From an uncultured Clostridia bacterium (GTDB lineage: Bacteria > Bacillota > Clostridia > Christensenellales > UBA1242): DNA of 64,000 bases. The stretch is taken from NCBI GenBank assembly GCA_944376905.1, contig CALWEA010000006.1:3563-67562 (forward strand), in the 5' to 3' direction. This document shows positions 1 to 64,000 of the stretch, one piece after another. The position numbers and the translations under genes were made by a program. How positions within the stretch are numbered: position 1 is the first letter of the stretch; each line of letters opens with the position of its first letter. The notes under the pieces were generated by a model. That model made no database searches and was not told the origin of the DNA. It saw only the letters and a program-made list of their open reading frames with translations.

Positions 1-58
1 GCTTTTTACAATTCTGGTTAGTTCGTAATAAATCTAAAAGTTGTGATTTTTTAAACAT
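1..58 (-). CDS. N-terminal end of an unidentified CDS running off the left edge (MFKKSQLLDLLRTNQNCKK...)
   Basis: ATG at 58-56 on the minus strand is preceded by AGGAGAA (69-63). Only 19 codons are visible, so no family call is possible. Confidence 0.3.
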   Translation of the reverse strand, partial: MFKKSQLLDLLRTNQNCKK

Positions 59-380
59 ATTTTTCTCCTATTATTGATACATATCACAATATTGTTAACT
101 TTTAGTTAACTGTTTGTCAAAAAAACAAGAATAAAACAAGAATTAAGAATATTTTTAAATATTAGTCTTAAATAAAAATAATTTTTAATTTATAAAAACT
201 ATTAATCTAAAAAATAAAAAAATTTACAGCAAAACACTTTTTATTTTAATTAATTTATGTTATAATTGCCATTATTTACAGAAATTACATATAATTCCAG
301 ATAATATCTTATTAATAATTGATTTATATATTAATTAGGATAAATAAAAAAAATCTGAATTTTTATTTATGGAGGAACAA

Positions 381-872
381 ATGAAAGTTATTGATAAACA
401 AAAAAATAGTAAAATGTGTATATTGTGCGGAATGGATAATCCATATAGCATAAAAGCACCATTTTATAATATGGAAGATAAATCTGTTTGTAGTATTTTT
501 GAATTTCCTGCAGAATTTCAAAGTTATCCTGAAAGAGTTCATGGTGGATTAATAACTGCTATGTTAGACGAACTTGGCGGAAGGGCGTATTGGTCTTATG
601 GCGAAACAGGATTGGCGGTTACAATGAGTTTGGAAGTTAAATTTAGAAAGCCAGTTCCTTACAACGTCAAATTAAAAGGAATTGGTAAAATTGTTAAAAA
701 TACTTCAAGATTTTTTGAATCAGAAGCATACATTTATTCTATGGACAATATTTTATTAGCAGACGCTAAGATAAAATATATAAAAATGGAAAATAAAGAC
801 ATTTGTTCTAACGCTTTTAATGATGAAATGCCTTATATGATTAATGACGATGTTAATGATATAGATATTTAA
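381..872 (+). CDS. PaaI/hotdog-fold acyl-CoA thioesterase
   Basis: Carries the hotdog thioesterase core VHGGLITAMLDELGG. GGAGG lies 5 nt upstream of ATG 381; the ORF-track start at 369 is the alternative. Confidence 0.75.
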   Translation: MKVIDKQKNSKMCILCGMDNPYSIKAPFYNMEDKSVCSIFEFPAEFQSYPERVHGGLITAMLDELGGRAYWSYGETGLAVTMSLEVKFRKPVPYNVKLKGIGKIVKNTSRFFESEAYIYSMDNILLADAKIKYIKMENKDICSNAFNDEMPYMINDDVNDIDI

Positions 873-1080
873 TACACTTAAAAACATTGTTCATGATATG
901 ATATAAATATCAAAAAATTCATCTTTAACATTGTTTAAAACAACAAAATAAACAAAATAAAAAATCTTAAAATTCTTAAAATTTTTAATAAAATTAAATA
1001 CAAAATTATAAAAAATTAATACTGATATAAAATTAATACTGATAAACTATAAAAAATTTTAAATTGAAATATTAAATATT

Positions 1081-1172
1081 TTAGTCGTAATTTATAATTA
1101 TTTTTAGTCGTAATTTATAATTATTTTTAGTCGTGATTTGTAATTATTTTAAGTCGTGATTTAAACGTTATA
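1081..1172. repeat. 23-bp tandem repeat, 4 copies (TTAGTCGTAATTTATAATTATTT; copies 3 and 4 diverged)
   Basis: Read directly: copies start at 1081, 1104, 1127 and 1150, about 130 nt upstream of the GT2 gene. Confidence 0.9.
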
Positions 1173-1301
1173 ATATTTCATAATTCTTTAAAGAATAAAT
1201 TTTTACATTTAGAGTAAAATCATTATTAATACAACTTTTTTAGGTATAGATTTTCTTAAAATTTGTTTTTAAACTTTAATTTTTTAACTAAAAGGAAAAA
1301 A

Positions 1302-2573
1302 ATGATAAATCACTTAGTTTTTATTTTAAATATAATTCTTATTTCTTGCCTAGGATTTGCTTTTATTGTTGGCTTTTATAGGTTAATACAAATATTATTG
1401 GGGTTTTTTAAGTTGAAACATTTTCCCGAAACCAATAAACAAGCAAGATTTGCAATTATTATTCCTGCAAGACAAGAAAGTAATGTTATCGCAAGAGTTT
1501 TAAAATCTATAAAATATCAAGTTTATGACCCTTCAAAAATAGATGTTTATGTTGTTTGTGAAGAAAAAGATGAAACTTTTGATATTGTCAATTCATTTGG
1601 TTATACTTGTTTTATTCGTTCTCCTAATGAACCCAAAGGAAAAGGGAACGCAATGGATAGTACCATCAAAATGATTTTAAATAAAGGATTAAAATATGAT
1701 GCCTACATTACAGTTGATGCTGACAATTTTTTAATGCCACACTTTGTTATGGAAATGAATAAAGCGTTTCAAAGTGGAATAAAACTTGGTATGGGTTATC
1801 GAAACACTATTAACAAACCAGGAAAATGGATAGCAGATTGTTCTGCGTTAAGTTTTTCTAGTATCAACACTTTTCAAAACAAGGCGAGAACAAAATTTGG
1901 TTCAAGTATTATGGTTAGCGGAACAGGTTTTTTTATTGATGCTAAAATTATCAACAATTTTGGTGGCTGGCCCTTTAATACTTTAACAGAAGATTATCAA
2001 TTATCTCTTTGGTGCTGTTTAAATGATATAAAATCTGCTTATATTCCAACCGCAGAATTTTACGACGAACAACCAACAAATCTTCAAATTTTAAACAAGC
2101 AAAGGGTTCGCTGGATTCGTGGATTTTTTCAAACCAGAAAATTATATAGAACACAAATGTTAAAATCAATTGTTGGAAAATCAACTAATAAGTTTTCTAA
2201 ATTCGATTTTTGTTTCTGCACAATCCCCAACGCCATTTTCTTATTTTCAGTTTTTGCCTACATTTTAACCTTGCTTGGAATTGTCGTTTTTGGCTTAATT
2301 GCAACAAACATACCATTGACTTCTCTTTTTCTTCCGTTACAGTGTATGGGCTTTGCAATATTAGGTTTTTATTTTATTCTTGTTTTATATACAATTTTGC
2401 AACTTTTGGCAGAATCTAGAAAAATGAAATTTGGCTTTTTTAATAGTATTAAAATTGCTTTATTAAATCCATTCTTTATTTGCCTATACATTCCTCACGC
2501 CTTACAAGCACTCTTTAAAAAAGAAGTTAAGTGGGCTAAAATAGAACATGGAATTGCAAAGGAAAAATTTTAA
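1302..2573 (+). CDS. Membrane-embedded family-2 glycosyltransferase, processive synthase type
   Basis: Carries IIIPARQES, DADN (DxD) and QRVRW (QxxRW) motifs, one N-terminal TM helix and several C-terminal ones. AAAAGGA precedes ATG 1302; the ORF-track start is TTG 1263. Confidence 0.8.
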   Translation: MINHLVFILNIILISCLGFAFIVGFYRLIQILLGFFKLKHFPETNKQARFAIIIPARQESNVIARVLKSIKYQVYDPSKIDVYVVCEEKDETFDIVNSFGYTCFIRSPNEPKGKGNAMDSTIKMILNKGLKYDAYITVDADNFLMPHFVMEMNKAFQSGIKLGMGYRNTINKPGKWIADCSALSFSSINTFQNKARTKFGSSIMVSGTGFFIDAKIINNFGGWPFNTLTEDYQLSLWCCLNDIKSAYIPTAEFYDEQPTNLQILNKQRVRWIRGFFQTRKLYRTQMLKSIVGKSTNKFSKFDFCFCTIPNAIFLFSVFAYILTLLGIVVFGLIATNIPLTSLFLPLQCMGFAILGFYFILVLYTILQLLAESRKMKFGFFNSIKIALLNPFFICLYIPHALQALFKKEVKWAKIEHGIAKEKF

Positions 2574-2828
2574 TTTCTTTATTGGTCTTTATTGGTCTTT
2601 AATTTTTGTATAAATTTTATATCATTTTTTATTTTCTTTATAAACAATAAATAATTTTATATAACTTTTTTCTTAAATAAATCAAAAGAAATAAAAGTTA
2701 TATTTTTTTATAATTTATAATTTTTCTATAAAAGTATTGGTATATTTTCATAAATTTTCAAAAATCACTTTATTTTTACAAAATTTTATGTTATTCTACA
2801 ATGATTATTTTTTTATTTAGGATTGTTT

Positions 2829-3176
2829 ATGTTTTCAAGATGTTGCAGTATTGATAAAAAGAAAATAATTCCGCAAATCATATTGATGTGTTTTATGGTT
2901 TTTCTTTATATGTCTCACTCTCCTGCATTAGACTCTCTTTTAAGCATTATCCTTCCTTTTAGAACTGCTTTTGATTTTAGTTGTTTTTTAAGTTTTATTG
3001 TTATGGTTTGGAACTTGCTGGTTTGGCTCTTTGTTCTAGACTTTTTTATTTTTATTTTTAAAATTGCTTATAAACGCATTAAAATTAACATAAAAAATAA
3101 TTTTAAAAGAAATTCTTTAAAAAACAAATTGTTTGATAATAAAATTTATATAACTCAATCCAAGTTTTTATGCTGA
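2829..3176 (+). CDS. Hypothetical small membrane protein
   Basis: An ORF of about 115 aa with hydrophobic segments and a K/N-rich tail. It has no recognisable motif or strong SD and could be spurious in AT-rich DNA. Confidence 0.25.
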   Translation: MFSRCCSIDKKKIIPQIILMCFMVFLYMSHSPALDSLLSIILPFRTAFDFSCFLSFIVMVWNLLVWLFVLDFFIFIFKIAYKRIKINIKNNFKRNSLKNKLFDNKIYITQSKFLC

Positions 3177-3874
3177 AAAATATATTTTATTTTCAAAAGT
3201 TGATTTTTAAATATTTATAAACTAATTAAAAACTTAAAATTTATTATATGTGAAAGCATGATATTTTACAACATATGAAAGCATGATATTATGTTAATAT
3301 ATTGTTTCATATCTACTTATTCACATATCAACATAATTTGATATTTGCAAATATAACTGTTTATGATTTTCTTAACATATCATCATATTAGCATTTTCTA
3401 ATAATTAAAATTACCTTATTAAATTTCTAAGGATTGTTGTGATTTATTTATCACTAAAAAAAAACTTCAATACATTTAAATGGTATAATTTTTATAACAT
3501 GGTATATTGTTTTTAATATTTTAATTTTTATGCTTAATATTTTTATTAAGAAAATTTACAAGTTTCAATTTTTATAATAAATTTTATAAATTTAATTTAT
3601 AGTATATAAAAAGATTTAAATTTTTTAGATTATAAAATAATTTTATTTTAATTTTTAATATTCTTAATTTGATTATTTACTTTAAATTTTTAATATATTT
3701 TTATGTATTGTATTTAATAGTATATATAGTAATATTACTAATACATTTTATATATTGTATAATTTTTGATAGTCTTCCCATTATAAATATAGTTTGGAAA
3801 AAAACTAATTAAAATTTATAAATTTTATTTGTTATATTTATAAATTGATTTTTAACTATTTTACTTTCAACATA

Positions 3875-3932
3875 TTTATTGACTTACAATTTTATGAACT
3901 TACTTTATTGACTTACAATTTTATGAACTTAC
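3875..3932. repeat. Perfect 29-bp tandem duplication (TTTATTGACTTACAATTTTATGAACTTAC x2)
   Basis: Read directly: 3875-3903 equals 3904-3932. Each unit contains a TTGACT hexamer. It lies about 140 nt upstream of the ABC gene. Confidence 0.9.
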
Positions 3933-4074
3933 GAAAAGAAAATTAAAAAATATTAAATCAATTTAATAAAAATCAATTAAGAAATTTCACATTAATAAAA
4001 AAAATCAACTTTTGGGAATTTTTTATTTATTCTTATTTATAAAATTTAATGCTTAAACTTGGAGATTTAATATT

Positions 4075-6513
4075 GTGTTAACTGCTCAATTACTATGTTT
4101 TGCTTTGATTTTTATTGCTTTAATTGCAACATATTTTATTTTAAAAGCGAAACATATTGAATTAAAAAATATAATTTATAAAATTTTTTCGCTAATTATA
4201 GCGGGAGTGTTTTTCTTTAGATTTATGTTAGGAGATGATGCTTTACAAGATATTTTTCATTTAGCATCATCACCTCTTCCAACTGAATTTGCTAGTGCTG
4301 TTTCCTTAATTTTAAATTGGATGTTGTATTCAGTTGTTTTATTAATTATTTTATACCCATTCTTTAAAACCAGTAAGATGACATTATTGGTTAAATATTA
4401 TGGAAGTATTGTAAGTGTTCTTTGTGCGGGTTTTATTTACTACAACACACTAGGAATTGTTGGCGTTAATGCTTACGATGGTTTTAACATAAGAACTCTC
4501 TTAATGGGAATCGAAATTGCTTTACTTTTAGCATACTGTTTTGTTGTTTTTATGGAAAACGAAAAGTTTAAGGTTTGTAAAAAAGACCTTTGGGGCTTAC
4601 TATATATACCTGCTATGCTTTTAGCAACAATGCCACCATACATGCTTCAAGCATTATTTGGACACTTAAATTATACTATCGTTGCAAAAGATTTAAATTT
4701 TCCTCATAGATTAATTCTTTATATTTCCATATTGCTTCCTATTTTAATTTATTTACTATTGAGGAAAAAAGATAAAGAAACAATAAGAGGTATTCTTCTT
4801 TACATTGCACTTGGAACGCTACTTTCTTTTAGCGTTGGTTTTAAATTCTACACTTTTGCAAATGTAACCCACTGGCCATTCCACCTTTGCAACACTGCTA
4901 TGTATATCATACCACTTTGCCTGATTTTTAAATGGAATAAACTTTTTTATTTCACATATTTCATAAATGTTCTTGGTGCTTTTCTTGCAATGGTTATGCC
5001 TAATTATAGTAGTGGACTTAATTTGTTTAGCAGTGAAATCATCAACTTCTATATAAATCACTTTATAGCATTCTTTATGCCTATTTTAATGGTTGCTTTA
5101 AGAGTTTATGAACGCCCTAAACTTAAACAATTTAAATACTCTATGTTTGGGTTTGGTATTTACTTTCTTCTTGTTCTTATACTTAATGCATGGTTTTCTA
5201 ACTTTGGAACTGTTGACTACTTCTTTATTAATAGTGATTTTATCGCAGATAAACTTGGCTCTTGGGCAGAAGACCTTAGAGATATTGTGTGGACATTCTC
5301 TCTCGGTGGCTTAACTTTCACATTTTATCCACTTTATCAATTTCTTTTCTTTTTGGTTTATGTTTGTCTTGGCGCTGGAGTTTGGTTTATCTACGAGGCT
5401 ATGTATAGTTTTGTTGACACTTTATACGACATTGCAGATAAAAAAAGAAAAATTAACGCCGACCTTTTAGCACTTCAAACTTATATGGGTGGGCGAAGTA
5501 TGGAGGAACCTATGAATCCTGATGGAACAAATAAAATTATTTTGAAAAACTTTTCTAAAAGATACGGCAACAGTGATGTTTACGCCGTTAAAGATGCTAA
5601 TCTGGAAATTATTGGCGGAGAGATTTTTGGCTTTTTGGGGCATAATGGAGCAGGTAAAAGCACAATTATTAAAAGTATTGTTGGTATTCAACCAATAACT
5701 AGCGGTAGTATTGAAGTTTGTGGCTTTGATGTTGACAAACAATCTGTTATGGCTAAACGACAAATTGGCTTCGTTCCAGACCACTACGCTCTTTACGAAA
5801 AACTAACTGGTCGTGAGTATATTAACTATATCGCTGACCTTTATGATGTTTCTACACAAGATAGAAACAACGCTATTGATAAATATGTTACTCTTTTTGA
5901 ACTTGGTGATGCTTTTGATAATCAAATTAAAACTTATAGTCATGGTATGAAACAAAAAATAACTATTATTTCTGCTCTCGTTCACAACCCTAAGGTTTGG
6001 ATTTTAGACGAACCTTTAACTGGACTTGACCCAACAAGTATTTATCAAGTTAAAGAATGTATGAAACTTCACGCAAAAGAAGGAAATATTGTTTTCTTTT
6101 CTAGTCATATTATTGATGTTGTTGAACAAATTTGCGACAAAATTGCTATTATCAAAAAAGGTAAAATTTTAACAACTAGATATGTTAAAGATATTGAAAA
6201 AGAATGCTCTTTGGAAGACTTCTATTTAAAAATGACGGACACCAAAGTTGAGCGTGAAAAAATTAAAAAAACCAATTTAAAACCTTTAGACTCTCAATCT
6301 TCTCATTTAGATGATTTAGCAAAAACTTCAAATCTTGACATAGAAAAATTTGACAAAATAGAGAATTCTCAATCTACAACGACTTTAAAAACAAAAAAAT
6401 CAAAAACAAAATTTAATGTAAAAACAAAAAAATCAACATCTCAAATAGAAAAAACAAATGATTTAGATGTTGAAAAAACAACAAAAAATTCAAAAAATAA
6501 AAATTCAAAATAA
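4075..6513 (+). CDS. Fusion protein: about 480-aa polytopic membrane domain, ABC ATP-binding domain and K/N/S-rich tail
   Basis: Carries Walker A GHNGAGKST, signature-like YSHGMKQK and Walker B VWILDEP. The N-terminal half has many TM helices including a HLCNTAMY segment. GTG start with GGAG about 10 nt upstream. Confidence 0.8.
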   Translation: MLTAQLLCFALIFIALIATYFILKAKHIELKNIIYKIFSLIIAGVFFFRFMLGDDALQDIFHLASSPLPTEFASAVSLILNWMLYSVVLLIILYPFFKTSKMTLLVKYYGSIVSVLCAGFIYYNTLGIVGVNAYDGFNIRTLLMGIEIALLLAYCFVVFMENEKFKVCKKDLWGLLYIPAMLLATMPPYMLQALFGHLNYTIVAKDLNFPHRLILYISILLPILIYLLLRKKDKETIRGILLYIALGTLLSFSVGFKFYTFANVTHWPFHLCNTAMYIIPLCLIFKWNKLFYFTYFINVLGAFLAMVMPNYSSGLNLFSSEIINFYINHFIAFFMPILMVALRVYERPKLKQFKYSMFGFGIYFLLVLILNAWFSNFGTVDYFFINSDFIADKLGSWAEDLRDIVWTFSLGGLTFTFYPLYQFLFFLVYVCLGAGVWFIYEAMYSFVDTLYDIADKKRKINADLLALQTYMGGRSMEEPMNPDGTNKIILKNFSKRYGNSDVYAVKDANLEIIGGEIFGFLGHNGAGKSTIIKSIVGIQPITSGSIEVCGFDVDKQSVMAKRQIGFVPDHYALYEKLTGREYINYIADLYDVSTQDRNNAIDKYVTLFELGDAFDNQIKTYSHGMKQKITIISALVHNPKVWILDEPLTGLDPTSIYQVKECMKLHAKEGNIVFFSSHIIDVVEQICDKIAIIKKGKILTTRYVKDIEKECSLEDFYLKMTDTKVEREKIKKTNLKPLDSQSSHLDDLAKTSNLDIEKFDKIENSQSTTTLKTKKSKTKFNVKTKKSTSQIEKTNDLDVEKTTKNSKNKNSK

Positions 6514-6533
6514 TCAAAAAGGATTTGACTTAT

Positions 6534-8180
6534 ATGAATGGTTTAAAAACTTTAGTTTTAATGCAACTTAAAGACAAAATAGACTTTTCGTTTTTAAAAA
6601 GCACAAAACAAACTATATTTAAAATTGTTTTATCTATTATTAAATTTGCTGTTATAACTGGTTTGATTTTTCTTGGATTTTATGTTTTATCTTATCTACG
6701 ATTAACATCTCTACTTCCAGGAATTCCTCTTAATTTTTTTGTTATTATTTTCTCTATAATGCTTGCGGTTTCTATAATAGTTTGTAGTTTTGGATTGGTT
6801 AAATCTCTTTACCATGCAAAAGATAATGCCCTACTACTTACTTTTCCCGCTGATAGAAGTATTGTTTTTATATCCAAATTAATTGTTTATTACATCTATG
6901 AGTTCATAAGAAATTTATCCTACTTGTTGCCTTTATTTGTTGCTTATGCCTTGATTAACTCTTTACCTTTCTACTTCTATTTTTGGCTTATTGTTATAAT
7001 GATTTTAGTAACCGCAATCCCTGTTATAATAGGTGCATTAATTTCCATACCGCTTTTATTTATTTTTAATTTTGTTAAACAATATAAATGGTTGGAATAT
7101 TCATTGACTGCAGTTTTTATTGCTGGAATAGTTGTTGGATTAGTTTTCTTAATAAACGCAATTCCCACAAATATTGACCTTATTGGTAGTTGGGGAACAA
7201 CTTTTTGGCAAATTCAAGATGTTTTAAATCAGTTCGCAACTTCTAGTAATCCTTTCTACTGGATTTCTGTTGGGTTAATTGGTGAAAGATATGGTATTGC
7301 AAATATGATGTTTACAACTAATCAACTTCTTGGTTTACTCTATATTTTTGCTGGAATAATCGTTGTTGGTTTAATAACATATTTGTTAGTTCGCCCACTA
7401 TTCTTTAAAATGGCAAGTTCCCCATTTGAATATAAAAAAGTTAAAGTTGTTAAGCAATTTAAAAATTCAAAAATTTCTGCATTTCTATCAACTGTGAAAA
7501 AAGACCTTTTTATCAATCTTAGAACACCAGAAAAATTTTATGCTCTCTTACTTGTTGTTATTGGAATGCCTATTGCAATATTGCTTCTTAATAAAATTTA
7601 TGCTGCTATGGACACTCGTTTGATTGGCGGTTACATGACATTAGCATTTAATATTTTAATGATTTTACTCATCTCTCTTTCTTCAAACATTAATATAGCA
7701 CATATTTATAGTGAAGAAGGTGGCTCCGCATATCTTAATAAAACCAATCCTAAACCTTATCTTCAAACCTTGTTCTCAAAATTGTTTATTAATATAGTTT
7801 TGGTTAGTTTTTCTTTACTTGCTTCAACTATTATTTTTACAACTTTCGCAGGTTTAGGAGTTTGGGACACAATTTTAATATTTTTAATACTTGAATGTGT
7901 TTATATTTCCCACATTTTATGGTGTGCTGAATTGGATATAATGAATCCACAAAACGAACAATACCAAACAACAGGTTCACATGTGAGCAATCCTAATGAT
8001 ATGAAAGCAACCTTAACGACTTTCCTACTCTCCGCACTTTTTGCTTTTATAACTTATTTTTTAATTACAGATAGCCCAACAACAATTTGGTATAAAATTT
8101 TAATCATTGCAGGTGCATTCACTGCTTTGAGAATTTGGCTTTATATTAACAAAATCAAGGTTTATTACAAGGAGAAGTGA
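6534..8180 (+). CDS. Polytopic membrane protein, putative ABC-2-type permease partner
   Basis: Has at least 10 hydrophobic helices, lies immediately downstream of the ATPase gene, and has AAAAGGA 10 nt upstream of ATG 6534. No catalytic motif seen. Confidence 0.6.
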   Translation: MNGLKTLVLMQLKDKIDFSFLKSTKQTIFKIVLSIIKFAVITGLIFLGFYVLSYLRLTSLLPGIPLNFFVIIFSIMLAVSIIVCSFGLVKSLYHAKDNALLLTFPADRSIVFISKLIVYYIYEFIRNLSYLLPLFVAYALINSLPFYFYFWLIVIMILVTAIPVIIGALISIPLLFIFNFVKQYKWLEYSLTAVFIAGIVVGLVFLINAIPTNIDLIGSWGTTFWQIQDVLNQFATSSNPFYWISVGLIGERYGIANMMFTTNQLLGLLYIFAGIIVVGLITYLLVRPLFFKMASSPFEYKKVKVVKQFKNSKISAFLSTVKKDLFINLRTPEKFYALLLVVIGMPIAILLLNKIYAAMDTRLIGGYMTLAFNILMILLISLSSNINIAHIYSEEGGSAYLNKTNPKPYLQTLFSKLFINIVLVSFSLLASTIIFTTFAGLGVWDTILIFLILECVYISHILWCAELDIMNPQNEQYQTTGSHVSNPNDMKATLTTFLLSALFAFITYFLITDSPTTIWYKILIIAGAFTALRIWLYINKIKVYYKEK

Positions 8181-8182
8181 TA

Positions 8183-8626
8183 ATGAAAAAAGCAGTTATG
8201 ATTATTATTGGTATAGTTTATTTGGCTTCAATTGTGATTATCTCGATTTTTGGTATGCGCTCCGTTGTATTTAATGAAATCATACCCGTTTCAAAAATTG
8301 AATGTATTAATGTTACAGATGATAAAATTAATGTTAGTGAAGAAAACAATGTCAAAATTATTAAGATAAAATATGACAAACCCGCAAACACTGAAACTAA
8401 TGAAGGAACTATGGTCCAACTTGAATGGAGAGTTCTTCCAGATAACGCAACAACCAAAGATGTTAAATTTGTTTACGACCCTAGTCCAAGAGCAACTTTC
8501 GCAACAGATGAAGCAGGTCGTGAAGTTGGCTTAATTTTATTTACAGGAAAAGTCGTTCTTCCTGTTAAAATTATGTCAACTGATGGTAGTAGAGTTTATG
8601 CAGAACTTACCATTTGGGCATATTAA
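8183..8626 (+). CDS. Small membrane-anchored protein with Ig-like (Big_2-like) ectodomain
   Basis: N-terminal TM helix followed by LEWRVLPDNATTKDVKF...TDGSRVYAELTI, which resembles a Big_2 domain. The start abuts the stop of the permease gene. Confidence 0.55.
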   Translation: MKKAVMIIIGIVYLASIVIISIFGMRSVVFNEIIPVSKIECINVTDDKINVSEENNVKIIKIKYDKPANTETNEGTMVQLEWRVLPDNATTKDVKFVYDPSPRATFATDEAGREVGLILFTGKVVLPVKIMSTDGSRVYAELTIWAY

Positions 8627-8917
8627 CATTTTTATTGATTTTAATATTGTTGTTTATTAATCTAAATTATAAAATTAACTATTATTTACATTTTTATTAT
8701 TTTTATTATTTATGTTAATTTTCAACTTAAACTAAGACAAAAAAAGATTTAATATCAAAATTAAGTTTTTAATATTATTAATATTAATAATAGATATAAA
8801 AATAGTTATACTTATTATTACTTTATTATTAATATAACTTTAAATTTATTATTAACTTTAATTATAAAAATTTTTTAAAAATTTATTAATTACTTTAAAA
8901 AATAAAAATAAAAAGAC

Positions 8918-8946
8918 TTGAAATTATAGCAAATTATTTGTATAAT
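8918..8946 (+). promoter_or_regulatory. Sigma-70-type promoter candidate (TTGAAA, 17 nt, TATAAT)
   Basis: Hexamers at 8918-8923 and 8941-8946 with a 17-nt spacer, about 80 nt upstream of the lipoprotein gene. Confidence 0.5.
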
Positions 8947-9026
8947 AATTTATGTAATTTTAAACAAAATAATTAAAAATAGATTTTAAAATTTAAAAAA
9001 TTTAAATTCTATAAAAAGGAGAAAAA

Positions 9027-11252
9027 ATGAAAACTTTAAATAAAACCTCAAAAACCTTCTTTGGTCTTATTTTAGGTTTAACATTAATAGCATTAAGTTT
9101 TTTGCTTGTTGCTTGTAATAATAAACCCAAAATAACATCTTGTGAAGTTAAGCCTGGAACAATGGCAACAACTATTATTCAAAATTCAACTCTTGACACT
9201 TCTTCTTTGGTTGTTATTTTTACTTATGATGACAACTCAACCAAAGAAGTTGCCTCAAAATATTTAGAAATTGGAACTATCGACACTTCTACTTCTGGTC
9301 AAAAAAATTTGTCTATAAAATATGACAATGAAACTTATTATGTTGTTATCAATGTTGTTCCTTCTATTTCTGACACATTTATGGTTGCCTCACTAAAAAG
9401 TCAACTTATAACTGAATTTAATAGTAATAGACAAGAACAAATTAATAAACAAACTGAATTTTATGATTTAGAACAACCTCTTTATGTTGGTGATGACAAT
9501 GAATTTGATTTTAGAATTATTGCAAGCGGAACCGACATTGACGGACAACCTGTTACTAACTTAACACAAGTTAGAACAAACATTAAAGTTGAAGTTAAAA
9601 ACCAAGATAATTCTTACACAACTTTAACTGGCACAGAACTTGAAAATATTGCTTCTATTAACACAGAAAAAACAACTATTGATTTTACAGAAAATGCTAT
9701 TGGCAAAACTTTTAAAATAACTGTTAGTGCAACTAATCCAGACCCTGAGTATGATTTAGTAGACACATCTTTTGTTGCAGAAATTCAAGTTATAGATGGA
9801 TATAATGTTTATAACGCAATTCAACTTTCTGTTTTTGATAATGTTAATAAAACCGAAGTTGGAAATAATACTTATCAAGAAGGAATTTGGACAGATTTAA
9901 AAGAACAACACAATTTAACAAATGTAACCACAAACGCAATAATTTTACAAAATGATATTAAAATAACTAAAAATGATGTTCCACAGCAATTATTCTGGAA
10001 AACAACAGACCCTAACTATTCAACTATTTTAGGATTAACAGACCAACAACTTGAAGGAAGTTTAATAGATGATAGCAGTTTAGGAATCTATGAACGCTCA
10101 GTTTCTGATGGTGAAACATTTGAACTTATTGGTAACTACTTCGCAATAGATGCCAGCGAATTCCCTAAAATGGTTGCAAGTCGTGATGCTTCAGAAACCG
10201 CTGATGTTACAAATGTTGTCAATGTTGGAAAAGGTAGCGGTATGACCGCACACACTTGTCTTCTTAAAACAATTCCAGCAACTGACACTCCAATAGCACA
10301 AAATACAAACGTTAACTATAAAAATATTTACTTTATCGGTAATGCTGAAATTGGAAACGATGTAACAAATTCTGGCGGACTTTTGATGATGAAAAATAAA
10401 AAAATTAATTTTAACGCCTACAACACCGTTACACACAATTTCTATATTGGTTATTACTTTGAATTAGGAGATAAAGATAATCCTAATGACGGAGAATATG
10501 TTTTAAATAAAATTAAAAGTTACAACTCTTATCAAACTCAATTATATTCATGGGGCGGAGACCATATTGTTATCAAAAATAGTGAAATTCTTGGCGCTGG
10601 TGGTCCTGCTATAATTGCTGACCATTGCAATTTTCAATTTAGTGGCGGAACTTTTACAGTTGAAGGTAACTATACGGGCTTAGATATTATTAACACCAAA
10701 CTAGAATCTAAAATAAGCGGTAAAGAACCTTGGTTTGAACAATATCCGGGAACAAGTCAAATTGCAGCAAACCTTTTACTTCTAGAAGCATTCTTCGATG
10801 GTAGTGCTGGCCTCCCTGCTCTAAACAAAACCATTATTGCAGATAAGATAACCGCTGGTTCTGTTGAAACAGGAAGATTAAATGCTATTGTTCTTTTGAA
10901 AAGAAACGGTGAAGGAGCAACAGATGGACGTTGCTTTGGTTATGCTAGATTCTTTGATAATGAAGAAGATTACAATAAATATTATTCAACTGAAAATCCA
11001 GTTGAAACAACTTTTGGCTTGGATTTAGACAAAAACTCTTCATTAATTGATAATGCCCTTCAAAATAAGGCCCACTACATTGAAGCAAGCGGTAATGGAG
11101 TTTATATTAATCAAGGTTATAGATCAACAAATCAAGATTCAAACATTAATCTATCCACTAAAACATTCTATGACCAAGGCGATTATATAAATCTTTACAC
11201 TAACATGGGAATGGGAATTGTTATTCAAATGTATGACACCGTAAGAAAATAA
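9027..11252 (+). CDS. Surface lipoprotein with N-terminal Ig-like domain and beta-rich C-terminal region
   Basis: Signal peptide with lipobox LLVAC; strong SD AAAGGAG. No enzymatic motif recognised. Confidence 0.7.
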   Translation: MKTLNKTSKTFFGLILGLTLIALSFLLVACNNKPKITSCEVKPGTMATTIIQNSTLDTSSLVVIFTYDDNSTKEVASKYLEIGTIDTSTSGQKNLSIKYDNETYYVVINVVPSISDTFMVASLKSQLITEFNSNRQEQINKQTEFYDLEQPLYVGDDNEFDFRIIASGTDIDGQPVTNLTQVRTNIKVEVKNQDNSYTTLTGTELENIASINTEKTTIDFTENAIGKTFKITVSATNPDPEYDLVDTSFVAEIQVIDGYNVYNAIQLSVFDNVNKTEVGNNTYQEGIWTDLKEQHNLTNVTTNAIILQNDIKITKNDVPQQLFWKTTDPNYSTILGLTDQQLEGSLIDDSSLGIYERSVSDGETFELIGNYFAIDASEFPKMVASRDASETADVTNVVNVGKGSGMTAHTCLLKTIPATDTPIAQNTNVNYKNIYFIGNAEIGNDVTNSGGLLMMKNKKINFNAYNTVTHNFYIGYYFELGDKDNPNDGEYVLNKIKSYNSYQTQLYSWGGDHIVIKNSEILGAGGPAIIADHCNFQFSGGTFTVEGNYTGLDIINTKLESKISGKEPWFEQYPGTSQIAANLLLLEAFFDGSAGLPALNKTIIADKITAGSVETGRLNAIVLLKRNGEGATDGRCFGYARFFDNEEDYNKYYSTENPVETTFGLDLDKNSSLIDNALQNKAHYIEASGNGVYINQGYRSTNQDSNINLSTKTFYDQGDYINLYTNMGMGIVIQMYDTVRK

Positions 11253-11377
11253 AACATTAATAAAATTAATAATTTTTAATTTAATAAGAAGTTAATAAAA
11301 ATATTATATTAATAAACTAATGAATAATACATCAACAGTTAGTTAAACTTTATTAATTATCTGTTTTAAATTTATAT

Positions 11378-11422
11378 AAGAAACGCATAAGTTTAATTAA
11401 ATTTAAATGCGTTTCTTTTTTT
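11378..11422 (+). terminator. Rho-independent terminator
   Basis: An 11-bp stem (AAGAAACGCAT / ATGCGTTTCTT) followed by a T-run, downstream of the lipoprotein gene. Confidence 0.7.
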
Positions 11423-11527
11423 ACAAAAATTAATAAATTTTGTATTAATTTTTAAAACTTATTATTAAATATTAAAATTTATAGAATATATTTTTTTAAA
11501 TATTTAAAATATTAATAATTAAAGAAT

Positions 11528-11556
11528 TTGACAAATTTACTATTTTATGATATTAT
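11528..11556 (+). promoter_or_regulatory. Sigma-70-type promoter candidate (TTGACA, 17 nt, TATTAT)
   Basis: Consensus -35 at 11528-11533 and -10 at 11551-11556. A weak 7-bp hairpin plus T-run follows at about 11577-11612, ahead of the PLP-enzyme gene. Confidence 0.5.
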
Positions 11557-11718
11557 ATTAGTAATTTATTATTAACACACCAACCTTTTAATTGGTGTTC
11601 AATTTTTTTAAATTTAATCCATATAGCGTCTTATATGTATGCATGAATATGTGTTTGTTATTAAATATGAAAAGTAAAAGTTTTATAAAAATATAAAACA
11701 ATAATAAAGGGGAATTTT

Positions 11719-12945
11719 ATGGATACAGAAATTTTGAAATTTGTTGAAGATTGTGAAAAAAACTTAACTTCTATTTTTAAACATTATGATAAAATGTGTT
11801 TGATTAACCAAGAAAAAGTTTTAAATGCTTTTAGAAACAACAATGTTGGTCTTCACCATTTTAATGGAACAACAGGCTATGGCTATGATGATATTGGAAG
11901 AGAAATGATTGGTAAAGTTTATGCTGAAGTTTTTGGTGGCGAGGCAGGCGTCGCTTCTCCTCTAATCTCTTGTGGCTCGCAAGCAGTTTCCATGGCTTTA
12001 TTTGGATTGTTGAAAAGTGGAGACACTATGCTTTCTATAACCGGTAAACCTTATGACACTCTTGATGCAACAATTTTTGGTGAAAATAATGGAGGTTTTA
12101 AAGATTACAATATTTCATATCACCAAATCGACATGATTGGCTCTAAAATCAATATCGAAAAAGTTTGTGAATATGTTGAAAAGAATTTGCCGAAAGTTAT
12201 CTTTATTCAGCGTTCAAGAGGATACGAATTTAGAAAATCACTTTCTGTTTATTATATTGGTGAGGTTGTTCAAAAACTTAAACAAATAAGTCCTAATTCC
12301 TTTATTGTTGTTGATAATTGTTATGGTGAATTTTTGGAAGAAGTTGAACCTTGTACTGTTGGTGCAGATGTTTGTGTTGGCTCTTTAACCAAAAATCCTG
12401 GCGGTGGAATTGCTCCATGTGGAGGTTATGTTGTTGGAACAAAACGTGCAGTTGAACTTATAACCGCGAGATTTACAAGTCCATCTCTTCATACAGAAGT
12501 TGGCTCTTATGAAAATGGTTATAGATTGATTTTTCAAGGTTTATTTTTAGGACCTCATGTTACCAACCAAGCAATTAAAGGTGCATACTTAATTGGTGAA
12601 GTTATGGACAAACTGGGATTTACCGTTATTCCAAAATCTGATGAAATTTCTTATGATATTGTTAAAACAATTAAATTTAACTCTAAAGAAGAATTAATTG
12701 ACTTCGTTAGAATTATTCAAAAATATTCTCCTGTTGATAGCAATGCCCTACCAGTCCCTTGGATGCGTTCTGGCTACGGTCATGAAATTATTATGGGAGC
12801 AGGAACTTTTGTTCAAGGTGCAACTATGGAACTTTCTTGCGATGCTCCTATAAAAGAACCATACTACGGACAGGTGCAAGGTGGATTAACATACGAACAT
12901 GTGAAACTAGTTGCAATGCAAATAGCATTAAGATATTGGCATTAA
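11719..12945 (+). CDS. YnbB / aluminium-resistance-type PLP-dependent enzyme (Met_gamma_lyase family)
   Basis: FNGTTGYGYDDIGRE near the N-terminus and GSLTKNPGGGIAPCGGY around the PLP lysine are characteristic of this family. SD AAAGGGGA. Confidence 0.7.
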   Translation: MDTEILKFVEDCEKNLTSIFKHYDKMCLINQEKVLNAFRNNNVGLHHFNGTTGYGYDDIGREMIGKVYAEVFGGEAGVASPLISCGSQAVSMALFGLLKSGDTMLSITGKPYDTLDATIFGENNGGFKDYNISYHQIDMIGSKINIEKVCEYVEKNLPKVIFIQRSRGYEFRKSLSVYYIGEVVQKLKQISPNSFIVVDNCYGEFLEEVEPCTVGADVCVGSLTKNPGGGIAPCGGYVVGTKRAVELITARFTSPSLHTEVGSYENGYRLIFQGLFLGPHVTNQAIKGAYLIGEVMDKLGFTVIPKSDEISYDIVKTIKFNSKEELIDFVRIIQKYSPVDSNALPVPWMRSGYGHEIIMGAGTFVQGATMELSCDAPIKEPYYGQVQGGLTYEHVKLVAMQIALRYWH

Positions 12946-13143
12946 AATCAAATTAAATTGGATTATATAAATTAAAATAATAAAAAATTTTTTAAAAAAT
13001 ATTTAATTTATTAAAACAATTAATTTTTTACATTAAAAAAAATAAAATAAATTATTTTTAATATTTTGCATTAAAATATGTTCATTTTTGCACCTTTTAT
13101 AATTGATAATTTAATAAATTTAATAAAAAAAGGTGAAAAATAT

Positions 13144-14136
13144 ATGAATTGGATAAAAAGATTGTGGAATTATTTTACCACTTATGAGAAAATATGGTAT
13201 GCGTCAACCATTTTAGCAATGACGCTTTTAATAATTTTTTGTTTTGAAGATGTTTTAGAAATTGAAGAAGGTTCTAGATTTATTGTTCTTCTGGCAATAT
13301 GCTCTATAATTGATATAATTTCATCAATAACATGTGAATTATTAATTTCAAAACAATCTAGATGGAATTTTATTGTTTCATTGGCTCTTGTTCAAACCTC
13401 GGAATTTATTATATTTTTAATAAACGGACAATGGGCTATGGCTGTTGTTTCACTTGTCTACTGGGGAATAGTTAGTACAATTAGTTTCATTAACTGGACA
13501 AAACATAAAGACCATCTTCAAGAAGAATTAACAAAAGTTAGAAAATTTACAGTTAAACAAAATATTTTCATTGTTTTGGCAATTATTGCATTTACTGTTG
13601 TTGGTGGATTTCTTTTATCATTTATTCCAGGTGAAGAAGAGCAATACTTAGATGCTGGTTTAACAGCATTCGCAATGACTAATGGATTATTAATTTTATA
13701 CCGTTTTAGAGAACAATTTATAGTTTGGTTTTTGTATAATTTGTGCGAAGCAATTTTATGGATAGTCAGCGGACAATATATATTGCTAGTTAAAAATGTA
13801 GCAATTTTAATTAATAGTACATACGGATTTATTAAATGGACTATTTATATTAAAACACATAAAAGAGAAAGTACAAAATTATCATTTATAGACCATGCTT
13901 ATGATGATGAAGAAGAAAACGAAAATAAAGAAGAAAACGAAAACAAGAGAAATATAAATTATGATAATAAAAATACTTTAATCAAAAATGATGAACAAAG
14001 TCAGGCAATCCCCAAAACTGTATCTTCTTCAAAAACTAAGAAAGAGAAAACTAACACAAAAAAAGACAAGACTACGAATAAATCAACACAAAACAATTCA
14101 ACGAATTCTTCAAATGATTCAAATAAAAAAAATTAA
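13144..14136 (+). CDS. PnuC-like nicotinamide riboside/NMN transporter with long acidic and K/N-rich C-terminal tail
   Basis: 7-8 TM helices with duplicated W-containing ends (YWGIVSTISFINWTKH; NSTYGFIKWTIY) typical of PnuC. AAAGGTGAAAA precedes ATG 13144. Confidence 0.55.
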   Translation: MNWIKRLWNYFTTYEKIWYASTILAMTLLIIFCFEDVLEIEEGSRFIVLLAICSIIDIISSITCELLISKQSRWNFIVSLALVQTSEFIIFLINGQWAMAVVSLVYWGIVSTISFINWTKHKDHLQEELTKVRKFTVKQNIFIVLAIIAFTVVGGFLLSFIPGEEEQYLDAGLTAFAMTNGLLILYRFREQFIVWFLYNLCEAILWIVSGQYILLVKNVAILINSTYGFIKWTIYIKTHKRESTKLSFIDHAYDDEEENENKEENENKRNINYDNKNTLIKNDEQSQAIPKTVSSSKTKKEKTNTKKDKTTNKSTQNNSTNSSNDSNKKN

Positions 14137-14407
14137 GATTAAATAAAAACTTCAAAACTAAATCTAAATAATATAATTAAATACATAAAAACCATAATTA
14201 AATTTAAAAATAACAAATTATAATTAAATTAATTATAGTAAATTAATTACATAAACAATACTATTATTTAAATAAAAATTAATTAATAAAATATTATGTT
14301 AAAAAAAACTTTATTCAATTATAAATTATACTTAATTTTAATTTATAATTTTGTTTAAAGTTTTTTTATTTAAAATTTTATTCTTTAATATTTTTCTTTT
14401 TTATTTT

Positions 14408-15760
<1,353 letters not shown>

Positions 15761-15954
15761 ATTTTAAACCTAATAAATACCTATAATATGATATGACATT
15801 GATTATAAATTGTTGTTTTTATTGTTAAGTCATTATTTTTAAAGCAAGTAACTTTTAACTGTTATTCTTTTAACAAATTATTTGACTTTATTTAAAAATC
15901 AATTTATCATTATATTAGAGTTAGTTTATTAAATAAACAGAAAGGAGTTTTTGT

Positions 15955-18018
15955 ATGAATAAAAATATTGAACCACTTTTTACACCTTGGAAAATTGGCA
16001 ACTTAACTATTAAAAATAGAATAGTTTTATGTCCTATGGGAGGAACTTCTCTTTTTGGCTGGATGGAACCTCACCACCTTGATAAAGATGCTTGTGATTT
16101 TTTCTTAGACATAGCAAAAAACAACGTTGGTTTACTTATAACAGGTATTGCTCCTCTTCGTAATCTTATTGGAGGACAATGGCTTTATAAAAAGAAAAGT
16201 GTTTTTAAAAAATTAAAACCTTATATGGACGAAATCCATAAGACAGGAGCTAAACTTTTTGTTCAATTAACCGCAGGTTTTGGACGTTCTTTTTCAATTC
16301 CCAATAATCTAGCGCCAATTATAAAAAATAAATTTTTAAGTTGTTTGCTTAAACCTATTATCAATCTTCCTTATCTTTGTGCATCTCCAAGCAAATTACC
16401 TTCTCGCTGGCTTGAAGGTTATACTTGTCGAGCAATTAGAAAAAATGAAATAAAAAAAATGGTTTATGCTTTTGCTCAAACTGCAAAATTATGTAAAGAT
16501 GCAGGTGTTGACGGAGTTGAAGTTCACGCTGTTCACGAAGGCTATCTCTTAGACCAATTTACTTTAAAATATACTAACCACCGCACAGATGAATATGGCG
16601 GAAGTTTTGAAAATCGTTATCGTTTTGCTGTTGATGTAGTTAAAGCAATTAAAAATGTTTGTGGAAAAGATTATCCAGTTTCTTTAAGATACTCGGTTGT
16701 TAGTAAAACCATTGATTTTTGTGAAGGTGCTTTACCTAATGAAAAATTTATTGAAATTGGTAGAGATATGCAAGAAAGTGAAAAAGCAGTTAAATATCTT
16801 CAAGATGCTGGTTATGACATGCTAAATGCTGATAATGGAACTTATGACGCTTGGTATTGGGCCCACCCTCCCCTTTATATGCCACAAAATTGTAATCTGG
16901 AAGATGTCTCTCATATTAAAAAATTTGTTAATATTCCTGTTGTTTGTGCGGGAAAAATGGAAGTGGAAGTTGCTTCAAAGGCGGTTGAAAACGGATTAAT
17001 CGACGCAATGGGCGTTGCCAGACAGTTTTTAACTGATTCTCATTGGGTTACTAAACTTATTGAAAATCGTATAGAAGATATTATGCCATGTATTTATTGT
17101 CATAACGCTTGTTTAACTATGGCTCATTATAAGGGCGTTGCAAATGACCAAAAAATGCAAGATTCCAAACATATGTCTCGTTGTGCACTTAATCCAACCA
17201 CTATGGATGGTGGAAAATTTGACATTAAACCAACTAAAAAAGTTAAAAATATTGCTATCATAGGAGGTGGAGTTGGAGGAATGGAAGTTGCTAGAATTGC
17301 AACTTTAAGAGGTCACAAAGTTACAATATTTGAAAAAAGTAATCAATTAGGAGGAGTTTTTATTTCTGCGGGATTAATGAGTTTCAAAGAAAGAGACAGA
17401 AAACTTCTCGAATTTTATAAAAATCAAATGAAAAAATTAAATATTAATATAAAATTTAACACTACTATAACTCAAAACGATATTGCTAATTTAAAAAATA
17501 ATTTTGATGAAATTATTGTCGCAACTGGTGCAACCGCAAAAAAACTCCCTATTAAAGGTAGCGAAAATGTTATAGATGCTATTGCTTTTTTAAATAATCC
17601 AAACAACATTGGCAATAATATTGTTATTATTGGTGGCGGTTTAACTGGATGTGAAATTGCTTACGAACTTAGTTTACAAGGTAAAAACCCTATTATTATT
17701 GAATCAAAAAATGATTTAATGGCAGTTCAAGGAATTTGTCTTGCCAACTCTTCCTATTTAAGAGATTATTTTAAACATCATAAAACTCAGATTTTCTTAA
17801 ATAGTCAAGTTAAGGAAATTTTGTCAAATAAAGTTATAATAAATGTTCAAAATATGGAAATAAGTCTTGATGCTGATACTATTATTTCGGCTATTGGTTA
17901 TACACCAGCACCACTTATTTCCAAAGACAAACATACCCATATAGTTGGAGATGCTTTTAAAGTTGGAAATTTAAGAACTGTTATTTGGAGAGCATGGGAA
18001 ATTGCTAAAAAACTTTAA
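15955..18018 (+). CDS. Old-yellow-enzyme-type NADH:flavin oxidoreductase fused to FAD/NAD(P)-binding domain (2-enoate / 2,4-dienoyl-CoA reductase family)
   Basis: N-terminal OYE TIM-barrel motifs (LCPMGG, HAVHEGYLLDQF), a Cys cluster CIYCHNAC...C, then two GxGxxG dinucleotide folds (IIGGGVGG, IIGGGLTG). Confidence 0.85.
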   Translation: MNKNIEPLFTPWKIGNLTIKNRIVLCPMGGTSLFGWMEPHHLDKDACDFFLDIAKNNVGLLITGIAPLRNLIGGQWLYKKKSVFKKLKPYMDEIHKTGAKLFVQLTAGFGRSFSIPNNLAPIIKNKFLSCLLKPIINLPYLCASPSKLPSRWLEGYTCRAIRKNEIKKMVYAFAQTAKLCKDAGVDGVEVHAVHEGYLLDQFTLKYTNHRTDEYGGSFENRYRFAVDVVKAIKNVCGKDYPVSLRYSVVSKTIDFCEGALPNEKFIEIGRDMQESEKAVKYLQDAGYDMLNADNGTYDAWYWAHPPLYMPQNCNLEDVSHIKKFVNIPVVCAGKMEVEVASKAVENGLIDAMGVARQFLTDSHWVTKLIENRIEDIMPCIYCHNACLTMAHYKGVANDQKMQDSKHMSRCALNPTTMDGGKFDIKPTKKVKNIAIIGGGVGGMEVARIATLRGHKVTIFEKSNQLGGVFISAGLMSFKERDRKLLEFYKNQMKKLNINIKFNTTITQNDIANLKNNFDEIIVATGATAKKLPIKGSENVIDAIAFLNNPNNIGNNIVIIGGGLTGCEIAYELSLQGKNPIIIESKNDLMAVQGICLANSSYLRDYFKHHKTQIFLNSQVKEILSNKVIINVQNMEISLDADTIISAIGYTPAPLISKDKHTHIVGDAFKVGNLRTVIWRAWEIAKKL

Positions 18019-18453
18019 TAATCTTAATTTTTGTTTTTACATTTTATATATTCTTAAAATTTTTTTGTTTTTATTTTCTTATTTATTTTCTATATCTTTT
18101 CAAACTTTTTAATTTTTTAATATAATCTTAATTTGTTTTCTTATTTATTGAATTAAATTATTTTAAATTTTTATAATATTTATAATATTTTTTATATTTT
18201 TTTAATTTTTTAATTTCTTAATTATAATTCTTATTAAAAATTTTTAAAAGTTAGAATTAATTTAATATTTGATTTTGATAAATTTGACAAAAAATTGTTT
18301 AATAATGTATTTTATTTAATATTTTTTATTAAATAAATTAATATTTTAATTTATAAACAAAACCTTATTTAGAAATTAATCTAAATAAGGTTTTTTGAAT
18401 TTATAAATATTTATTTTATTTTAAACAATTTAAATAAATATTAATAATTTTTA

Positions 18454-21400
18454 CTATTTATTTTTTAATTTATTTGAAACTACATTTTCTTTTTTATTAT
18501 TTTTTTTATCAGCAATTTTTTTAGTTGTTTTTACAACTTTTTTATTTGTTTTTAATTTGTTTGTAGAAATTGTTTTTTTTGCAGAAGAATTTTTAATATT
18601 AGATTTTATTTTACTTTCTTTTTTATTTGTTTTTGATATTTTTTTACTCGTATTATTTTTTTGTTTTGGTTGCATTTTGTCTAATTGTATTATATTATTT
18701 TCTTCCATATAAATTTTTTTGTTTTCATTTATTGCTTTAACAATTTTATTAATAACTTTTTCCTTGCTAAACCACCAATCTCTACTCCACACTCTCATGA
18801 TATTCCAGCCACGAGATTGCAAGAATTTATTTCTATAAACATCACGCTCTAAAATTGACTGACTACTTTTAGCAGCAGCATAATCACACTCAATTCCCAA
18901 TAAATATCTGTCTAATTGTTTGTCGTAAACTGCAAGTGAGATTTTATAATTTGTAGTTCCCAAATTAGTTTCAACAGCATATCCTAATTTAACCAATTCT
19001 GCTTTAATTTCATTTTCTAATTGATTAACAATTATCTCTGTTTCTGGCTGAGGTAATGAAGGTCTAAAACTATCTAAAATAAACTGTGCTTCTTTTGTTT
19101 TTTTGTTTGAAACCGCTCTAACATATTTTAAGTAACTTTTTAATATTTTAGGTCCTGAATTTTTCGAACTCTCAACAATAAGTTCTTCTGGCTCAATACT
19201 TGTTACAACAAATATCTTCTCTTTTGCACGAGTTATTGCAACATTTAATCTATTTTCTCCACCCTCGATGGAAAGCGGACCAAAATGTGCAACAACCTTT
19301 CCAAATTCATTTCTAGCATATCCTATACTAAATATTATAATATCTCTTTCATCACCTTGAACATTTTCAAGATTTTTTATAAAAATAGATGTATCCTCAT
19401 TGTTTTCTTTTCTATTTTGTTCCCTAATAAAAGCATCTCGAAATAATGAATCTTTTTGACATTCTGCATCAATTGCATCTTCAATAGCACTTTCTTGCTC
19501 AGCATTAAAAGTTATTATACCAATTGATGAATTATTTTTTTTGCTTTTTATAAGTTTTTTAAGAAGTTGAGCAACAGCAGTTGCCTCCGCTTCATTTCTT
19601 CGCCCAATCCATCTACCATTAACCATAATTCTTTGTATTGGTTTTTCTCCAATATTTTTAGAAATATTTGGTGCTATTTGTAATTTAGAATCATAAAAAG
19701 CAAAATTTGAAAAATCAATTAATTCTTGGTTTTTACTTCTATAATGATATGTTAAATTAGTTGAGTCGAATCTAGCAGTTGCCAAGTCTAACAAACTTTC
19801 AACTTCTAACGCCGCTTGGGTTGCCAAACTTAATTCTTCATCACTATCATTTCCCAAATATCTCTTAACAAACGTTGCAGTTGGACGCAATTGTTTATTA
19901 TCACCTGCAACAACAATGCATTTTCCACGATAAATAGTAGGCAATGTGTTTTCTATGAAAACCTGGCTTGCTTCATCAAATAATATAATGTCAAACATCT
20001 CTTTTTTTAACGGAAAAATATTTGATACGCTCTCAGGGGACAAAAGCCAGCACGGAAAAAGTTTTAAAAGATAATCACCATATAATTCCATTATTTGTCT
20101 TAACGGCAACAATCCTTGTTGTTTTGTTATTTGATAATAGTAATTTTGACTTTCCAGTCCAGTTTGAAAATGTTTTATATATTCTTCTTGAAATTTTCCC
20201 ATACAAATTGAAGCAGAGATTTGTTTTTGTTCTGTTGTTAAGGAAATAATTCTATTTCGAATATTTTCAAAATCTAAAATTTTAGGAAGCAAGTTTTTAT
20301 AATATTCTTCATAATAAATAGCCTCATGATAAACGCGCACTTCCAATAATTTATCTATAATATCTTTATATTGTTTTGGATTTTTACTATTTTCATATGC
20401 AAAATTTAAAATAATTCTTTCATCATCAGTTAGATTTCTTAATGCAACATTAACATCTCTTATTTCCAAATAATCTTCAAGAGCATTTAATAGTAATTTT
20501 ATAAAAACAGAATTACCATTTATGATATTATCAATAGTCATAAGATAACCTTGTCTATCTAAAACTTGCTCTATAATTTCATAATTTTTTATATAATTTT
20601 GAATTTCTTCAAGCGTGCTTTCAAAACTTTTATACAATTCTGCTTCTTTTTTATTCATTTGATTTTTTATAAATGGATAAGCAGGAAATAAAATTTTTGA
20701 TAAATTTAAGGTTGATAATAATTTTGGATTTTCTATTTGTGCAAGCATTTTTATTAAAGGTTTCATATCACTAATTGTATGAACATTATTTTCAAGCATA
20801 TAAACGAGTAGTTGACGAGCATGTGGGTTTTTTGTTGTGTCGAAAGGAACAATGTTTTTGCCAATTATTTCCTTTAAATATGTTTTCATTTGATTAATAG
20901 TATGAACCTCAACATTTGGCAAAATATGACTCGCAAGAGGATTATTTTTCTTTAATTGTATAAAACGATGATATAAACTTCCCTTATTTTTTTCTTTTAT
21001 AACTCGCAAGGCTGTATAAATTGTTTTGTAGTCCATATTCATTATGTCTTTGTTCTTTAACATTGCCTGATAAATTATGTAATCGAAACTATTTTTACCA
21101 ATTTTTGCTGAATTAGTGTACATTTCTTGCAATGTTAATCCAAAATCTGTTTTGGTAAATAAAACATTTGATATGGTTTCCAATTCGCTTATTTCATTGT
21201 TCAAATTTTGTGTTATAATATCAAATTGCTGTTGAAAATCTGGAATATCTTTTCCATAATCCATAACGGCTTTATGCATTTGACTAACTCTTTCATAAAA
21301 AGCAGTTTTATTCTTTTCCGCGTCAGTTACAAACATACATTTAGAATTTAAATTTTTCAAGCGATTAAAAACAACTTCCAACGCCGCTTTTTTTTGAGAA

Positions 21401-22533
21401 ACAACTAAAACTGTTTTATTTTTACATATTGCATCAGATATAACATTGACAATTGTTTGAGATTTTCCAGTTCCAGGTGGACCATATATAACCATATTCC
21501 CACTTTCATTTAACTGGCTTATAGCATTTTCTTGAGTAAAATCTAAATCATTTATTGTGTATATAGGATTAAGAAGTTTTTTATTGTTTTTTGATTTGTT
21601 GTTTTTTCTCTTAGGGAAACGTGCTTCTAATAGTTGTCGAATTGCCGGAGTTGTTAGGTGTCTTTTTTCTAATAAATCATAATCATTGTAAATAGAGTTT
21701 GCCAATGGATATCGACCAATAACACAAGTTTTAATAACTTTTAAAGGACTTAAATCAAAATTTGTCTCTTTTATATCATCAAACTTAACAAATTTTGAAT
21801 TAAAATTTTTTTCTTTTTCAAATTGAAATCCAAAAGTTTTTAAATAATCTAAAATATCATCAACATTTTTTAATCTATTTTCTTGAAGGTTGTCAAATTC
21901 TGTTAAAAGTTTTTCAGTGTTCAAACGATGCTCTTTTGCGTATGCCAAAATTAAAACCTTGTTAAGTTGAATGCTTGAATCAGATTTTAATTCAAGTGAA
22001 ACAGTAGTATTGTTTTCAATGTTTATAATAACAGGAAATAATAAAAGAGGTGCTTTTATTGCCAAATCTTTGTTAATATGCCCACTAACAAAAGGATATC
22101 CAATAAACAGTTCATAACGCCCTGTTTCTCTTGCAAATTCTTCAATTTCTCTTTTTAAAATTTTTAAAGCAGAAATTTGAGAAACAACAATTTTTTTACC
22201 TTCTTCTCTTCTAACCCTCTCTCGACGTAAATTCTCATTACGTTTTTCTTCTGTTGACATATTAGAAGTGTCTTGAAAAGAAATTTTTGCCTTTTCTTCT
22301 AAATTAAAATTTTTAAATAAACGTTGTTTTGCACTATTCCCAATTAATTCATAAGAATACCTTTTCCCCTGCCATAAAAATGCAAAAAATTTATCAAATT
22401 CTTCCTCATCTGCCCCAATAACAGCCCCAATATCATATGAAAATTTTTTACTTATTTTCTTTGAATATAAACTTCTGTTTTTTCCACTAATTTCAATTAA
22501 CCTTTCTTTATAATATTTGTAAATAGATTTCAT
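18454..22533 (-). CDS. Superfamily-1 (Dna2/Upf1-like) helicase with C-terminal Vsr/DUF559-like endonuclease domain and K-rich tail
   Basis: Carries YGPPGTGKSQT (Walker A), FDEASQ, ITFNAEQ, VQGDERDIIIFS and RLNVAITRAK. The C-terminal LGIECDY...ERDVYRNKFLQSRGWNIMRVWSRDWW matches the Vsr-fold nuclease pattern. Confidence 0.85.
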   Translation of the reverse strand: MKSIYKYYKERLIEISGKNRSLYSKKISKKFSYDIGAVIGADEEEFDKFFAFLWQGKRYSYELIGNSAKQRLFKNFNLEEKAKISFQDTSNMSTEEKRNENLRRERVRREEGKKIVVSQISALKILKREIEEFARETGRYELFIGYPFVSGHINKDLAIKAPLLLFPVIINIENNTTVSLELKSDSSIQLNKVLILAYAKEHRLNTEKLLTEFDNLQENRLKNVDDILDYLKTFGFQFEKEKNFNSKFVKFDDIKETNFDLSPLKVIKTCVIGRYPLANSIYNDYDLLEKRHLTTPAIRQLLEARFPKRKNNKSKNNKKLLNPIYTINDLDFTQENAISQLNESGNMVIYGPPGTGKSQTIVNVISDAICKNKTVLVVSQKKAALEVVFNRLKNLNSKCMFVTDAEKNKTAFYERVSQMHKAVMDYGKDIPDFQQQFDIITQNLNNEISELETISNVLFTKTDFGLTLQEMYTNSAKIGKNSFDYIIYQAMLKNKDIMNMDYKTIYTALRVIKEKNKGSLYHRFIQLKKNNPLASHILPNVEVHTINQMKTYLKEIIGKNIVPFDTTKNPHARQLLVYMLENNVHTISDMKPLIKMLAQIENPKLLSTLNLSKILFPAYPFIKNQMNKKEAELYKSFESTLEEIQNYIKNYEIIEQVLDRQGYLMTIDNIINGNSVFIKLLLNALEDYLEIRDVNVALRNLTDDERIILNFAYENSKNPKQYKDIIDKLLEVRVYHEAIYYEEYYKNLLPKILDFENIRNRIISLTTEQKQISASICMGKFQEEYIKHFQTGLESQNYYYQITKQQGLLPLRQIMELYGDYLLKLFPCWLLSPESVSNIFPLKKEMFDIILFDEASQVFIENTLPTIYRGKCIVVAGDNKQLRPTATFVKRYLGNDSDEELSLATQAALEVESLLDLATARFDSTNLTYHYRSKNQELIDFSNFAFYDSKLQIAPNISKNIGEKPIQRIMVNGRWIGRRNEAEATAVAQLLKKLIKSKKNNSSIGIITFNAEQESAIEDAIDAECQKDSLFRDAFIREQNRKENNEDTSIFIKNLENVQGDERDIIIFSIGYARNEFGKVVAHFGPLSIEGGENRLNVAITRAKEKIFVVTSIEPEELIVESSKNSGPKILKSYLKYVRAVSNKKTKEAQFILDSFRPSLPQPETEIIVNQLENEIKAELVKLGYAVETNLGTTNYKISLAVYDKQLDRYLLGIECDYAAAKSSQSILERDVYRNKFLQSRGWNIMRVWSRDWWFSKEKVINKIVKAINENKKIYMEENNIIQLDKMQPKQKNNTSKKISKTNKKESKIKSNIKNSSAKKTISTNKLKTNKKVVKTTKKIADKKNNKKENVVSNKLKNK

Positions 22534-23452
22534 ACTAATACCTCTTTAACCCTTTTTATAAATTAAAAAATATTGTATATTTTATAACATAACACTATAT
22601 TTAGTAGCAGTTTGTTTATTTAATGTTAATATATGTTGATATTATAACAAAATTATTAAAGATATTCAAGTAGCATTTAAAAATAAAAATAAATTTTAAT
22701 TAAAAATTAAAAAATTATAAAAAAAATACATTAAAATAAAAATAAAATTTTTAATAGTAAAAAATGTAAAAAATAAAAATTTCAAAAATGCATATTATAT
22801 CGATAAAAAAATAAAAAAATTATTAATTATACTTGAAAAATGATTTTTTTTATGTTAATATAACACTGCTAAATGGCAATTGTTAATTAAAATTTTGTTA
22901 ATTTAATTAATTGTTAATTTTATTAATTACTAAATATCGAATCATTTAACTATAGTGTTATTTGAATTAAAAAATATTAATACATTTTAAACTGTAAATT
23001 AATAAAGTTGCAATAAAATTTTAGTTAATATTTAAAAACAATCAACAAAAATAATTAAAAAATTTTTAAATAATAAACATTTAATTTTTAACAATACAAT
23101 TAGCAAAAAATTATATTTTGGATAAAATAATAACTAAGCCCAACAACTATGTAACGACTTATATTTTATTTTTAATAATGATATTTTTCCGCACTAATAA
23201 AATAACCCCAAAAACTGATTTATAAAAAATAAAAAATTTATTATATCTTATCTTTCTATTTTCAGTTATGAAACAATCAGTTATAAATTAATTTGCCAAC
23301 CATTTAAAGAACTAGATATTATTAATAAAAAACACCAATATTTAATAAAATGTTATAATAAATATAACAATAAAATCTTAGAAAATTCATAATAAAAAAA
23401 TGCCCAAATTTAACTGGAAAAAAAACTCAACAATTTAATAAAAATTGCATAT

Positions 23453-23497
23453 GCTAACGTAGCACAGTCGATAGTGCACCGCCTTGGTAAGACAAGG
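23453..23497 (+). pseudogene. 5' fragment of a tRNA-Thr-like gene (acceptor 5' arm to anticodon loop)
   Basis: GCTAACGTAGCACAGTCGATAGTGCACCGCCTTGGTAAG aligns with positions 1-39 of the intact tRNA 100 bp downstream, then diverges. Confidence 0.7.
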
Positions 23498-23552
23498 AAA
23501 TTGCATTTTAAAACAATTCTACAACTAAATATTTGCTCCATTTTGGAGCTAT

Positions 23553-23628
23553 GCTGATGTGGCACAGTCGGTAGCGCACCGCCTTGGTAAGGCGGAGGTC
23601 ACGGGTTCAAGTCCCGTCATCAGCTCCA
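23553..23628 (+). tRNA. tRNA-Thr (anticodon GGU), CCA encoded
   Basis: Hand-folded cloverleaf: acceptor GCTGATG/CATCAGC, anticodon stem CCGCC/GGCGG with loop TTGGTAA, T arm ACGGG-TTCAAGT-CCCGT. Length 76 nt. Confidence 0.9.
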
Positions 23629-23633
23629 TTCAT

Positions 23634-23680
23634 AAAACCCTTGAAACCCTAGTAAAATAGGCACTTTCAAGGGTTTTCTT
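23634..23680 (+). terminator. Terminator hairpin after tRNA-Thr
   Basis: CCCTTGAAA ... TTTCAAGGG followed by TTTTC. The same hairpin type follows the second tRNA. Confidence 0.6.
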
Positions 23681-23719
23681 TATTACTAAAATTTTACAAA
23701 TTTTTTATCAAAAAATCGT

Positions 23720-23854
23720 TTGCTGTCAATTTTAGGACTAATTGCTGTCAAAGTAGGGACAAAAAAAATAGACCGATAGTTAACAACCTAACTATCGGTC
23801 TAAATCTTTTATAAACTGCCTAAAACTAACATATTTGCTGTCAATTGCTGTCAA
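23720..23854 (+). promoter_or_regulatory. attL-side arm region of E1: four direct TTGCTGTCAA repeats around a hairpin and a conserved box
   Basis: Repeats start at 23720, 23742, 23835 and 23845. A hairpin with a 13-bp stem lies at 23770-23801, followed by AAATCTT..CTAAAACT. Confidence 0.7.
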
Positions 23855-24663
23855 ATTATAATTTTTGAATTTATATCAATTGAAATTATATCTTCAATTA
23901 AAATGTTCTCTTCTGCAGTATAGAATTCATATTCTACTTGTTCGCTATTTTCAAAGTTTATTCTTGCAAATATATTATCAACTAGTGTTCTTAATCCAAA
24001 TTTTATTATTTGGGTTGGCTTTAGTTTTAGAATTACTAAATATGGTTTACTTAATCTATTCAATTTCTTCCCTAGCGAATAATTTTCGATACAAAAATAT
24101 TGAATTTCTCCACCATAATTATTGTATAGATTATATAATCCACTATCATTGCTATTAGAAATATTTACATTCCCTAAAGTTACCCATAGCTGATTTTCTC
24201 TCATATTGTTTTTTTTAATTAACAAATTGTGTTCTTTTAAAAAATCAGCTTCTGTTTCATTAATATAACCATCTTTTAACAAATTTTCTATTCTAATAAA
24301 AAGATTTTCTATAGATGAAGTTTTTAATCCATTAAATATAATTCTATCTCTCTCTTTGTTTGTATACCTTGATGCGTGAAAACATATAAAAGCTTTATTT
24401 TCCGACAATAAAATATTATAAAACCTTTCTTTTAATTCATCGAGAGTGTCGTAATATTCGTTTCTTAAATCAAAAATTTTATAAATTTTATTTTCACGTT
24501 TATACTGCTCTTTTAAATCAAAAATTTCTTTCTCTTTTTCCCTAAATTTTTCAATTATTTCATAATTATCCCTTATCAAATCCTTTATAGAGTTTGACCA
24601 CGTATCAAAACAATTAATAATTATTTCATCTTTACTTCTATATTTTCTTACTTCTAAATTCAT
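23851..24663 (-). CDS. Orphan protein (about 270 aa) in the attL-int cargo slot; function unknown
   Basis: The ORF is long for such AT-rich sequence. TGCTATAAT (extended -10) ends 6 nt before ATG 24663, so the mRNA may be leaderless. The ORF-track start 24687 is a TTG inside that promoter. No family motif recognised. Confidence 0.65.
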   Translation of the reverse strand: MNLEVRKYRSKDEIIINCFDTWSNSIKDLIRDNYEIIEKFREKEKEIFDLKEQYKRENKIYKIFDLRNEYYDTLDELKERFYNILLSENKAFICFHASRYTNKERDRIIFNGLKTSSIENLFIRIENLLKDGYINETEADFLKEHNLLIKKNNMRENQLWVTLGNVNISNSNDSGLYNLYNNYGGEIQYFCIENYSLGKKLNRLSKPYLVILKLKPTQIIKFGLRTLVDNIFARINFENSEQVEYEFYTAEENILIEDIISIDINSKIII

Positions 24664-24695
24664 ACTGATATTATAGCATAAATACAAATAAATTG

Positions 24696-26057
24696 CTACA
24701 TCTCAAAATCTTTTTCTCTTTTCTTTCTTTTCTCTTTTAGTTTTTCAAGTTCACAAATCCTTTGTTCTATTTCTTCATCTGTCATTTTGTCTCTTGAAAA
24801 TTCCTCGACTTGTTCTTTCTGCTTTTCTTGAATTTTTGTGTTAAGTCTATCAGTTGCTTCTCTTACATAATCGCTATTGACAGAATTATAAACTGTGATT
24901 GTTGTTTTAACATCTCTATGTCCTAAAAGTTGTTGGATAACTTTTGGATTTTCGTTCATTTCAAAAAGCATATTAGAAAAAGTGTGCCTTAATCCGTGAA
25001 AATGAATATCGAATTTATCTAGTCCATTTCTTCTTTTAAATCTATCAAATATCTTTCTAGTTCCCGAATAAGTCCTATAACTTCCATCATCGTTAGCAAA
25101 CACAAAAGATGTAGGAGATGTCAAAGTAGCAGTCACATCAGGATTAGTTTTTTGTCTATCATACTGCTTATCTTTCCACTGTCTTAAAGTTGCTATGACA
25201 ATATCGGCAACAGGTATTTCTCTTACACTGCAAGTTGTTTTCGTATCACCAATGACTGTTATTCGGTCTTTAATATTGCCTTGTTCATCAAACTTAGGCA
25301 CTTGTGTTATTGCTCTTTCAACTTTTATTGTTTTATTGTCAAAGTCTATGTCTTTCCATTTTAAAGCAAGAGCCTCACCAATACGAAGTCCCGCAAACAT
25401 AAGAGTAATGCAAAGTGGCTTTATAAAATTTGCTTCATCTTTATTTAAAGCATCTAAAAATTTATCCCTAATCTCTGGTGGCATTGCTTTATATTTTTCA
25501 TCATCATTTGCTTGATAAATATTCCTTTTGCCTTTAATTTTTACTTTAAGTGTAGGATTTACAAGTATCCATTTGTTATCAATTGCATATTCAAAAAATT
25601 GATTTAATAAGTGTTTACATTTTTTGACGGTATCATTACTATATCCTTGTTCCATTAAATTGTTAACTAATTTTTGTATAGTATAGTTATCTATTTCATA
25701 AACTTTCATTTTGCCTATTAGTGGAGCAATATGCAATTTGAAATTTCTAATGTTCCCTTCAAATGTTCGTGAACTTACAGCACTCTTTTTAAAAGTCATA
25801 AGATATTCAAACATCAAACTTTCTATGTTGTTTTGCTCAACTAAATCATACGAATTACTTTTTATTCTACCACTTATTTCAGAAAGTTTTTTAACTATTT
25901 CTGCTCTAGATTTTCCATAAATTGTCTTTCGTATAATCTTTCCATTTTCATCATAGCCCATCGTTAGTGCTCCGCCCCAACGACCATCACTTCTTTGAAA
26001 AATTGAACCTTCATTATTTGCTCTACGAGTTCTCTTAACTGCTTTCTTTTTAGCCAT
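24696..26057 (-). CDS. Tyrosine recombinase/integrase with N-terminal arm-binding-type domain
   Basis: Carries NNEGSIFQRSDGRW... (AP2-like arm-binding N-terminus), LRIGEALAL, HGLRHTF and LLGHRDVKTTITVY catalytic-region motifs. The ATG overlaps the xis stop (ATGGCTAA). Confidence 0.9.
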   Translation of the reverse strand: MAKKKAVKRTRRANNEGSIFQRSDGRWGGALTMGYDENGKIIRKTIYGKSRAEIVKKLSEISGRIKSNSYDLVEQNNIESLMFEYLMTFKKSAVSSRTFEGNIRNFKLHIAPLIGKMKVYEIDNYTIQKLVNNLMEQGYSNDTVKKCKHLLNQFFEYAIDNKWILVNPTLKVKIKGKRNIYQANDDEKYKAMPPEIRDKFLDALNKDEANFIKPLCITLMFAGLRIGEALALKWKDIDFDNKTIKVERAITQVPKFDEQGNIKDRITVIGDTKTTCSVREIPVADIVIATLRQWKDKQYDRQKTNPDVTATLTSPTSFVFANDDGSYRTYSGTRKIFDRFKRRNGLDKFDIHFHGLRHTFSNMLFEMNENPKVIQQLLGHRDVKTTITVYNSVNSDYVREATDRLNTKIQEKQKEQVEEFSRDKMTDEEIEQRICELEKLKEKRKKREKDFEM

Positions 26058-26304
26058 TTTGCACCTCACTTTGAGCATTGTTGAGTGTTAGCCAAGTCAC
26101 AAAATTTAGCACACTTACAACTTGTCTTTTCCCGACTTTTGTTGTTGGGAAAGTTTTGCTTCGCATAAGATTTCTCACATTATCTCTGCCAAGTCCTGTG
26201 ATTTTGATAAGGTCCTCACAGTCTAAAAAATCTTTGCCATATTTTAAAGAAATTCTATTCACTTCGCTTTGTATAAGTTCGTTTAAATTGATTGTATTTT
26301 GCAT
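26050..26304 (-). CDS. Excisionase-like / MerR-type HTH DNA-binding protein
   Basis: 84 aa with ITGLGRDNVRNLMRSKTFPTTKVGKRQVVSV. Translationally coupled upstream of int. Paralogs sit at the same position in E2 and E3. Confidence 0.7.
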   Translation of the reverse strand: MQNTINLNELIQSEVNRISLKYGKDFLDCEDLIKITGLGRDNVRNLMRSKTFPTTKVGKRQVVSVLNFVTWLTLNNAQSEVQNG

Positions 26305-26416
26305 TTAAGTCCTCCTAAAAAATAAAATATCTTTCTATGTTTAAATAAAAAATTCTATATTTCTTTTCTATTTTTAATTGATTTTTTAAACTATGATTTG
26401 ACAATTTCAACACAAG

Positions 26417-26544
26417 AAATGGGTGTTCCCATTTGCTTACACAAAGGAAGAAAACGAGTCAAAAAATGTGTCATAAGAAAATGCTTGTAAAATAAGGATT
26501 TTCTTAGCATTTTTGTCAAAAAGCGTTTCTTCCGCTTATCCTGT
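26417..26544. promoter_or_regulatory. Conserved noncoding block between relaxase and xis: hairpin AAATGGG-N4-CCCATTT (26417-26434) and 20-mer GTTTCTTCCGCTTATCCTGT (26525-26544)
   Basis: Both elements recur at the equivalent position in E2 (43938-43954; 44050-44069) and E3 (57229-57246; 57344-57363). Confidence 0.6.
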
Positions 26545-26692
26545 ATGTCGTCAAAGCAAAATCTGACTCATTCGAAAACACAAAATTCTTTGTATTTTCT
26601 CATTCTAACGATTTGCTTTTCCTCTTCCCAAAAATTCTTGCAAGCAAGTATTTTCGGGAGCCCTTTTGGATATAAGTTCGTCATAGCAAACA

Positions 26693-27871
26693 CTACATTT
26701 CGTATTCATTTCTTTCTCTATAAGCTTCAAGTTTTTCAAAAAATCTTTGAAATTCTATCATCTCATATTGCTCTTGCTGTTTGTAGTAATCTAAACAAGA
26801 GAACAAATATTCAAGTTGTCTTTTTCTCTGTCGTTTCTTGAAAAATCTATCTCGCTTTGTGTGAGTTGTTATGCTGTCTAATTTGTCTTTAATCTTGCCA
26901 ATTTCGAGTGCTGTTTGAATTGTCTTATTGCCAAGCCTTCGCATTAATTCATTGTGATAAATCTCTGGGTCATACTTGTCTGGTATGTGTTTGTAATTTT
27001 TGTTTTGCCAAATTTTAAGATTTAAAATTTGAGTTTTGTAGTCAAGATATTTCAATTTCATTTCTTTGTTTGAATAGATAATACTTTCGGTCAGTTTATC
27101 AACTTCGTTTTTAAGAAACTCCATATTTTCGCTGTCATAACTAACTCTTCCTGTCTTTGGTATTTGTGAATATAACTTCAAAAACTTTCTTTTAAGCGAC
27201 CGTGTCATTTCAAAAATATTAGCGCTTCCATTAAACTCTTCTTTTAAATCTTTTCGCAATTTGACAATCTCGGCAGTTTTGTTTGTGAGCGCTTTTTCAA
27301 AGATAAGTTTGCTTGTGATTAAAACATCTTTTGGTATCTTTCCAGAATGATAGGAGAGTGTTCTATTATTCTTCATAAACTGTGGTTCTTTCTCAAAAAA
27401 TGATATGTGGATATGCTTGTTTTCGGTGTTCTCGTGTAGTCCTGCATACCAAACAATGTTGTCTTTATCAAGTCCTGCACGAGTAAAGAATTTTGGCAGC
27501 TCTTTCTTTAAAAAGTTGTAGGCTTGCTCATAATCTCTGCAATACTCGTCACCAAATTCTTCACGAAAAGAAATCACACAATCCCATATACAACTTTGAG
27601 TGTCCCTTAACATTTCTCTTAACCCTCGTTTCTCATCATCACTTAAAAGACCTTTCGAACTAAACACACCGCAAGACTTTTCACTGTTGCCAACATATTC
27701 AGTGTAATCTTTTGGAACGCTGTCAAGACTACCTGTGTCAACATAACTGACATAGTTATAACTGCCATTGCAACTTAAAAATTCTCGCTTACGAATTTTA
27801 TCTTCTTGCTTTGTGTTGTATTTATCACTTGGCTTGTAATACTTGCAAATAAAAACAATGTTATCTGTCAT
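26693..27871 (-). CDS. Relaxase-like mobilization protein (His-triad H-x6-H-x-H)
   Basis: WYAGLHENTENKHIHISFFEK has the spacing of the HxDExxPHxH relaxase motif. The N-terminus is Tyr-rich. Preceded by a coupled RHH gene. Four paralogs in the window. Confidence 0.65.
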   Translation of the reverse strand: MTDNIVFICKYYKPSDKYNTKQEDKIRKREFLSCNGSYNYVSYVDTGSLDSVPKDYTEYVGNSEKSCGVFSSKGLLSDDEKRGLREMLRDTQSCIWDCVISFREEFGDEYCRDYEQAYNFLKKELPKFFTRAGLDKDNIVWYAGLHENTENKHIHISFFEKEPQFMKNNRTLSYHSGKIPKDVLITSKLIFEKALTNKTAEIVKLRKDLKEEFNGSANIFEMTRSLKRKFLKLYSQIPKTGRVSYDSENMEFLKNEVDKLTESIIYSNKEMKLKYLDYKTQILNLKIWQNKNYKHIPDKYDPEIYHNELMRRLGNKTIQTALEIGKIKDKLDSITTHTKRDRFFKKRQRKRQLEYLFSCLDYYKQQEQYEMIEFQRFFEKLEAYRERNEYEM

Positions 27872-28098
27872 CTTTTCACACTCTCATAGATTGCATTAAC
27901 AACATCTTTGATTTCGTCAATTCCTTCCAAAATCTCATCTTCTTTACTGTCCTTGTCGGCGAACTGCTTTAAACACGCATTTATAAACTCGTTAATTGAC
28001 CTGTATCGGCTTTTTTGATAAATCTCTTGTAATTTATCTAAGAGCTTCAAATCGTGGATTCTGAGCATATTCTCGCACTTAATTTTGTCTGACTTCAT
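27868..28098 (-). CDS. Ribbon-helix-helix-type relaxosome accessory protein
   Basis: 76 aa with LRIHDLKLLDKLQEI...SINEFINACL (beta strand plus two helices). ATGA overlap with the relaxase gene and strong GGAGGAA SD. Confidence 0.55.
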   Translation of the reverse strand: MKSDKIKCENMLRIHDLKLLDKLQEIYQKSRYRSINEFINACLKQFADKDSKEDEILEGIDEIKDVVNAIYESVKR

Positions 28099-28175
28099 AC
28101 TTCCTCCTTTTTAGTTTTAGATTTTGAGTTTAAATTTAATTTTACATTTCACACCTCCTTTTAAATTATTTTACT

Positions 28176-28385
28176 ATTCTCGCATTATCAACATTTGATA
28201 ATGCGGAAATAGTTTTCGCAAAGATTTTAACATTGTCGCTGTATCAACATTTGATACAGCGGGAAAACTTTTTCAACTTTTTTACACTTTAACATTCTCG
28301 CTGGCTCACCATTTGAACCTGCGAGAAATATTTTTCAAATTTAATTTACCATAGTCGCGTGTTCACCGTCTGAACACGCGGAAAA
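28176..28385. repeat. Array of four spaced hairpin units (stems at 28181-28205, 28237-28261, 28297-28325, 28356-28380)
   Basis: Units have the form ATTCT-CGC-N4-TCAA-CAT-TTGA-N4'-GCG-GAAA. The N4 differs between units but stays complementary. Unit spacing is 56-62 bp. Confidence 0.85.
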
Positions 28386-28692
28386 ATTTGTTAAGAAAAA
28401 ATATCTCTGCTTCTGCAAAGATATTAGTCCCTCTACTTATATAACCAACACTTTTTTAATTTTGTGGGGTCATTTTGAGCCTTTTTTTTAAAATAATTTA
28501 AAAAATTTTTACATAACAAAAAAAGAAGCAAGCAAAAACTTACTTCTAACAATGCAAAAGAAAACTTTTCTTTATTTTAATTTCTTTTGAAAGTACATTT
28601 TTCAACACAAACAAAAAATAATATTATTATATAAAATAATAAAAGAGTGTTATAGCAATTTGCCTTTAACACTCTTTTTGTTGTTTGTTAAT

Positions 28693-29463
28693 TTAATACT
28701 TATATAAATCTTTTCTCAAATTCTTTAAATAGTTCATATTGTAATCATCACAATTTTTGGATAGATTTAAAGTTCCGTAAAGTAGAGCATCGTGGTTTGA
28801 AAATTTACATTCGTTTTTGCCAGTGCTGTTAATTATGTTAGATTGCCCAACAAAAGTAAATTGCGTGTCCTTACCTACATAGTTGCAATAAACAACAGGG
28901 ATAGAATTTTCTATCGCTCTTGATATAATACACATCTTATGTAAGTTGTCATAAGGTTTCATATTCGCCGAAATGCAAATAATCATTTCAGCACCATTAA
29001 GAGCCAGTGTTCGTGCTGTTTCTGGGAATTCTATGTCATAACAAATCAACAATCCAATTTTGCCAAAGGATGTGTCAAAAACTTTTAATTCATTCCCAGC
29101 TGAAAAATATAGTTTTTCATCTCCAAATAGGTGTGTCTTGTCATATAGTCCGACCATTTCTCCATTTTTATCAATAAAGCAAGTGCTGTTGAAAATTTTT
29201 GTTTTTTCTTTTCGTGGGAAGCCAAAAACACAAGCAATATTGTTTCTTTTGCAAACACTTTGCAAATCCTTAATTAAATCATCAGTCTTTGTAATACCAA
29301 TTGTTTTTGTCTTTTCTGTTGCAACATAGCCTGTCAAAAACATTTCGGGGAATACGATTAAATCACAACCTTTTTTAGCCGCTTTTTCTATTGTGTTTTT
29401 CGCAAAAGTCAAGTTTGATTTTATATCTTGCTTCGATTGACATTGAACAAGACAAATTTTCAT
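28693..29463 (-). CDS. Carbon-nitrogen hydrolase (nitrilase superfamily amidohydrolase)
   Basis: E-K-C triad contexts FPEMFLTGY, YDKTHLF and LICYDIEFPE. The MKICLVQ start is typical of the family; the ORF-track GTG at 29523 is less likely. Confidence 0.8.
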   Translation of the reverse strand: MKICLVQCQSKQDIKSNLTFAKNTIEKAAKKGCDLIVFPEMFLTGYVATEKTKTIGITKTDDLIKDLQSVCKRNNIACVFGFPRKEKTKIFNSTCFIDKNGEMVGLYDKTHLFGDEKLYFSAGNELKVFDTSFGKIGLLICYDIEFPETARTLALNGAEMIICISANMKPYDNLHKMCIISRAIENSIPVVYCNYVGKDTQFTFVGQSNIINSTGKNECKFSNHDALLYGTLNLSKNCDDYNMNYLKNLRKDLYKY

Positions 29464-29589
29464 ATATAGTTCCTTTGGATTTAAAAATCTTTCCTTTGTA
29501 AGTTCGGTGACTATTTCCTTCACTTCTTTTTTAAGTGCGGGGCAATAGTTTGTTTTCTCTCCAACGATTTCATAACCTATTTTTTTGTT

Positions 29590-30285
29590 TTAGAAAACCA
29601 CCGGATAGTCCGGTGGTTCCGTGGAGGTTTACCGTTGAGTAAAAATACCTCCTATGATATAATATTTTTGTAGTCTGCCAAGAATACAAAAATATTTAAT
29701 AGGAGGTATGTCATGAAAGACACAAATAGTTTAGCACACAGCTCGTGGAATTGCAAGTATCATATAGTTTTTGCACCTAAATACAGAAGAAAGGTATTTT
29801 ATGGAGAAAAAAGACATGAAATAGGTGCAATTCTACGAGATTTGTGTGCTTGGAAAAATGTTCAAATCATAGAAGCAGAAGCATGCCCAGATCATATACA
29901 TATGCTTGTGGCAATCCCGCCTAAATACAGCGTAGCTGGATTTATGGGTTATCTAAAAGGTAAAAGTAGCGTATTGATTTATGCAAAATATGCTAATATG
30001 AAATTCAAGTATAGAAATAGAGAATTTTGGTGCCGTGGCTACTATGTAGATACGGTCGGAAAGAATACAAAAAAGATAAAAGAATATATCGCAAACCAGT
30101 TAGCAGAAGATAAAAGAATGGAACAAATGACAGTGTATGAAATAGTAGACCCATTTAGTAAGAAATAAAGGTTTGCGTAAATGCAACCGTGCCGGCAGGC
30201 TACTAACGACGCGATTTCGCGTCGCAAAGAACAGAGGGTTTTACCCTCAAATGAAAAACCACTAGTTTTACTAGTGGATTTTTAT
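29590..30285 (+). mobile_element. IS200/IS605-family insertion sequence (IS200-like, tnpA only)
   Basis: About 0.7 kb unit with a Y1 transposase gene. Subterminal hairpins lie at 29595-29617 and 30259-27, each preceded by GAAAA(A)CCAC. Extra 3' hairpins lie at 30208-30223 and 30234-30248. Exact ends were not determined. Confidence 0.7.
29713..30168 (+). CDS. tnpA: IS200-family Y1 (HUH) transposase
   Basis: Carries HSSWNCKYHIVFAPKYRRK, HIHMLVAIPPKYSV (HUH) and the RGYYVDTVG tyrosine region. Length 151 aa. Confidence 0.9.
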   Translation: MKDTNSLAHSSWNCKYHIVFAPKYRRKVFYGEKRHEIGAILRDLCAWKNVQIIEAEACPDHIHMLVAIPPKYSVAGFMGYLKGKSSVLIYAKYANMKFKYRNREFWCRGYYVDTVGKNTKKIKEYIANQLAEDKRMEQMTVYEIVDPFSKK

Positions 30286-30670
30286 TATAAAAATTCACTT
30301 TCTTGAATTCAATTCTTATGATATTTCTAGTCTTATTAAATTTTTAGTTCTAATCAAATTAATTCTTTTCATTTTATATATTTGTATTTTATATTGATTA
30401 GGATAAACAATATTTTCATGAGAATGGGAATTGGGGATAAAATTTATAATTTTTAATTTTGACAAAATATTTATTTGATTTTTGACATATAATAAAATGT
30501 AAACTGCATGAGAAAATAATTGATATAATTTTGCTGAATATATGTTCATTAGTTAGTTAAAAATGTGTCATTCTTCATGCAAGTTCGACTTCCATTAATG
30601 TGGATATCTCCTTTATGCTATAGTCTTTATGTTATTTTAAACAATATATTTTGTAATTTAATAAATTTAT

Positions 30671-30699
30671 TTGACTTGAATATTAATATGTGATAGACT
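30671..30699 (+). promoter_or_regulatory. Sigma-70-type promoter candidate (TTGACT, 17 nt, TAGACT)
   Basis: Hexamers at 30671-30676 and 30694-30699, about 165 nt upstream of the large surface protein gene. Confidence 0.4.
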
Positions 30700-30862
30700 A
30701 CACATAGAGGGGGAGAAAGATGCGTTAGGGGACGTTTGATAATTATAAATTTATTGATTAATTTTATAAATTTATAATAACATAATTTTAGTCGAGATTA
30801 TGTAAAAATCATAAAAAACCTAAAATTTTTATTTAATTTATTATTAAAAAAGGAGAAATTAA

Positions 30863-33800
30863 ATGACAAATGCAAAAAAGGGACAACATTCAAAGTTGTT
30901 GCTCTTAATCGCTGCTTTAGGTTTTATTATATTTTGTGCAGTTGTTTTGACCGCTTGCGGTAAAAAAGACCCAAAATATACTGTTCCTGAAGGACTTACA
31001 GCGACTTATGGTGAGACTTTGGAAGATGTAGTTCTCCCAGAAGGGTTTAGTTGGGAAGACCCAATTACTACTTCAGTTGGAGAAGTAGGAGATAATACAT
31101 TTAAGGTTACTTTTACTCCAGAAGATACAGATAATTATAATACTGTTACTGGAATTGACGTAACCATTACAGTAACTCCAGCAGATTTAGTTGCACCAAC
31201 AGGACTTACAGCGACTTATGGTCAAACACTTGCCGACATATCTTTACCAGAAAATTGGATATGGGCAGTTGAAACTATTACTTCTGTAGGTAATGTTGGA
31301 GAACAAGTTTTTACTGTAAATTATATAGGCGAAGATGCTGAAAATTATGCTAATACAACAAATGTTCAAATAACTATTACTGTTACAAAAGCAAGCAATG
31401 AATTAACAGGAACAGTTTCAATCACAGGTTGGACATATGGAGAAGAAGCAAACACTCCATCAGGTGTTGAGGCTACATTTGGTGATGTAGTTTATAAATA
31501 CAGCACATCAGAAGATGGTCAATATTCAGAAGTAGTTCCAACAGATGCAGGAACATACTATGTTAAAGCAGTTGTAGTAGGAACTGTAAACTACGACGGA
31601 GCAGAAAGCGAAGCAGTAGAATTTGCTATTGCTAAAGCAGATTTAGTTGCTCCAACAGGGCTTACAGCAACATATGGTCAAACACTTGCTGATGTAGAAG
31701 TTCCAGAAAATTGGACGTGGACAGCAGTAGAAACATCAGTTGGTAATGTAGGTGAAAATACATTTACAATAAAATATGCTGGTGAAGATGCTGCAAATTA
31801 TAACCAAGTAGAATTTGAAGTTAAAGTTGCTGTTGCAAAAGCAAGCAATGAAGTAACAGGAACAGTTTCAATCACAGGTTGGACATATGGAGAAGAAGCA
31901 AACACTCCATCAGGTGTTGAGGCTACATTTGGTGATGTAGTTTATAAATACAGCACATCAGAAGATGGTCAATATTCAGAAGTAGTTCCAACAGATGCAG
32001 GAACATACTATGTTAAAGCAGTTGTAGAAGGAACTGAAAATTATGACGGAGCAGAAAGCGAAGCAGTAGAATTTACTATTGCTAAAGCAGACCCTGAATA
32101 TACTGCACCAACTTTTGAAGAAACTTATGATGTTCACACAACTTTAAGCGAACTTACTTTCGAAGATGAAAGATTTTCTTGGAAAGAACCTGCAACTGTA
32201 GTTGCTTTTGGAGAAAATAGTTATACAGCTGTATATACACCAGAAGATACAGCAAACTATAATACTGTTGAAGTTCAAATTGCAGTTACAGGTGGTTATG
32301 TAATGCCTAAAGTTGAAGCAGATTTAGGGGAAGCAGCATTTACTATTGATAATGCTACTATCTCTAACACTATGGGTAATGACGTAACTCCTTCTATTAC
32401 AGTTGGCAAATTGACTGTTGATGAAGACTATGCAGTTATTTGGCAATATTATAATGAAAGTAAATCTGCTTGGGAAAATGTAAGTTATCATGTTGGATTT
32501 GCTGCAGGTGAATACAAAGCAATTATCAAAGGACTTAATAATTATGATGGTCAACAAAAGGAAGCACTCTTTACAGTAACCAAATCTGAATTCAATGGAA
32601 CTATTGAAATTCAAAGTGTAGATTTTAGTGTTTATGAAGGAGGCACAGTTGCAGACATAACTGTTAAGGAACTTGAAAACTTCTTTGGAACATTAACTTG
32701 GGATACAGAAGACCCAGATTATGCAACACCATTTGAAATAGGTGAAAATGTAAGATATGCTGATATTACAGGCGGAAGAAATTACAATGCAAAAGAGCAT
32801 GTTGCAGTTACTATTGTAGTTGCAAAAACTATCAAAAATTTCACTGAATTTAAAACTGCTATTAGCGAAGGAACAACTGAACTTTATATCACAGGAACAA
32901 CTGTTGTTAACGAAGATATAACAGTTCCAAAAGGTGTTTCAATCAGAGTTAAAAAGAGTGTAAACTTCACAGTTAACGGTGGAACATTAACTATGGAAGG
33001 ATTCTCTATTGTTAATGAAGGAAAAGTTAATACTAGAGCAACAAACTCTTTACTTAAAGGTGATTTTGTAATCCTTGCAAACACTGCAAATAATGTTGTT
33101 TCAGCAGTTAATTCCGGATTTGTAAGCAAAATTGTTTTAAATAATGATATTAATTTTATTGAAAATCAAGTTTGGAAATTCACTAGTGCTAGAACATTAG
33201 AGATTGATTTAAATGGTCATAATATTAATGGTTCTATTGCAATTACAACAAATGATAATGATGCTGAAGATCCACACGCAGCAGTTGCCGATAAAATTGA
33301 TATTACTATCACAAACTCTCAAGAAGAGGGTGGTAAAATCACAGGTAAAATGATTGGTAACGTAAATTATGCTTTATTTGTTGAAGGAAATGCCGAAGCA
33401 TTGACTGTAAAACTTAATAATGTTATCGTTGAAAGTGCAGGATTTGCCCTTTCTACAAACGGACAATATGCAGGAGCAACTATTGTTGCAACTGACAGCA
33501 CGTTCACATCAACACTTAATAATAAAGTTGCCGTTTATCTTCCTGCAGATTACACAGTAACATTTACTAATTGTCAAATCTCTGGTGCAACAGGTATTTA
33601 CGTTCGTAATGGTAACGTTACTATTTCAAACAGCACTGTTACAGCAACAGGTGAATATGTTGAACCTGTTTTCACTCAAGGTAGTGCACAATCAATAGGT
33701 AGTGCAATAATTGTTGACTCTGCTTATGGATATGCAGATGAAATCACTGTTACAGTTACTGGAACTACTATTAACAGCACTAATGGTTATGGTATTCATG

Positions 33801-33907
33801 AGATAGCAACTGCTCCAGAAGGACAAGAGGCTAAAGATGTTGCTATTGTAACACAAAGTGAAAATACAATTCAAGCAACAAAAGGTGAAACAATCATTCT
33901 TCAATAA
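30863..33907 (+). CDS. Large surface lipoprotein with repeated YG-type (MBG-like) domains and a C-terminal beta-helix-like region
   Basis: Signal peptide with lipobox VLTAC. The motif TATYG(E/Q)TL.D..LPE.. recurs at least 4 times. SD AAAGGAG. Confidence 0.8.
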   Translation: MTNAKKGQHSKLLLLIAALGFIIFCAVVLTACGKKDPKYTVPEGLTATYGETLEDVVLPEGFSWEDPITTSVGEVGDNTFKVTFTPEDTDNYNTVTGIDVTITVTPADLVAPTGLTATYGQTLADISLPENWIWAVETITSVGNVGEQVFTVNYIGEDAENYANTTNVQITITVTKASNELTGTVSITGWTYGEEANTPSGVEATFGDVVYKYSTSEDGQYSEVVPTDAGTYYVKAVVVGTVNYDGAESEAVEFAIAKADLVAPTGLTATYGQTLADVEVPENWTWTAVETSVGNVGENTFTIKYAGEDAANYNQVEFEVKVAVAKASNEVTGTVSITGWTYGEEANTPSGVEATFGDVVYKYSTSEDGQYSEVVPTDAGTYYVKAVVEGTENYDGAESEAVEFTIAKADPEYTAPTFEETYDVHTTLSELTFEDERFSWKEPATVVAFGENSYTAVYTPEDTANYNTVEVQIAVTGGYVMPKVEADLGEAAFTIDNATISNTMGNDVTPSITVGKLTVDEDYAVIWQYYNESKSAWENVSYHVGFAAGEYKAIIKGLNNYDGQQKEALFTVTKSEFNGTIEIQSVDFSVYEGGTVADITVKELENFFGTLTWDTEDPDYATPFEIGENVRYADITGGRNYNAKEHVAVTIVVAKTIKNFTEFKTAISEGTTELYITGTTVVNEDITVPKGVSIRVKKSVNFTVNGGTLTMEGFSIVNEGKVNTRATNSLLKGDFVILANTANNVVSAVNSGFVSKIVLNNDINFIENQVWKFTSARTLEIDLNGHNINGSIAITTNDNDAEDPHAAVADKIDITITNSQEEGGKITGKMIGNVNYALFVEGNAEALTVKLNNVIVESAGFALSTNGQYAGATIVATDSTFTSTLNNKVAVYLPADYTVTFTNCQISGATGIYVRNGNVTISNSTVTATGEYVEPVFTQGSAQSIGSAIIVDSAYGYADEITVTVTGTTINSTNGYGIHEIATAPEGQEAKDVAIVTQSENTIQATKGETIILQ
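31181..32086 (+). repeat. Tandem intragenic duplication (units 31181-31636 and 31637-32086)
   Basis: The 3' 260 bp of each unit (31381-31640 versus 31831-32090) differ at about 7 positions by my count. The 5' parts are clearly more diverged and differ by a 6-nt indel. Confidence 0.9.
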
Positions 33908-34020
33908 TTTCATAAATAAAGAAATTATTGTTTAAACTTAAATTATTTGATTTATCACGGGGTTAGAGTAATCTACTTCCCCCCTTCCGTGATTAAATTG
34001 AATATAAAAGAAGTGTAATT

Positions 34021-34293
34021 ATGGGATATTCAAAAGAATTTAAAGAAAAGGTAAGAGCACAATTATCTTGGGTTAAAGATATAGATCAATTATTGGAAGA
34101 TAATGACTATGTCATTGGTAGATATTTAGATGACAATAGACGATTTGGTATCTCACCAGATAAAATTATTGAAGTTTTAGAAGGGAATGATGAAAAACTC
34201 AAGGAAGAGGTTCTTGCAAAAGCGAAAAAAGCAAAAGCCTTTAGTGATTTGTATAATGAATGGTTTGAATACATAGATAGAGAAAAATTTTAA
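34021..34293 (+). CDS. Hypothetical 90-aa protein
   Basis: An ORF with charged helical composition and no recognisable motif. Confidence 0.4.
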   Translation: MGYSKEFKEKVRAQLSWVKDIDQLLEDNDYVIGRYLDDNRRFGISPDKIIEVLEGNDEKLKEEVLAKAKKAKAFSDLYNEWFEYIDREKF

Positions 34294-34353
34294 TCTAATT
34301 CTATTTATCCTATTGCTTTTTAAATAAATTAATGATTAAATTAAGTTATCAAT

Positions 34354-34408
34354 AAAAAACCTATTAAATTTAAAGTGGACCACACTAATATGTTAATAGG
34401 TTTTTTTA
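34354..34408 (+). terminator. Possible terminator (10-bp stem AACCTATTAA/TTAATAGGTT, large loop, T-run)
   Basis: Read directly. The 25-nt loop makes it atypical. Confidence 0.4.
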
Positions 34409-34701
34409 TTTATATTTTATTTGTTAAAAAATTTATTATAAAAATCTTATTTATCTAAAAATTTTTATTTTAATGTGCAGTTTAATTGAGAAAAATTAAT
34501 AAATATTTTTTACTAAAGAAATATAATGTTTTAAAAGCAAATTCGCAATATTTATGTTTTATTTTAAAATTTAATGTTTATATGCGATTTAATTTGAGAA
34601 TTTTGTATTATTTTTATAATAAATATATTTATAGTTAAAATTTTTGTCTATTATTTGTTTTATTTTATATTTTTGTGATAAGATATATATGGAGTAAAAA
34701 T

Positions 34702-34908
34702 ATGAGAAATATTAATTATAATAGTAAAGAATATTTAGAAAAAGTTAATAAGTATTGGTCTGCTTGCAATTATCTTTCTGTTGCACAATTATATTTACTT
34801 GACAATCCGCTTTTGAAAGAACCATTAAAATGGAGTCATATTAAGAAAAAAATTGTAGGACATTGGGGAACTGTAGCGGGACAAAATTTTGTTTATGCTC
34901 TATACTAA
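34702..34908 (+). pseudogene. xfp: Truncated 5' end (about 68 codons) of a phosphoketolase gene
   Basis: [53 protein letters not shown] matches the phosphoketolase N-terminus. Homology ends after VYA, and a stop follows 22 nt before the relaxase stop codon. Confidence 0.75.
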
Positions 34909-34929
34909 ATATTTCTATAAAAATCTCAT

Positions 34930-36126
34930 TTACATTTCAAAATCACTACTTAAATATCCTTGTTCAATCAATGTTTTAATTCTCATCTCTTCAAGCGTAT
35001 TCATATAATCTTGAAATGCTTTAATAGTCTCGTATTCAACCTTTGAATTAAGATATAAACACTCATCAATTTCTTTTATCAACTTGCGTTTTTGAATGCG
35101 TTTTTCTACCAAATTTTTAGCATTCAATTTTAATCTATCGTTTTCTTTAAGTTTTAAATTTTTAGCACTTTCAATGACAAGATTGCCAAGTCTTCGATAG
35201 ATATCATTCATCATTTTATCGCCAACACTTTGAATAGGTTTATCATACCCGTTACGCCTGCAATAGTTGTTCACAAGTTCATCTTTTTCTTTCACCATTT
35301 CATCAAAATCTTGTTTGTAAAGTGATATATTTGAATTGTGTTTAATGATGTAGTTTGAAATATTATCAACCTGTGATTTTAAATTTTGCATACTTTCAGA
35401 ATTGTAAAAAGTGGGCTTATTTTGTGGAATTTGATTTGCAAGACTTATTAGCATATTCTTTAATTTAAGACTTGAAATCCCGCTTATTTCCTCTTTAAAA
35501 CTTTTTGTTAAATTAGTTCTTAACTTAATCTCTCGTGCTTTAAAGTCGGTTGCTATAAGTTCAATATTTGCCTTAAACTCGTCCATTGCCTTTGATGATA
35601 TTCGGCCACGAGAAAAACCTTTTTCATTACCTCTAATTCGCAAAGGTTGTTTCTCAAAAAAGACTATGTGAATATGCCTGTTATCAGTGTTTTCGTGAAG
35701 CCCTGCAAACCATTCAATGTTGTTAGGATTAAGTCCTGCTCGTTTGAAATATTTAGGCAATTCACTCTTAACTAGATTGTAAGCTTGCTCAAAATTTGCA
35801 CACCATTTTTTGCCAAACTTCTCTTCAAAAGAAATAATACCGCTCCAAATAACTGACTTTGTTTTTCTTAAATCTTTTCTCACTTTTGCAATATCTTCAC
35901 TTTTCATCTTACCATTTTGATTAAATATTCCAGATGATTTTGAATTATTGTTTGAATACTCGACAAAATCAAGTTTTTGTAAATCCTTAATACCCGTTGC
36001 AATATATTTTAAATAATCACTATATTTGTTTGAAGAATAATAATCTCTCTTGTCCTGCATTTTCTTATCTTTGTAGTGGGGTAGAAAGAACTCTTGCATA
36101 TACACAACATTAGGAACACTATTCAT
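34930..36126 (-). CDS. Relaxase-like mobilization protein (paralog, module B1)
   Basis: WFAGLHENTDNRHIHIVFFEK. Same architecture as 26693-27871 and ends in DFEM. Confidence 0.65.
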   Translation of the reverse strand: MNSVPNVVYMQEFFLPHYKDKKMQDKRDYYSSNKYSDYLKYIATGIKDLQKLDFVEYSNNNSKSSGIFNQNGKMKSEDIAKVRKDLRKTKSVIWSGIISFEEKFGKKWCANFEQAYNLVKSELPKYFKRAGLNPNNIEWFAGLHENTDNRHIHIVFFEKQPLRIRGNEKGFSRGRISSKAMDEFKANIELIATDFKAREIKLRTNLTKSFKEEISGISSLKLKNMLISLANQIPQNKPTFYNSESMQNLKSQVDNISNYIIKHNSNISLYKQDFDEMVKEKDELVNNYCRRNGYDKPIQSVGDKMMNDIYRRLGNLVIESAKNLKLKENDRLKLNAKNLVEKRIQKRKLIKEIDECLYLNSKVEYETIKAFQDYMNTLEEMRIKTLIEQGYLSSDFEM

Positions 36127-36577
36127 TTAACAACTCTCGCAAATGGTTTTGTTTTTCTTCTTCAAGTCCATACTCATCAAGTGGAGTATATTTCCAATTG
36201 TTTGTGTAGTTGTATATATTGATATTGCTAATTTTATTTAAAAGTTTAGTTATTAAGTTCAAAAGCGATTGATTAGTTTTAATCTCAGCATTTGTTTGAA
36301 CATAGTCCATTTTTTGCCTGCCCATAATATTTGCAAGTTTTTCATCTATGTTTTGCAAATATTTTCTTATCTCCGAAAAGTTTATACTTTGATTTATAAC
36401 ATTATCTCCAAGCAGTTTATCCGCACCAACCAAAGCAAAATACTTTACCATATCACTTTTGCTGTCAAACTTATCTGCAAACATTTTAATTGCTCTTTCA
36501 AAAACCTTGTTTTCTTCTTCATCATACACCCGAAACAAATAACAATTCTTTAAATCTTTTGTTTTTATTCTTGCCAT
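36119..36577 (-). CDS. Relaxosome accessory-type protein (about 150 aa, RHH-like N-terminus)
   Basis: Overlaps the relaxase start. GGGAGG SD lies before ATG 36577. N-terminal YLFRVYDEEENKVFERAIKMF...MVKYFALVG. Confidence 0.5.
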   Translation of the reverse strand: MARIKTKDLKNCYLFRVYDEEENKVFERAIKMFADKFDSKSDMVKYFALVGADKLLGDNVINQSINFSEIRKYLQNIDEKLANIMGRQKMDYVQTNAEIKTNQSLLNLITKLLNKISNINIYNYTNNWKYTPLDEYGLEEEKQNHLRELLNE

Positions 36578-36675
36578 AAAACCTCCCAATAATTTTTAAA
36601 GTCTTTCTATATCTTTTCCTATTTCAAATTAAAGGGACAATAATTTTCACCTCCTTTTAATTTACAACAAAAAAA

Positions 36676-36700
36676 AGAACTGTCGGCGGATAACAGTTCT
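36676..36700. promoter_or_regulatory. Conserved hairpin AGAACTGT-CGGCGGATA-ACAGTTCT upstream of the mob operon
   Basis: Same loop with different stems at 45723-45747 and 58972-58996. Followed by a CCCCTCAT..TATA box (minus-strand TATAAT-like). Confidence 0.7.
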
Positions 36701-36787
36701 CTATTTCGTTTTATATTTATAGCCCCTCATTATATAGGACAAAAATAAGCAAAAAATTAAGGCATTTTTAGAGTTTTATGTTAAATT

Positions 36788-37531
36788 TTAAAAAAATTTT
36801 TGTTTTAAAGCCTTTTCTTTCAGTTTTTCAATAAAATCATCAACCATTTTTAACACTTGCATAACATTTCCTTTAAAAGTTTTAAGTTTTTCAAAGTGAG
36901 CCTCAATTCCATATTCTGCAAATGCTTTGTTTGTATTTTTAATCCAATTATCGTCAAGATTAGAGTAGTCAATTTGTTTGCTTAATTGCTCTTTAATGTT
37001 TTTATTTGCACCAGTCTTTATTGTGCGTGAAATTGCTTTCTTAATCTCTTTTATCAAATCTTGCACATCATTCAAATTTACTTTAAATTGACCAGTTTTT
37101 CTTATTTCTTCAATATATTGTTTAAATCCTTGTTCGGTTTCAAGTTGTAGATTATAAAATTCTTCAGTATCTTTAAATTCTTTATCATTGCAAAGATAAG
37201 TGCGATAATTTAAGAAAATCGTATCAAGTCTTCCATTGATAGCAGCAGGGCTAATACCTAACTTTTCGGCAATATCTTTTTGCTTAACACCAGTCATATA
37301 GTCAAGCAAAATTTCTCTATCTTCTTGTGACAATTTATAAATATTCCTGTATAAAACTTTAGTGTTGATTTTCTTCTGCCATTCATCTTCAGCAGAAACA
37401 GAGTAGTGTCCATGATTTGCGATAACGTTTTCTATATCTTGACCAGTTTTCTGTTCAATCTGTGAAAAACTAACTTCGTGCCTTCTTACTTTTCTTTCCA
37501 AGCTTTCTATACTAGGTTGTTTATCTTCCAT
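36788..37531 (-). CDS. Sigma-70 region-4 / LuxR-type HTH protein (element regulator)
   Basis: LSQEDREILLDYMTGVKQKDIAEKLGISPAAINGRLD. A paralog sits at the same relative position in E2 (45833-46600). Confidence 0.55.
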   Translation of the reverse strand: MEDKQPSIESLERKVRRHEVSFSQIEQKTGQDIENVIANHGHYSVSAEDEWQKKINTKVLYRNIYKLSQEDREILLDYMTGVKQKDIAEKLGISPAAINGRLDTIFLNYRTYLCNDKEFKDTEEFYNLQLETEQGFKQYIEEIRKTGQFKVNLNDVQDLIKEIKKAISRTIKTGANKNIKEQLSKQIDYSNLDDNWIKNTNKAFAEYGIEAHFEKLKTFKGNVMQVLKMVDDFIEKLKEKALKQKFF

Positions 37532-37569
37532 ATTTTATACCTCAAAAATTAAGATTAATGGTTAAACTA

Positions 37570-38925
37570 TCAAAAATTATATCTTGATTTTATAATTTCT
37601 TTTATTTCTGACAAAGTATAATCTGCTTCCTCAAAAATCATACATTCTATTAAAACCAAACCAACCAAAAATGCACAAATTGAAGGATTAGTAAAATCAA
37701 TAACGCCTCCGTGAGCATCATTATTTCTAAATTTTGAAAATTCATCACCTAATAATTTTTCGTTTTTCAATCCATATCTATGTAGAATTTTTGTTAAAAA
37801 ATTATCAATAGCTGGCTGGTAATGTCCTAAACATCTATTATATTGGGTAGCAACAGAATTTAAATCATTATAAAGAACTTCTATTATATGTTTGTAGTAT
37901 TTCTTATAATTCTTATTTAATTTTTCTTTTTCAATTTTTTCATCTAGAATTTGTTTTATATACTCAATACTATCTATTTTATATTTATCTTTTTTGGGCA
38001 ATGTTTTAAAAATAAGTTCATAGTTATGTTCAAATGCTCCACAAACTTTTATATAACTTTCAGATGTAATGTATTTTGCTTCAAAGTTATCTTTTGCAAT
38101 AAAATTATTATTCAAATCATTTTCAGTAATTTTTGAAAATAGTTTTCCAATATTGGGCACTAAATTATTTATTGTATAAGATAATTTTATATCATTTAGT
38201 TTAGCAGTATTATCAATAAAATACCCGATTTTATCGAAATTTCCATTTGAACTTTTCAATCCCACTTCAATTTCCTCAAAATAAATATCTTTTTGTTTTA
38301 TTAAGAACTGAAAAAATTTACGAACAGAGATATATAATGGTAAAATCTCTTTAATGTCTTTTTCTTCTTCAAAATGAATTTCAAAGTAAGAAACTAATTT
38401 GCCCAAATCTTCATCTTTCGGATTAATAGTTCCTGGCCAATATACACCAAATTTGCAATGAATTTGCTCTTGATTAATAGTAGTTTCAAAATCCACATCT
38501 GTTTCATCAAAACTTTTTAGTATAATTTTTTTTGAACCATCAAATTTAGCTTTTAAATTTCTTGCACTATCATATTTTACTTTTTGTATAGGGGGAAATA
38601 ATAAGTTAACTATTTTCCCCTTAAATAATAATCTATTAAATTTATTTTTAATCGGCCCAGCATATCTTGGAATAAATATCATTGATGGGTAAATGACAGC
38701 AGTATCATCTATAATATTATTTCGGCAAATATTATTATATAAACCAACTAATCCACCAGTCGTAAGATTTGCCATTAAAAATTCTTCTTTCTTTTCCATG
38801 CCTAATCCTACGCCTTCATCTTCTAATAAATTGAGATTTAACTTTTTCCCATCATAATAAAACGAATATTTGTCATTTTTACTAAAAACATCACTTATAA
38901 AGCCACTAAATTGATAATTTTCCAC
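37570..38925 (-). CDS. HEPN-like (Rx4H) protein, ApeA-like architecture
   Basis: 451 aa. C-terminal FSKFRNNDAHGG fits the HEPN R-x4-H motif in a helical region, and the N-terminal two thirds look beta-rich. The start lies 2 nt after the MmeI-like stop. Confidence 0.45.
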   Translation of the reverse strand: MENYQFSGFISDVFSKNDKYSFYYDGKKLNLNLLEDEGVGLGMEKKEEFLMANLTTGGLVGLYNNICRNNIIDDTAVIYPSMIFIPRYAGPIKNKFNRLLFKGKIVNLLFPPIQKVKYDSARNLKAKFDGSKKIILKSFDETDVDFETTINQEQIHCKFGVYWPGTINPKDEDLGKLVSYFEIHFEEEKDIKEILPLYISVRKFFQFLIKQKDIYFEEIEVGLKSSNGNFDKIGYFIDNTAKLNDIKLSYTINNLVPNIGKLFSKITENDLNNNFIAKDNFEAKYITSESYIKVCGAFEHNYELIFKTLPKKDKYKIDSIEYIKQILDEKIEKEKLNKNYKKYYKHIIEVLYNDLNSVATQYNRCLGHYQPAIDNFLTKILHRYGLKNEKLLGDEFSKFRNNDAHGGVIDFTNPSICAFLVGLVLIECMIFEEADYTLSEIKEIIKSRYNF

Positions 38926-38927
38926 TT

Positions 38928-41684
38928 TTACTCCCTCGTTATTTTCTGATACATTTTCATAAGTTCAGAAACACATTCACTTTCTGTTTTAACTTTTCCC
39001 CAAAAACCATAGGCTTCCATAACTGCTTTATCGTTAAGTTGATGTGCTTTTCTTAATTCTGGTGGCATTGTAACTTCATCATAAAGATCAGCAAGAGAAC
39101 AATCTTTATATTTTTCTCTTGCAGTTAAAATAGATTGTGCAGTTTTTCCAATCTTTGCTTGTTGTTCTTTTGTTGGATTAGGCCAAGGGAAATTATTGTA
39201 TACTATATCTTTTGAGTATCTATATCTCATTTCTAATCTACCTGCCAAGGCTCTCATCCATGCCATATGAACATTTGATGTTAGAATTCCAAAATGATAT
39301 AATCCCGCATTAGGAATAATTTGGACTGCATCTGATGCTATTGTATCTTTTGACATAAAGCCAATAGGTATATATCGTCTCTTTTCGGAAGATACTCTCG
39401 GAACAATAATATAATTTACATTTGAAGGTTGAGTAATTTGTGCGAATATCATTGGTGTTGAAGCAAATTTTCTTGTGCTTTCTGCCTTGCTTTTTAATCT
39501 AAAATCTTTTACAAGTTCAATTCGTTTCATAACTGTTGGGCATTGTTTTAATTCGTGAGGATTTGCACCAACTAACCACAAGCACCATCTGGATTTGTTG
39601 TTTATAAATTCTTCTGCTCCAATGTAAGGGTGTATCCATTTTGCAGAAAGTGGTTCTTTTTTAATAAGTTCTTCTTTTTCTTCATTTGTAAGAATAAATC
39701 CTCCGCCATCTCTTGGCATATTCCCAAAGTTCATTGGTGGAATATTGCAAATAGGTTTTGATTTACTATCGATAAATATATTTTCAGCATCCATTAAATA
39801 AGAATTTATATTTGAAACTATACGAGCTCTATCGTTATCATAAATTATTTTAGATTTTCTATTAACAAAAGAAAATCCAACAATAACACAATGGACTCTT
39901 GCTTTTTGCTGTGCCTCGCTATCCCACACAAAGGTTCTATATGCAAACTGAATTTTAATACCTTTTTCAAATAAAGGTTTCCACATTGTGACCGCTTGTT
40001 GCCCTTGACATATTGAATTAGTTGAAACAAAAGCAACTTCTATTGATGTTCCTTTAATATAATCAGTTGCTTTATAATACCAACCAGAAACAAAATCCAG
40101 TTCTCCAACACCTTTAACATCTCCGACAACAGCAATAATATCTTGTTTTTGTTCTCTTGACATCATCATTCCACCAACAAAAGGTGGGTTGCCCATTATA
40201 TAAGTGAGTTTTTCTTTTGAAATAACTTTATTCCAATCAATTCGTAGTGCATTTCCCTCAACAATATTTGCATAAGACTTTAACGGGAAGAATTCAAGCT
40301 GTTGATTAACAATTTCTTCTGTTTCTTTCATCATTTGAGACTCGGATATCCATAGTGCTGTCTTTGCAACAGTGACTGCAAAGTCATTTATTTCAATTCC
40401 ATAGAATTGCCCAATTGATACTTTTATTACATCTCCCAAGTCAATCATAGTTTGTCCACGAGTTTGCGCAATTAAAGCTTCGTTTTCTAATCTTCTTAGT
40501 GAAATATATGTTTCTGTCAAAAAGTTTCCAGAACCACAAGCAGGGTCAAGAAAGGTTAATGTAGAAAGCTTATTCCTAAAAGCTTCCAATTGCTGTTTTC
40601 TTGTTTTTTCAACCTTAATTTCTTTTATTTTTTCTAATTCATCTTTTAAATTGTCTAAAAATAATGGGTCTATGACTTTATGAATATTCTCAATAGAAGT
40701 GTAGTGCATACCACCACTTCTACGAGTTTCTGGGTTTAATGTGCTTTCAAAAACAGCACCAAAAATAGTAGGACTAATTTCACTCCAGTCAAAATTTTCG
40801 CTTGCTTTATGTAAAAGAATATCAATAATCTCATCTGTCAAATGTGGAATAATAATTTTTTCATTAGCAAACAAACCACCATTTACATAAGGAAATTTTG
40901 CAAGTTCATCATCTAGATATTTATCTCTATCTTCAATCTTTGTGTCCAAGACTTTGAATAAATCAATCAAGGCTCTTCTAGTGTCTTTAACTTGAAAACT
41001 TTGTAGATAATTGTGAAAAGCTAACTTTTCGCCAAACAAACCACTATCTTCAGCATAAAGACAAAATACAAGTCTTACACAAAGTTCGTTAAGGCTCTTT
41101 AATTCTTGCTCATCTTTTTCGTTGTATTGTTTAAGTAAGGCGTCATAAAGAATACCAACAATTTCACCAGCCTTAATGGATATTTCCATTTCTTTTTTGA
41201 TATTCTCATTTTGACTATTTACAATAAATTGTAAACGATAATATTCCTTTGGAAGATTTTTAAGCAATATACTTTCAGGTTCTCCATTAGGTTTTTCCAT
41301 ATCATATATTAAAAACTCTTGGAAATTACAAGTAATAATCCATCTTGGTCTTTTAGAGTATGGAAGGTCAGCTGAATACCTTTTTGCTTGTTGAAATGGA
41401 GTAAGAAGAGTTCCATCTGCTTGTCTTATTGCTTTTCTTAAATCTCGGTCTCTACTTTTTTGTTCAATTAAAACATGTGTAGCAGAAATATAGCCGTCAA
41501 TAAAACTTGTATGGTCCAGCATAACTTTATCTTCAAAAGAAATATATTGTTCTGGATTGTCAACACCCAAAACTTTATTTAATAAAGTCAACCAAAAAAC
41601 TTGACTTTGTCCTTTTTCATAACCTTTATCAGCCCAAAAATTTGCAAATTCTTTTGCTTGTTTTCTTATCTCCAAATCGTTCAT
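38928..41684 (-). CDS. MmeI-family type IIL/IIG restriction-modification enzyme (nuclease plus N6-adenine methyltransferase plus target-recognition domain)
   Basis: N-terminal D-x10-EQK (FIDGYISATHVLIEQK), SAM motif I FLDPACGSGNFL and motif IV IMGNPPFVGG. The 918-aa size is typical of the family. Confidence 0.8.
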   Translation of the reverse strand: MNDLEIRKQAKEFANFWADKGYEKGQSQVFWLTLLNKVLGVDNPEQYISFEDKVMLDHTSFIDGYISATHVLIEQKSRDRDLRKAIRQADGTLLTPFQQAKRYSADLPYSKRPRWIITCNFQEFLIYDMEKPNGEPESILLKNLPKEYYRLQFIVNSQNENIKKEMEISIKAGEIVGILYDALLKQYNEKDEQELKSLNELCVRLVFCLYAEDSGLFGEKLAFHNYLQSFQVKDTRRALIDLFKVLDTKIEDRDKYLDDELAKFPYVNGGLFANEKIIIPHLTDEIIDILLHKASENFDWSEISPTIFGAVFESTLNPETRRSGGMHYTSIENIHKVIDPLFLDNLKDELEKIKEIKVEKTRKQQLEAFRNKLSTLTFLDPACGSGNFLTETYISLRRLENEALIAQTRGQTMIDLGDVIKVSIGQFYGIEINDFAVTVAKTALWISESQMMKETEEIVNQQLEFFPLKSYANIVEGNALRIDWNKVISKEKLTYIMGNPPFVGGMMMSREQKQDIIAVVGDVKGVGELDFVSGWYYKATDYIKGTSIEVAFVSTNSICQGQQAVTMWKPLFEKGIKIQFAYRTFVWDSEAQQKARVHCVIVGFSFVNRKSKIIYDNDRARIVSNINSYLMDAENIFIDSKSKPICNIPPMNFGNMPRDGGGFILTNEEKEELIKKEPLSAKWIHPYIGAEEFINNKSRWCLWLVGANPHELKQCPTVMKRIELVKDFRLKSKAESTRKFASTPMIFAQITQPSNVNYIIVPRVSSEKRRYIPIGFMSKDTIASDAVQIIPNAGLYHFGILTSNVHMAWMRALAGRLEMRYRYSKDIVYNNFPWPNPTKEQQAKIGKTAQSILTAREKYKDCSLADLYDEVTMPPELRKAHQLNDKAVMEAYGFWGKVKTESECVSELMKMYQKITRE

Positions 41685-41852
41685 AAGTAAATCTCCATAA
41701 AACGATTATACCATAACTTTATTTAAATTGGTATTTAATTTCCAAAAAATTATTACTTATAACAAAATCAATTTTTCTTTTAAAAAGTAGACAATCAACC
41801 TTAGTAGTTTTATACAGTCCTAGAACGACTAAATTGCTCAAAAATACCACAT

Positions 41853-41872
41853 TTGCTGTCAATTGCTGTCAA
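41853..41872 (+). promoter_or_regulatory. attR-side arm repeats of E1 (TTGCTGTCAA x2)
   Basis: ATTTGCTGTCAATTGCTGTCAAA is identical to 23833-23855. It lies about 107 nt left of the TTGGTAAGG core at 41980. Confidence 0.65.
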
Positions 41873-41978
41873 AATTAAATAGTAAAATACAGCAAATATT
41901 TTTGTAATATTATAATCGCATTTATTTATCTATGTTTTTAAGATGCGGGGCTCACACACTTTATTTATAGGGCTCAAT

Positions 41979-42024
41979 CTTGGTAAGGTAGGGGTCACGG
42001 GTCCGATTCCCGTCACCAGCTCCA
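41979..42024 (+). pseudogene. 3' fragment of a tRNA-Thr-like gene (anticodon loop to CCA)
   Basis: CTTGGTAAGGTAGGGGTCACGGGTCCGATTCCCGTCACCAGCTCCA aligns with positions 31-76 of the intact tRNAs. No matching 5' half lies upstream. Confidence 0.8.
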
Positions 42025-42031
42025 TAAACAA

Positions 42032-42076
42032 AATCGCTAAAAGGCCGAAAAATAAAGGCTTTTAGCGATTTTTTTG
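42032..42076 (+). terminator. Terminator hairpin after the tRNA fragment
   Basis: AATCGCTAAAAGGCC ... GGCTTTTAGCGATT followed by a T-run. Confidence 0.65.
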
Positions 42077-42120
42077 TTTTTCGAAATTAAATTTTCAAAA
42101 CAAGAAAAATTGCAAATATT

Positions 42121-42269
42121 TGGTGTCAAATGGTGTCAATTTGCTCTACTCACTAAAAAATTACACAAAAAAAGACCGCCTTTCAAGAAAATTTTTCATT
42201 TCTCAAAAAGCGGTCTAAATCTTCCTAAAACTATCAAAAGGTGTCAAAAAGGATGTCAAATGGTGTCAA
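42121..42269 (+). promoter_or_regulatory. attL-side arm region of E2: five (T/A)GGTGTCAA-type repeats around a hairpin and a conserved box
   Basis: Repeats start at 42121, 42131, 42239, 42251 (GGATGTCAA) and 42261. Hairpin AGACCGC...GCGGTCT spans 42173-42216, followed by AAATCTTCCTAAAACT. Confidence 0.7.
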
Positions 42270-42273
42270 GTTT

Positions 42274-43626
42274 TCACATCTCAAAATCTTTTTCTTTTTT
42301 CTTTCGGCGAAGTTCCTTTTGTCTTAAAAGTTCTTCAAGTTGTTCTTCTAATTCTTCATCAGTAAGCTCATCAGCCTGTTGTGATTTTTCTTGCGTAAAG
42401 TTTTTACTAATACTTTCATTCAGTCTGTCTGTTGTTGCTCTCACATATTCATTGTTCACACTGTTGTAAACTGAAATTGTTGTTTTTACATCTCTATGCC
42501 CAAGCAGTTGTTGGATTGCTTTTGGATTTTCATTTAACTCAAAAAGCATATTTGAAAATGTGTGTCTTAAAGTGTGAAAATGAATTTGATAATCATTTAG
42601 GTTATTTCTTTTCTTAAATCTATCAAATATTTTTCGTGTGCCTGAATATGTTCTAACACTTCCGTCATCGTTGCAAAATATATATCTATCACTTTTAATA
42701 AGGTCAAAGTTTATTTCTATGCTTTTAATTGATTGTTTGTTTTTCCATTCTTGCAAAGAATTAACCACAACATCTGTGATTGGTATTGTTCTAACAGAAC
42801 AAGCTGTTTTGGTATCGCCAACAACAGTTACTCTTTTTGTAATATTTCCATCGCTATCAAAACTAGGCACTTGTGTTATGCCACTTTCTATGCTTAAAGT
42901 TTTCTTTTGTTCATCAAAGTTATCCCAGCGAAGTGCTAAAACCTCTCCAATGCGTAATCCTGCAAATAGTAGTGTTACGCATAAAGGTTTTAAAAAATTG
43001 CTTTCATCTTCATTAAGTGCTGTAAAAAATTTCTCTCTGACTTCTGGTGTCATAGCCTTGTATTTGTTTTTATCATTATTTTGCACTCTGTCTTTTGTTC
43101 TAACTTTTACTTTTGCTGTTGGATTAAATTGCACCCATTTGTTATCTATTGCATAATCAAAAAATTGATTGAAAATAAATTTCACTTTCTTAATAGTGTT
43201 GTTATTATACTCCTCATCTATCATAGCATTTACAACTTTTTGTATTGCGGTTGTGTCTATTTCATAAACTTTCATTTTGCCAAGCATTGGTTCTATGTGT
43301 AATTTAAAATTTCTAATATTACCTTCAAAAGTTCGTGGGCTTACCGCACTCTTCTTGAAAACCAACAGCCACTCTTTCATAAGTTCTCCAAAGGTTTTCT
43401 TTTCTAAAATTTCATAAGAATTGCTTTGTAGTCTGCCAGAAATTTCACTTAATTTTTTTGCTATTTCTGTTTGGTTTTTCCCATAAATAATTTTACGAAT
43501 TGGCTTGCCTTCTTCATCAAATCCCATACTCACATAACCAGCCCAACGACCATCTTTTCGTTGAAAGATTGAACCCTCATTATTGGCTCGTCTTGTTTTG
43601 TTTACGACTTTGTTTTTCTTAGCCAT
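42274..43626 (-). CDS. Tyrosine recombinase/integrase (E2)
   Basis: Paralog of 24696-26057 with HTLRHTF and LLGHRDVKTTISVY. The ATG overlaps the xis stop. Confidence 0.9.
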   Translation of the reverse strand: MAKKNKVVNKTRRANNEGSIFQRKDGRWAGYVSMGFDEEGKPIRKIIYGKNQTEIAKKLSEISGRLQSNSYEILEKKTFGELMKEWLLVFKKSAVSPRTFEGNIRNFKLHIEPMLGKMKVYEIDTTAIQKVVNAMIDEEYNNNTIKKVKFIFNQFFDYAIDNKWVQFNPTAKVKVRTKDRVQNNDKNKYKAMTPEVREKFFTALNEDESNFLKPLCVTLLFAGLRIGEVLALRWDNFDEQKKTLSIESGITQVPSFDSDGNITKRVTVVGDTKTACSVRTIPITDVVVNSLQEWKNKQSIKSIEINFDLIKSDRYIFCNDDGSVRTYSGTRKIFDRFKKRNNLNDYQIHFHTLRHTFSNMLFELNENPKAIQQLLGHRDVKTTISVYNSVNNEYVRATTDRLNESISKNFTQEKSQQADELTDEELEEQLEELLRQKELRRKKKEKDFEM

Positions 43627-43879
43627 TCGCCACCTCACTTGTGTTGTTTTTAAGTGTTAGCCAAGTGACAAAATTAAGCACACTTACGACTTGTCTTTTA
43701 CCAACTTTTGTTGTTGGAAAATCTTTGCTACGCAAGAGTTGTCTTACATTATCTCTGCCAAGCCCAGTGATTTTCATAATATCTTCACAGTCTAAAAAAT
43801 CTTTATCATATTTAGTTGAAATTCGGTCAACTTCCGATTGAATTAAATTGTTAATATTAAGTTGTTGATTGTTGTTCAT
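43619..43879 (-). CDS. Excisionase-like HTH protein (E2)
   Basis: Paralog of 26050-26304. ATG 43879 matches the paralog N-termini; the ORF-track extension to 44002 is unlikely. Confidence 0.7.
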   Translation of the reverse strand: MNNNQQLNINNLIQSEVDRISTKYDKDFLDCEDIMKITGLGRDNVRQLLRSKDFPTTKVGKRQVVSVLNFVTWLTLKNNTSEVANG

Positions 43880-43937
43880 ATTTACTCCACGTGTTTTAAA
43901 TTTTGTATTTTCTAATTCAATCTCTATATAAAAAAGG

Positions 43938-44069
43938 AACTGGGTTTCCCAGTTGCCTAAAAATAAGAAAGAAAAATAGATGCACAAAATGTAACATCGC
44001 AAAAAGCCCGATAAAATGGGCTTTTTAGCGAAATTTTGGGCAACTAAATGTTTCTTTCGCTTATCCTGT
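43938..44069. promoter_or_regulatory. Conserved noncoding block (hairpin AACTGGG-TTT-CCCAGTT; 20-mer GTTTCTTTCGCTTATCCTGT)
   Basis: Counterpart of 26417-26544. The hairpin stem carries compensatory changes relative to E1 and E3. Confidence 0.6.
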
Positions 44070-44100
44070 TTTATAAATCTCTATTTACTGCGTCAGCAAA

Positions 44101-45306
44101 CTACATCTCAAAATTGCTATTTCTACTGTTCAAATACTCTTGCTGCTTAGCATATCGTTCTCGTTCTTCGCACCAATATTTAAAGTTTAGCATTTCTTGT
44201 TCTTCTTGCTTTGCGTAATAATCAAGTAGGTCCAAAAGATAATCAAGTTCCTTTGCTCTCTGTTGTTTTTTGAATGCTTTTTCTTTTCTAGTGTAGGTTT
44301 GCATTTGTTCTATTTCATCATTTGCTTTTCCTATTTTTAATGCTGTTTGAATTGTCATATTTCCAAGTCTTCGCATTAAGTCTTGATGATAAATATCTGC
44401 ATTGTATTTGTCTGGAACATGCTTGTATTGTTCTTGTTGCCAAATCTTATATTCGTTAATTTTAAGTTTGTAATCCAAATATGAATTTTTAATTTGTGGG
44501 TTAGAATATAAAACACATTCGGTAGTGTCATCAACTTTCTTTCTTAAAAATTTCATATTCTCACTATCATAACTTGTTCTTCCGTTTGCTGGTATTTCCC
44601 TATACAATTCAAGCAATTTTTTCTTCATCGTTCTTGTCATCTCATAAGGCGACAATCCAATTTTATATTTCTCATTTAAATCTTTTCTTGCTTTCACAAT
44701 CTCGGCAGACTTGTTTGTTAAGGCTCTTTCAAAGATAAGTTTACTTGTTAGCAAAACATCTTTATCTATCTTTCCAGAGTGAAATTTCAGTTTGCCACCA
44801 TTAGCATAAAATTTCGGCTCTTTCTCAAAAAACGATAGATGAATGTGTTTGTTTTCAGTGTTCTCGTGAAGCCCTGCATACCAAACAATATTGTCTTTAT
44901 CAAGTCCTGCTCGTTTAAAAAATTTTGGTAATTCTTTAACTAAAAAATTATGAGCTTGCTCGTAATCTCTGCAATACTCATTTCCAAATTCTTCTCTAAA
45001 AGATATAACACAGTCCCAAATACAACTCTCGGTTTCTCGCAACTGCTTTCGTAAATTCCGCTTTTGTTGTTCGTTTAACAATCCGTCTTTACTAAAAACT
45101 CCGCAAGATTTTTCGGTGTTGCCAACATATTCGGCATAGTCCTTTGGCAGTTTGTTTTCTGCTCCGGTATCAACATAACTTACATAGTTATAGCTTCCAT
45201 TACAAGAAACAAAATCTCGTTTTTGAATTTCTTTTGAATTCTTGTCTGGATTATATTTTTCTTTTGGTTTGTAGTAATAACATTTAAAAACTATGTTGTC
45301 TGTCAT
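44101..45306 (-). CDS. Relaxase-like mobilization protein (E2)
   Basis: WYAGLHENTENKHIHLSFFEK; ends in NFEM. Confidence 0.65.
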   Translation of the reverse strand: MTDNIVFKCYYYKPKEKYNPDKNSKEIQKRDFVSCNGSYNYVSYVDTGAENKLPKDYAEYVGNTEKSCGVFSKDGLLNEQQKRNLRKQLRETESCIWDCVISFREEFGNEYCRDYEQAHNFLVKELPKFFKRAGLDKDNIVWYAGLHENTENKHIHLSFFEKEPKFYANGGKLKFHSGKIDKDVLLTSKLIFERALTNKSAEIVKARKDLNEKYKIGLSPYEMTRTMKKKLLELYREIPANGRTSYDSENMKFLRKKVDDTTECVLYSNPQIKNSYLDYKLKINEYKIWQQEQYKHVPDKYNADIYHQDLMRRLGNMTIQTALKIGKANDEIEQMQTYTRKEKAFKKQQRAKELDYLLDLLDYYAKQEEQEMLNFKYWCEERERYAKQQEYLNSRNSNFEM

Positions 45307-45536
45307 CTGTTTTTAACCTTTTCAAAGATTGCGTTTGTGGTATCTTCTAACGCTTCTAATTTTTCAAAAATTTCATCTTCTCGTGTGTCCTTAAAAGCAT
45401 AAGCTTTTAGGATAGTGCAGACAAAATCGTTCATACTTTTGCACTGCGAAAGTTTGTATTTTTCTTGCAATTTGTTTAACAAATCTAAATCTCTTATTCG
45501 TAGCATATTTTCGCTTTTAATTGTGTCTGATTTCAA
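45303..45536 (-). CDS. RHH-type relaxosome accessory protein (E2)
   Basis: Paralog of 27868-28098 with an ATGA overlap with the relaxase gene. Confidence 0.55.
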   Translation of the reverse strand: MKSDTIKSENMLRIRDLDLLNKLQEKYKLSQCKSMNDFVCTILKAYAFKDTREDEIFEKLEALEDTTNAIFEKVKNR

Positions 45537-45722
45537 TTTTTATCCTCCTTTTGATTATTTGTTTGTCTTGGTTGAAATCGGTCTTAAATGGCTAATTTTT
45601 GGCTTCCTCCTTTTGAATAGATTTTCTATAACTCTTTCTATTAAACTTGTGGCGGTGCAAGTTTTTTCTTTGGCATTTAAAGGGGCAATGAATTTTAAGT
45701 TTGAAATTTTGGCAAAGAAAAA

Positions 45723-45747
45723 AGAGTTGTCGGTGGATAACAACTCT
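45723..45747. promoter_or_regulatory. Conserved hairpin AGAGTTGT-CGGTGGATA-ACAACTCT
   Basis: Same loop as 36676-36700 and 58972-58996 with a different stem sequence. Confidence 0.7.
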
Positions 45748-45832
45748 CTTTTTGCATTTACCCCTTATATATATAAATAAAACAGGCAAAAGTCAGGGGT
45801 AAATTGCGTTTTTTAATAAAATTTTTTAAAAT

Positions 45833-46600
45833 TTATTTATTTTTTTCTTGTTTTTCTTTAAAAGTCTCTAAAAACTCTCCAACAACATCAAACATATCTT
45901 GAATTGAATATTCTTTTCCAAAGAAATTAAATTTTTGTTCTTTAAACACTTTTTTAGTATCATCAACAAGTCCAAGTTTCTTTTCTTTCTTTTGAATTGT
46001 TTTAACTTCATCAACAAAATCAATAATTTTATCAATAGTTGTGATAGAAGAAAAATCTTTTGTCTTTGCAAACTCGTTCATTTTTTCTTTTGCTATTAAG
46101 TTGGTTTCGTTCTTTAAATAATCTTTCCAATGATTGAAGAAATATGTTTGTTGAAAATCTTTATCTTCACAAAGCAAAACTCTTAAATCGTCAATAGCAG
46201 TTTTGTAGTTGTCGGATATACTTTGTTTTGAGCAACCAAGTTTTTCGGCAATTTTATTAAATTTCATCTTGCCATTAAATCGCATATACAAAATCTTTTT
46301 ATATTTCTCATTTTCCATATTTTTTACAACTTTCCAAATGGCCTTTTTAAGTAGTTGGCGTTGTGCTTCAAAAAATGAAAGTAGTTTGCTGTCATCACAT
46401 TGTTTTGCCTTATAACTTATGTAGTCCTCACTTGGATAGGCGGAAAAAGAACGTGCATATTTTAAGGCATCTTCTTTGTCTTGCTCTTTCAATTCGTTGT
46501 CAATGTTATCTATGGCAATCTTCATTTCAAGAGTAGGCACTTCAAAAGTCCGCACAACACCAAAATCATCTTTAATGTTTACATAAAACTTTTCTTCCAT
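45833..46600 (-). CDS. Sigma-70 region-4 / LuxR-type HTH protein (E2 paralog)
   Basis: KKILYMRFNGKMKFNKIAEKLGCSKQSISDNYKTAIDDLR. Same position relative to the mob module as 36788-37531. Confidence 0.5.
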   Translation of the reverse strand: MEEKFYVNIKDDFGVVRTFEVPTLEMKIAIDNIDNELKEQDKEDALKYARSFSAYPSEDYISYKAKQCDDSKLLSFFEAQRQLLKKAIWKVVKNMENEKYKKILYMRFNGKMKFNKIAEKLGCSKQSISDNYKTAIDDLRVLLCEDKDFQQTYFFNHWKDYLKNETNLIAKEKMNEFAKTKDFSSITTIDKIIDFVDEVKTIQKKEKKLGLVDDTKKVFKEQKFNFFGKEYSIQDMFDVVGEFLETFKEKQEKNK

Positions 46601-46844
46601 TTCTATTCCTTTTTATTTTAACATAGTTAAATTTGTTATGTTTTGCTTGTTTGAAAATTCTTTTGTTATTTCTTGTCTTTATTTGTCAATTAAAAAAGCC
46701 TATAAAAACCGTTGTGATACAAACTGGTGGTGTATCTAATTTCGGTGCTCATAGGCTCTCTCAGTTAAATCTTATTAAATTGTAGTTTGATTTTATCTTA
46801 AATATTTTTGTTTGTCAAGGCTTTTATAAAATAACAGGGGTATT

Positions 46845-49106
46845 TTACCAAATTTCAATTTCTCCATCATTGTTATAGTGCCAGAAGTTGCCTTCTTCCA
46901 AAGGTGTGTTTTCTCTATACCAATATGCAGTTGATTTTATTTCATATCCTGATGAATTAAATAGCCAGCCATTACTCCAATCTTCAGGCTCAGGTAATGA
47001 TGATTGCTCACAGAATATTTTTGCATTATCACTAGAAAATACATAACTACCCATATTTGTTACTGAAATTGGGATAATAATACTCTCTAACTTTACACAA
47101 TTTGAAAAAGCAAAATCTGCTATAGTGGTTAGGTTATTTGAAAGAATTACAGATTCTAATTGTGTGCAATTATTAAATGCACTTTCTCCTATTGACAATA
47201 TACTATTTGGGAGCTCAATTTCTGTAAGCGGACAACTATCAAAGGCTCTATAACCAATGCTTTCACATGTTGAATTGGATTCAAAAACCACTCTATTTAT
47301 TCTTGAATAATCGGAAGCATAAAACATATAAGAAGGTATCCTTGTTACATTTGCACCTATAATTACTGTTAACCCATCTGTAGCTGTGCCTGACCAAGCG
47401 AACAAATAAGAATCCTCCTGATGCGAGAAATCATAGCATGCAAAGGCATTAAACTTTACCTGTAATAGAGCTGAACAATTTGAGAAAGCATAACTTCCAA
47501 TTTTCCATACATTTTCAGGTATGGTTATACTTACCAAACTATTACATCTCGAGAAAGCAGATTTACCTATAAAATTAACACTGCTAGGAATCTCTATATT
47601 TTCTAATTTTTCACATTTGTTAAAAGCAAAATCGCCGATTCTTTTTAAGTTATCGTTACTTTCAAAAGTAATATTAGTCAAATTAGTACACTCTGAAAAG
47701 GCTTTACTGCTAATATAAGCAACGCTAGACGGAATAACACATAAAGTTTTTCCAACAGGACATTGTATCAAAGTGGTCTGGTCTTTATTGAATAGTATGC
47801 CATTTATTGAACTATAGAATTCATTATTTTCGCTAACATTAATTTCCGTAATATTTTTAGACGCAAGTGCCTCTGTTCCGATTGTAACTACACTTGCTGG
47901 GATATCGATTGAAACCATCCCAAGACAACTATAAAAAGCATAATCTCCTATGCGTGTGCATTTAGAATCCCCTATAAAGTTAACTTCTTTTATTGTTGCT
48001 GAGATTTCGGCGGTTTCAAATTGAATACGAACTGAACAAAATAAATAATCTGGAATTACTTGTACATTTTCGCCTATATTAACAGTTATCCCTGAGGTTT
48101 CTCTTCCTGCATCAGTAAATACATTGTTGCCATTAGTTAAATTATTGCAATTCGTTGCATAATAATTTATTGTAGTTAAATTCTTGCAAGCATAGAATGC
48201 ATTATTACTTATGCTTTTTATACTATTTGGTATTGTAAGACTAACCAAATTATAGCACCAACAAATTGCATATTCTCCTATACCATTAATAGTTACACCA
48301 TCAATTTTATCTGGAATGTCTAAAACTTTTAGCCTTTTACCATAACTCGTCACTCCAGTAATTATGCCGGTGTCGGAAACATTATAAATCTTTTCCCATT
48401 TAGCGTAAAGTGTTATGTTGCCATAAAAACCTTTATTAATATACTGAACTCTATCTTTGTAATTATAATCTGAATACCAACCGGCAAAGTCATATCCTGC
48501 TCTAGTAGAATTCTCTAAAATTATAGTCTCCCCTTCTACATTATAACTAGTTGGATTATTTCCATTTATCCCGCCATCTAATCTATATTCTATACTATAA
48601 TCCACTACTGAATATTTAGCATATAAAATTAAGTTGTCATGACTTCCTGTTGTTATTGATGTTATCTCATTCTCAAAATCGCTATCAGTGAACCACCCTT
48701 CAAAGTTGTACCCATCTTTGTATGCATCTTCTAAAATTATACTTTTACTTTCTATGTTATAACTGGTTGGATTATTTCCATTTGTTCCGTCATTTAATTG
48801 ATATATAATTTCATAATTGATAGGTTTCCAAACTACATATAGATCTAAATCATTTGCGATTGTGTAATTATATGAAATGCCACAATTATACTGCTTTCCA
48901 CTGCCATTTATATTAGTGTTCCAACTTGAAATATAATAATAGTCTTTATTGAAGGTTTCTTCGTTTTTTATAGCAATTGTTTTCCCAAATGTAGCAGATT
49001 GTTGAATTGTATCATCTTTGTAATGATAATTTATAGTATAGGTATTAGCAGAATAATTTGCGGTAATGGTTGTAGTATGTGTTATTGGATTAGTAAAGTC
49101 AAATTC
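46845..49106 (-). CDS. Distal part of an interrupted surface protein: Listeria-Bacteroides (Flg_new) repeats plus BspA-type leucine-rich repeats
   Basis: The ORF track starts at GTG 48605, but the same frame stays open with Flg_new-like sequence (GYNFEGWFTD...LILYAKY) up to the TAG at 49107-49109. LRR units have the form IP.S(V).IG..AF..C..L. Confidence 0.75.
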   Translation of the reverse strand, partial: EFDFTNPITHTTTITANYSANTYTINYHYKDDTIQQSATFGKTIAIKNEETFNKDYYYISSWNTNINGSGKQYNCGISYNYTIANDLDLYVVWKPINYEIIYQLNDGTNGNNPTSYNIESKSIILEDAYKDGYNFEGWFTDSDFENEITSITTGSHDNLILYAKYSVVDYSIEYRLDGGINGNNPTSYNVEGETIILENSTRAGYDFAGWYSDYNYKDRVQYINKGFYGNITLYAKWEKIYNVSDTGIITGVTSYGKRLKVLDIPDKIDGVTINGIGEYAICWCYNLVSLTIPNSIKSISNNAFYACKNLTTINYYATNCNNLTNGNNVFTDAGRETSGITVNIGENVQVIPDYLFCSVRIQFETAEISATIKEVNFIGDSKCTRIGDYAFYSCLGMVSIDIPASVVTIGTEALASKNITEINVSENNEFYSSINGILFNKDQTTLIQCPVGKTLCVIPSSVAYISSKAFSECTNLTNITFESNDNLKRIGDFAFNKCEKLENIEIPSSVNFIGKSAFSRCNSLVSITIPENVWKIGSYAFSNCSALLQVKFNAFACYDFSHQEDSYLFAWSGTATDGLTVIIGANVTRIPSYMFYASDYSRINRVVFESNSTCESIGYRAFDSCPLTEIELPNSILSIGESAFNNCTQLESVILSNNLTTIADFAFSNCVKLESIIIPISVTNMGSYVFSSDNAKIFCEQSSLPEPEDWSNGWLFNSSGYEIKSTAYWYRENTPLEEGNFWHYNNDGEIEIW

Positions 49107-49853
49107 CTAATCTACAAAAGTATATCCACTTTTTGTTGGAATAATGCTTGGTCTAATTGCAAAACCATTTTCTTCAATTGTTTGACTTGCAACAACTGTA
49201 CCACCAAGAGTATTAAATTGAACAGTGAACATAGGGCGTCTTCTAACAGTTGCGGAATAAACTCTTTTCTTTCCAGAGTTATTTTCAATCAACACATAAA
49301 AAGTGTTGTCACCAATATTTAATAAAACTGTTTTAGACTTTATTTCTAGAGTGCCAGTTATATCATAATATAAACCCCAAGTGTTGTTGTCTGAAATTTT
49401 AAAAGTATCATTAAAAGAAAAATTTTCAGTTGTATTGCTTACAGAGCAGGATATTGTAGATTTCTCTTGATTTATTTCAAATATACCTGAGCTCTCAATT
49501 TTAGGGGCTCTTGGAATTAAACAATAACACAAAACAGGTATCAAAACAACAAGCACACACAAAAGTGCTATTCCTGAGATTAGCATAACCTTTTTATTAT
49601 TAAGTTTGTTTTTTGTTCTTGATGTTTCTTGTATATTAACTATACTATCAGTGCTTTCTTGTTCATTTACAAGTTTGTCAATTGACACATTAAAAATCTT
49701 TGCCAGCGAATTTAATATTTCAATATCAGGGACACTATTCCCACATTCCCATTTGCTAATAGTTTTATTTGAAACATTCAATTTGTTTGCCAAGTCTTGT
49801 TGAGATAAATCGTTCTTTTTTCTCAACTCGGCGATTTTTCTACCAAGTCTCAT
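49107..49853 (-). CDS. Proximal part of the same gene: XRE-type HTH, TM helix and first extracellular repeats
   Basis: HTH_3 region LSQQDLANKLNVSNKTISKWECG, then TM helix VMLISGIALLCVLVVLIPVLCYCLI. It ends at a TAG in the middle of a Flg_new repeat (SGYTFVD*EFDFTNPIT). Confidence 0.75.
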   Translation of the reverse strand: MRLGRKIAELRKKNDLSQQDLANKLNVSNKTISKWECGNSVPDIEILNSLAKIFNVSIDKLVNEQESTDSIVNIQETSRTKNKLNNKKVMLISGIALLCVLVVLIPVLCYCLIPRAPKIESSGIFEINQEKSTISCSVSNTTENFSFNDTFKISDNNTWGLYYDITGTLEIKSKTVLLNIGDNTFYVLIENNSGKKRVYSATVRRRPMFTVQFNTLGGTVVASQTIEENGFAIRPSIIPTKSGYTFVD

Positions 49854-50045
49854 AGATATCTCCTTTTTATTACATTATAACACAAAACTTAAATATTTGG
49901 GTTGTTTTTGTATCTATGTTTTAGAGATTTTATCTCTTTGTTAGAGATAAATTATTATTTTAACATAATCTAAAGACTAAATGGAAATCAATAAAATATG
50001 TCACATTATTTAATAATATGTAATTTAAAAATACTATTAAATGTT

Positions 50046-51224
50046 CTAATAAGGGAACTTATCACAATATTTTTCAAATTCATTTTTTGTAATAGAGCCA
50101 TTATACATGCCTGCATAGTTCCAAAATTCATATAATTTTTCGTCATACACAAATTCGGTATTTTCATAATAAGCCCAATTGATATAAAACTCTTTTTGAT
50201 TTCCAGAAATTAAAATTATGAGTATAATACAATCCTCATTGTATTTTAATTGTTTTGCATCGGAAAGGATATGACAATATTTATTGATTTCTTTAGGTAC
50301 TCCTAAACCGGTTGAAACAAAAATAATATTTATAGGTTTGCATATAGTATTGTTGATATAAATTTTAGGAATCAGCTTAATACCTTTTGTTGCATCAAAT
50401 TTATCTTTTGTTGCCTGTTTTATAGTATATAAAACATTCTCCACAAATATTTTGGCATATCGAGGCTCTATTAACTGCAGTATTTCTAATATCTTTTTGT
50501 AATTGATATTATGTTTGATTTCCTTTTCTCTAAAATCCTTAATTATTTTCATCATGGTTAATGCATAATTTTGGTTTCCCTCTTTTCCATCATATATCGT
50601 ATTGAATATAGCATATGCAAAATCTTGTTCTGTGTCAATATGAGACATAGTGGTTGTTGTTTCTCCATCACCAATGAACAACATGGGGAAGTGACTAGTT
50701 TCATTTAGATATTCACATCTAGTTTTTAAATAATAGAATATATCATAGGGATGTCCTAAAACTTCCATCATGATTTTAAAATCTTTTAAATTAAAAACAT
50801 TTATAATAAAATCTCCGACATCAATTGTCTTATTGTAGGTGTTTATATCATCATTATCAAAAACTATAACAGGATACATAAGATAATCTTTATGCAATTG
50901 AACTTTTTGATGATATAAATCATTAACAATCAAATCATTGTTTTTTAATGTTTCAATCGTTTTTATAATTTGTGTTTTAGCACTATCCTTATCGCCATAA
51001 ATGATATCATGCAACCATTGTTCGTTCGTTTTTGTACCTTTTTGCGTTTTCGACCTTTCTTTAATTTGTAATACGATATATGTTCCTGCATAATCAAAAA
51101 GCCCATCACATAACTCTTTTTTATTTTTATCTATGTCATAATAATATAGATTCTCATATACATAATCATTACAAAAAAATTTAGCACCCAATTCATTACA
51201 AACGTTTTCAGAGTTAGTTTTCAT
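50046..51224 (-). CDS. Hypothetical protein with N-terminal PD-(D/E)xK-like motif (D...QxK)
   Basis: ELCDGLFDYAGTYIVLQIKERS resembles restriction-fold nuclease cores. The remaining 300 aa or so are unassigned. Last gene of a three-gene cluster. Confidence 0.45.
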   Translation of the reverse strand: MKTNSENVCNELGAKFFCNDYVYENLYYYDIDKNKKELCDGLFDYAGTYIVLQIKERSKTQKGTKTNEQWLHDIIYGDKDSAKTQIIKTIETLKNNDLIVNDLYHQKVQLHKDYLMYPVIVFDNDDINTYNKTIDVGDFIINVFNLKDFKIMMEVLGHPYDIFYYLKTRCEYLNETSHFPMLFIGDGETTTTMSHIDTEQDFAYAIFNTIYDGKEGNQNYALTMMKIIKDFREKEIKHNINYKKILEILQLIEPRYAKIFVENVLYTIKQATKDKFDATKGIKLIPKIYINNTICKPINIIFVSTGLGVPKEINKYCHILSDAKQLKYNEDCIILIILISGNQKEFYINWAYYENTEFVYDEKLYEFWNYAGMYNGSITKNEFEKYCDKFPY

Positions 51225-51237
51225 AACAGAATTCTCC

Positions 51238-51894
51238 TTAATAAAATTTTTTCAATAGTTCTTCAAGCTCGTCAATATTTGAAATTACACCATTAACAGG
51301 CCCTATATATAAGTAATTATTTTTTAAATCATCTGTAGTAACAAATCTAAATTCACTTTCATCACTAAAATTTTTTGCTTTATCAAAGGGTGATTTTTCA
51401 ACTGTAACATCACTATAACTTACAAATCTATATTCATAGTCTTTTAGTGCTTTTTTAACTTGTTCAATGAAGCCTTTACAATCACCTATTAAAACAGCAT
51501 AATTACCATATTCTCTTAAACGATTAAAAATACTTGATAAATTTGGCATGGAATCATTTATGTATGCCATACAATAAATTTTAAAATCAGATATATATTT
51601 AAAATGAAACGTTAAATCATTTGCATTGTTAAAATCAGGATTTTCATTTTTAAACCTTTCCAAATCAACAATAAAAGTTTTCCCACCTTTAGCGCCTCGT
51701 AATATTAATTTTTTACAACCTTCCGGCAACCTCTTATGTATATTTTCAACCAAAATGCCTTCATTTTTGTCTTGCCTTATATCTTCACGTTCCTTAAAAT
51801 ATGTTGCGGGGCGAAAAAGCATTTCTCCCTTATTTAGAAAATTTTGTGCATAGACAATATTGTCAAAAACTTTAATAAAAAATTCAAATCTCAT
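51238..51894 (-). CDS. Hypothetical protein (about 218 aa), DUF2971-like features
   Basis: NKGEMLFRPATYFKE..D...DKNEG near the N-terminus and a late SEFRFV resemble the DUF2971 pattern as I recall it. AAAGGAAGAG SD precedes ATG 51894. Confidence 0.4.
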   Translation of the reverse strand: MRFEFFIKVFDNIVYAQNFLNKGEMLFRPATYFKEREDIRQDKNEGILVENIHKRLPEGCKKLILRGAKGGKTFIVDLERFKNENPDFNNANDLTFHFKYISDFKIYCMAYINDSMPNLSSIFNRLREYGNYAVLIGDCKGFIEQVKKALKDYEYRFVSYSDVTVEKSPFDKAKNFSDESEFRFVTTDDLKNNYLYIGPVNGVISNIDELEELLKKFY

Positions 51895-51914
51895 ATATAC
51901 TCTTCCTTTTATTA

Positions 51915-52853
51915 CTATCTCATCTTTCTCCAACACTTTTCTTTCATAAAAGTTTTGATTGTGTTTATGTCTTTGTTTTCGTAATATTCGACTAAAAGTT
52001 TTTTGAATTCTGGCACTTCTTTTTCTGGAATGACTATCAAGCCTTCACCCTGTGAAATTAAGAAGTGATTTGCAAAGATAACTGAAGCTCTTTTGTTGCC
52101 ATCGTTGAAGATTTGTGTTTTCATTGCATATAAACAAAGGTCTATTGCTTTATCTATGTTTGAGATGTTGCTTGCTATGATTTTATTAATAGCTTCTTTA
52201 ACATCAATTTCATTTGGTATTGGTGGGACATAACTACTTCCGCCAATTGAAACCGGTACACCTCTTATTCTTCCGCCTTGTTCGTAAAAGCCTTCATTTA
52301 CAAGTCCTGCAATATAAGAAAGAATATAATAATCGGTTTTTGCCCCTATAACATCTTTATCCATAATGAATTCCCAAGCATGTTTAAGATTTAGAATTTT
52401 TTGAACATCGCTTGCTCTCATTCCGCTAACTTTGCCATTTTCTATAATAGTTTCTGTTTGTGGATATGTTGTTGCAACACCTTCCAAAATTGCTTGGTCA
52501 TAAATGTTGACTTTCATATTTGCTCTTGCAAAATCCAAATTTAATTGAACTGCTGGCGACAACTCGCTAGATGTGTAGTTAAGTAAAGCAAGTTCCTTTT
52601 CAATTTGTCTAATTGCTTTTTGCAACTCCCGTGCTTCCTTTGAATATCGGAGTAGTGTTTGATAAAGCTCATCAGAAAATTTATCTATATATTGAGAAGT
52701 AAGTTTGCCTAGCTCACGCTTTCTCATATATAGATAATTTCCACTTGTGCGTTCCTTAATTTCTGGCGTTCCTGTATATGGAATTAAATTTAATCTGGTT
52801 TGCAAGTCAGCTTTTTTTCTTAACAATTCTTGAATTTTTTCAAAGTTACTCAT
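51915..52853 (-). CDS. Fic/DOC-fold protein with degenerate active-site motif
   Basis: GGRIRGVPVSIGGSSYVPP and QIFNDGNKRASV align with the Fic core HPFxDGNGRxxR, but the catalytic His is Gln and GNG is GNK. Confidence 0.65.
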   Translation of the reverse strand: MSNFEKIQELLRKKADLQTRLNLIPYTGTPEIKERTSGNYLYMRKRELGKLTSQYIDKFSDELYQTLLRYSKEARELQKAIRQIEKELALLNYTSSELSPAVQLNLDFARANMKVNIYDQAILEGVATTYPQTETIIENGKVSGMRASDVQKILNLKHAWEFIMDKDVIGAKTDYYILSYIAGLVNEGFYEQGGRIRGVPVSIGGSSYVPPIPNEIDVKEAINKIIASNISNIDKAIDLCLYAMKTQIFNDGNKRASVIFANHFLISQGEGLIVIPEKEVPEFKKLLVEYYENKDINTIKTFMKEKCWRKMR

Positions 52854-53012
52854 TTAATGCTCCTTTTGTTTGGGGAATAATTATGTTTGTATTATATACA
52901 TTTATTCCCCAAAAGTCAACTATTTATGCCATCAAGTATAAATTAGTTTTTAAACAATTTACATAGTTCTAGGCAGTTTAAAATCACCAAAAATAATAAA
53001 AACCACCTAAAA

Positions 53013-53145
53013 AGGTGTCAAAGGGTGTCAAATTTTATTTATGGTTGACGCTAGTTTTATTTTTGTATGCTTAAAAGCCTTGAAATATAAGAAAAAATGG
53101 ACATAGGGCTCAACCCACTTTGCATAGGGAAATAGATTGGTAAGG
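53013..53145 (+). promoter_or_regulatory. attR-like end of E2: two GGTGTCAA arm repeats (53013-53031) and decayed core ..AGGGCTCAA..TTGGTAAGG (53103-53145)
   Basis: Same repeat type as 42121-42269. ATAGGGCTCAA also precedes the core at 41967-41988. Repeat-to-core spacing of about 105 nt matches E1. Confidence 0.6.
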
Positions 53146-53184
53146 AAAAACCAAGCACAAAAATTATACCAAAAAACTTAATAT

Positions 53185-53260
53185 GCTGTTGTGGCACAGT
53201 CGGTAGCGCACTGCCTTGGTAAGGCAGAGGTCACGGGTTCAAGTCCCGTCAACAGCTCCA
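53185..53260 (+). tRNA. tRNA-Thr (anticodon GGU), second copy, CCA encoded
   Basis: Acceptor GCTGTTG/CAACAGC and anticodon stem CTGCC/GGCAG, with compensatory differences from copy 1. The D and T arms are identical to copy 1. Confidence 0.9.
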
Positions 53261-53269
53261 CAATTTAAA

Positions 53270-53312
53270 CCATTGAAAAACCCTTATAAATAGGTGCTTT
53301 CAAGGGTTTTTC
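53270..53312 (+). terminator. Terminator hairpin after tRNA-Thr copy 2
   Basis: CCATTGAAA ... TTTCAAGGG plus a T-run. Homologous to 23634-23680. Confidence 0.55.
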
Positions 53313-53357
53313 TTTTTCTAAAAACTTCAAAATTCTTTCCACAAAAAATTAAAAAAT

Positions 53358-53483
53358 GTACCTACAAATGCTCCGTAGGTACATAAAAAAGCAAAAAAAA
53401 TGACCGACCTTTGATTTTTCAAAAGTCGGTCAAAATCTTTCTAAAACTGCCTTTTCAGGTACACGTAGGTACATTTAGGTACA
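53358..53483 (+). promoter_or_regulatory. attL-side arm region of E3: (GT)AGGTACA repeats around a hairpin and a conserved box
   Basis: Inverted pair TGTACCTAC..GTAGGTACA at 53358-53384. Hairpin TGACCGAC...GTCGGTCA at 53401-53431, followed by AAATCTTTCTAAAACT. Direct repeats at 53457, 53465 and 53475 with about 10-bp phasing. Confidence 0.7.
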
Positions 53484-53487
53484 TGAA

Positions 53488-55353
53488 TTAAATTTCAATG
53501 AAATTAAGTATTTCTTCCTTTAATTGTTTATCTTCATTTATTTGTAATAATAATTTGTTCACATAAAATGAAACATTTGCAAAACCAACTATTTTTACAA
53601 CATCAGATATAATCTGCTTTCCTGGTACAATTTTCATAAGTTGGTCATAATCTTTATTTTTTATAGACTCCAACAGATTATTTTCAAAAGATTGATATTC
53701 TTCTAAAAATTTAGTTTTATTGGATTCCGATATAATGTCTAAATCATTTTTTACGTCATCAAGTTTTTTGAATTTATTTTGTAATTGAATTTTTCTCAAT
53801 AGTTTTGTGGCAAAATCTTGTCTTATTCCATCTATCTTACTATTAATCTTAGAAATAATTTTAGCTTTTATTTCATCTATTGATTTGCCATTTGAAAGAA
53901 TATTAGACATAGATATTAAGCAGCATGGTAAAATGAATATATTTTCAACTTCATTAACCCCTAGTACTGTTATGTTTTTTAACTTTAATCTATTAATTTC
54001 TTCTTCATTTTTAAAGTCGTTGTCGACTATGCCTTTTGCTTCTTTTTTGAATGTCAACTTATTACTATTAAGTAATTCTGTGTGTTTTTCAACATTTTCG
54101 CAACCATGTATGGGAACTATTTCAAAATCAGGAAATAAAATTTCATAAAGTTGACAATCTAGGGATGCTCTATCTTCACCTTCACAGAAAATTATATTAT
54201 CGTTAGTTCCTTCAATGTTTAAAATTACTTCAAAAGGCAAATCTTCAAAATCTTCAAATTTCTTAAAGTTCCATTCATTATATTTGTTTGTTTTTTCCAA
54301 ATATATTAATTCAACATTTTGTCTACTTTGGATAAATTGAATGTTATGAGTTGCAAAGATAAATTTTACATCAGTCCTTTCTTTTTCTAACAAATCAAAT
54401 AATTTTCGCATTAAAGCACCATTTAAATGATTTTCTGGTTCATCTATAAAAATGAATGAATTAGCTGGTGATAATAAAACGGCTAACAATATAAAAATTG
54501 AACTCCTTTCACCGTCTGAAGCATGAGATAGCAAATATGGTGTAATGTTTTCTTCACCTAACGATAAATTACCCATTTCATTTAAAAGTAACTTTCTATC
54601 TAAACCCAATTGATTAAACACTGAAATAACTTTATTTTTTAAAGTTTCATCAAAACTTACACCATTACTTAATTGTTTATAATCTTCACTTGCTAGAAGT
54701 TTTCCCAAGAAGAATAATGACTTTCCGTCAGTATGTTCGTTTATGGCATGTTTTAAATTGATATCATTTTGATTAAAATAAGGATTTTCAGCATATCTAA
54801 TATCTCTAGTAGCAGGCAAAACAATTGTATTTGAATTTAAAAATTCTGATGAGATTTTATTTAATAATGTTGTTTTTCCTGCACCATTTTTTCCAAATAA
54901 AATATAATTCTTATCCCCATACTTAAAATGCTCATATAATTCAAATGTTGAATTTCTTGTAACAGAATTATAAAGATAATTAATAAAGTCCCAGACTTGA
55001 CCATACGAATATTCATTGCTAGCAATGATAGTATGATTATTAAATCTCTCTGCGCTATTCTTTATTTGATTTAATCTGTTTATAAAATAATTTTTGTATT
55101 GTTCATTGAATTGTACCCATAACGAATTATTTACATCAACTAAGAAAGTAATTTCATCAAGTTCAACTTTAATGGATTTTAGCATGTTATTAAAATCAAA
55201 TTCTTTTAAATTATTAATCTTTTCTTTATATGTTGCTGAAAAATTATTGATATCTAAACTTTTAATCAATTTTTGAATTTCTATGATTTTATCAACAGCT
55301 TGTTTTAAAGTGTTTGTTAAGTTATTTTCTATTTCATATTGTTTTATATCCAT
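53488..55353 (-). CDS. ABC-type ATPase fused to DUF4435/Toprim-like domain (OLD/PARIS-like defence candidate)
   Basis: Carries FGKNGAGKTTLLNKI, SDGERS and FIFIDEPENHLN, then IIFCEGEDRASLD...IHGCENV...GIVDND...VNEVENIF, which is typical of DUF4435. TGCTATAAT lies just upstream. Start candidates are 55353, 55368 and 55374. Confidence 0.7.
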   Translation of the reverse strand: MDIKQYEIENNLTNTLKQAVDKIIEIQKLIKSLDINNFSATYKEKINNLKEFDFNNMLKSIKVELDEITFLVDVNNSLWVQFNEQYKNYFINRLNQIKNSAERFNNHTIIASNEYSYGQVWDFINYLYNSVTRNSTFELYEHFKYGDKNYILFGKNGAGKTTLLNKISSEFLNSNTIVLPATRDIRYAENPYFNQNDINLKHAINEHTDGKSLFFLGKLLASEDYKQLSNGVSFDETLKNKVISVFNQLGLDRKLLLNEMGNLSLGEENITPYLLSHASDGERSSIFILLAVLLSPANSFIFIDEPENHLNGALMRKLFDLLEKERTDVKFIFATHNIQFIQSRQNVELIYLEKTNKYNEWNFKKFEDFEDLPFEVILNIEGTNDNIIFCEGEDRASLDCQLYEILFPDFEIVPIHGCENVEKHTELLNSNKLTFKKEAKGIVDNDFKNEEEINRLKLKNITVLGVNEVENIFILPCCLISMSNILSNGKSIDEIKAKIISKINSKIDGIRQDFATKLLRKIQLQNKFKKLDDVKNDLDIISESNKTKFLEEYQSFENNLLESIKNKDYDQLMKIVPGKQIISDVVKIVGFANVSFYVNKLLLQINEDKQLKEEILNFIEI

Positions 55354-55418
55354 AAATGTACCTTCCATTTTCACGTATTATAGCACATTAACACGAAAAA
55401 GTTAATACCTTTACAAAA

Positions 55419-56812
55419 TTACATCTCAAAATCTTTTTCTTTTTTACGCTTTCTTTCTTGACGTTCTTCCATAAGTTTTTGTAGCATATCATCAAATTCT
55501 TCATCTGTCATATCTTTAACAAGTTTTTCTTTTCGTTCTTCAATAACTTCTTCTCTTATGTTTTGGTCAATTAACATTTGTTCTTCTTTAACTTTTTCAT
55601 TAAACTTTTCTGTTGTTTGCCTTACATATTCACTATCCACAGAGTTATATACTGTGATTGTAGTTTTTACATCACGATGTCCTAAAAGTTGTTGGATAAC
55701 CTTTGGATTTTCGTTCATCTCAAATAACATATTAGAAAAAGTATGTCTTAATCCGTGAAATCCAATGTGATATTTCTTCAAATCATTTCTTTTCTTAAAT
55801 CTATCAAATATCTTTTTTGTTCCTGAATAACTTCTAACAGAGCCATCATCGTTAGCAAATATAAAAGAAGTCCTAGATATTAAATCTCCTGTGACTTCTT
55901 TATTTGTGTTTTGTCTTAATATTTGCTTTTCTCGCCATTGTTTTAAAGTTTCAACAACTATGTCTGCTATCGGTATTTCTCGGACACTACAAGTAGTTTT
56001 TGTGTCTCCGACGATAGTTACACGACTTGTTACCTTACCATCACTATCAAACTTTGGTTCTTGCGTAATTGCTTGTTCAACTTTTAACGTTTTGTTTGCA
56101 AAGTCAACATTTTCCCATTTTAGAGCAAGTGCTTCGCCAATACGAAGTCCAGAGAACATTAAGCAAATGCAAAGCGGTTTTATGAAATTAGCTTCATCTT
56201 TATTTAATGCTTCCAAAAATTTAGTTCTCACTTCGGGCGGTAGTGCCTTATATTTTTCTTTCTTGTTTGGAGCTTTGTCTTTTGTTCGTATTTGTACTTT
56301 TTTAGGGTAGGATTAACTGATACCCATTTGTTATCTATTGCATATTCAAAGAATTGACTTATCATATGCTTGTTTTTCTTTATTGTATTATTGCTATACT
56401 TTTCATCAATAAGTTTGTTTATCACTTTTTGAATTACAAAAGTATCTATATCATAAATTTTCATATTGCCAATTTGTGGCTCTATGTGTAATCTAAAATT
56501 TCTCATAATACCTTCAAAAGTTCTTCCTGTGACCGAACTTTTTTTAAACACCAATAACCAATCTGTCATTAGTTCTCCAAAACTCTTACTTTCAACTAGT
56601 TCATAAGAATTGCTTTTAATTCTACCGCTAACTTCGGCGAGTTTTTTAGCAACTTCGGTTTGACTATTTCCATATACTGTCTTTTTCTTTTGTTGACCTT
56701 TATCATCATATCCAACAGTTATACTGCCAACCCATTTGCCATCACTTTTTCTTTGAAAGATACTTCCTTCATTATTACTTCTTCTAATTTTTGACTGAGT
56801 TCTTTTAACCAT
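55419..56812 (-). pseudogene. Tyrosine integrase of E3 split by a frameshift in a homopolymer
   Basis: The 194-aa and 270-aa ORFs together align with the full-length paralogs. The frames diverge at the A6 run (plus-strand T6 at 56298-56303), and a 7th A restores ...NPTLKKVQIRTKDKAPNKKEKYKALPPEVRTKFLEALNKDE. Confidence 0.8.
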
Positions 56813-57071
56813 TCTTCGCCTCGCTTGTATTGTTATTCAATGTCATCCAAGTCACAAAGTTAAGAACACTTACTACTTGTCTTTTACCAACTTTTGTGGT
56901 AGGAAAATTTTTACTTCTCATCAAATTTCTAACGTTATCTCTTCCAAGACCTGTAATCTTAATTAGGTCTTCACAATCAAGAAAATCTTTATTGTATTTA
57001 GTTGTTAAACGGTCAACTTCCGATTTTATTAAGTTGTCAATATTAAGTTGTTTGTTATCATTAATAATCAT
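56805..57071 (-). CDS. Excisionase-like HTH protein (E3)
   Basis: Paralog of 26050-26304, with the ATGGTTAA overlap with the int start. Confidence 0.7.
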   Translation of the reverse strand: MIINDNKQLNIDNLIKSEVDRLTTKYNKDFLDCEDLIKITGLGRDNVRNLMRSKNFPTTKVGKRQVVSVLNFVTWMTLNNNTSEAKNG

Positions 57072-57228
57072 TTAATTCTCCTCATAAATTTAAATCTTTG
57101 TGTTCTATTAAGTTGTAATTTTCTATTCTAAATTTTTGAGAAAGAATGTTCTTCTTTCTGCTTTTCTATTCCTAATATCTTCTGTAGCTTTAAGCATAAG
57201 AAGTCGGCAGCTTACTGCCATAAAACGA

Positions 57229-57363
57229 AAATGGGTATTCCCATTTGTCGTAAAGATAAGGAAGAAAACAATAGATGCAGTTTTGTAGCATATAAAAAAG
57301 TCCTATTTTATAGGGCTTTTGGCTACTTTAAACTATAATCTATGTTTCTTCCGCTTATCCTGT
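57229..57363. promoter_or_regulatory. Conserved noncoding block (hairpin AAATGGG-TATT-CCCATTT; 20-mer GTTTCTTCCGCTTATCCTGT)
   Basis: Counterpart of the E1 and E2 blocks. Confidence 0.6.
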
Positions 57364-57404
57364 TTGATTAAAACTCTAAAAATGAGTCGTTTTGCATACA
57401 CTTT

Positions 57405-58637
57405 TTACATCTCAAAACCACCATATTCTTTAGCCAATTTTTGCTTTTCTCGGTCAGATTGAATTCTATAATACTCTTGCTGTTTAGCATAAGCTTCGCT
57501 TTGCTTTTGACGATATATAAAGTTCTTAATTTCCATCTCATCGCACTTCGCATAATATTCAAGTAAATCCAAAAGTTTGTCCCATTCTCGTTGTCGCATT
57601 GCTTTCTTGTAAGCTTTGTATTGAGCAGTTTTAATATCTAGTTTTTCAAGTTCATCGTGCAGTTTTCCAAGTTCAATAGCAGTGTTGATTGTTATATTTC
57701 CAAGTCGTCTAAATAGGTCTTTTTTATAGTTAGAACCTTCTTTGTAATTTCGTTCATCTTTCCATTCTTCAAACTTTTTAAGTGCGTTTTCAAACTCCCA
57801 ATAAGTATCTCTTGTTTGGGTGTTTTTGGTTAAGATAAACTCGGTTACTCCGTCAACATCTTTTTTAACTCTTAACATATTTTCGCTATCGTAAGAATGT
57901 CTACCGTCTTTTGGTAGGATAGTGTAAAGATTTAAAAGTAATCGCTTTAATTTTCTTGCCATATCAGTTCTACTCATTAAAGCATTGTAAGAATAAAGCA
58001 TATCTTTTCTTGCTTTAAGTATTTGAGCTGTTGGCTTGGTTAGTGCTTTTTCAAATGTAAATTTTGTTGCAATTAGTAGGTCTTTTGAAATAGTGCCAGA
58101 GTGATATTTTAACTTTCCACCATTGTCAAAATATAATGGCTCCTTTTCAAAAAATGAGATATGAATATGTTTGTTTTCGGTGTTCTCGTGAAGTCCTGCA
58201 TACCAAACAATATTGTCGCTATATAATCCAGCTCTATTAAAAAACTTTGGAAGTTCTTTCTTTAAGAATTTATATGCTTGGTCATAATCTCGACAATATT
58301 CATCTCCAAAGTTTTCCCTAAAAGAAATTATCATATCCCAAATAACACTTTGAGTTGTTTGTAGTTGGTGCCTTAAATCTAACTTTTGTTCATCATTAAG
58401 TAATCCATCTTGGTTAAATGCTCCAAATGATTTTTCTTTGTTGGCTATATATTGCTCGTAATCGGAAGATACATTTTCACTTGCTCCTGTGTGAACATAG
58501 TTAAGATAACTATAACTATCTTGACAACTAACAAAATCTCTGTGTTCTGCCATTTCGGGATTGTCAGTGTAATGTTCTTTTGTTTGGTAAAATCTCAACT
58601 TAACAATTACATTATTGGTCTGTGGTTCGTTTGTCAT
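57405..58637 (-). CDS. Relaxase-like mobilization protein (E3)
   Basis: WYAGLHENTENKHIHISFFEK; ends in GFEM. Confidence 0.65.
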   Translation of the reverse strand: MTNEPQTNNVIVKLRFYQTKEHYTDNPEMAEHRDFVSCQDSYSYLNYVHTGASENVSSDYEQYIANKEKSFGAFNQDGLLNDEQKLDLRHQLQTTQSVIWDMIISFRENFGDEYCRDYDQAYKFLKKELPKFFNRAGLYSDNIVWYAGLHENTENKHIHISFFEKEPLYFDNGGKLKYHSGTISKDLLIATKFTFEKALTKPTAQILKARKDMLYSYNALMSRTDMARKLKRLLLNLYTILPKDGRHSYDSENMLRVKKDVDGVTEFILTKNTQTRDTYWEFENALKKFEEWKDERNYKEGSNYKKDLFRRLGNITINTAIELGKLHDELEKLDIKTAQYKAYKKAMRQREWDKLLDLLEYYAKCDEMEIKNFIYRQKQSEAYAKQQEYYRIQSDREKQKLAKEYGGFEM

Positions 58638-58863
58638 TATTTACCTTTTCCCATATAGCAGAAGTAGTGTCTTCAATTTGGTCTAGCAGTTCCATAATTT
58701 GGTCATCACGATTTTCTTTAAAAGCATACGACTTTAATACTGCATTAAGAAATTCATTAACACTTTCAAACTTTGTCATATCATACATCTCTTGTAATTT
58801 TTCTAGTAGCCTTACGTCTTTAAGGCGTAGGGTATTTACTGGTTTTATTGTATCCGATTTCAT
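58612..58863 (-). CDS. RHH-type relaxosome accessory protein (E3)
   Basis: MKSDTIKPVNTLRLKDVRLLEKLQEMY... is a paralog of the E1 and E2 proteins. AAAGGAG SD precedes ATG 58863. A 9-aa C-terminal extension overlaps the relaxase start. Confidence 0.55.
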   Translation of the reverse strand: MKSDTIKPVNTLRLKDVRLLEKLQEMYDMTKFESVNEFLNAVLKSYAFKENRDDQIMELLDQIEDTTSAIWEKVNNDKRTTDQ

Positions 58864-58971
58864 TAATTCTCCTTTCAAGTAATATTTTTGTTGGTATTTC
58901 TATGATTTTGTTTTTATGTTTTGTTTTCTTTAACTAATACCTCCTTTTAATAAATTTTTTCACAACAAAAA

Positions 58972-58996
58972 AGAAACCTCGGTGGATAAGATTTCT
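58972..58996. promoter_or_regulatory. Conserved hairpin AGAAACCT-CGGTGGATA-AGATTTCT
   Basis: Third copy of the CGGYGGATA-loop hairpin. One stem position is mismatched. Confidence 0.65.
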
Positions 58997-59155
58997 TTTA
59001 GTTCTTTCTATATTTAGTTTTGGTTAACAAAGAAAAATGCCTATTAACAATAAGGGCAATTTTATCTTCTTTTCCCCCTCATACATATAGGTTTTTTCCA
59101 GGTTTTTGCATCGGTTTTCGATGTCGTTTTTTACAACATTTTGTTAATAGACATT

Positions 59156-59186
59156 AAAAAAGCCCGAGAATATCGGGCTAAAAAAT
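59156..59186 (-). terminator. Rho-independent terminator (AGCCCGA/TCGGGCT) flanked by A- and T-runs
   Basis: Lies just downstream of the minus-strand 331-aa gene. It looks bidirectional. Confidence 0.6.
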
Positions 59187-59235
59187 TTTTAAAAAATTTT
59201 TGAAGTTTTGTCCCAAAAGTGTTAATTTTAGGTTT

Positions 59236-60231
59236 CTATTTCACCCCTAAAATATTTTTTGAGATGAAATGGATACCTTTATTAGTTCCATATTGCTTTA
59301 TTCTTCTTGGGGCGACATTTAAAGTTATCCACCTGTAGTTTTTCTTTGGAGTATAGCACTTATCTAATTCAACAAAAGAGAAATACAACTTTTCTTCCCA
59401 TCGCTCAGGTTTATCAGTTAAACCATCTTGATATTTCCCTTTGCAAACATAAGAATTAACTATTCCATAAAACTTTCCATCAATTTTTGTATCTTTTCCA
59501 AATATTACATTAAGAAAGGCAAGTGTGGTATTATCACATTCTTTTGTAGATTTTATTCTTCTATAAGGCAAGTCAAATGTAAAATCACTTATATTAAATT
59601 TCCCACGTACAACAAGTTTTTCATCATAATCCGTATAAGTTAGTATATAATACTTACCATTTTCTTTGGCAACAAAAATGTTATAAGCAATTTTATCTCC
59701 AGTATATTCAAAATCTTTTTCTTTTTCCAAATTTACTATGTAAGAGTTTTTTGTTTGTCTGTTTAAGTATGTTTTATTTATTTGTCTTGTTATATAGTCA
59801 TTATCTATTAAATATTTTAAATCACTTTGAATTGTCCTTTCGGTAACTGCAAATTTCCAAGCTAAATCTCTAACCAAAACCTTTCTACCTTTAAGATATT
59901 TAAGATAAGCATATAACTTTTTTCTTCTTAATTCTCGTGTAAAAATACATTTAATGGGTCTTTCAAAAACTTGTTCTTCTTCATCTTCTTCAACATCGTC
60001 ATAATCATTAAGGCAACCATATTCATCTTTGTCTTCATAAACCAAAGACTCTAATTTTTTATAGTCATAATATCTTCTAACGCCTCGTTGACCTTTCAAA
60101 TAGGTCTTGTTGCGTTCTTTCTTTTCTTTAAGTTTTTCAGCAAGTTCTTCCTGTCTCTGTTGTAAAATTATTTGTCTTTCATAAGGGTCTCTAAAATCTA
60201 AACCATCTTCATTAATATACATACTTATCAT
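59236..60231 (-). CDS. DeoR/HTH_11-type DNA-binding protein with acidic N-terminal region and unassigned C-terminal domain
   Basis: VLVRDLAWKFAVTERTIQSDLKYLIDNDYITRQ is a winged-HTH signature. Confidence 0.5.
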   Translation of the reverse strand: MISMYINEDGLDFRDPYERQIILQQRQEELAEKLKEKKERNKTYLKGQRGVRRYYDYKKLESLVYEDKDEYGCLNDYDDVEEDEEEQVFERPIKCIFTRELRRKKLYAYLKYLKGRKVLVRDLAWKFAVTERTIQSDLKYLIDNDYITRQINKTYLNRQTKNSYIVNLEKEKDFEYTGDKIAYNIFVAKENGKYYILTYTDYDEKLVVRGKFNISDFTFDLPYRRIKSTKECDNTTLAFLNVIFGKDTKIDGKFYGIVNSYVCKGKYQDGLTDKPERWEEKLYFSFVELDKCYTPKKNYRWITLNVAPRRIKQYGTNKGIHFISKNILGVK

Positions 60232-60330
60232 AACCTTTTACCCAATTATATCACAAAGAAAACAAAATTGTTGGAGTTTTGACAAAAGATTACAAAAAAA
60301 CACCCAATCATTTAAGATTGTGTGTCCTTG

Positions 60331-60834
60331 CTAAATTTTTGGTATTACAGAGTGATTATCTAGAGAATGTTTTGATAAATCCCATCTGCCAACCTTAATC
60401 TTTTTAATTTTTTTCCCAGAACCGAAATCTAACAAATCTTCTCTATTTAATATTTTTAAAACTTTGTCTAAACTTCCTAAACCAGCAGAAGATAATAGGT
60501 AAGCTTCTTCAGGGTCACATAATTTACAATATATTTGAAGCTGTCCTAAATTTTGCAAATTAAGTTGTGTTTTCTTTGCTTCTATAAAATATATTTCTGC
60601 TTTGTTATCCCAAATAACCATACCTAAAACATCAATTTCAATTTTTAATCCAACTACTTGTGGATAATATTTTATTATTCCATATTTCTCTAAAACAGAA
60701 TCTAAATAGACAGAATGACAGTCAACAACTATAATTTTGCATTTTTTACCTTTATATTTATCTTTAAGATATGTATCTAACCATACTGTCATTTCCGCAT
60801 ATAGTTCAACTTCTTTTGCTACATTATTCGCCAT
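60331..60834 (-). CDS. Small PD-(D/E)xK-like protein (candidate nuclease subunit)
   Basis: VIWDNKAEIYFIEAKKT fits D-x9-E-x-K. ATG 60834 overlaps the end of the upstream gene by 11 nt. Confidence 0.4.
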   Translation of the reverse strand: MANNVAKEVELYAEMTVWLDTYLKDKYKGKKCKIIVVDCHSVYLDSVLEKYGIIKYYPQVVGLKIEIDVLGMVIWDNKAEIYFIEAKKTQLNLQNLGQLQIYCKLCDPEEAYLLSSAGLGSLDKVLKILNREDLLDFGSGKKIKKIKVGRWDLSKHSLDNHSVIPKI

Positions 60835-61696
60835 AACCCAATTCCTTTGCCAATTCTGTCCAAGATTCATAATGTTTACCTCTAATACTCAAAGGTAAAG
60901 ATTCGTCATTTTCCATAGGGTGTGTAGGTTTTTCTTTTCTTCTAATTGTTTTTTGCCAATAAAATTGATGTGTTTTTTCTTCATCTAAATAATCTAATAA
61001 TTCATCAGCATATCTTTCTAAAGCTCTTTGCTTATGAACAATATTAAATCCAATAGGTAAAAACTCATTAGCCCAAATTTTAACTTGATGTTCTTTTTTC
61101 CAATAGTATGGTTTACCTTCGTTATATTTCTTTAAATTAGAATCTCGGAAATTTGGATGACCAAAATCAATTGTTTGGACAGGTATATCTAAATCTTTTA
61201 ACATATTTGCTATATCTATTACCATTTGCCAATTGCCCGGAATTTCAATATAAACCCTATGGCAACCGTCTTGACCAAAAGCAATATTGCTTTTTCGAAT
61301 ATAACCAGTTACATCTGCAATTCCTCTTAATAATTCTTTCTTTTCGTCTGTTTTCATTCCAAATAATTCATCGTTCATTGTCATTGTTGAGTGATGTACG
61401 CCATTTCCAATAAATCTTAAAATTTCTCGCATTGTATAATCTGCATTTGGCATTGTAAATGAAAACTGTGTAGCCCTCTTTGTTTGAGATATAGGTAATG
61501 AATAACCAATTAAAGGTTCAACAATTCCTCTAATGTCAGCCAAACTGCTTTTTACATATACCGAAACCTCTCGTCCCTCATCATCAATTAAATTCTTATG
61601 AGGTAATTCAACTGTAATTGTTGTAGTGTCTGATTTCCTTTGAACTTCTCCATTGCCTAAAATCATACCTATCAAATAAGCCATTTGTGTATTCAT
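60824..61696 (-). CDS. Protein with two degenerate LAGLIDADG-like helices; function unknown
   Basis: AYLIGMILGNGE and LLRGIADVTGY are spaced about 110 aa apart as in single-chain LAGLIDADG folds, but the canonical acidic residues are N and T. The start overlaps the methyltransferase stop (TAATG). Confidence 0.4.
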   Translation of the reverse strand: MNTQMAYLIGMILGNGEVQRKSDTTTITVELPHKNLIDDEGREVSVYVKSSLADIRGIVEPLIGYSLPISQTKRATQFSFTMPNADYTMREILRFIGNGVHHSTMTMNDELFGMKTDEKKELLRGIADVTGYIRKSNIAFGQDGCHRVYIEIPGNWQMVIDIANMLKDLDIPVQTIDFGHPNFRDSNLKKYNEGKPYYWKKEHQVKIWANEFLPIGFNIVHKQRALERYADELLDYLDEEKTHQFYWQKTIRRKEKPTHPMENDESLPLSIRGKHYESWTELAKELGYGE

Positions 61697-63825
61697 TAGT
61701 TTTCATCTCCTTCGTTTTTATTATTAGATAAAGTTTTATAAATTTGATCAGCAATCGCCTTTGCCATTAATGGGGGAACAGCGTTTCCTATTTGTGTTCT
61801 AACAGCTACTTTTGTTCCGTAAAAAATAAAATTATCATCAAAAGATTGTAATCTTGCAGCCTCTCTTGGTGTTATAGCTCTATTTAAAAATGGGTGATTA
61901 TTGGTTCCATTAGAAGCGGCGTCAAATCTAGTATCTATTGTTGGCGAAGGTTCATCCCATTTTAATCGCCCCCAAGTTGAATGAAATTTTTGTTTTCCCA
62001 ATAATTCTTTTGGAAGATATTCTTTACCTTTTTCAGGTGGAATCATCTTCAATTTGTCTATTGCAATTTTTGCATGATTTGAGGCTTTGTGATTATATAA
62101 TTTTTCTGAATCTTTCCTCATTTCTTTTTGATATTTAGATTTTGCTATATTTTTATAATTTTGTTCAAAATCTCCTTCATTAGCTTCTAAATATGCTAAA
62201 TCTTCTATGGCCTCACGAACGGTAGTAGGCTTACTTACGGTAGGCAACGGGAGCGTTATCTTATTGCTTTTACAACAAATAAATATAGTTCTTTCTCTCG
62301 TTTGTGGAACACCAAAATCTGTTGCTTTAAGAACGCCAACATCTACCTTATATCCCAACTTTTCAATAGCTGATACAATTTCGTTTTTAAACCAACCATT
62401 AGATGTTGATAAAAGCGCCTTAACATTTTCAATTACAAAAACTTCAGGTTGTAGTTTCTCAACTAAATTAAGATATTCTACAAACAAGAAGTTTCTTGGG
62501 TCTTCTAATCCTAGTTTCTTGCCTTTTAATGAAAATCCTTGGCAAGGTGGTCCACCGATTATCATATTGACGCCATTTTTTCTAGACAATTCAACCACTT
62601 TATCTTTTATTGTTGTATTCTTGATATCTCCAACAACAACATCTACTTCTGGCATATTTTTCTTTAAAGATTCTGCTAGTTTTTCATCAATATCTAATGC
62701 CACAACTGTTTTAAAATGTGGGTTTTGGTGCATTCCATAAGACATTCCACCGGCTCCACAAAATAAGTCTAAAATCTTAAATTGTTTTTCATCTAACATA
62801 CATTTCTTGTTTCTGATTAATATCCTTTTAAATAATTCTTTACCATTAATTGTTGGTTTAAATAAATCAAATTCATTATCAGACCCGTGATTTGCTTCTC
62901 CAACTATTTCAAATTGTTCTTCATTATGATATTTTAAATAAGTAAGAGGAACACCCATAATTCCTGCATAATCTTTTGGTATGTCCATAACCTTTGATAC
63001 ATTAATTGCATCATAATTATCAAACTTTGGATATTGTTTAGGGTTATAATAAGAAGTAAGTTCCAGTTTTAAATGCTTTCTTTCAGTGTCCAAATTTGTT
63101 AACCACATTGCATTTCCTAAACTTCGCCATTTTTGGCCGTTTTCATCAACCCAATATCTAGTTTCTCTTGGTTGAGTATCGTTAGGGACTTTAAATGCCA
63201 TATCTCCAAATCTATAACCAATCCAAGCTTCACCACTTTTTATCATTGGAAAAACTTCTTTGTATGTTATGGCGTTTTGATTTCCAATAATCAAATATTT
63301 TTTATTATGTTTAATAAGAAGTGAAAACAATTCGGTGAATTTTGAAAAAGGTGGATTTGTAACAACAATGTCTGCTTCTTTTAAGTACTCAATACATTCG
63401 TCGCTACGAAAATCACCATCACCTTTTAACTTTTTAACTAGTCTTTTACTTTTTAGAAAATTTAATATTTTATCGTCACTTATTTCTTTTTCTTCTTTGA
63501 TGTCTATTTCATTTACAATCATTACATACGCATAATTCTTATCCAAAATTAAATCATCGTTATCTTTCAAATTGAACTCATCAACAATTCTAGAACCTTT
63601 GTATGATGTACATATTAATCTTTTTAACTTTAAAACATTAAAGTTTTTTAAGAAGTAATTAGCGAATGCTGATTTATAAGGATCATCACAATTACATAAA
63701 ACTATTTTATTACAAAATTGGTCTACATAATGAGATAATTCTTCTTCAACTGTTTTATAATCGGTATACCATTCATCAGTATTTTCCGAATATCGTGCTT
63801 TGTTCAATATCGAATTACCTTTCAT
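61696..63825 (-). CDS. Fused DNA methyltransferase: N-terminal N6-adenine (EcoRI-methylase-like, NPPF) plus C-terminal C5-cytosine (Dcm-type)
   Basis: N-terminal half carries DIVVTNPPFSKF. C-terminal half carries ILDLFCGAGGMSYG, GGPPCQGFS, FVIENVKAL, QTRERTIF and GNAVPP. AAAGGAG SD lies 8 nt before ATG 63825; the ORF-track TTG at 63879 is unlikely. Confidence 0.85.
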   Translation of the reverse strand: MKGNSILNKARYSENTDEWYTDYKTVEEELSHYVDQFCNKIVLCNCDDPYKSAFANYFLKNFNVLKLKRLICTSYKGSRIVDEFNLKDNDDLILDKNYAYVMIVNEIDIKEEKEISDDKILNFLKSKRLVKKLKGDGDFRSDECIEYLKEADIVVTNPPFSKFTELFSLLIKHNKKYLIIGNQNAITYKEVFPMIKSGEAWIGYRFGDMAFKVPNDTQPRETRYWVDENGQKWRSLGNAMWLTNLDTERKHLKLELTSYYNPKQYPKFDNYDAINVSKVMDIPKDYAGIMGVPLTYLKYHNEEQFEIVGEANHGSDNEFDLFKPTINGKELFKRILIRNKKCMLDEKQFKILDLFCGAGGMSYGMHQNPHFKTVVALDIDEKLAESLKKNMPEVDVVVGDIKNTTIKDKVVELSRKNGVNMIIGGPPCQGFSLKGKKLGLEDPRNFLFVEYLNLVEKLQPEVFVIENVKALLSTSNGWFKNEIVSAIEKLGYKVDVGVLKATDFGVPQTRERTIFICCKSNKITLPLPTVSKPTTVREAIEDLAYLEANEGDFEQNYKNIAKSKYQKEMRKDSEKLYNHKASNHAKIAIDKLKMIPPEKGKEYLPKELLGKQKFHSTWGRLKWDEPSPTIDTRFDAASNGTNNHPFLNRAITPREAARLQSFDDNFIFYGTKVAVRTQIGNAVPPLMAKAIADQIYKTLSNNKNEGDEN

Positions 63826-63917
63826 TCGAATTGCTCCTTTTATATACTTTCCATTTAAGTATAACATACTTTTTGTCAAATTGTGTTGTTATTTCAAAAC
63901 TTTATAAAAATATTTAT

Positions 63918-63942
63918 AAAAAATGAAGAACAAGCTGTTCTT
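63918..63942 (-). terminator. Terminator hairpin (AAGAACA-AGC-TGTTCTT) with a T-run on the minus strand
   Basis: Lies between the stop of the partial upstream gene and the methyltransferase gene. Confidence 0.5.
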
Positions 63943-63945
63943 TAT

Positions 63946-64000
63946 TTATATTTCATTATTCTTTTTGATAAATTCATAAACTTTTTCAGTAAGAATTTGA
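63946..64000 (-). CDS. 3' end of an unidentified minus-strand CDS entering from the right edge (...QILTEKVYEFIKKNNEI*)
   Basis: An open frame ends at TAA (63948-63946) and is followed by the terminator. Only 18 codons are visible. Confidence 0.3.
   Translation of the reverse strand, partial: QILTEKVYEFIKKNNEI

Follow-up and report, generated by a model that had tools for sequence, protein, structure and literature searches.

Comparison of element E1 in the window (the whole 64-kb stretch of DNA that was analysed) with related elements revealed a recombination hotspot in the interval from the integrase stop codon to the first arm-type repeat. This hotspot holds one self-contained cassette, made up of a promoter with either a single gene or a short operon, and the content of the cassette varies between otherwise near-identical elements. 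The E1 slot is occupied by a single minus-strand gene (23851..24663), whose 270-aa product belongs to an uncharacterised family, and by analogy with other occupants of the slot this gene is a good candidate for a new antiviral defence gene.

The E1 Element and Its Variable Cargo Slot

E1 is an integrative mobilizable element, in which the genes for a tyrosine integrase (24696..26078, minus strand, C-terminus ...KDFEM; Pfam Phage_integrase at 9e-26, plus SAM_3 and Phage_int_M), an 84-aa Xis-like HTH_17 protein (26050..26304, minus strand; Pfam HTH_17 at 0.003, which does not reach the gathering score, and PHROG excisionase families at about 1e-3) and a MobL/MOBP-type relaxase (26693..27871, minus strand; Pfam MobL at 2e-22, and NCBIfam MobP2/MobP3 at about 1e-22, under their cut-offs) lie within approximately 5 kb beside tRNA-Thr(GGT). 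The tRNA gene (23553..23628, plus strand, identified by ARAGORN) is the integration target and marks the attL side; no conjugation machinery is encoded in E1. The same gene order was found in L001-L004, L007-L011 and L026, and tRNA-Thr is also located 3' of the slot in L001, L005, L011, L012 and many loci from the integrase scan. A repeat search for attR revealed no copy of the 3' part of the tRNA gene to the right of E1, and only a copy of its 5' half at 23450-23491. The related elements are carried by Christensenellales, Ca. Onthoplasma and uncultured Clostridia, which are low-GC gut bacteria; a genome scan with the narrow family alignment yielded three species genomes.

The region between the tRNA gene and the cargo gene contains two distal arm-type repeats TTGACAGCAA (23720-23729 and 23742-23751, minus strand), which are exact matches and are kept in L001, L011 and L026, a terminator-like, GC-containing hairpin with a T-run (23769..23802, both strands), detected in the terminator scan as a 15-pair stem followed by TTTTTTTT, and two tandem proximal repeats TTGACAGCAA (23835..23854, minus strand), the second of which occupies 23845-23854. 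The hairpin stem is invariant across four aligned elements, the empty one included, and hence belongs to the conserved backbone; the transcript of cargo and integrase would end there. The cargo gene fits exactly between the two boundaries: its TGA stop (23851-23853) lies inside the repeat at 23845-23854, and the integrase stop is 32 nt upstream of its ATG.

A sequence-only reading of the window had proposed a defined cargo slot between attL and the integrase gene that holds one extra minus-strand gene in E1, a defence gene in E3 and nothing in E2, and the coordinates given for all three elements hold. In E2 (42240..42276, minus strand), the integrase TGA (42274-42276) is separated by 4 nt from a set of three repeats of the TTGACA[CT]C type (42240-42269), with no ORF. 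In E3, the occupied slot (53488..55385, minus strand) contains the ATPase-DUF4435 gene (53488-55353/55374), which was identified as a fused AriAB (PARIS) gene (PADLOC, 4e-69), together with its own TGCTATAAT box; 4 nt separate the TAA stop of this gene from a group of three arm repeats of the TGTACCTA type, and the E3 integrase gene is frameshifted and split into two pieces (56228-56812 and 55419-56231).

Cataloguing the slot in approximately 40 related elements, a check that the same reading had suggested, revealed that it is either empty or filled with unrelated genes, known defence genes among them. The cargo always follows the integrase stop (...KDFEM*) and comes before the arm repeats or terminator that lie ahead of tRNA-Thr. 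In one pair, L001 carries the cargo gene and L026 has an empty slot; the integrases of these elements are 98% identical, the only difference is the cargo gene itself, and the cassette junctions are exact, with the integrase stop on one side and ATAATTTGACAGCAA on the other. At least 15 different occupants were found across L021-L063. Defence-type occupants include AbiLi (2e-61) with RloB, Ppl (4e-20) and HEPN_AbiU2 (6e-11; AbiU2 in L042), and other occupants are Schlafen-AlbA_2 proteins, an AAA_21/SMC ATPase, GNAT acetyltransferases and unknown genes. Two GNATs, a KilA-N protein, an SDH-type protease and possibly a TrpRS/TyrRS-like gene do not have the look of defence genes.

No other place has been as productive of new immune genes as the defence hotspots of mobile elements. 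The slot described here resembles the hotspots of P4-like satellites and P2-like prophages (Rousset et al., 2022; PMC9122126) and the defence cargo of integrative elements (Hochhauser et al., 2023; PMC10121019) in its fixed position within a conserved core, in a content that varies among near-identical elements, and in PARIS and Abi-type occupants that each have their own promoter. It differs from them in its carrier, which is a small mobilizable element with a MobL relaxase, located at tRNA-Thr in gut bacteria of low GC content, and in its fit between the integrase stop and the arm-type repeats, which is so tight that the end of the cargo ORF falls within the first repeat. The slot is also unusually clean, with one cassette at a time, exact junctions and a near-isogenic empty control.

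Reality and Distribution of the Cargo Gene

The ORF at 23851-24663 represents a genuine gene, as follows from a family of 339 clusters of near-equal length, purifying selection, a confident structural model and a conserved start geometry. The 21 close homologues share 61-99% identity and are mostly full length (264-292 aa), whereas the wide family comprises 339 clusters at 50% identity in the representative library, nearly all of 240-290 aa, and spans both low- and high-GC bacteria. The dN/dS values are in the range of 0.14-0.38 and not near 1, a value that would have spoken against the sequence-only reading. An alternative TTG start at 24687 was offered by the ORF finder; however, all full-length homologues begin with M-[DN]-[LI] at the ATG. 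The same observations on length, selection, model and start refute the explanation that the ORF is non-functional, either a chance product of AT-rich DNA or a decaying remnant; the AT-rich composition is the one point in its favour, and its probability is practically negligible.

That no family could be assigned from the sequence, as had been stated before, was borne out by searches with the cargo protein against Pfam, NCBIfam, PADLOC and PHROGs, none of which gave a match (for PADLOC v2.0, none at E<=1). The 73 family members, compared with Pfam, NCBIfam and PADLOC, produced only scattered, weak and mutually unrelated matches that define no common family, with none to Pfam; for PADLOC v2.0 these amount to five single, mutually unrelated matches, all with E >= 0.00095. 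A sequence search of the PDB, run both with the protein alone and with the family profile, found no relative, only a spurious match to NKG2-D (E 0.2). Likewise, no relative was detected in the IMG/VR contigs and GenBank phages, and phage carriage of the close subfamily was therefore rejected, although the BFVD contains one structural relative.

Predicted Leaderless Expression

The cargo gene is preceded by a predicted extended -10 promoter, TGCTATAAT (24670..24678, minus strand), located 6 nt ahead of its ATG (24663), with no Shine-Dalgarno sequence. The E3 copy of TGCTATAAT (55377-55385) is 8 nt before an ATG at 55368, and GGAAGG precedes the ATG at 55353; thus, both boxes and the Shine-Dalgarno-preceded start are exactly where they had been noted. 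Since TGNTATAAT occurs 22 times in the 64-kb window against 8.3 expected, the probability of finding it by chance in a given 32-nt gap is approximately 0.002. Moreover, the arrangement of TGNTATA[AC]T, exactly 6 nt and ATG, without a Shine-Dalgarno sequence, is kept in five independent homologue loci with differing spacer sequences, one of which has a different integrase (the geometry is seen in L001/L012, L005, L007/L013 and L011). This conservation agrees with the earlier suggestion of short-leader or leaderless expression from the gene's own promoter, and on its basis we predict a leaderless mRNA for the cargo gene. Transcription from the extended -10 promoter would be constitutive, and the ATG at 24663 would be the first codon of the message. 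AbiU2 of L042 and the fused AriAB of E3 share with the cargo gene the same slot, the style of the extended -10 promoter and the single-gene organisation; however, they have no sequence relationship to it, and their genes possess Shine-Dalgarno sequences, whereas the cargo family is predicted to be leaderless.

Predicted Structure and Conserved Residues

The AlphaFold model of the cargo protein, built with the 73-sequence alignment (pLDDT 94.7, pTM 0.90), is a single compact two-part fold; this run replaced an earlier one with 17 close homologues, which had reached a pLDDT of 63.7 and returned noise in Foldseek. Residues 1-88 are modelled as mainly helical and carry a conserved T-W-P motif, while residues 89-270 are modelled as an alpha/beta core, which matches the proposed helical N-terminal part of about 100 aa followed by a larger domain. 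The core motifs conserved across the family are [FY]-H-x-[ST]-R (H96, R99), E104, I108...G112-L, R155, [WY]-G-G-E (G184, G185, E186) and P207. H96 is invariant, and position 98 is Ser or Thr in nearly all listed rows of the 73-sequence alignment.

The weak H-x-S...Y...E pattern, which the sequence-only reading had offered as a distrusted hint, stood in part: family-wide conservation holds for the His of FHASRYT and for GGE in NYGGE, whereas VEYEFY is not conserved. In the model, H96 lies in a strand (92-100) that is followed by a helix (102-111), so the H-x-[ST] first-strand feature of the H-Y-E clade of ADP-ribosyltransferases (PARP, DarT and Tpt1) is present. This clade also has a conserved Tyr on the next core strand; in the cargo family, residues 160-161 of the strand 159-164, which comes after R155, are W, Y, C or F, and there is no invariant Tyr. 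The catalytic Glu of the clade stands at the start of the fifth strand; E186 of the [WY]GGE motif is conserved in at least 90% of the sequences but is positioned at the start of the helix 185-192 in the model. Several other enzyme classes were considered and rejected on the conservation pattern, namely the 2H phosphoesterases, which require two H-x-[ST] motifs where only one His is invariant here, the HEPN proteins, whose R-x4-6-H is absent from the pattern, and the PD-(D/E)xK and HNH nucleases, for which there are no matching invariants.

A Possible ADP-Ribosyltransferase-Like Core

A Foldseek search with the 73-sequence model found no significant neighbour in the PDB; the best three matches are DarT1 (8baq) and two Tpt1 structures (8tg3 and 8tfi), with VIP2 ranked lower (E 0.6-2, TM 0.14-0.28, not significant). 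Among the weak BFVD matches are a Tpt1-like protein of a phage, the catalytic domain of a PARP and an ADP-ribosyltransferase. Profile comparison by hhalign against a Tpt1 alignment constructed from PDB chains gave a probability of 1-4% (P 0.01-0.04, not significant) and covered the first motif only, the sole segment being FH.TR..I..GL aligned with LYHGT..I..GL. Against a DarT alignment of 31 sequences (PF14487 by precomputed annotation), the probability was 0.1%, that is, no profile similarity. Given the non-significant results for both families, we did not file the cargo protein as an ADP-ribosyltransferase.

The comparison with each of these enzymes has two sides. DarT1, the toxin of the DarTG defence system (8baq; PMC11543638), is the best Foldseek neighbour in the PDB, has a first-strand H-x-[ST] followed by a helix, is likewise a short enzyme, and belongs to a defence system, which is also the candidate role of the cargo protein; however, the match is not significant (E 0.63, TM 0.23-0.28) and finds no echo in the profile comparison, the cargo gene has no DarG or NADAR partner, and the cargo protein possesses an extra conserved N-terminal part of 88 residues. 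The C-terminal NAD+-binding lobe of Tpt1/KptA holds the second and third Foldseek ranks and the single hhalign segment, and by eye shares a similar order of a strand, a helix, an R-led strand, a helix and a G.P-led strand. In contrast to Tpt1/KptA, the cargo protein has neither the N-terminal lobe nor the catalytic Arg-His-Arg-Arg set, contains large helical insertions at 118-150 and 165-205, and matches at a P of 0.01-0.04.

We consider it a tentative possibility that the modelled core is a divergent Tpt1/DarT-type ADP-ribosyltransferase-fold enzyme that uses NAD+ and has an inhibitory N-terminal helical part. Such an enzyme would have H96 and R99 on its first strand, R155 on the second and E186 as the catalytic acid. 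The position of E186 at the start of a helix in the model argues against this assignment, as classical ADP-ribosyltransferases have their Glu on a strand. A constitutive toxin without an antitoxin would also demand a mechanism of autoinhibition. No adjacent gene for a cognate antitoxin, as in type II toxin-antitoxin systems such as DarTG, was found, the slot containing the cargo gene alone; since it has no room for a separate antitoxin gene, inhibition is proposed to be built in, and the N-terminal helical part is postulated to hold the enzyme inactive until infection. The fullest version of this proposal, in which the family would be an unrecognised, deeply divergent Tpt1/DarT-like clade of antitoxin-free, self-silenced anti-phage effectors, leaderless for translation under initiation remodelled by phage or stress, is unlikely.

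Genomic Context and Candidate Functions

The close homologues are always located directly after the integrase gene and before tRNA-Thr. Seven of the 10 distant homologues are situated in mobile elements or defence islands, and the remaining three in ordinary-looking chromosomal settings, so the homologues are not found mainly outside such contexts, an outcome that would have counted against the sequence-only reading. The neighbours of the distant homologues include Upx, a defence nuclease already known (PMC13099982), restriction-modification genes of type I and type ISP, and SIR2; other settings are islands of Shedu, toxin-antitoxin and IS genes, and CBASS beside an integrase gene.

The guilt by association on which the defence proposal was originally based is supported both by these contexts and by AriAB, AbiLi with RloB, HEPN_AbiU2 and Ppl in the same slot. 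From the known defence genes among its slot-mates, we infer with about even confidence that the cargo protein is a stand-alone effector against phages or mobile elements, which would benefit the host of the element as PARIS, AbiL, AbiU2 and Ppl do. Against a defence role speak the lack of a PADLOC match, the entry of non-defence-looking genes into the slot, and the three distant homologues in ordinary chromosomal settings.

The genes that look unrelated to defence are also an argument for a non-conflict accessory enzyme, for example a Tpt1-like RNA or nucleotide 2'-phosphotransferase, a repair enzyme or, like the GNATs of the slot, an enzyme modifying small molecules. Some distant homologues adjoin genes for aminoglycoside N-acetyltransferase, GNAT or polysaccharide functions, and the weak motif match is to Tpt1; however, the Tpt1 N-terminal lobe and Arg-His-Arg-Arg set are missing, the similarity is not significant, and most contexts are defence or mobile-element islands, which makes this explanation highly improbable.

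Alternatively, the gene could encode a counter-defence or establishment factor that helps the mobilizable element, or a helper conjugative element, to survive host immunity after transfer, for instance if its product modified or blocked a defence protein or nucleic acid of the host. Anti-defence genes on mobile elements sit near defence genes, one distant homologue shares its element with ArdC-N/MPTase-PolyVal and RadC, and ADP-ribosyltransferase-like enzymes serve counter-defence as well as defence. Nevertheless, the other identifiable occupants of the slot are defence rather than anti-defence genes, the gene is located at the integrase/attL end, away from the relaxase region, relatives are absent from the GenBank phages and IMG/VR contigs, and constitutive expression in the integrated state would fit protection of the host better. 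We regard counter-defence as quite unlikely.

Very unlikely, in our estimate, is an addiction or stabilisation module, that is, a single-chain toxin whose built-in inhibitory domain penalises loss of the element and which has no anti-phage role. A single gene, its predicted constitutive expression, the two-part architecture and the conserved acid/base residues would suit such a module, and one distant homologue adjoins a RelB antitoxin gene while another lies within an island of toxin-antitoxin pairs. Post-segregational killing, however, wants a labile antidote separate from a stable toxin, for which one polypeptide is no simple source; in addition, near-identical elements live without the gene, and the occupants are swapped freely, as is typical of defence cargo.

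The occupant family is widespread, undescribed in the databases, and has a confident model with no significant solved neighbour. If the cargo gene is a defence gene, it would add a new member to the single-protein systems, from gut Firmicutes that have been little studied, and its product might be an NAD+-dependent enzyme of a new kind. Approximately eight more unknown proteins of interest are encoded in the slot of related elements, comprising ORFs of 220, 197, 260, 227, 443, 198 and 138 aa and the AlbA_2 proteins.

Organization of E1 and occupancy of the slot in the window

The 270-aa cargo gene of the integrative element E1 (23851-24663, minus strand, counted from the ATG) lies downstream of the tyrosine integrase gene (24696-26078, minus strand; Phage_integrase, 9e-26), from whose stop codon it is separated by 32 nt. 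A mechanical ORF list extends the cargo ORF to a TTG at 24687; all full-length homologues start with M-[DN]-[LI] at the ATG and not at this TTG. The TGA codon (23851-23853) is located inside the arm-type repeat TTGACAGCAA (23845-23854), and the minus strand continues with a second tandem repeat, a hairpin of 15 pairs with a T-run (23769-23802), two further arm repeats (23720-23751), and the tRNA-Thr(GGT) gene (23553-23628). E1 is an integrative mobilizable element, since it encodes, in addition to the integrase, an HTH_17 Xis-like protein and a MobL-family relaxase upstream of the integrase gene. The GC content of the window is ~28%. In the related element E2, 4 nt separate the integrase stop codon (42274-42276) from three TTGACA[CT]C-type repeats, and the slot contains no ORF. 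In E3, the same interval is filled by a fused AriAB gene of the PARIS defence system (PADLOC, 4e-69), which stops 4 nt ahead of TGTACCTA-type repeats. A frameshift divides the E3 integrase into a 194-aa N-terminal ORF (56228-56812) and a 270-aa C-terminal ORF (55419-56231), and this carrier of AriAB is probably no longer excisable. The coordinates, repeats, slot occupancy, and -10 boxes described in the sequence-only reading were all correct on rechecking.

A cassette slot between integrase and tRNA-Thr

Close homologues of the cargo gene were collected from metagenome and genome contigs, with host MAGs from Christensenellales, Ca. Onthoplasma, and an uncultured Clostridia bacterium. In every case the gene directly follows an integrase; the next feature is tRNA-Thr(GGT) in loci L001, L005, L011, and L012. 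The contigs of the P0016 group (L007-L010, L013) run on into other genes without a detected tRNA. A scan with the integrase alignment yielded 43 further loci from metagenome contigs, and the 270-aa family is absent from all of them. We mapped the slot, delimited by the integrase stop (...KDFEM*) and the tRNA, and annotated the ORFs inside. The slot is empty in L026 and L034 (232-233 bp) and holds no ORF in L044. Known defence occupants include AbiLi with RloB (L036), HEPN_AbiU2 (L042), and a Ppl-like 919-aa ATPase (L030), and the Schlafen-AlbA_2 proteins of L023 and L041 are possibly conflict-related. Other occupants are two GNATs (L033, L035), DUF6883 (L040), an SDH-type protease (L054), KilA-N (L028), DUF4143 (L039), and a TrpRS/TyrRS-like gene in L038, whose contig ends before the tRNA and which may be flanking DNA; proteins without annotation occur in L021, L027, L031, L039, L043, L045, and L047.

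The strongest single result for the reality of the slot is a near-isogenic pair, the occupied L001 and the empty L026, whose integrases are 98% identical. Their DNA alignment delimits a ~840-nt cassette exactly between the integrase stop and ATAATTTGACAGCAA; the backbone supplies the final two codons and the stop codon of the cargo ORF. Comparison of E1 with L007 reveals mosaicism, with 91-96% identity in the integrase block, 70-83% in the cargo, and ~60% in the relaxase region. With cassette junctions exact in this pair and occupants varying across the mapped loci, the cargo slot proposed from sequence alone is a defined cassette site. Conceptually, it does not differ from the defence hotspots known from P4-like satellites and P2-like prophages (PMC9122126) and from E. 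coli integrative elements (PMC10121019); what is new is that the carrier is a small MobL mobilizable element located at tRNA-Thr in gut bacteria of low GC content, that the slot is so tight, and that its occupant belongs to a widespread family described by no database.

Selection and promoter geometry of the cargo gene

The cargo gene is under purifying selection, with pairwise dN/dS of 0.14-0.38 among six homologous genes. In E1, a spacer of 6 nt separates the extended -10 box TGCTATAAT from the downstream ATG; the E3 copy precedes one ATG by 8 nt and a second ATG, which has a Shine-Dalgarno sequence ahead of it, by 23 nt. The TGNTATAAT motif occurs 22 times in the window vs. 8.3 expected. 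The arrangement of an extended -10 box, exactly 6 nt, and the ATG is retained in five independent loci (E1, L001/L012, L005, L007/L013, and L011), one of which, L005, has a different integrase. The 6-nt spacers of these loci are unrelated (atcagt, gtgtgt, atttat, attgat), and no purine-rich Shine-Dalgarno sequence precedes the cargo ATG in any of the five; most other slot cargos have a -10 box of the same kind followed by a normal GGAGG and spacer. The promoter geometry of the cargo gene is thus conserved, in agreement with the earlier proposal of an own -10 promoter with a short or absent leader. The fixed 6-nt distance places the expected transcription start on or beside the A of the ATG, so that the cargo mRNA is most likely leaderless. 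Cargos without annotation in L045 (357-1688), L050 (6029-6926), and L062 have an extended -10 box, 7 nt, and an ATG without Shine-Dalgarno; leaderless expression may recur among the cargos of this hotspot.

Protein family and predicted structure

Searches of Pfam, NCBIfam, PADLOC, PHROGs, and PDB sequences gave no match to the 270-aa protein. Among 1.84 billion representative proteins, a profile built from 17 homologues retrieved 339 clusters at E<=1e-3, 62 of them at E<=1e-10; almost all are stand-alone proteins of 240-290 aa. When 73 members were compared with Pfam, PADLOC, and NCBIfam, and their profile with PDB sequences, no common family emerged, only scattered unrelated weak matches. In the alignment of these 73 sequences, with pairwise identity down to ~20%, H96, E104, G184, and G185 are invariant and R99, I108, G112, R155, E186, and P207 are at least 90% conserved, giving the signature [FY]H.[ST]R[LY]T..E...I...GL ... 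R ... [WY]GGE ... G.P with a family-wide set of charged residues (His, Arg, Glu); a TWP motif is conserved in the N-terminal part.

AlphaFold2 reached pLDDT 63.7 with a shallow alignment and pLDDT 94.7 with pTM 0.90 with a deep one. The model predicts helices at 24-88 and an alpha/beta core at 89-270, which matches the helical N-terminal part and larger domain anticipated earlier. Foldseek against PDB returned nothing at E<=0.001; the first three ranks, all short of significance, were taken by DarT1 of E. coli (8baq) and two structures of Tpt1, with VIP2 lower. Against BFVD, there was one significant match, an uncharacterised Siphoviridae protein (E 1e-5), and the weak matches include a phage Tpt1-like protein, a PARP catalytic domain, and an ADP-ribosyltransferase. 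Using alignments made from real sequences, hhalign paired the family FH.TR..I..GL with Tpt1 LYHGT..I..GL only (P 0.04; 0.011 for the core alone) and found no similarity to DarT. These leads thus converge on an ADP-ribosyltransferase fold without statistical support; we consider this fold rather unlikely, and the family was not assigned to that superfamily.

Genomic neighbourhoods and proposed function

The sequence-only reading had proposed a defence or addiction gene through guilt by association. Gene context was examined for ten distant family relatives, seven of which reside in mobile-element or defence settings, and the neighbourhood is defence-rich. Homologues located for the most part away from mobile elements and defence islands, a pattern that would have spoken against the sequence-only reading, were thus not observed. 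In L015, a serine-recombinase/primase element, the gene lies 24 nt upstream of a gene resembling Upx, a characterised anti-phage nuclease (PMC13099982); in L017, it directly follows a type I hsdR gene; and in L018, the surrounding island contains IS21, Shedu, and toxin-antitoxin genes. On the Sphingomonas plasmid p150, the gene is flanked by a type ISP restriction-modification gene with AAA ATPases on one side and an SbcCD-like pair on the other, and on the Marinobacter plasmid pMAQU01 it is found near SIR2 and IS elements. The L068 relative adjoins a tyrosine integrase in an element carrying CBASS and ArdC, and that of L069 adjoins an integrase fragment. The remaining three have ordinary chromosomal settings (one follows ribonucleotide reductase, one lies among polysaccharide genes, and one in a GNAT/RelB islet).

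We propose that the cargo protein could be a stand-alone immune effector that would benefit the host of the element; rival readings are a counter-defence role, an addiction role, and an accessory enzyme without link to conflict. The invariance of His and Glu and near-invariance of Arg residues suggest that it is an enzyme, and it would have to be self-restrained, because the slot has no room for a partner gene. NAD+-dependent ADP-ribosyl or phosphotransfer chemistry is a speculative possibility. Tight two-gene arrangements with varying partners are frequent in distant members (L015 7819-11583, L019 7848-9110, L064 7606-8370, L014 3-548), the partners being a 1254-aa Upx-like protein, 420-aa and 254-aa proteins without annotation (the latter with a 4-nt overlap), and a 181-aa ORF located upstream; members not belonging to the mobilizable-element subfamily may act together with a partner.

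Other features of the elements

Every integrase and MobL relaxase of these elements shares the C-terminal tripeptide [FY]-E-M (24696-26078, 26693-27871, 34930-36126, 42274-43638, 44101-45306, 55419-56231, and 57405-58637; also in L001, L007, L011, and L026). The endings are ...KDFEM, ...SDFEM, ...NFEM, ...GFEM, and ...EYEM, with ...DFDM of the L001 MobL as the single variant. The two proteins are otherwise unrelated, and the tripeptide looks like a shared short docking or export signal, e.g., for the coupling protein of a helper element, which would imply co-transfer of the integrase.

A fourth element remnant without integrase (34930-42035) encodes a MobL relaxase (34930-36126), an MmeI-like type IIG restriction-modification enzyme (38928-41684; PADLOC, 1209 bits), and three genes of no assigned function. 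Its borders are E1-type TTGACAGCAA repeats (41853-41872) and the 3' half of a tRNA-Thr (~41979-42024), broken at the anticodon loop. A 5'-half tRNA-Thr copy (23450-23491), 88% identical to 23550-23591, is located 100 nt upstream of the intact gene and was probably left behind by a previous integration or excision event. The anticodon loop, and not the 3' end, seems to be the crossover site of these elements.

On the opposite side of tRNA-Thr, a 1359-aa helicase-nuclease (18454-22533; DUF4011, AAA_11/AAA_12, MTES_1575) matches PDC-S37 (8e-170) and Hhe (1e-92) in PADLOC; the tRNA would therefore have defence genes on both sides. Four tandem repeats of ~57 nt (28168-28391), each with a 9-10 bp palindrome (e.g., CGCATTATCAACATTTGATAATGCG), lie just upstream of the 76-aa gene and MobL relaxase of E1 and could be iterons, operators, or oriT. 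An IS200/IS605-type TnpA-like ORF (29713-30168; judged from its N-terminal sequence only) is located between E1 and the remnant. Distal E3 encodes a 727-aa fusion of EcoRI-like N6-adenine and C5-cytosine methyltransferases (61696-63879), and the distal cargo of E2 is a BspA-type leucine-rich-repeat surface protein (46845-48605; LRR_5, 2e-72).

Follow-up and report, generated by a model that had tools for sequence, protein, structure and literature searches.

A C-terminal Glu-Met tail marks relaxases and tyrosine integrases of mobilizable elements that encode no coupling protein

Our data show that MobL relaxases and tyrosine integrases from elements lacking a coupling protein (T4CP), the mobilizable elements, are in strict association with a C-terminal Glu-Met tail. 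We found this tail in a stretch of 64,000 nucleotides from an uncultured Clostridia bacterium, hereafter the window. The pattern is real and much broader than the window alone reveals.

In the window, codons for (F/Y)EM followed by a stop form the 3' end of seven minus-strand ORFs, which are its integrases and MobL relaxases (Table 1). This was proposed in a sequence-only reading of the window and was borne out by ORF and Pfam analysis, which assigned four of the tailed proteins to the MobL relaxases (PF18555) and three to the tyrosine recombinases (PF00589). It was also correct that no other protein of the window ends this way, since [FY]-E-M-stop occurs exactly seven times in all six frames, always at the ends of these genes; of 8736 stop triplets, 11 are preceded by E-M. 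Both Glu codons (GAG in five genes, GAA in two) and the stops TAA, TAG and TGA are present, as had been stated. The residues before the tail were said to differ, which is true of the relaxases, whereas the three integrases share an identical 18-nt 3' end, GAAAAAGATTTTGAGATG. Given this identity and the fact that the integrases are paralogues (63-70% identical; the relaxases are 32-65% identical), the window holds about two independent cases rather than seven, and the statistical weight rests on homologues elsewhere. IntE3, counted as a tailed integrase, does have the tail, but its gene is split by a frameshift, leaving the N-terminal domains in one ORF and the catalytic domain in the other.

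Table 1. Tailed genes, neighbouring island genes and attachment-site sequences of the window.
Feature	Position	Strand	Basis	C-terminus	Tail codons	Stop
Tyrosine integrase IntE1, first island	24696..26078	-	Pfam PF00589, PF14659, PF22022	EKDFEM	F-E-M 24699-24707	TAG 24696-24698
MobL relaxase A	26693..27871	-	Pfam PF18555, 80 bits	NEYEM	Y-E-M 26696-26704	TAG
MobL relaxase B1	34930..36126	-	Pfam PF18555, 100.6 bits	SSDFEM	F-E-M 34933-34941	TAA
Tyrosine integrase IntE2	42274..43638	-	Pfam	EKDFEM	F-E-M 42277-42285	TGA
MobL relaxase E2	44101..45306	-	Pfam	NSNFEM	F-E-M 44104-44112	TAG
Integrase IntE3, frameshifted near 56230	55419..56812	-	two ORFs: N-part 56228-56812, C-part 55419-56231	EKDFEM	F-E-M 55422-55430	TAA
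MobL relaxase E3	57405..58637	-	Pfam	GGFEM	F-E-M 57408-57416	TAA
76-aa accessory gene, overlaps start of relaxase A	27868..28098	-	ORF lists	no tail		
Paralogues of 76-aa accessory gene	45303-45536; 58612-58878		ORF lists			
156-aa accessory gene, overlaps start of relaxase B1	36119..36589	-		no tail		
Excisionase candidate, HTH_17-like, between relaxase E2 and IntE2	43619..44002	-	weak PF12728 match	no tail		
tRNA-Thr(GGT), island-array attachment site	23553..23628	+	ARAGORN, direct-repeat family D7			
tRNA-Thr(GGT), second copy	53185-53260		direct-repeat family D7			
tRNA-Thr(GGT), 3' remnant	~41975-42042		direct-repeat family D7			

In about 1.8 Mb of related loci, 60 of the 62 MobL relaxases adjoining a tyrosine integrase end in EM and the remaining two in EL; the four adjoining a serine recombinase all end in EM, and the relaxase tail is present beside a tyrosine, a serine or no recombinase. 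In contrast, of 16 distinct MobL relaxases with a T4CP gene after them, none has an EM end, in a comparison that covers a modest number of clades, with only one conjugative element in the case of the integrases. That element (L158, the sole one with visible integrases) carries two integrases, both without the tail, one of which matches a tailed integrase of an integrative mobilizable element (IME) at 34% identity along its whole length. The rule that the tail goes with the lack of a T4CP holds in several separate clades, in low-GC and high-GC lineages. Relaxases and tyrosine integrases, which carry the tail alike, are unrelated enzyme families. Tailed tyrosine integrases belong to three divergent subfamilies (23-28% and ~33% identity to the window integrase), and a 225-aa catalytically inactive integrase paralogue is tailed as well. 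An EM end is rare elsewhere, with two cases among 1550 unrelated ORFs, and in the surveyed loci it was found on none of 18 T4CPs, none of six serine recombinases and no accessory or excisionase gene. The earlier reading, which spoke of integrases and relaxases, needs narrowing to those of mobilizable elements, the tail being absent from T4CP-linked relaxases, the L158 integrases and serine recombinases.

The two groups of relaxases differ at their very ends. IME relaxases append x-D-F-E-M to a retained motif, L-[IV]-E-[EQ]-G-x-hydrophobic, while many T4CP-linked relaxases stop at or near that motif, and in most of the 16 cases the T4CP gene overlaps the relaxase stop. The T4CP-linked termini (EEGLLD, GVIEAE, LYEME) are chemically similar, acidic and hydrophobic. 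An IME and a MobL/T4CP element occur together in the same MAGs (L054/L057, L048/L058, L050/L066 and L002/L071), and metagenome 3300045596 was the source of both a tailed and a T4CP-linked relaxase.

The conserved core is Glu-Met-COOH and not the tripeptide (F/Y)EM first described: E and M are near-invariant among homologues (~1 bit of entropy or less), and position -3 varies, being mostly F, Y or M and also L, A, P, N, E or I. Position -4 is mostly acidic, and relaxase positions -3 to -8 reach 2.3-3.2 bits. Full-length homologues of relaxase B1 have an xEM terminus in 103 of 113 cases and IntE2 homologues an [FMY]EM terminus in 113 of 120, with a minority extending one or two residues past EM (EMK, EMS, EMY). 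Comparison with homologues had been set beforehand as the test that could refute the idea, and hundreds of them elsewhere keep the tail, including those from 50% GC elements, where the integrase ends in ...GAGDDGPEM and the relaxase in ...EEEAEM. Tailed elements span 28% to 58% GC. The tail Glu codons (GAA 61, GAG 28) follow the usage elsewhere within those genes (2340/702), all stops follow the tail (TAA/TAG/TGA 35/29/25), and the tail length and the residues before it vary. Together with the unrelated DNA downstream of tailed genes, this places selection on the peptide and not on a DNA site, as the sequence-only reading had argued.

In the AF2 model of relaxase E2 (mean pLDDT 88.8), the tail is predicted to be an exposed, unstructured tip following a long helix (340-397), with the final four residues, NFEM, non-helical and of low confidence. 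The integrase tail is likewise modelled as the end of a low-confidence extension, which in IntE2 comprises residues 393-449, the last five having a pLDDT below 50.

A shared docking tag, as had been suggested, is the most economical reading of the tail, and a T4CP, a host hub and a degron are inferential candidates for what it might serve. We tentatively favour the view that the EM tail acts as a short linear C-terminal docking tag on IME enzymes and engages a helper-encoded receptor, probably a T4CP. IMEs encode no coupling protein, and the tag would engage in trans a receptor from a co-resident conjugative element, most likely the VirD4/TraG-type T4CP of the MobL-type conjugative elements that share their genomes. 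On the relaxase, the tag would hand over the nicked DNA of the island to the mating pore that it borrows; on the integrase and its inactive paralogue, it would keep excision close to the pore, allow finished integrase protein to enter the recipient along with the DNA, or do both. There is precedent for this, as conjugative T4SSs read C-terminal or internal signals of relaxases and of many further proteins, and proteins are co-transferred with DNA (PMC8406263, PMC11288057). If true, this would be an undescribed tag for hitchhiking, shared by both DNA-cutting enzymes, relaxase and integrase, of small mobile islands; our literature searches found no description of an E-M tail, in agreement with the earlier statement that no motif of this kind was known.

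Several observations count against the docking tag. Since the relaxases of the conjugative elements themselves lack E-M, it does not serve that T4SS family as a general signal, and one has to assume in addition that IMEs, acting in trans, depend on a stronger or different handle. The serine recombinases of similar IMEs (L080, L142, L149) are untailed, so tagging of the recombinase is not obligatory. Moreover, known T4SS C-terminal signals are described as positively charged or hydrophobic and not as a strict dipeptide, and the EMK, EMS and EMY extensions are awkward for a reading of the free carboxylate of Met.

It seems unlikely that the tail is a C-terminal degron which marks relaxase, integrase and pseudo-integrase for an AAA+ protease (ClpXP, ClpCP, Lon or FtsH), although short-lived, co-ordinated excision and nicking would spare a non-replicating hitchhiker futile excision. 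The tail is terminal, exposed and tiny, as in known C-degrons, and every catalytic mobility protein of the island has it, as does the dead paralogue. Integrase tails are preceded by a basic stretch (RKKKEKDFEM) resembling the basic C-terminus of MuA transposase that is recognised by ClpX, likewise a terminal signal of a few residues on a mobile-element recombinase. The ssrA-like form of the proposal is unsupported by the sequence: ssrA tags end in ...LAA and host tmRNA tags in the fetched loci in ...CAA, ...IAA or ...YAA, whereas E-M has a charged residue at -2. With a degron it is also hard to see why the tail should be uniformly missing from T4CP-linked relaxases and from integrases of conjugative elements, both of which need control as well, and the indifference of the relaxase tail to the neighbouring recombinase shows that it tracks the absence of a T4CP and not a common regulatory module. 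Docking of both enzymes on a conserved host protein of DNA metabolism, e.g. SSB, the beta clamp, a PcrA-type helicase or HU, we regard as quite unlikely. The acidic/hydrophobic terminal chemistry with a free carboxylate would fit, and the very different hosts of tailed elements (Christensenellales, RF39-like Bacilli, lineages at 50-58% GC) require a conserved or co-travelling partner. Phage T7 offers a precedent, two unrelated proteins having a terminal-Phe acidic tail for a single partner. The SSB tail (D-D-D-I-P-F) and the terminal Phe of T7 gp2.5/gp4 are, like the EM tail, the acidic and hydrophobic end of a flexible region, but they end in P-F or D-F, and the EM tail is confined to mobile-element enzymes. 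It matches neither the SSB tail (D-D-D-[IL]-P-F), leaving the earlier idea of an SSB-type tail unsupported, nor clamp motifs (QL[SD]LF); it is on no host protein among 1550 flanking ORFs, and a host hub leaves it unexplained that, in these hosts, the homologues of both enzymes from conjugative elements are untailed.

A partner encoded by the island, or a role inside its own nucleoprotein complexes, is in our view very unlikely; examples would be the excisionase, an accessory protein (ribbon-helix-helix, RHH, or 150-aa) or a contact in trans that couples intasome and relaxosome. The tagged genes do sit in one operon-like block (accessory gene, relaxase, excisionase, sometimes a pseudo-integrase, integrase), and TraM, an RHH protein of F plasmids, provides a case of binding to a C-terminal tail. 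However, the upstream accessory genes vary by island (76-88-aa RHH-like versus 139-180-aa proteins), a sigma-70 region-4-like gene is present in only some islands, the relaxase tail is kept without a tyrosine integrase or excisionase, and conjugative elements have homologous accessory genes and yet untailed relaxases. That the tail has no function at the protein level, reflecting a nucleotide signal (att, oriT, terminator), termination context, or descent or gene conversion, is barely credible. The shared 18-nt end of the window integrases points this way, and tailed genes are richer in TAG and TGA (TAA/TAG/TGA 53/40/32 versus 415/106/118 in other ORFs of the same loci). Where a T4CP gene follows the relaxase, its ATG overlaps the last relaxase codon, and a terminal Met could be a relic of this, in that family only. 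Against it stand the background usage of synonymous Glu codons with all stops, the unrelated flanking DNA, the lack of a conserved gene after the integrase, the rarity of EM among the 1550 other ORFs and the retention of the dipeptide at 28% and at 50-58% GC in three separate protein families.

To return to the docking tag, its closest parallels are T4SS substrate signals (the positively charged tails of Agrobacterium VirB/D4 substrates, Legionella Dot/Icm, the F-plasmid 'conjutome'), which are likewise short, unstructured and C-terminal, and where one coupling protein recognises unrelated proteins; the basic stretch of the integrase tails is a further likeness. These signals are compositional (charge, hydrophobicity), whereas the EM tail is a near-invariant terminal dipeptide. 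Literature searches found no T4SS signal common to relaxase and integrase, and to our knowledge none exists; nor is one known that, like the EM tail, is limited to mobilizable elements yet missing from the helper's own relaxase. In F plasmids, TraD docks on the TraM tetramer through its ~15 C-terminal residues. There, a few terminal residues, their carboxylate free, couple relaxosome and coupling protein, as the EM tail would, but the T4CP provides the tail and the accessory protein the pocket, while the EM tail is on relaxase and integrase, and the T4CPs of related conjugative elements have unrelated C-termini.

The window islands have the layout of IMEs (reviewed in PMC5704250), carrying an integrase and a relaxase but no T4SS and being inserted at a tRNA; no integrase follows relaxase B1. 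Their relaxases match PF18555 like the MobL (MOB_L) family of Firmicutes, founded on RelLS20 of pLS20, whose C-terminus is mentioned in the founder paper only as His-tagged (PMC5313138). They form a ~390-410-aa subclade, 25-27% identical to plasmid MobL/MobP2 of cultured Bacillus, and differ from the classical ~430-aa MobL representatives, which are without the tail. The 76-aa accessory protein looks ribbon-helix-helix-like, a putative assignment from its sequence. The 156-aa accessory protein gave no Pfam match; it shows 25% identity (E = 0.01) to L057:9468-9908, and its gene is syntenic with a 146-180-aa gene upstream of MobL in conjugative elements. The gene between relaxase E2 and IntE2 is a probable excisionase, and the same gene lies at the equivalent position in L143, L144 and L156.

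In the window, all three tyrosine integrases and all four MobL relaxases have [F/Y]-E-M directly before the stop codon. Over all frames this pattern occurs seven times, always at these gene ends. Both Glu codons (GAG and GAA) and all three stop codons are used there, as the sequence-only reading had stated. Since the window enzymes are paralogues (63-70% identity among the integrases, 32-65% among the relaxases), they represent only about two independent instances, and the evidence had to come from homologues elsewhere. Of 120 relaxase B1 homologues (identity 48% or higher), 113 are full-length, and 103 of these terminate in xEM (x = F, A, M, L, P, N or Y); for integrase E2, the [F/M/Y]EM end is found in 113 of 120 homologues (identity 59% or higher). 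The tail is thus kept outside the window. What is conserved is the E-M-COOH core; the aromatic residue at position -3, which had been taken as part of the unit, is not fixed. A few homologues carry one or two residues beyond E-M.

Positional entropy is about 1 bit at positions -1 (Met) and -2 (Glu), compared with 2.3-3.2 bits at -3 to -8 of the relaxases, and the segment ahead of the tail is variable in length. Of 89 distinct tails, 61 encode Glu by GAA and 28 by GAG (2340 and 702 elsewhere in the same genes); 35 are followed by TAA, 29 by TAG and 25 by TGA. Alignment of the 3' ends and the downstream DNA showed that the DNA 3' of the tailed genes is unrelated. An element of 50% GC encodes a relaxase ending in EEEAEM and an integrase ending in GAGDDGPEM, with wholly different residues before E-M; GGPEM, GSGPEM and K[SKR]DFEM are the ends seen among relatives of this integrase. 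Taken together, the entropy, the codon and stop usage, the unrelated downstream DNA and the tails of the 50% GC element place the constraint on the peptide and not on a DNA site, which agrees with the earlier proposal. The single irregularity is in the stop codons: across loci L001-L137, genes ending in E-M are much richer in TAG and TGA (TAA/TAG/TGA 53/40/32 versus 415/106/118 in other ORFs, the sequences being non-independent).

The four window relaxases scored 79.6-100.6 bits against PF18555 (cut-off 28.5), covering the profile from about 3/38 to 339-380 of 383. In an alignment of 79 MobL sequences (A3), H147, H154, Y44, Y60 and Y246 do not vary, and at least 90% of the sequences have H156, within the motif HENTxNxHIH. 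As an HUH-type nickase should, the window MobLs have a cluster of conserved histidines together with tyrosines in the N-terminal part, and nicking is predicted. When the relaxase model was compared with the PDB by Foldseek, no match reached significance; those of highest probability were to relaxase domains (4ht4 and 3l6t; probability 0.6, E 0.25-0.35). The window integrases scored 85.8-91.1 bits against PF00589 (cut-off 27.1), and the catalytic R...HxxR...H...Y set (R225, H351, R354, H377 and Y387) is invariant in an alignment of 61 sequences (A4). Relaxases and integrases share no similarity past their last 2-4 residues, which rules out a homologous C-terminal module common to both families. 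Classical MobL representatives of about 430 aa lack the tail. Plasmid relatives from cultured bacteria, Bacillus MobP2/MobL proteins, are at most 27% identical (about 26%); integrase matches from phage collections reach at most 33% identity and are untailed.

The survey of tail carriers covered 137 loci of uncultured bacteria (Christensenellales, Clostridia, Caccovivens and Onthoplasma genomes), together with additional contexts of 50%-cluster representatives of the relaxase family; T4CP (VirD4/TraG-type coupling protein) genes were called by Pfam and tails were counted as distinct sequences. None of the 16 MobL relaxases followed by a T4CP gene ends in E-M (their ends are EEGLLD, GVIEAE, GIIIL, LYEME and similar). 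The tail is present in 60 of the 62 followed by a tyrosine integrase, the remaining two ending in EL, and in all four followed by a serine recombinase. The relaxase tail tracks the absence of a cognate T4CP, whether the nearby recombinase is of the tyrosine or serine type or none is seen. Tyrosine integrases of at least 400 aa carry it in 63 of 72 cases. Of the nine untailed ones, three run off the end of a contig and another three are truncated; one lies on a distant 'phage' contig (L138), and two belong to L158, the sole conjugative element with visible integrases. One of the two L158 integrases shares 34% full-length identity with an integrase from an integrative mobilizable element (IME) that ends in KKQEAEM.

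In one IME subfamily, the gene between those of the relaxase and a divergent integrase codes for a protein of 222-245 aa that is paralogous to the integrase catalytic domain. It has lost the catalytic residues (HxxR, H, Y) and retains the end [F/M]EM; in the counts, all six such paralogues (225-245 aa) end in E-M. Serine recombinases (0/6) and T4CPs (0/18) are untailed, and the count for all remaining ORFs of at least 100 aa is 2/1550. Apart from the pseudo-integrase of about 225 aa, no other tagged family was found in islands or helpers; small ORFs ending in EM are integrase fragments or antisense artefacts, and a further 2.6 kb of a conjugative-element locus contained no tagged T4SS protein. 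Many islands also encode, a few genes upstream of the relaxase, a second, untailed tyrosine recombinase of 311-312 aa (ending in GKMLIAN or similar), which is adjoined by a sigma-70 region-4/KorA-like protein in the two annotated loci (L112, L130).

In most T4CP-linked MobLs the T4CP gene begins before the relaxase reading frame has closed, with overlaps of 4 nt (e.g. GAATGA) and up to 32 nt (L160). The conserved gene order is a sigma-r4-like gene (L057, L139, L152), an accessory gene of 146-180 aa, MobL and T4CP; a putative surface protein of 1400-1600 aa comes next in L057, L139 and L158. Many T4CP-linked relaxases terminate at or near L-[IV]-E-[EQ]-G-x-hydrophobic. The IME relaxases keep this motif and continue for a few extra residues up to E-M. 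In several MAGs, an EM-tailed IME and a MobL/T4CP element occur together.

The AlphaFold2 model of relaxase E2 (mean pLDDT 88.8) has a long helix at residues 340-397, after which N-F-E-M is non-helical and of low confidence. In that of integrase E2, the extension of about 60 residues past the catalytic tyrosine is modelled as helix with low confidence, and pLDDT drops below 50 over the last five residues. As modelled, both ends are typical of a short linear motif on a flexible stalk, and they share an exposed, unstructured end (the last 4-5 residues are non-helical, have a pLDDT below 50 and come after long helices) with C-terminal translocation signals of T4SS. Docking or translocation tails at the C-terminus are an already known kind of feature. 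The literature supports such a mechanism in general terms: relaxases and many other proteins are recruited by C-terminal or internal signals and co-transferred with DNA (PMC8406263, PMC11288057). In F plasmids, a terminal tail couples the relaxosome and the T4CP.

That the tail tracks the absence of a T4CP is the strongest clue and points to recognition by a factor supplied by a helper, i.e. a co-resident conjugative element. The T4CP of the helper is the obvious candidate reader, and the relaxase-DNA complex of the island might be loaded on it through E-M-COOH. The tag on the integrase and its dead paralogue would, we infer, serve their localisation at the pore or their co-transfer to the recipient; the title of a 1992 work by Bringel et al., cited in PMC5812530, hints at integrase co-transfer. 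In the full form of this proposal, E-M-COOH would be a portable hitchhiker signal for both relaxase-DNA and integrase, the injected integrase would insert the island before the recipient expresses its genes, and the dead paralogue would act as a regulator or decoy. We consider this complete scenario rather improbable. T4SS signals are expected on the helper's own relaxase, yet E-M is absent there and only the chemistry is alike. The untagged serine recombinases and the residues past E-M in a few homologues also speak against docking, as does the fact that no reader protein for the tail was found.

Chance is ruled out by the all-frame counts and the rarity of E-M among unrelated ORFs, and a DNA site by codon usage and the 3' alignment, nothing being conserved past the coding tail; any nucleotide-level effect is likewise contradicted by the codon data and was rejected. 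The tail could instead be a C-terminal degron, one of the earlier suggestions, but the five tmRNAs of the fetched loci encode tags ending in MPCAA, MAIAA or LAYAA, and E-M does not resemble such ssrA-like ends. For a tail that docks on a host hub, with SSB and the beta clamp as examples, neither motif is matched: the SSB consensus is D-D-D-[IL]-P-F-COOH, whereas the tails here read [DE]-[FYM..]-E-M, and the sequence does not support the suggested SSB-type tail. No end of the form D-[DE]-x(0-2)-[ILM]-P-F was present on ORFs of at least 40 aa in the fetched loci. Moreover, both the degron and the host hub leave the contrast between conjugative and mobilizable elements unexplained. A partner internal to the island would have to cope with accessory genes that vary among islands, and conjugative elements have accessory genes too. 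A class II PDZ-type ligand pattern (hydrophobic at -1 and -3) is fitted by FEM, YEM, MEM, LEM and IEM and poorly by AEM, PEM, NEM and EEM; no cytoplasmic PDZ protein was seen in the loci.

In agreement with the sequence-only reading, our literature searches found no description of the motif or of a C-terminal signal common to relaxase and integrase. Three aspects appear to be new: that a dipeptide is near-invariant, that relaxase, integrase and pseudo-integrase share it, and that it is confined to elements which lack a coupling protein. To our knowledge, the way in which a foreign T4CP recognizes mobilizable islands has long been a gap in understanding, especially for Gram-positive and uncultured bacteria of the gut, and we know of no sequence-defined signal for it there. 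A two-residue tag that can be searched for in sequences would give a direct experimental handle and a cheap metagenome marker separating hitchhiker from self-transmissible relaxases and integrases. If integrases truly share a transfer signal, the old question of whether the integrase travels with conjugative DNA becomes directly testable.

The window (GC about 28%) holds a tandem array of at least three IMEs at tRNA-Thr(GGT), from 23.5 kb on (23553-64000). Pfam identified four MobL relaxases and three tyrosine integrases, and no T4CP or T4SS genes or domains among the large ORFs. With integrase and relaxase, no pore or T4CP genes and tRNA/att repeats, the islands are IMEs as judged from their gene content. 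A frameshift near 56230 breaks integrase E3 into two ORFs, so that the gene is a pseudogene unless the shift is a sequencing error; its C-terminal tail is intact. The cargo is mostly defence-related and differs between the stacked IMEs; part of it is placed between integrase and tRNA. Given this dense anti-phage and restriction cargo, the rules of island transfer matter for gene flow in the gut microbiome.

Coordinates of features in the window and in fetched loci from other genomes
Feature	Sequence	Position	Remark
Relaxase A	window	26693-27871	minus strand
Relaxase B1	window	34930-36126	minus strand
Relaxase E2	window	44101-45306	minus strand
Relaxase E3	window	57405-58637	minus strand
Integrase E1	window	24696-26078	minus strand
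Integrase E2	window	42274-43638	minus strand
Integrase E3	window	55419-56812	minus strand, split
tRNA-Thr(GGT)	window	23553-23628; 53185-53260	full copies
tRNA-Thr	window	~41975-42042	3' remnant
MmeI-like restriction-modification enzyme	window	38928-41684	cargo
Fic protein	window	51915-52853	cargo
ABC-ATPase/DUF4435 protein	window	53488-55374	cargo
Fused EcoRI-type/C5 methylase	window	61696-63879	cargo
SF1 helicase-nuclease	window		cargo
Tandem palindrome copies	window	28168-28391	four copies
Conserved 30-48-nt element	window	26525-26572; 44048-44077; 57342-57391	GTTTCTTCCGCTTATCCTGT as read on the + strand
Paired TGTCAA(N4-5)TGTCAA	window	23812-23862; 41830-41880; 42097-42147; 42227-42277; 52989-53039
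1014-aa ORF	window	30863-33907	repeats at 31377-32091
IS200-type transposase gene	window	29713-30168	first island
MobL-T4CP module	L057	9905-13260
MobL-T4CP module	L139	6001-9365
MobL-T4CP module	L152	5001-8395
MobL-T4CP module	L158	5001-8436
Integrase paralogue	L005	2678-3358
Integrase paralogue	L036	2158-2844
Integrase paralogue	L065	11460-12137
Integrase paralogue	L073	4025-4762
Integrase paralogue	L019
311-312-aa recombinase	L018-L020, L024, L026, L028, L063, L073, L078, L103, L112, L119, L120, L130
tmRNA gene	L046	8652-9050
tmRNA gene	L064	19068-19449
tmRNA gene	L104	15457-15838
tmRNA gene	L112	11686-12082
tmRNA gene	L132	7991-8375

In several genomes, the listed tmRNA genes are no more than a few kb away from the islands, and tmRNA may be a second integration target of the integrase family. 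In the window, paired TGTCAA repeats are clustered beside the att/tRNA junctions and beside the stop codon of integrase E2; they look like arm-type integrase binding sites. Four tandem copies, spaced by about 49-62 nt and each with a palindrome (e.g. CGCATTATCAACATTTGATAATGCG), directly precede the accessory gene of relaxase A; they could represent an oriT or, alternatively, an array of iterons. The conserved element GTTTCTTCCGCTTATCCTGT is located in the relaxase-integrase spacer, a little downstream of three relaxase genes, and might be a xis-int promoter/operator or part of an oriT. Within the first island, the IS200-type transposase gene adjoins a 1014-aa ORF without a Pfam match, which contains 97%-identical repeats of 265 nt at a spacing of 450 nt.

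What the first reader, a model, noticed from the sequence alone, without database searches (positions are those of the whole stretch)
37570..41684. MmeI-type restriction-modification enzyme translationally coupled to a HEPN-like (Rx4H) protein
The 918-aa gene has the full MmeI-family layout: an N-terminal D...EQK nuclease, DPACGSGNF and NPPF methyltransferase motifs, and a long C-terminal target-recognition region. Such enzymes normally act alone. Here its stop (38928) is separated by only 2 nt from the start of a 451-aa protein. The C-terminus of that protein carries FRNNDAHGG, which fits the HEPN R-x4-H ribonuclease motif, behind a large beta-rich N-terminal domain. This architecture is reminiscent of ApeA-type abortive-infection proteins. 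Inference: the pair forms a two-layer module combining DNA restriction with an RNase-type backup. Alternatively the HEPN protein monitors the RM enzyme. The pair lies at the attR end of E1, downstream of a sigma-like regulator.
Basis: partly seen in the sequence, partly recalled or inferred. Interest (0 to 1): 0.65.

Follow-up and report, generated by a model that had tools for sequence, protein, structure and literature searches.

The report
MmeI restriction enzyme plus ApeA-like RNase
A mobile element in a chicken-gut Clostridia genome carries an intact MmeI-type restriction-modification enzyme followed 2 bases later by a predicted suicide-type RNase of a known but untested family, a pairing of DNA-cutting and RNA-cutting defences that was proposed in general terms in 2013.

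Summary
On the minus strand, a 918-aa gene (41684..38928) is a full-length MmeI homologue. It matches the solved MmeI structure at E 1.7e-212 and all five MmeI Pfam domains. Two nucleotides after its stop, a 451-aa gene (38925..37570) starts.

The 451-aa protein hits no Pfam, NCBIfam, PADLOC or PDB entry itself. It does belong to a family of about 486 clusters. In 100-120 diverse members of that family the only invariant residues are R400 and H405 of RNNDAH. The family consensus hits Pfam ApeA_NTD1 (62 bits), and 25 of 100 members hit HEPN_Apea.

It is not detectably related to the experimentally studied E. coli ApeA beyond the 14-residue catalytic motif. Foldseek gave no HEPN match.

In 12 of 14 loci the close homologues are the last gene of DNA-methyltransferase or restriction operons. 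The partner changes between loci: MmeI, Eco57I-like, type I, MT-A70 or Dam. Other relatives are solitary or follow AbiA.

The best reading is a co-expressed, layered defence cargo at the attR end of a tRNA-Thr mobilizable element, with no MmeI-specific coupling. HEPN-RM linkage for this family was described in 2013, so this is a new member of a known kind.

The parts
38928..41684 (-). MmeI-family type IIL/IIG restriction-modification enzyme, 918 aa. PD-ExK nuclease residues D63/E74/K76, helical spacer, gamma-class N6-adenine methyltransferase (DPACGSGNF at aa 380, NPPF at aa 499), target-recognition domain (aa 632-836) and C-terminal domain.
   Evidence: Five MmeI Pfam domains match, E 1e-91 to 2e-20. 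PADLOC REase_MTase_IIG scores 1209 bits. Full-length match to solved MmeI 5HR4, E 1.7e-212, with the nuclease triad aligned. Motif positions.
37570..38925 (-). 451-aa short-form ApeA_NTD1 + HEPN_Apea protein, a predicted latent RNase effector. GTG start.
   Evidence: No direct Pfam, NCBIfam, PADLOC or PDB hit. 486 clusters are related at E<=1e-3. A family HMM built without this protein and its 5 closest relatives scores it at 279 bits, E 2e-87, over the full length. The family consensus hits ApeA_NTD1 at 62 bits, and P0022 hits HEPN_Apea at 26.7 bits against a cut-off of 24.4. 25 of 100 members hit HEPN_Apea and 16 of 100 hit ApeA_NTD1.
38191..38925 (-). N-terminal beta-rich domain (aa 1-245), ApeA_NTD1-like. 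Presumed sensor or regulatory domain.
   Evidence: AF2 model shows strands throughout residues 6-238. The consensus hit to ApeA_NTD1 covers model positions 21-269 of 271. Anantharaman 2013 describes ApeA-NTD1 as about 300 aa, mostly beta.
37570..38190 (-). C-terminal all-alpha domain (aa 246-451) assigned to HEPN (Apea-like), plus the stop codon.
   Evidence: AF2 domain model has pLDDT 91 and is all helices. Relatives hit HEPN_Apea. Foldseek found no significant match.
37711..37728 (-). Codons for R400-N-N-D-A-H405, the Rx4H catalytic-type motif.
   Evidence: R400 and H405 are the only invariant columns in 100 and 120 diverse homologues, and N401 is above 90%. It is the only Rx4-6H in the protein, with 0.14 Rx4H expected by chance.
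38926..38937 (-). Gene junction: Shine-Dalgarno-like GAGGGAG (38937-38931) inside the end of the MmeI gene, TAA stop (38930-38928) and a 2-nt spacer before the GTG at 38925.
   Evidence: Sequence. The same tight layout (stop, 2-3 nt, start) occurs behind non-homologous Eco57I-type genes in L006 and L022. L008 has 13 nt because of a 1-nt deletion.
41693..41713 (-). Candidate promoter and RBS of the operon: extended -10 TGgTATAAT (41713-41705) and GGAG (41696-41693), before the ATG at 41684.
   Evidence: Read directly from the sequence. It was not called by the consensus scan, which requires a -35 hexamer. This is an inference.
41979..42024 (+). 46-nt copy of tRNA-Thr(GGT) from the anticodon loop to the 3' end. 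It is the attR of the element that begins at the complete tRNA-Thr 23553-23628, and it also borders the next element, whose integrase is at 43638..42274.
   Evidence: No chance match was found in 100 shuffles.
41830..41880 (+). GCTGTCAA-type repeats shared with 23812-23862, next to the other end of the element. Candidate integrase arm-type sites.
   Evidence: Repeat family D7, 82% identity between the two ends. Their function is an inference.
36788..37531 (-). 247-aa sigma-70 region-4/HTH protein, 38 nt downstream of the ApeA-like gene. It is the first backbone gene of the mobilizable element (followed by a 156-aa ORF and a MobL relaxase) and may be co-transcribed.
   Evidence: Pfam and NCBIfam sub-threshold sigma-70 r4 hits. 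The same order ApeA-like, sigma-like, 156 aa, MobL is seen in L009 and L017.
36674..36702 (-). First terminator-like hairpin with a T-run downstream of the pair, on the coding strand.
   Evidence: 11-bp stem, T-run. No terminator was called between MmeI, the ApeA-like gene and the sigma-like gene.

Best explanation
The pair is defence cargo at the attR end of a tRNA-Thr-integrating mobilizable element, in an uncultured chicken-gut Clostridia bacterium. The element backbone carries a sigma-like gene, a MobL relaxase and an integrase.

Gene 1 is an intact MmeI-family enzyme. By family knowledge it methylates its own recognition site and cuts unmodified incoming DNA.

Gene 2 is transcribed with it. 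It is a short-form member of the ApeA_NTD1 + HEPN_Apea family, with a beta-rich N-terminal sensor domain and a C-terminal HEPN-type, metal-independent RNase that carries the R400/H405 dyad.

Inference: the RNase is latent. When an infection gets past or disables restriction, it cuts RNA, with tRNA or mRNA as the likely targets. This stops translation and aborts the infection, giving DNA restriction as the first layer and RNA cleavage as the second.

The ApeA-like gene behaves as an autonomous cassette that rides at the 3' end of many kinds of DNA-methyltransferase and restriction operons. It is not a dedicated partner of MmeI.

Shown: gene identities, the conserved catalytic dyad, operon-like spacing and recurrent linkage.
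Inferred: RNase activity, latency, the trigger and the defence phenotype.
For: - The MmeI identity is certain.
- Family membership and the invariant R/H dyad are established.
- In 12 of 14 distinct loci of the close clade, a co-directional DNA methyltransferase or RM gene lies within four genes upstream, and the ApeA-like gene is always last. The gap is usually under 50 nt.
- The neighbourhoods are defence islands or mobile elements. They contain AAA_21+RloB, TIR, Fic, KAP NTPase, AbiA and a type I RM.
- No terminator was called between the two genes.
- Metatranscriptome contigs from three chicken-gut runs span the junction.
- Near-identical ApeA-like genes (98-99%) sit behind MmeI alleles whose target-recognition regions differ. 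Specificity therefore diversifies while the module is kept.
- Precedent: at least 16 HEPN clades, ApeA/BMEI1217 among them, are linked to R-M systems and are interpreted as multi-pronged defence (PMC3710099).
Against: - There is no experimental datum for any member with this architecture. None was found in the held literature.
- The window protein itself misses every curated model.
- Foldseek did not recover a HEPN fold.
- There is no detectable homology to validated Ec1ApeA beyond the motif, so tRNA cleavage is an analogy only.
- Metatranscriptome contigs may contain DNA carry-over and have no strand information.
- The linkage count rests on 14 loci and has no matched control for the methyltransferase density of defence islands.
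Confidence: 0.6

Rival explanations
1. PrrC-like guard. The ApeA-like protein binds the MmeI enzyme, is held inactive by it, and fires when a phage anti-restriction protein inhibits the enzyme.
For: - The gene is embedded in RM operons with stop-start gaps of 2-3 nt in several loci.
- The precedent is PrrC-EcoprrI, summarised in PMC3710099.
- The partners share one property: all are DNA-modification enzymes.
Against: - Partners are non-homologous (MmeI, Eco57I-type, type I, MT-A70, Dam/DndB), yet the ApeA-like proteins stay 55-68% identical in both domains. Identity does not track the partner.
- In L011 two unrelated genes lie between the MmeI gene and the ApeA-like gene.
- Solitary and AbiA-linked relatives exist.
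- There is no ABC ATPase domain such as PrrC has.
Confidence: 0.12
2. Signal coupling through DNA breakdown products. Restriction followed by exonuclease digestion yields short deoxy-oligonucleotides or dinucleotides that bind the ApeA-like protein and switch on the RNase, as 5'-phosphorylated pdNG dinucleotides do for Ec2ApeA.
For: - Ec2ApeA is activated by deoxydinucleotides (bioRxiv 10.64898/2026.01.26.701840).
- Any restriction system would produce such a signal, which would explain why the partner is interchangeable.
Against: - The Ec2ApeA pocket is built from an alpha-helical N-terminal domain plus HEPN insertions. The window protein has an unrelated beta-rich N-terminal domain, and hhalign finds no similarity outside the catalytic motif.
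- Ec1ApeA does not respond to dinucleotides.
- Some partner operons (MT-A70, Dam) show no recognised nuclease.
Confidence: 0.13
3. Element-stabilising addiction module. The RM enzyme and the RNase toxin mainly serve to kill cells that lose the mobilizable element, not to stop phages.
For: - The pair sits on an integrative mobilizable element, and homologues sit on conjugative elements.
- From general knowledge, RM systems can act as addiction modules and HEPN domains are toxins of TA systems (PMC3710099).
Against: - No antitoxin-like partner (MNT or a small upstream gene) is conserved next to the ApeA-like gene.
- From general knowledge, MmeI-type single-chain enzymes are poor addiction modules because the nuclease and the methylase decay together.
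Confidence: 0.07
4. The 451-aa protein is not an RNase at all. The RNxxxH helix has another role, such as nucleic-acid binding or regulation of the methyltransferase.
For: - Foldseek found no HEPN structure.
- There is no direct curated-model hit.
- Some HEPN domains are non-catalytic (PMC3710099).
Against: - R and H are absolutely invariant, and N follows R in more than 90% of 100-120 diverse members. This is the pattern of catalytic HEPN families.
- Relatives pass the HEPN_Apea threshold.
Confidence: 0.08

Closest known systems
ApeA/BMEI1217 HEPN family with the ApeA-NTD1 domain (Anantharaman et al. 2013, PMC3710099; Pfam PF18862 + PF18739)
   Same: - A beta-rich N-terminal domain of about 250-300 aa fused to a C-terminal HEPN domain with a conserved Rx4H.
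- Already reported as embedded in R-M operons, in epsilonproteobacteria.
- The family consensus and many members hit both Pfam models.
   Different: - The window protein is too diverged to hit either Pfam model itself.
- The host is a Clostridia bacterium, the partner is an MmeI-type enzyme, and the pair is cargo of a tRNA-Thr mobilizable element.
ApeA anti-phage system sensu Gao 2020 (Ec1ApeA WP_000706972.1; Ec2ApeA): a single-gene HEPN defence of about 600 aa that cleaves tRNA anticodon loops or RNA-phage genomes
   Same: - A single polypeptide with an N-terminal sensor region and a C-terminal HEPN domain.
- The catalytic motif has the same form (RNKITH versus RNNDAH).
- A likely autonomous abortive or RNA-targeting effector.
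   Different: - It is 150 aa shorter.
- Its N-terminal half is beta-rich, not the alpha-helical N-terminal and Mid domains.
- hhalign of the two family profiles aligns only 14 residues, at 2% probability.
- NCBIfam and PADLOC give no hit for the window protein.
- The ligand pocket, ring assembly and targets therefore cannot be transferred.
PrrC-EcoprrI (anticodon nuclease embedded in a type Ic R-M operon) and RloC
   Same: A HEPN RNase gene inside a restriction-modification operon, with the concept of a second line of defence behind restriction.
   Different: There is no ABC-ATPase domain. The partner is a single-chain type IIL enzyme and varies freely among close homologues, so partner-specific masking is unlikely.
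MmeI (PDB 5HR4) and the MmeI family of type IIL enzymes
   Same: The same five-domain layout, nuclease triad and methyltransferase motifs, with a full-length alignment.
   Different: The target-recognition region differs. Three alleles occur in near-identical elements. The recognition sequence is unknown.

Membership tests
MmeI family (type IIL/IIG RM enzymes) | Five-domain layout: N-terminal nuclease, helical spacer, methyltransferase, TRD and C-terminal domain in one chain of about 920 aa | tested here: met
   All five MmeI Pfam models match above threshold. Full-length alignment to 5HR4, E 1.7e-212.
MmeI family (type IIL/IIG RM enzymes) | PD-ExK nuclease triad and N6-adenine methyltransferase motifs I and IV | tested here: met
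   D63/E74/K76 lie in the aligned nuclease block of 5HR4. DPACGSGNF is at aa 380 and NPPF at aa 499.
MmeI family (type IIL/IIG RM enzymes) | One-strand methylation and cleavage about 20 nt from the site | not testable with these tools
   Needs enzyme assays or a methylome.
Pfam ApeA_NTD1 + HEPN_Apea family (ApeA/BMEI1217) | The protein itself scores above the gathering threshold of PF18739 and PF18862 | tested here: not met
   No hit at E<=10 for the window protein, or for the consensus of its close clade.
Pfam ApeA_NTD1 + HEPN_Apea family (ApeA/BMEI1217) | Full-length homology to proteins that do pass those thresholds | tested here: met
   A family HMM built without the window protein and its 5 closest relatives scores it at 279 bits over the full length. 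The family consensus scores 62 bits on ApeA_NTD1. P0022 (E 7e-70 to the close-clade profile) scores 26.7 bits on HEPN_Apea, cut-off 24.4. 25 and 16 of 100 members hit the two models.
Pfam ApeA_NTD1 + HEPN_Apea family (ApeA/BMEI1217) | Conserved Rx4-6H motif in the C-terminal helical domain | tested here: met
   R400 and H405 are the only invariant columns.
HEPN superfamily | Four-helix HEPN core recognisable by structure comparison | tested here: inconclusive
   Confident all-alpha model (pLDDT 91), but Foldseek against the PDB gave a best E of 0.7, with Csm6' only at rank 18, E 3.7. The whole-protein model also gave nothing.
ApeA defence system sensu Gao 2020 (Ec1ApeA type) | Homology to Ec1ApeA across the N-terminal, Mid and HEPN domains | tested here: not met
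   hhalign of the family profiles aligns only the 14-residue catalytic motif, at probability 2%. PGAP names the E. coli protein ApeA, yet the NCBIfam scan of the window protein gave no family. PADLOC models matched no ApeA model for any of 100 family members.
ApeA defence system sensu Gao 2020 (Ec1ApeA type) | Single-gene anti-phage activity that depends on the HEPN arginine; tRNA anticodon-loop or phage-RNA cleavage; ring oligomer with a ligand pocket | not testable with these tools
   Known only from experiments on Ec1/Ec2ApeA.
PrrC/RloC-type anticodon nucleases | N-terminal ABC-type ATPase fused to the HEPN domain | tested here: not met
   No ATPase domain by Pfam. The N-terminal half is predicted to be beta-rich.
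PrrC/RloC-type anticodon nucleases | Gene embedded in a restriction-modification operon | tested here: met
   Window and 11 other loci.
HEPN-MNT toxin-antitoxin pairs | Adjacent minimal nucleotidyltransferase antitoxin | tested here: not met
   No MNT gene next to it in the window or in any homologous locus.

The most novel reading that the evidence does not exclude
The beta-rich ApeA_NTD1 domain may be a generic sensor of failed or attacked DNA-methylation-based immunity. It might detect a cue common to all SAM-dependent restriction and modification systems, such as anti-restriction DNA mimics, SAM depletion or restriction-derived DNA fragments. This uncharacterised family of about 450-aa proteins would then be a portable backup RNase that can be plugged behind any methyltransferase or RM operon.

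That reading would explain three observations: the gene is always the last gene of such operons, the partner is freely exchangeable, and both domains stay conserved across partners.
Probability: 0.12. Interest if true: 0.7.

Novelty: new member of a known kind. Interest (0 to 1): 0.36.

Why it matters
The finding gives a clean natural example of an RM enzyme and a HEPN effector sharing one transcription unit on a mobilizable element.

The short ApeA_NTD1-HEPN architecture is represented by about 486 clusters at 50% identity. It is outside the reach of the PADLOC and NCBIfam models used here, and no experimental work on it was found in the held literature.

The architecture is also distinct from the E. 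coli ApeA proteins whose mechanism was worked out in 2026. Annotating it as "ApeA" would transfer a mechanism that has not been shown for it.

The recurrent terminal position behind unrelated methyltransferase and RM operons makes one question directly testable in a small operon: do RM systems and abortive RNases merely co-reside, or do they signal to each other?

Tried and rejected
1. Direct scans of the 451-aa protein against Pfam (also at E<=10), NCBIfam, PADLOC and PDB sequences found nothing relevant.
2. Profile searches of the PDB with the family alignments returned only low-complexity helical noise.
3. Foldseek of the whole model and of a separately predicted C-terminal domain against the PDB gave no significant match. 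I did not use the viral library because it would not answer that question.
4. Homologues were sought in viral contigs and plasmids. There were none for the close clade. Using the family consensus, two Bacillus thuringiensis plasmids carry a solitary homologue.
6. I obtained Ec1ApeA from an E. coli genome, built a 17-sequence profile and compared profiles. Only the catalytic motif aligns. Ec1ApeA itself hits no Pfam model. I therefore rejected filing the window protein under the validated ApeA system.
7. The first 133 residues of the "minimal" homologue Bm1ApeA, taken from the supplement of 10.64898/2026.03.20.713152, do not resemble this family's N-terminus. I rejected using that protein's phage phenotype as evidence.
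8. I considered a partner-specific guard model and rejected it because the partner turns over with no matching divergence.
9. The ApeA supplements hold only the first 400 residues of each protein, so Ec2ApeA pocket residues could not be mapped.

Full report
**1. Observation**

The minus strand carries an ATG-started 918-aa ORF (41684..38928) and a GTG-started 451-aa ORF (38925..37570). The junction reads GAGGGAG-TAA-AA-GTG. The stop and start are thus separated by 2 nt, and a Shine-Dalgarno-like sequence lies 5 nt before the start. Homologues begin at the aligned position with M-E-x-x-x-F-S-G, which supports the GTG start.

- D63...E74-Q-K76;
- DPACGSGNF at aa 380;
- NPPF at aa 499;
- FRNNDAHGG at aa 399-407.

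**2. The 918-aa gene**

It matches all five MmeI Pfam domains in order, with E from 1e-91 to 2e-20. It matches the PADLOC type IIG model at 1209 bits. It aligns with the solved MmeI structure 5HR4 over residues 5-916, E 1.7e-212, and the nuclease triad is aligned. It is an intact MmeI-family enzyme.

**3. The 451-aa gene**

It has no hit in Pfam (even at E<=10), NCBIfam, PADLOC or PDB sequences. A word-indexed search of 5.8 billion proteins found only 17 relatives, of 35-99% identity. An exhaustive HMMER search with their alignment found 486 clusters at E<=1e-3, almost all about 450 aa long and matching end to end.

In alignments of 120 and 100 diverse members (mean identity about 20%), the only invariant columns are R400 and H405, and N401 is above 90%. 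One Rx4H in this protein would not be remarkable by itself (0.14 expected). Its absolute conservation is the evidence.

Evidence that ties the family to the two Pfam models:
- Of the 100 members scanned, 25 hit Pfam HEPN_Apea (best E 1e-7) and 16 hit ApeA_NTD1 (best E 9e-11).
- The family consensus hits ApeA_NTD1 at 62 bits over nearly the whole model.
- Relative P0022, itself E 7e-70 to the close-clade profile, passes the HEPN_Apea threshold.
- An HMM built from 94 members, without the window protein and its five closest relatives, scores the window protein at 279 bits over its full length.

AlphaFold2 gives a beta-rich half (residues 1-240) and a helical half (253-451) (pLDDT 82). This matches the published description of ApeA-NTD1 as about 300 aa of mostly beta strands fused to an Apea HEPN domain (PMC3710099).

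**4. What it is not**

Foldseek against the PDB found nothing significant, either for the whole model or for a separate, confident model of the C-terminal domain (pLDDT 91). The HEPN fold therefore rests on sequence evidence only.

I fetched the experimentally studied ApeA (Ec1ApeA, WP_000706972.1, annotated by PGAP as "HEPN family anti-phage protein ApeA") from an E. coli chromosome and built a 17-sequence profile. Profile-profile comparison with the window family aligns only the 14-residue catalytic motif, at 2% probability.

Ec1ApeA is described as predominantly alpha-helical, with N-terminal, Mid and HEPN domains. It also hits no Pfam model itself. The N-terminus of the "minimal" homologue Bm1ApeA tested by Drobysheva et al. 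does not resemble this family either.

The mechanisms recently shown for Ec1/Ec2ApeA are tRNA anticodon cleavage, ring decamers, activation by deoxydinucleotides and cleavage of RNA-phage genomes. For the window protein these are analogies, not inherited properties. I found no experimental work on the ApeA_NTD1 architecture in the held literature.

**5. Genomic linkage**

Contexts were recovered for 14 distinct loci of the close clade (35-99% identity).

| Locus | Identity of the ApeA-like protein | What lies upstream |
|---|---|---|
| window | - | MmeI, 2 nt |
| L008/L017 | 98% | MmeI orthologue (93%), 13 nt, preceded by AAA_21 + RloB |
| L009 | 99% | MmeI orthologue (82%), 2 nt |
| L011/L018 | 66% | MmeI orthologue (68%), then a 126-aa gene and DUF6173 |
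| L006, L022 | 62%, 55% | Eco57I-type enzyme, 2-3 nt |
| L007 | 68% | Eco57I/TaqI_C gene plus a 185-aa gene |
| L002, L003 | 65%, 35% | MT-A70 methyltransferase operons on conjugative elements |
| L004 | 58% | DndB, Dam, DUF7226 and a 264-aa gene |
| L001/L010, L019 | 60% | type I RM followed by DUF2971 or Fic |
| L005 | 57% | solitary |
| L027 | 60% | HTH-DUF3990 and DUF3791; contig truncated |

Twelve of the 14 loci have a co-directional DNA methyltransferase or RM gene within four genes upstream. The ApeA-like gene is always the last of the cluster.

More distant relatives follow AbiA (L013) or stand alone on Bacillus thuringiensis plasmids, annotated "HEPN domain-containing protein".

Identity of either domain to the window protein does not follow the partner type. 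No matched control for defence-island background was possible.

**6. The MmeI alleles**

Between the window and L009, residues 1-480 and 841-918 are almost identical, while residues 481-840 (the end of the methyltransferase plus the TRD) are about 55% identical. Between the window and L008, the differences cluster in residues 634-840. Metatranscriptome and metagenome contigs also replace segments inside this region. Recognition specificity therefore appears to diversify by recombination, while the downstream gene stays 98-99% identical.

**7. Setting**

A complete tRNA-Thr(GGT) lies at 23553-23628, and a 46-nt copy of its 3' part lies at 41979-42024. GCTGTCAA repeats occur near both ends.

Between the two ends lie:
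- an integrase (26078..24696);
- two MobL relaxases (27871..26693 and 36126..34930);
- an IS200 transposase;
- the sigma-like gene;
- the pair.

Immediately beyond 42024, a second element starts with its own integrase, Xis-like HTH, MobL and sigma-like genes. In L009 the same backbone runs tRNA-Thr, KAP NTPase, integrase, a small ORF (unscanned, in the position of the window's Xis-like gene), MobL, 156-aa ORF, sigma-like, ApeA-like, MmeI, RloB, AAA_21. The sigma-like gene lies downstream of it in the direction of transcription.

A strong terminator follows the neighbouring integrase (42216-42173). The next terminator on the coding strand is at 36702-36674, after the sigma-like gene. An extended -10 (TGgTATAAT, 41713-41705) and GGAG precede the MmeI start.

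Contigs from three chicken-gut metatranscriptomes span the junction. This is weak support for co-transcription, because DNA carry-over cannot be excluded. The source is an uncultured chicken-gut Clostridia bacterium.

**8. Interpretation**

The best-supported reading is a co-expressed, layered defence cassette on a mobilizable element. An MmeI-type enzyme restricts unmodified DNA. A latent HEPN-type RNase of the ApeA_NTD1 family acts as a second, probably abortive, layer (confidence 0.6).

Alternatives and my estimates of each:
- A partner-specific guard of MmeI is unlikely, because the partner is exchangeable (0.12).
- Coupling through DNA breakdown products is attractive after the Ec2ApeA work, but the sensor domain here is unrelated (0.13).
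- An addiction role (0.07).
- A non-catalytic role (0.08).

**9. Novelty**

Anantharaman et al. 2013 already list the ApeA/BMEI1217 HEPN family as embedded in R-M operons. They propose multi-pronged defence for at least 16 HEPN clades, by analogy with PrrC-EcoprrI. No paper in the library links MmeI with HEPN specifically.

This is a new member of a known kind. Its value lies in three things:
- an untested architecture that current defence-finder models miss;
- the need to keep it apart from the validated ApeA;
- a compact natural operon for testing RM-Abi crosstalk.

Noticed in passing
window 23450-23628, 41979-42024, 53185-53260: The region is a tandem array of integrative mobilizable elements at tRNA-Thr(GGT). 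It holds two complete tRNA-Thr genes, a 5' half-copy at 23450-23491 and a 3' part-copy at 41979-42024. Each element has a sigma-like gene, a MobL relaxase, an Xis-like HTH in some cases, a tyrosine integrase and different cargo.
   Followed up: partly
window 39200-40250 (MmeI aa ~480-840); L008:7246-9987; L009:7233-9998: Three alleles of the MmeI gene differ almost only in the end of the methyltransferase and the target-recognition domain, while the flanks and the downstream gene are 98-100% identical. Metatranscriptome contigs replace segments at 39299-39452 and 39207-39873. This suggests specificity switching by recombination.
   Followed up: partly
window 38942 region; L008:9975-9990: A 1-nt deletion in an A-run near the 3' end of the MmeI gene (AAAA to AAA) shortens the protein by 5 residues and widens the gap to the next gene from 2 to 13 nt. 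It is seen in L008/L017 and in one metatranscriptome contig, so the 2-nt spacing is not strictly conserved.
   Followed up: yes
window 53488-55374 (-): A 628-aa protein combines an AAA_21/ABC-type ATPase with DUF4435, directly beside the second tRNA-Thr. From my own knowledge, this domain pair resembles a fused PARIS-type (AriA-AriB) or OLD-like defence protein.
   Followed up: no
window 18454-22533 (-): A 1359-aa protein has DUF4011, an SF1 helicase (AAA_11/AAA_12) and a C-terminal MTES_1575 restriction-endonuclease-like domain. It lies just outside the tRNA-Thr at 23553 and is probably another defence gene.
   Followed up: no
window 30863-33907 (+): A 1014-aa ORF has no Pfam or NCBIfam hit and contains internal repeats about 450 nt apart (for example 31377-31641 and 31827-32091, 97% identical). 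It may be a repetitive surface protein carried as cargo, next to an IS200-type transposase (29713-30168).
   Followed up: no
window 28168-28391: Four copies, spaced about 57 nt apart, of a 49-nt unit that each contain an inverted repeat. They lie about 300 nt upstream of the MobL relaxase gene 27871..26693. They could be an oriT or an iteron-like region.
   Followed up: no
L013:176-3446: A 39%-identical relative of the ApeA-like protein lies 16 nt downstream of an AbiA gene (reverse transcriptase plus HEPN_AbiA_CTD). Two HEPN proteins therefore sit in one apparent operon, and the arrangement is seen in four metagenome contigs.
   Followed up: no
L028:6001-7806: The experimentally validated Ec1ApeA hits neither Pfam HEPN_Apea nor ApeA_NTD1 at E<=1, although it takes its name from that family. 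The name ApeA currently covers two architectures that are barely connectable by sequence.
   Followed up: partly
L002:2229-7901; L003:693-2661; L007:1228-3183: On conjugative-element-like contigs (PcfJ/PcfK, DUF6809), the ApeA-like gene follows a 185-aa MT-A70 methyltransferase. In L007 a 185-aa gene with no Pfam hit occupies the same position.
   Followed up: no
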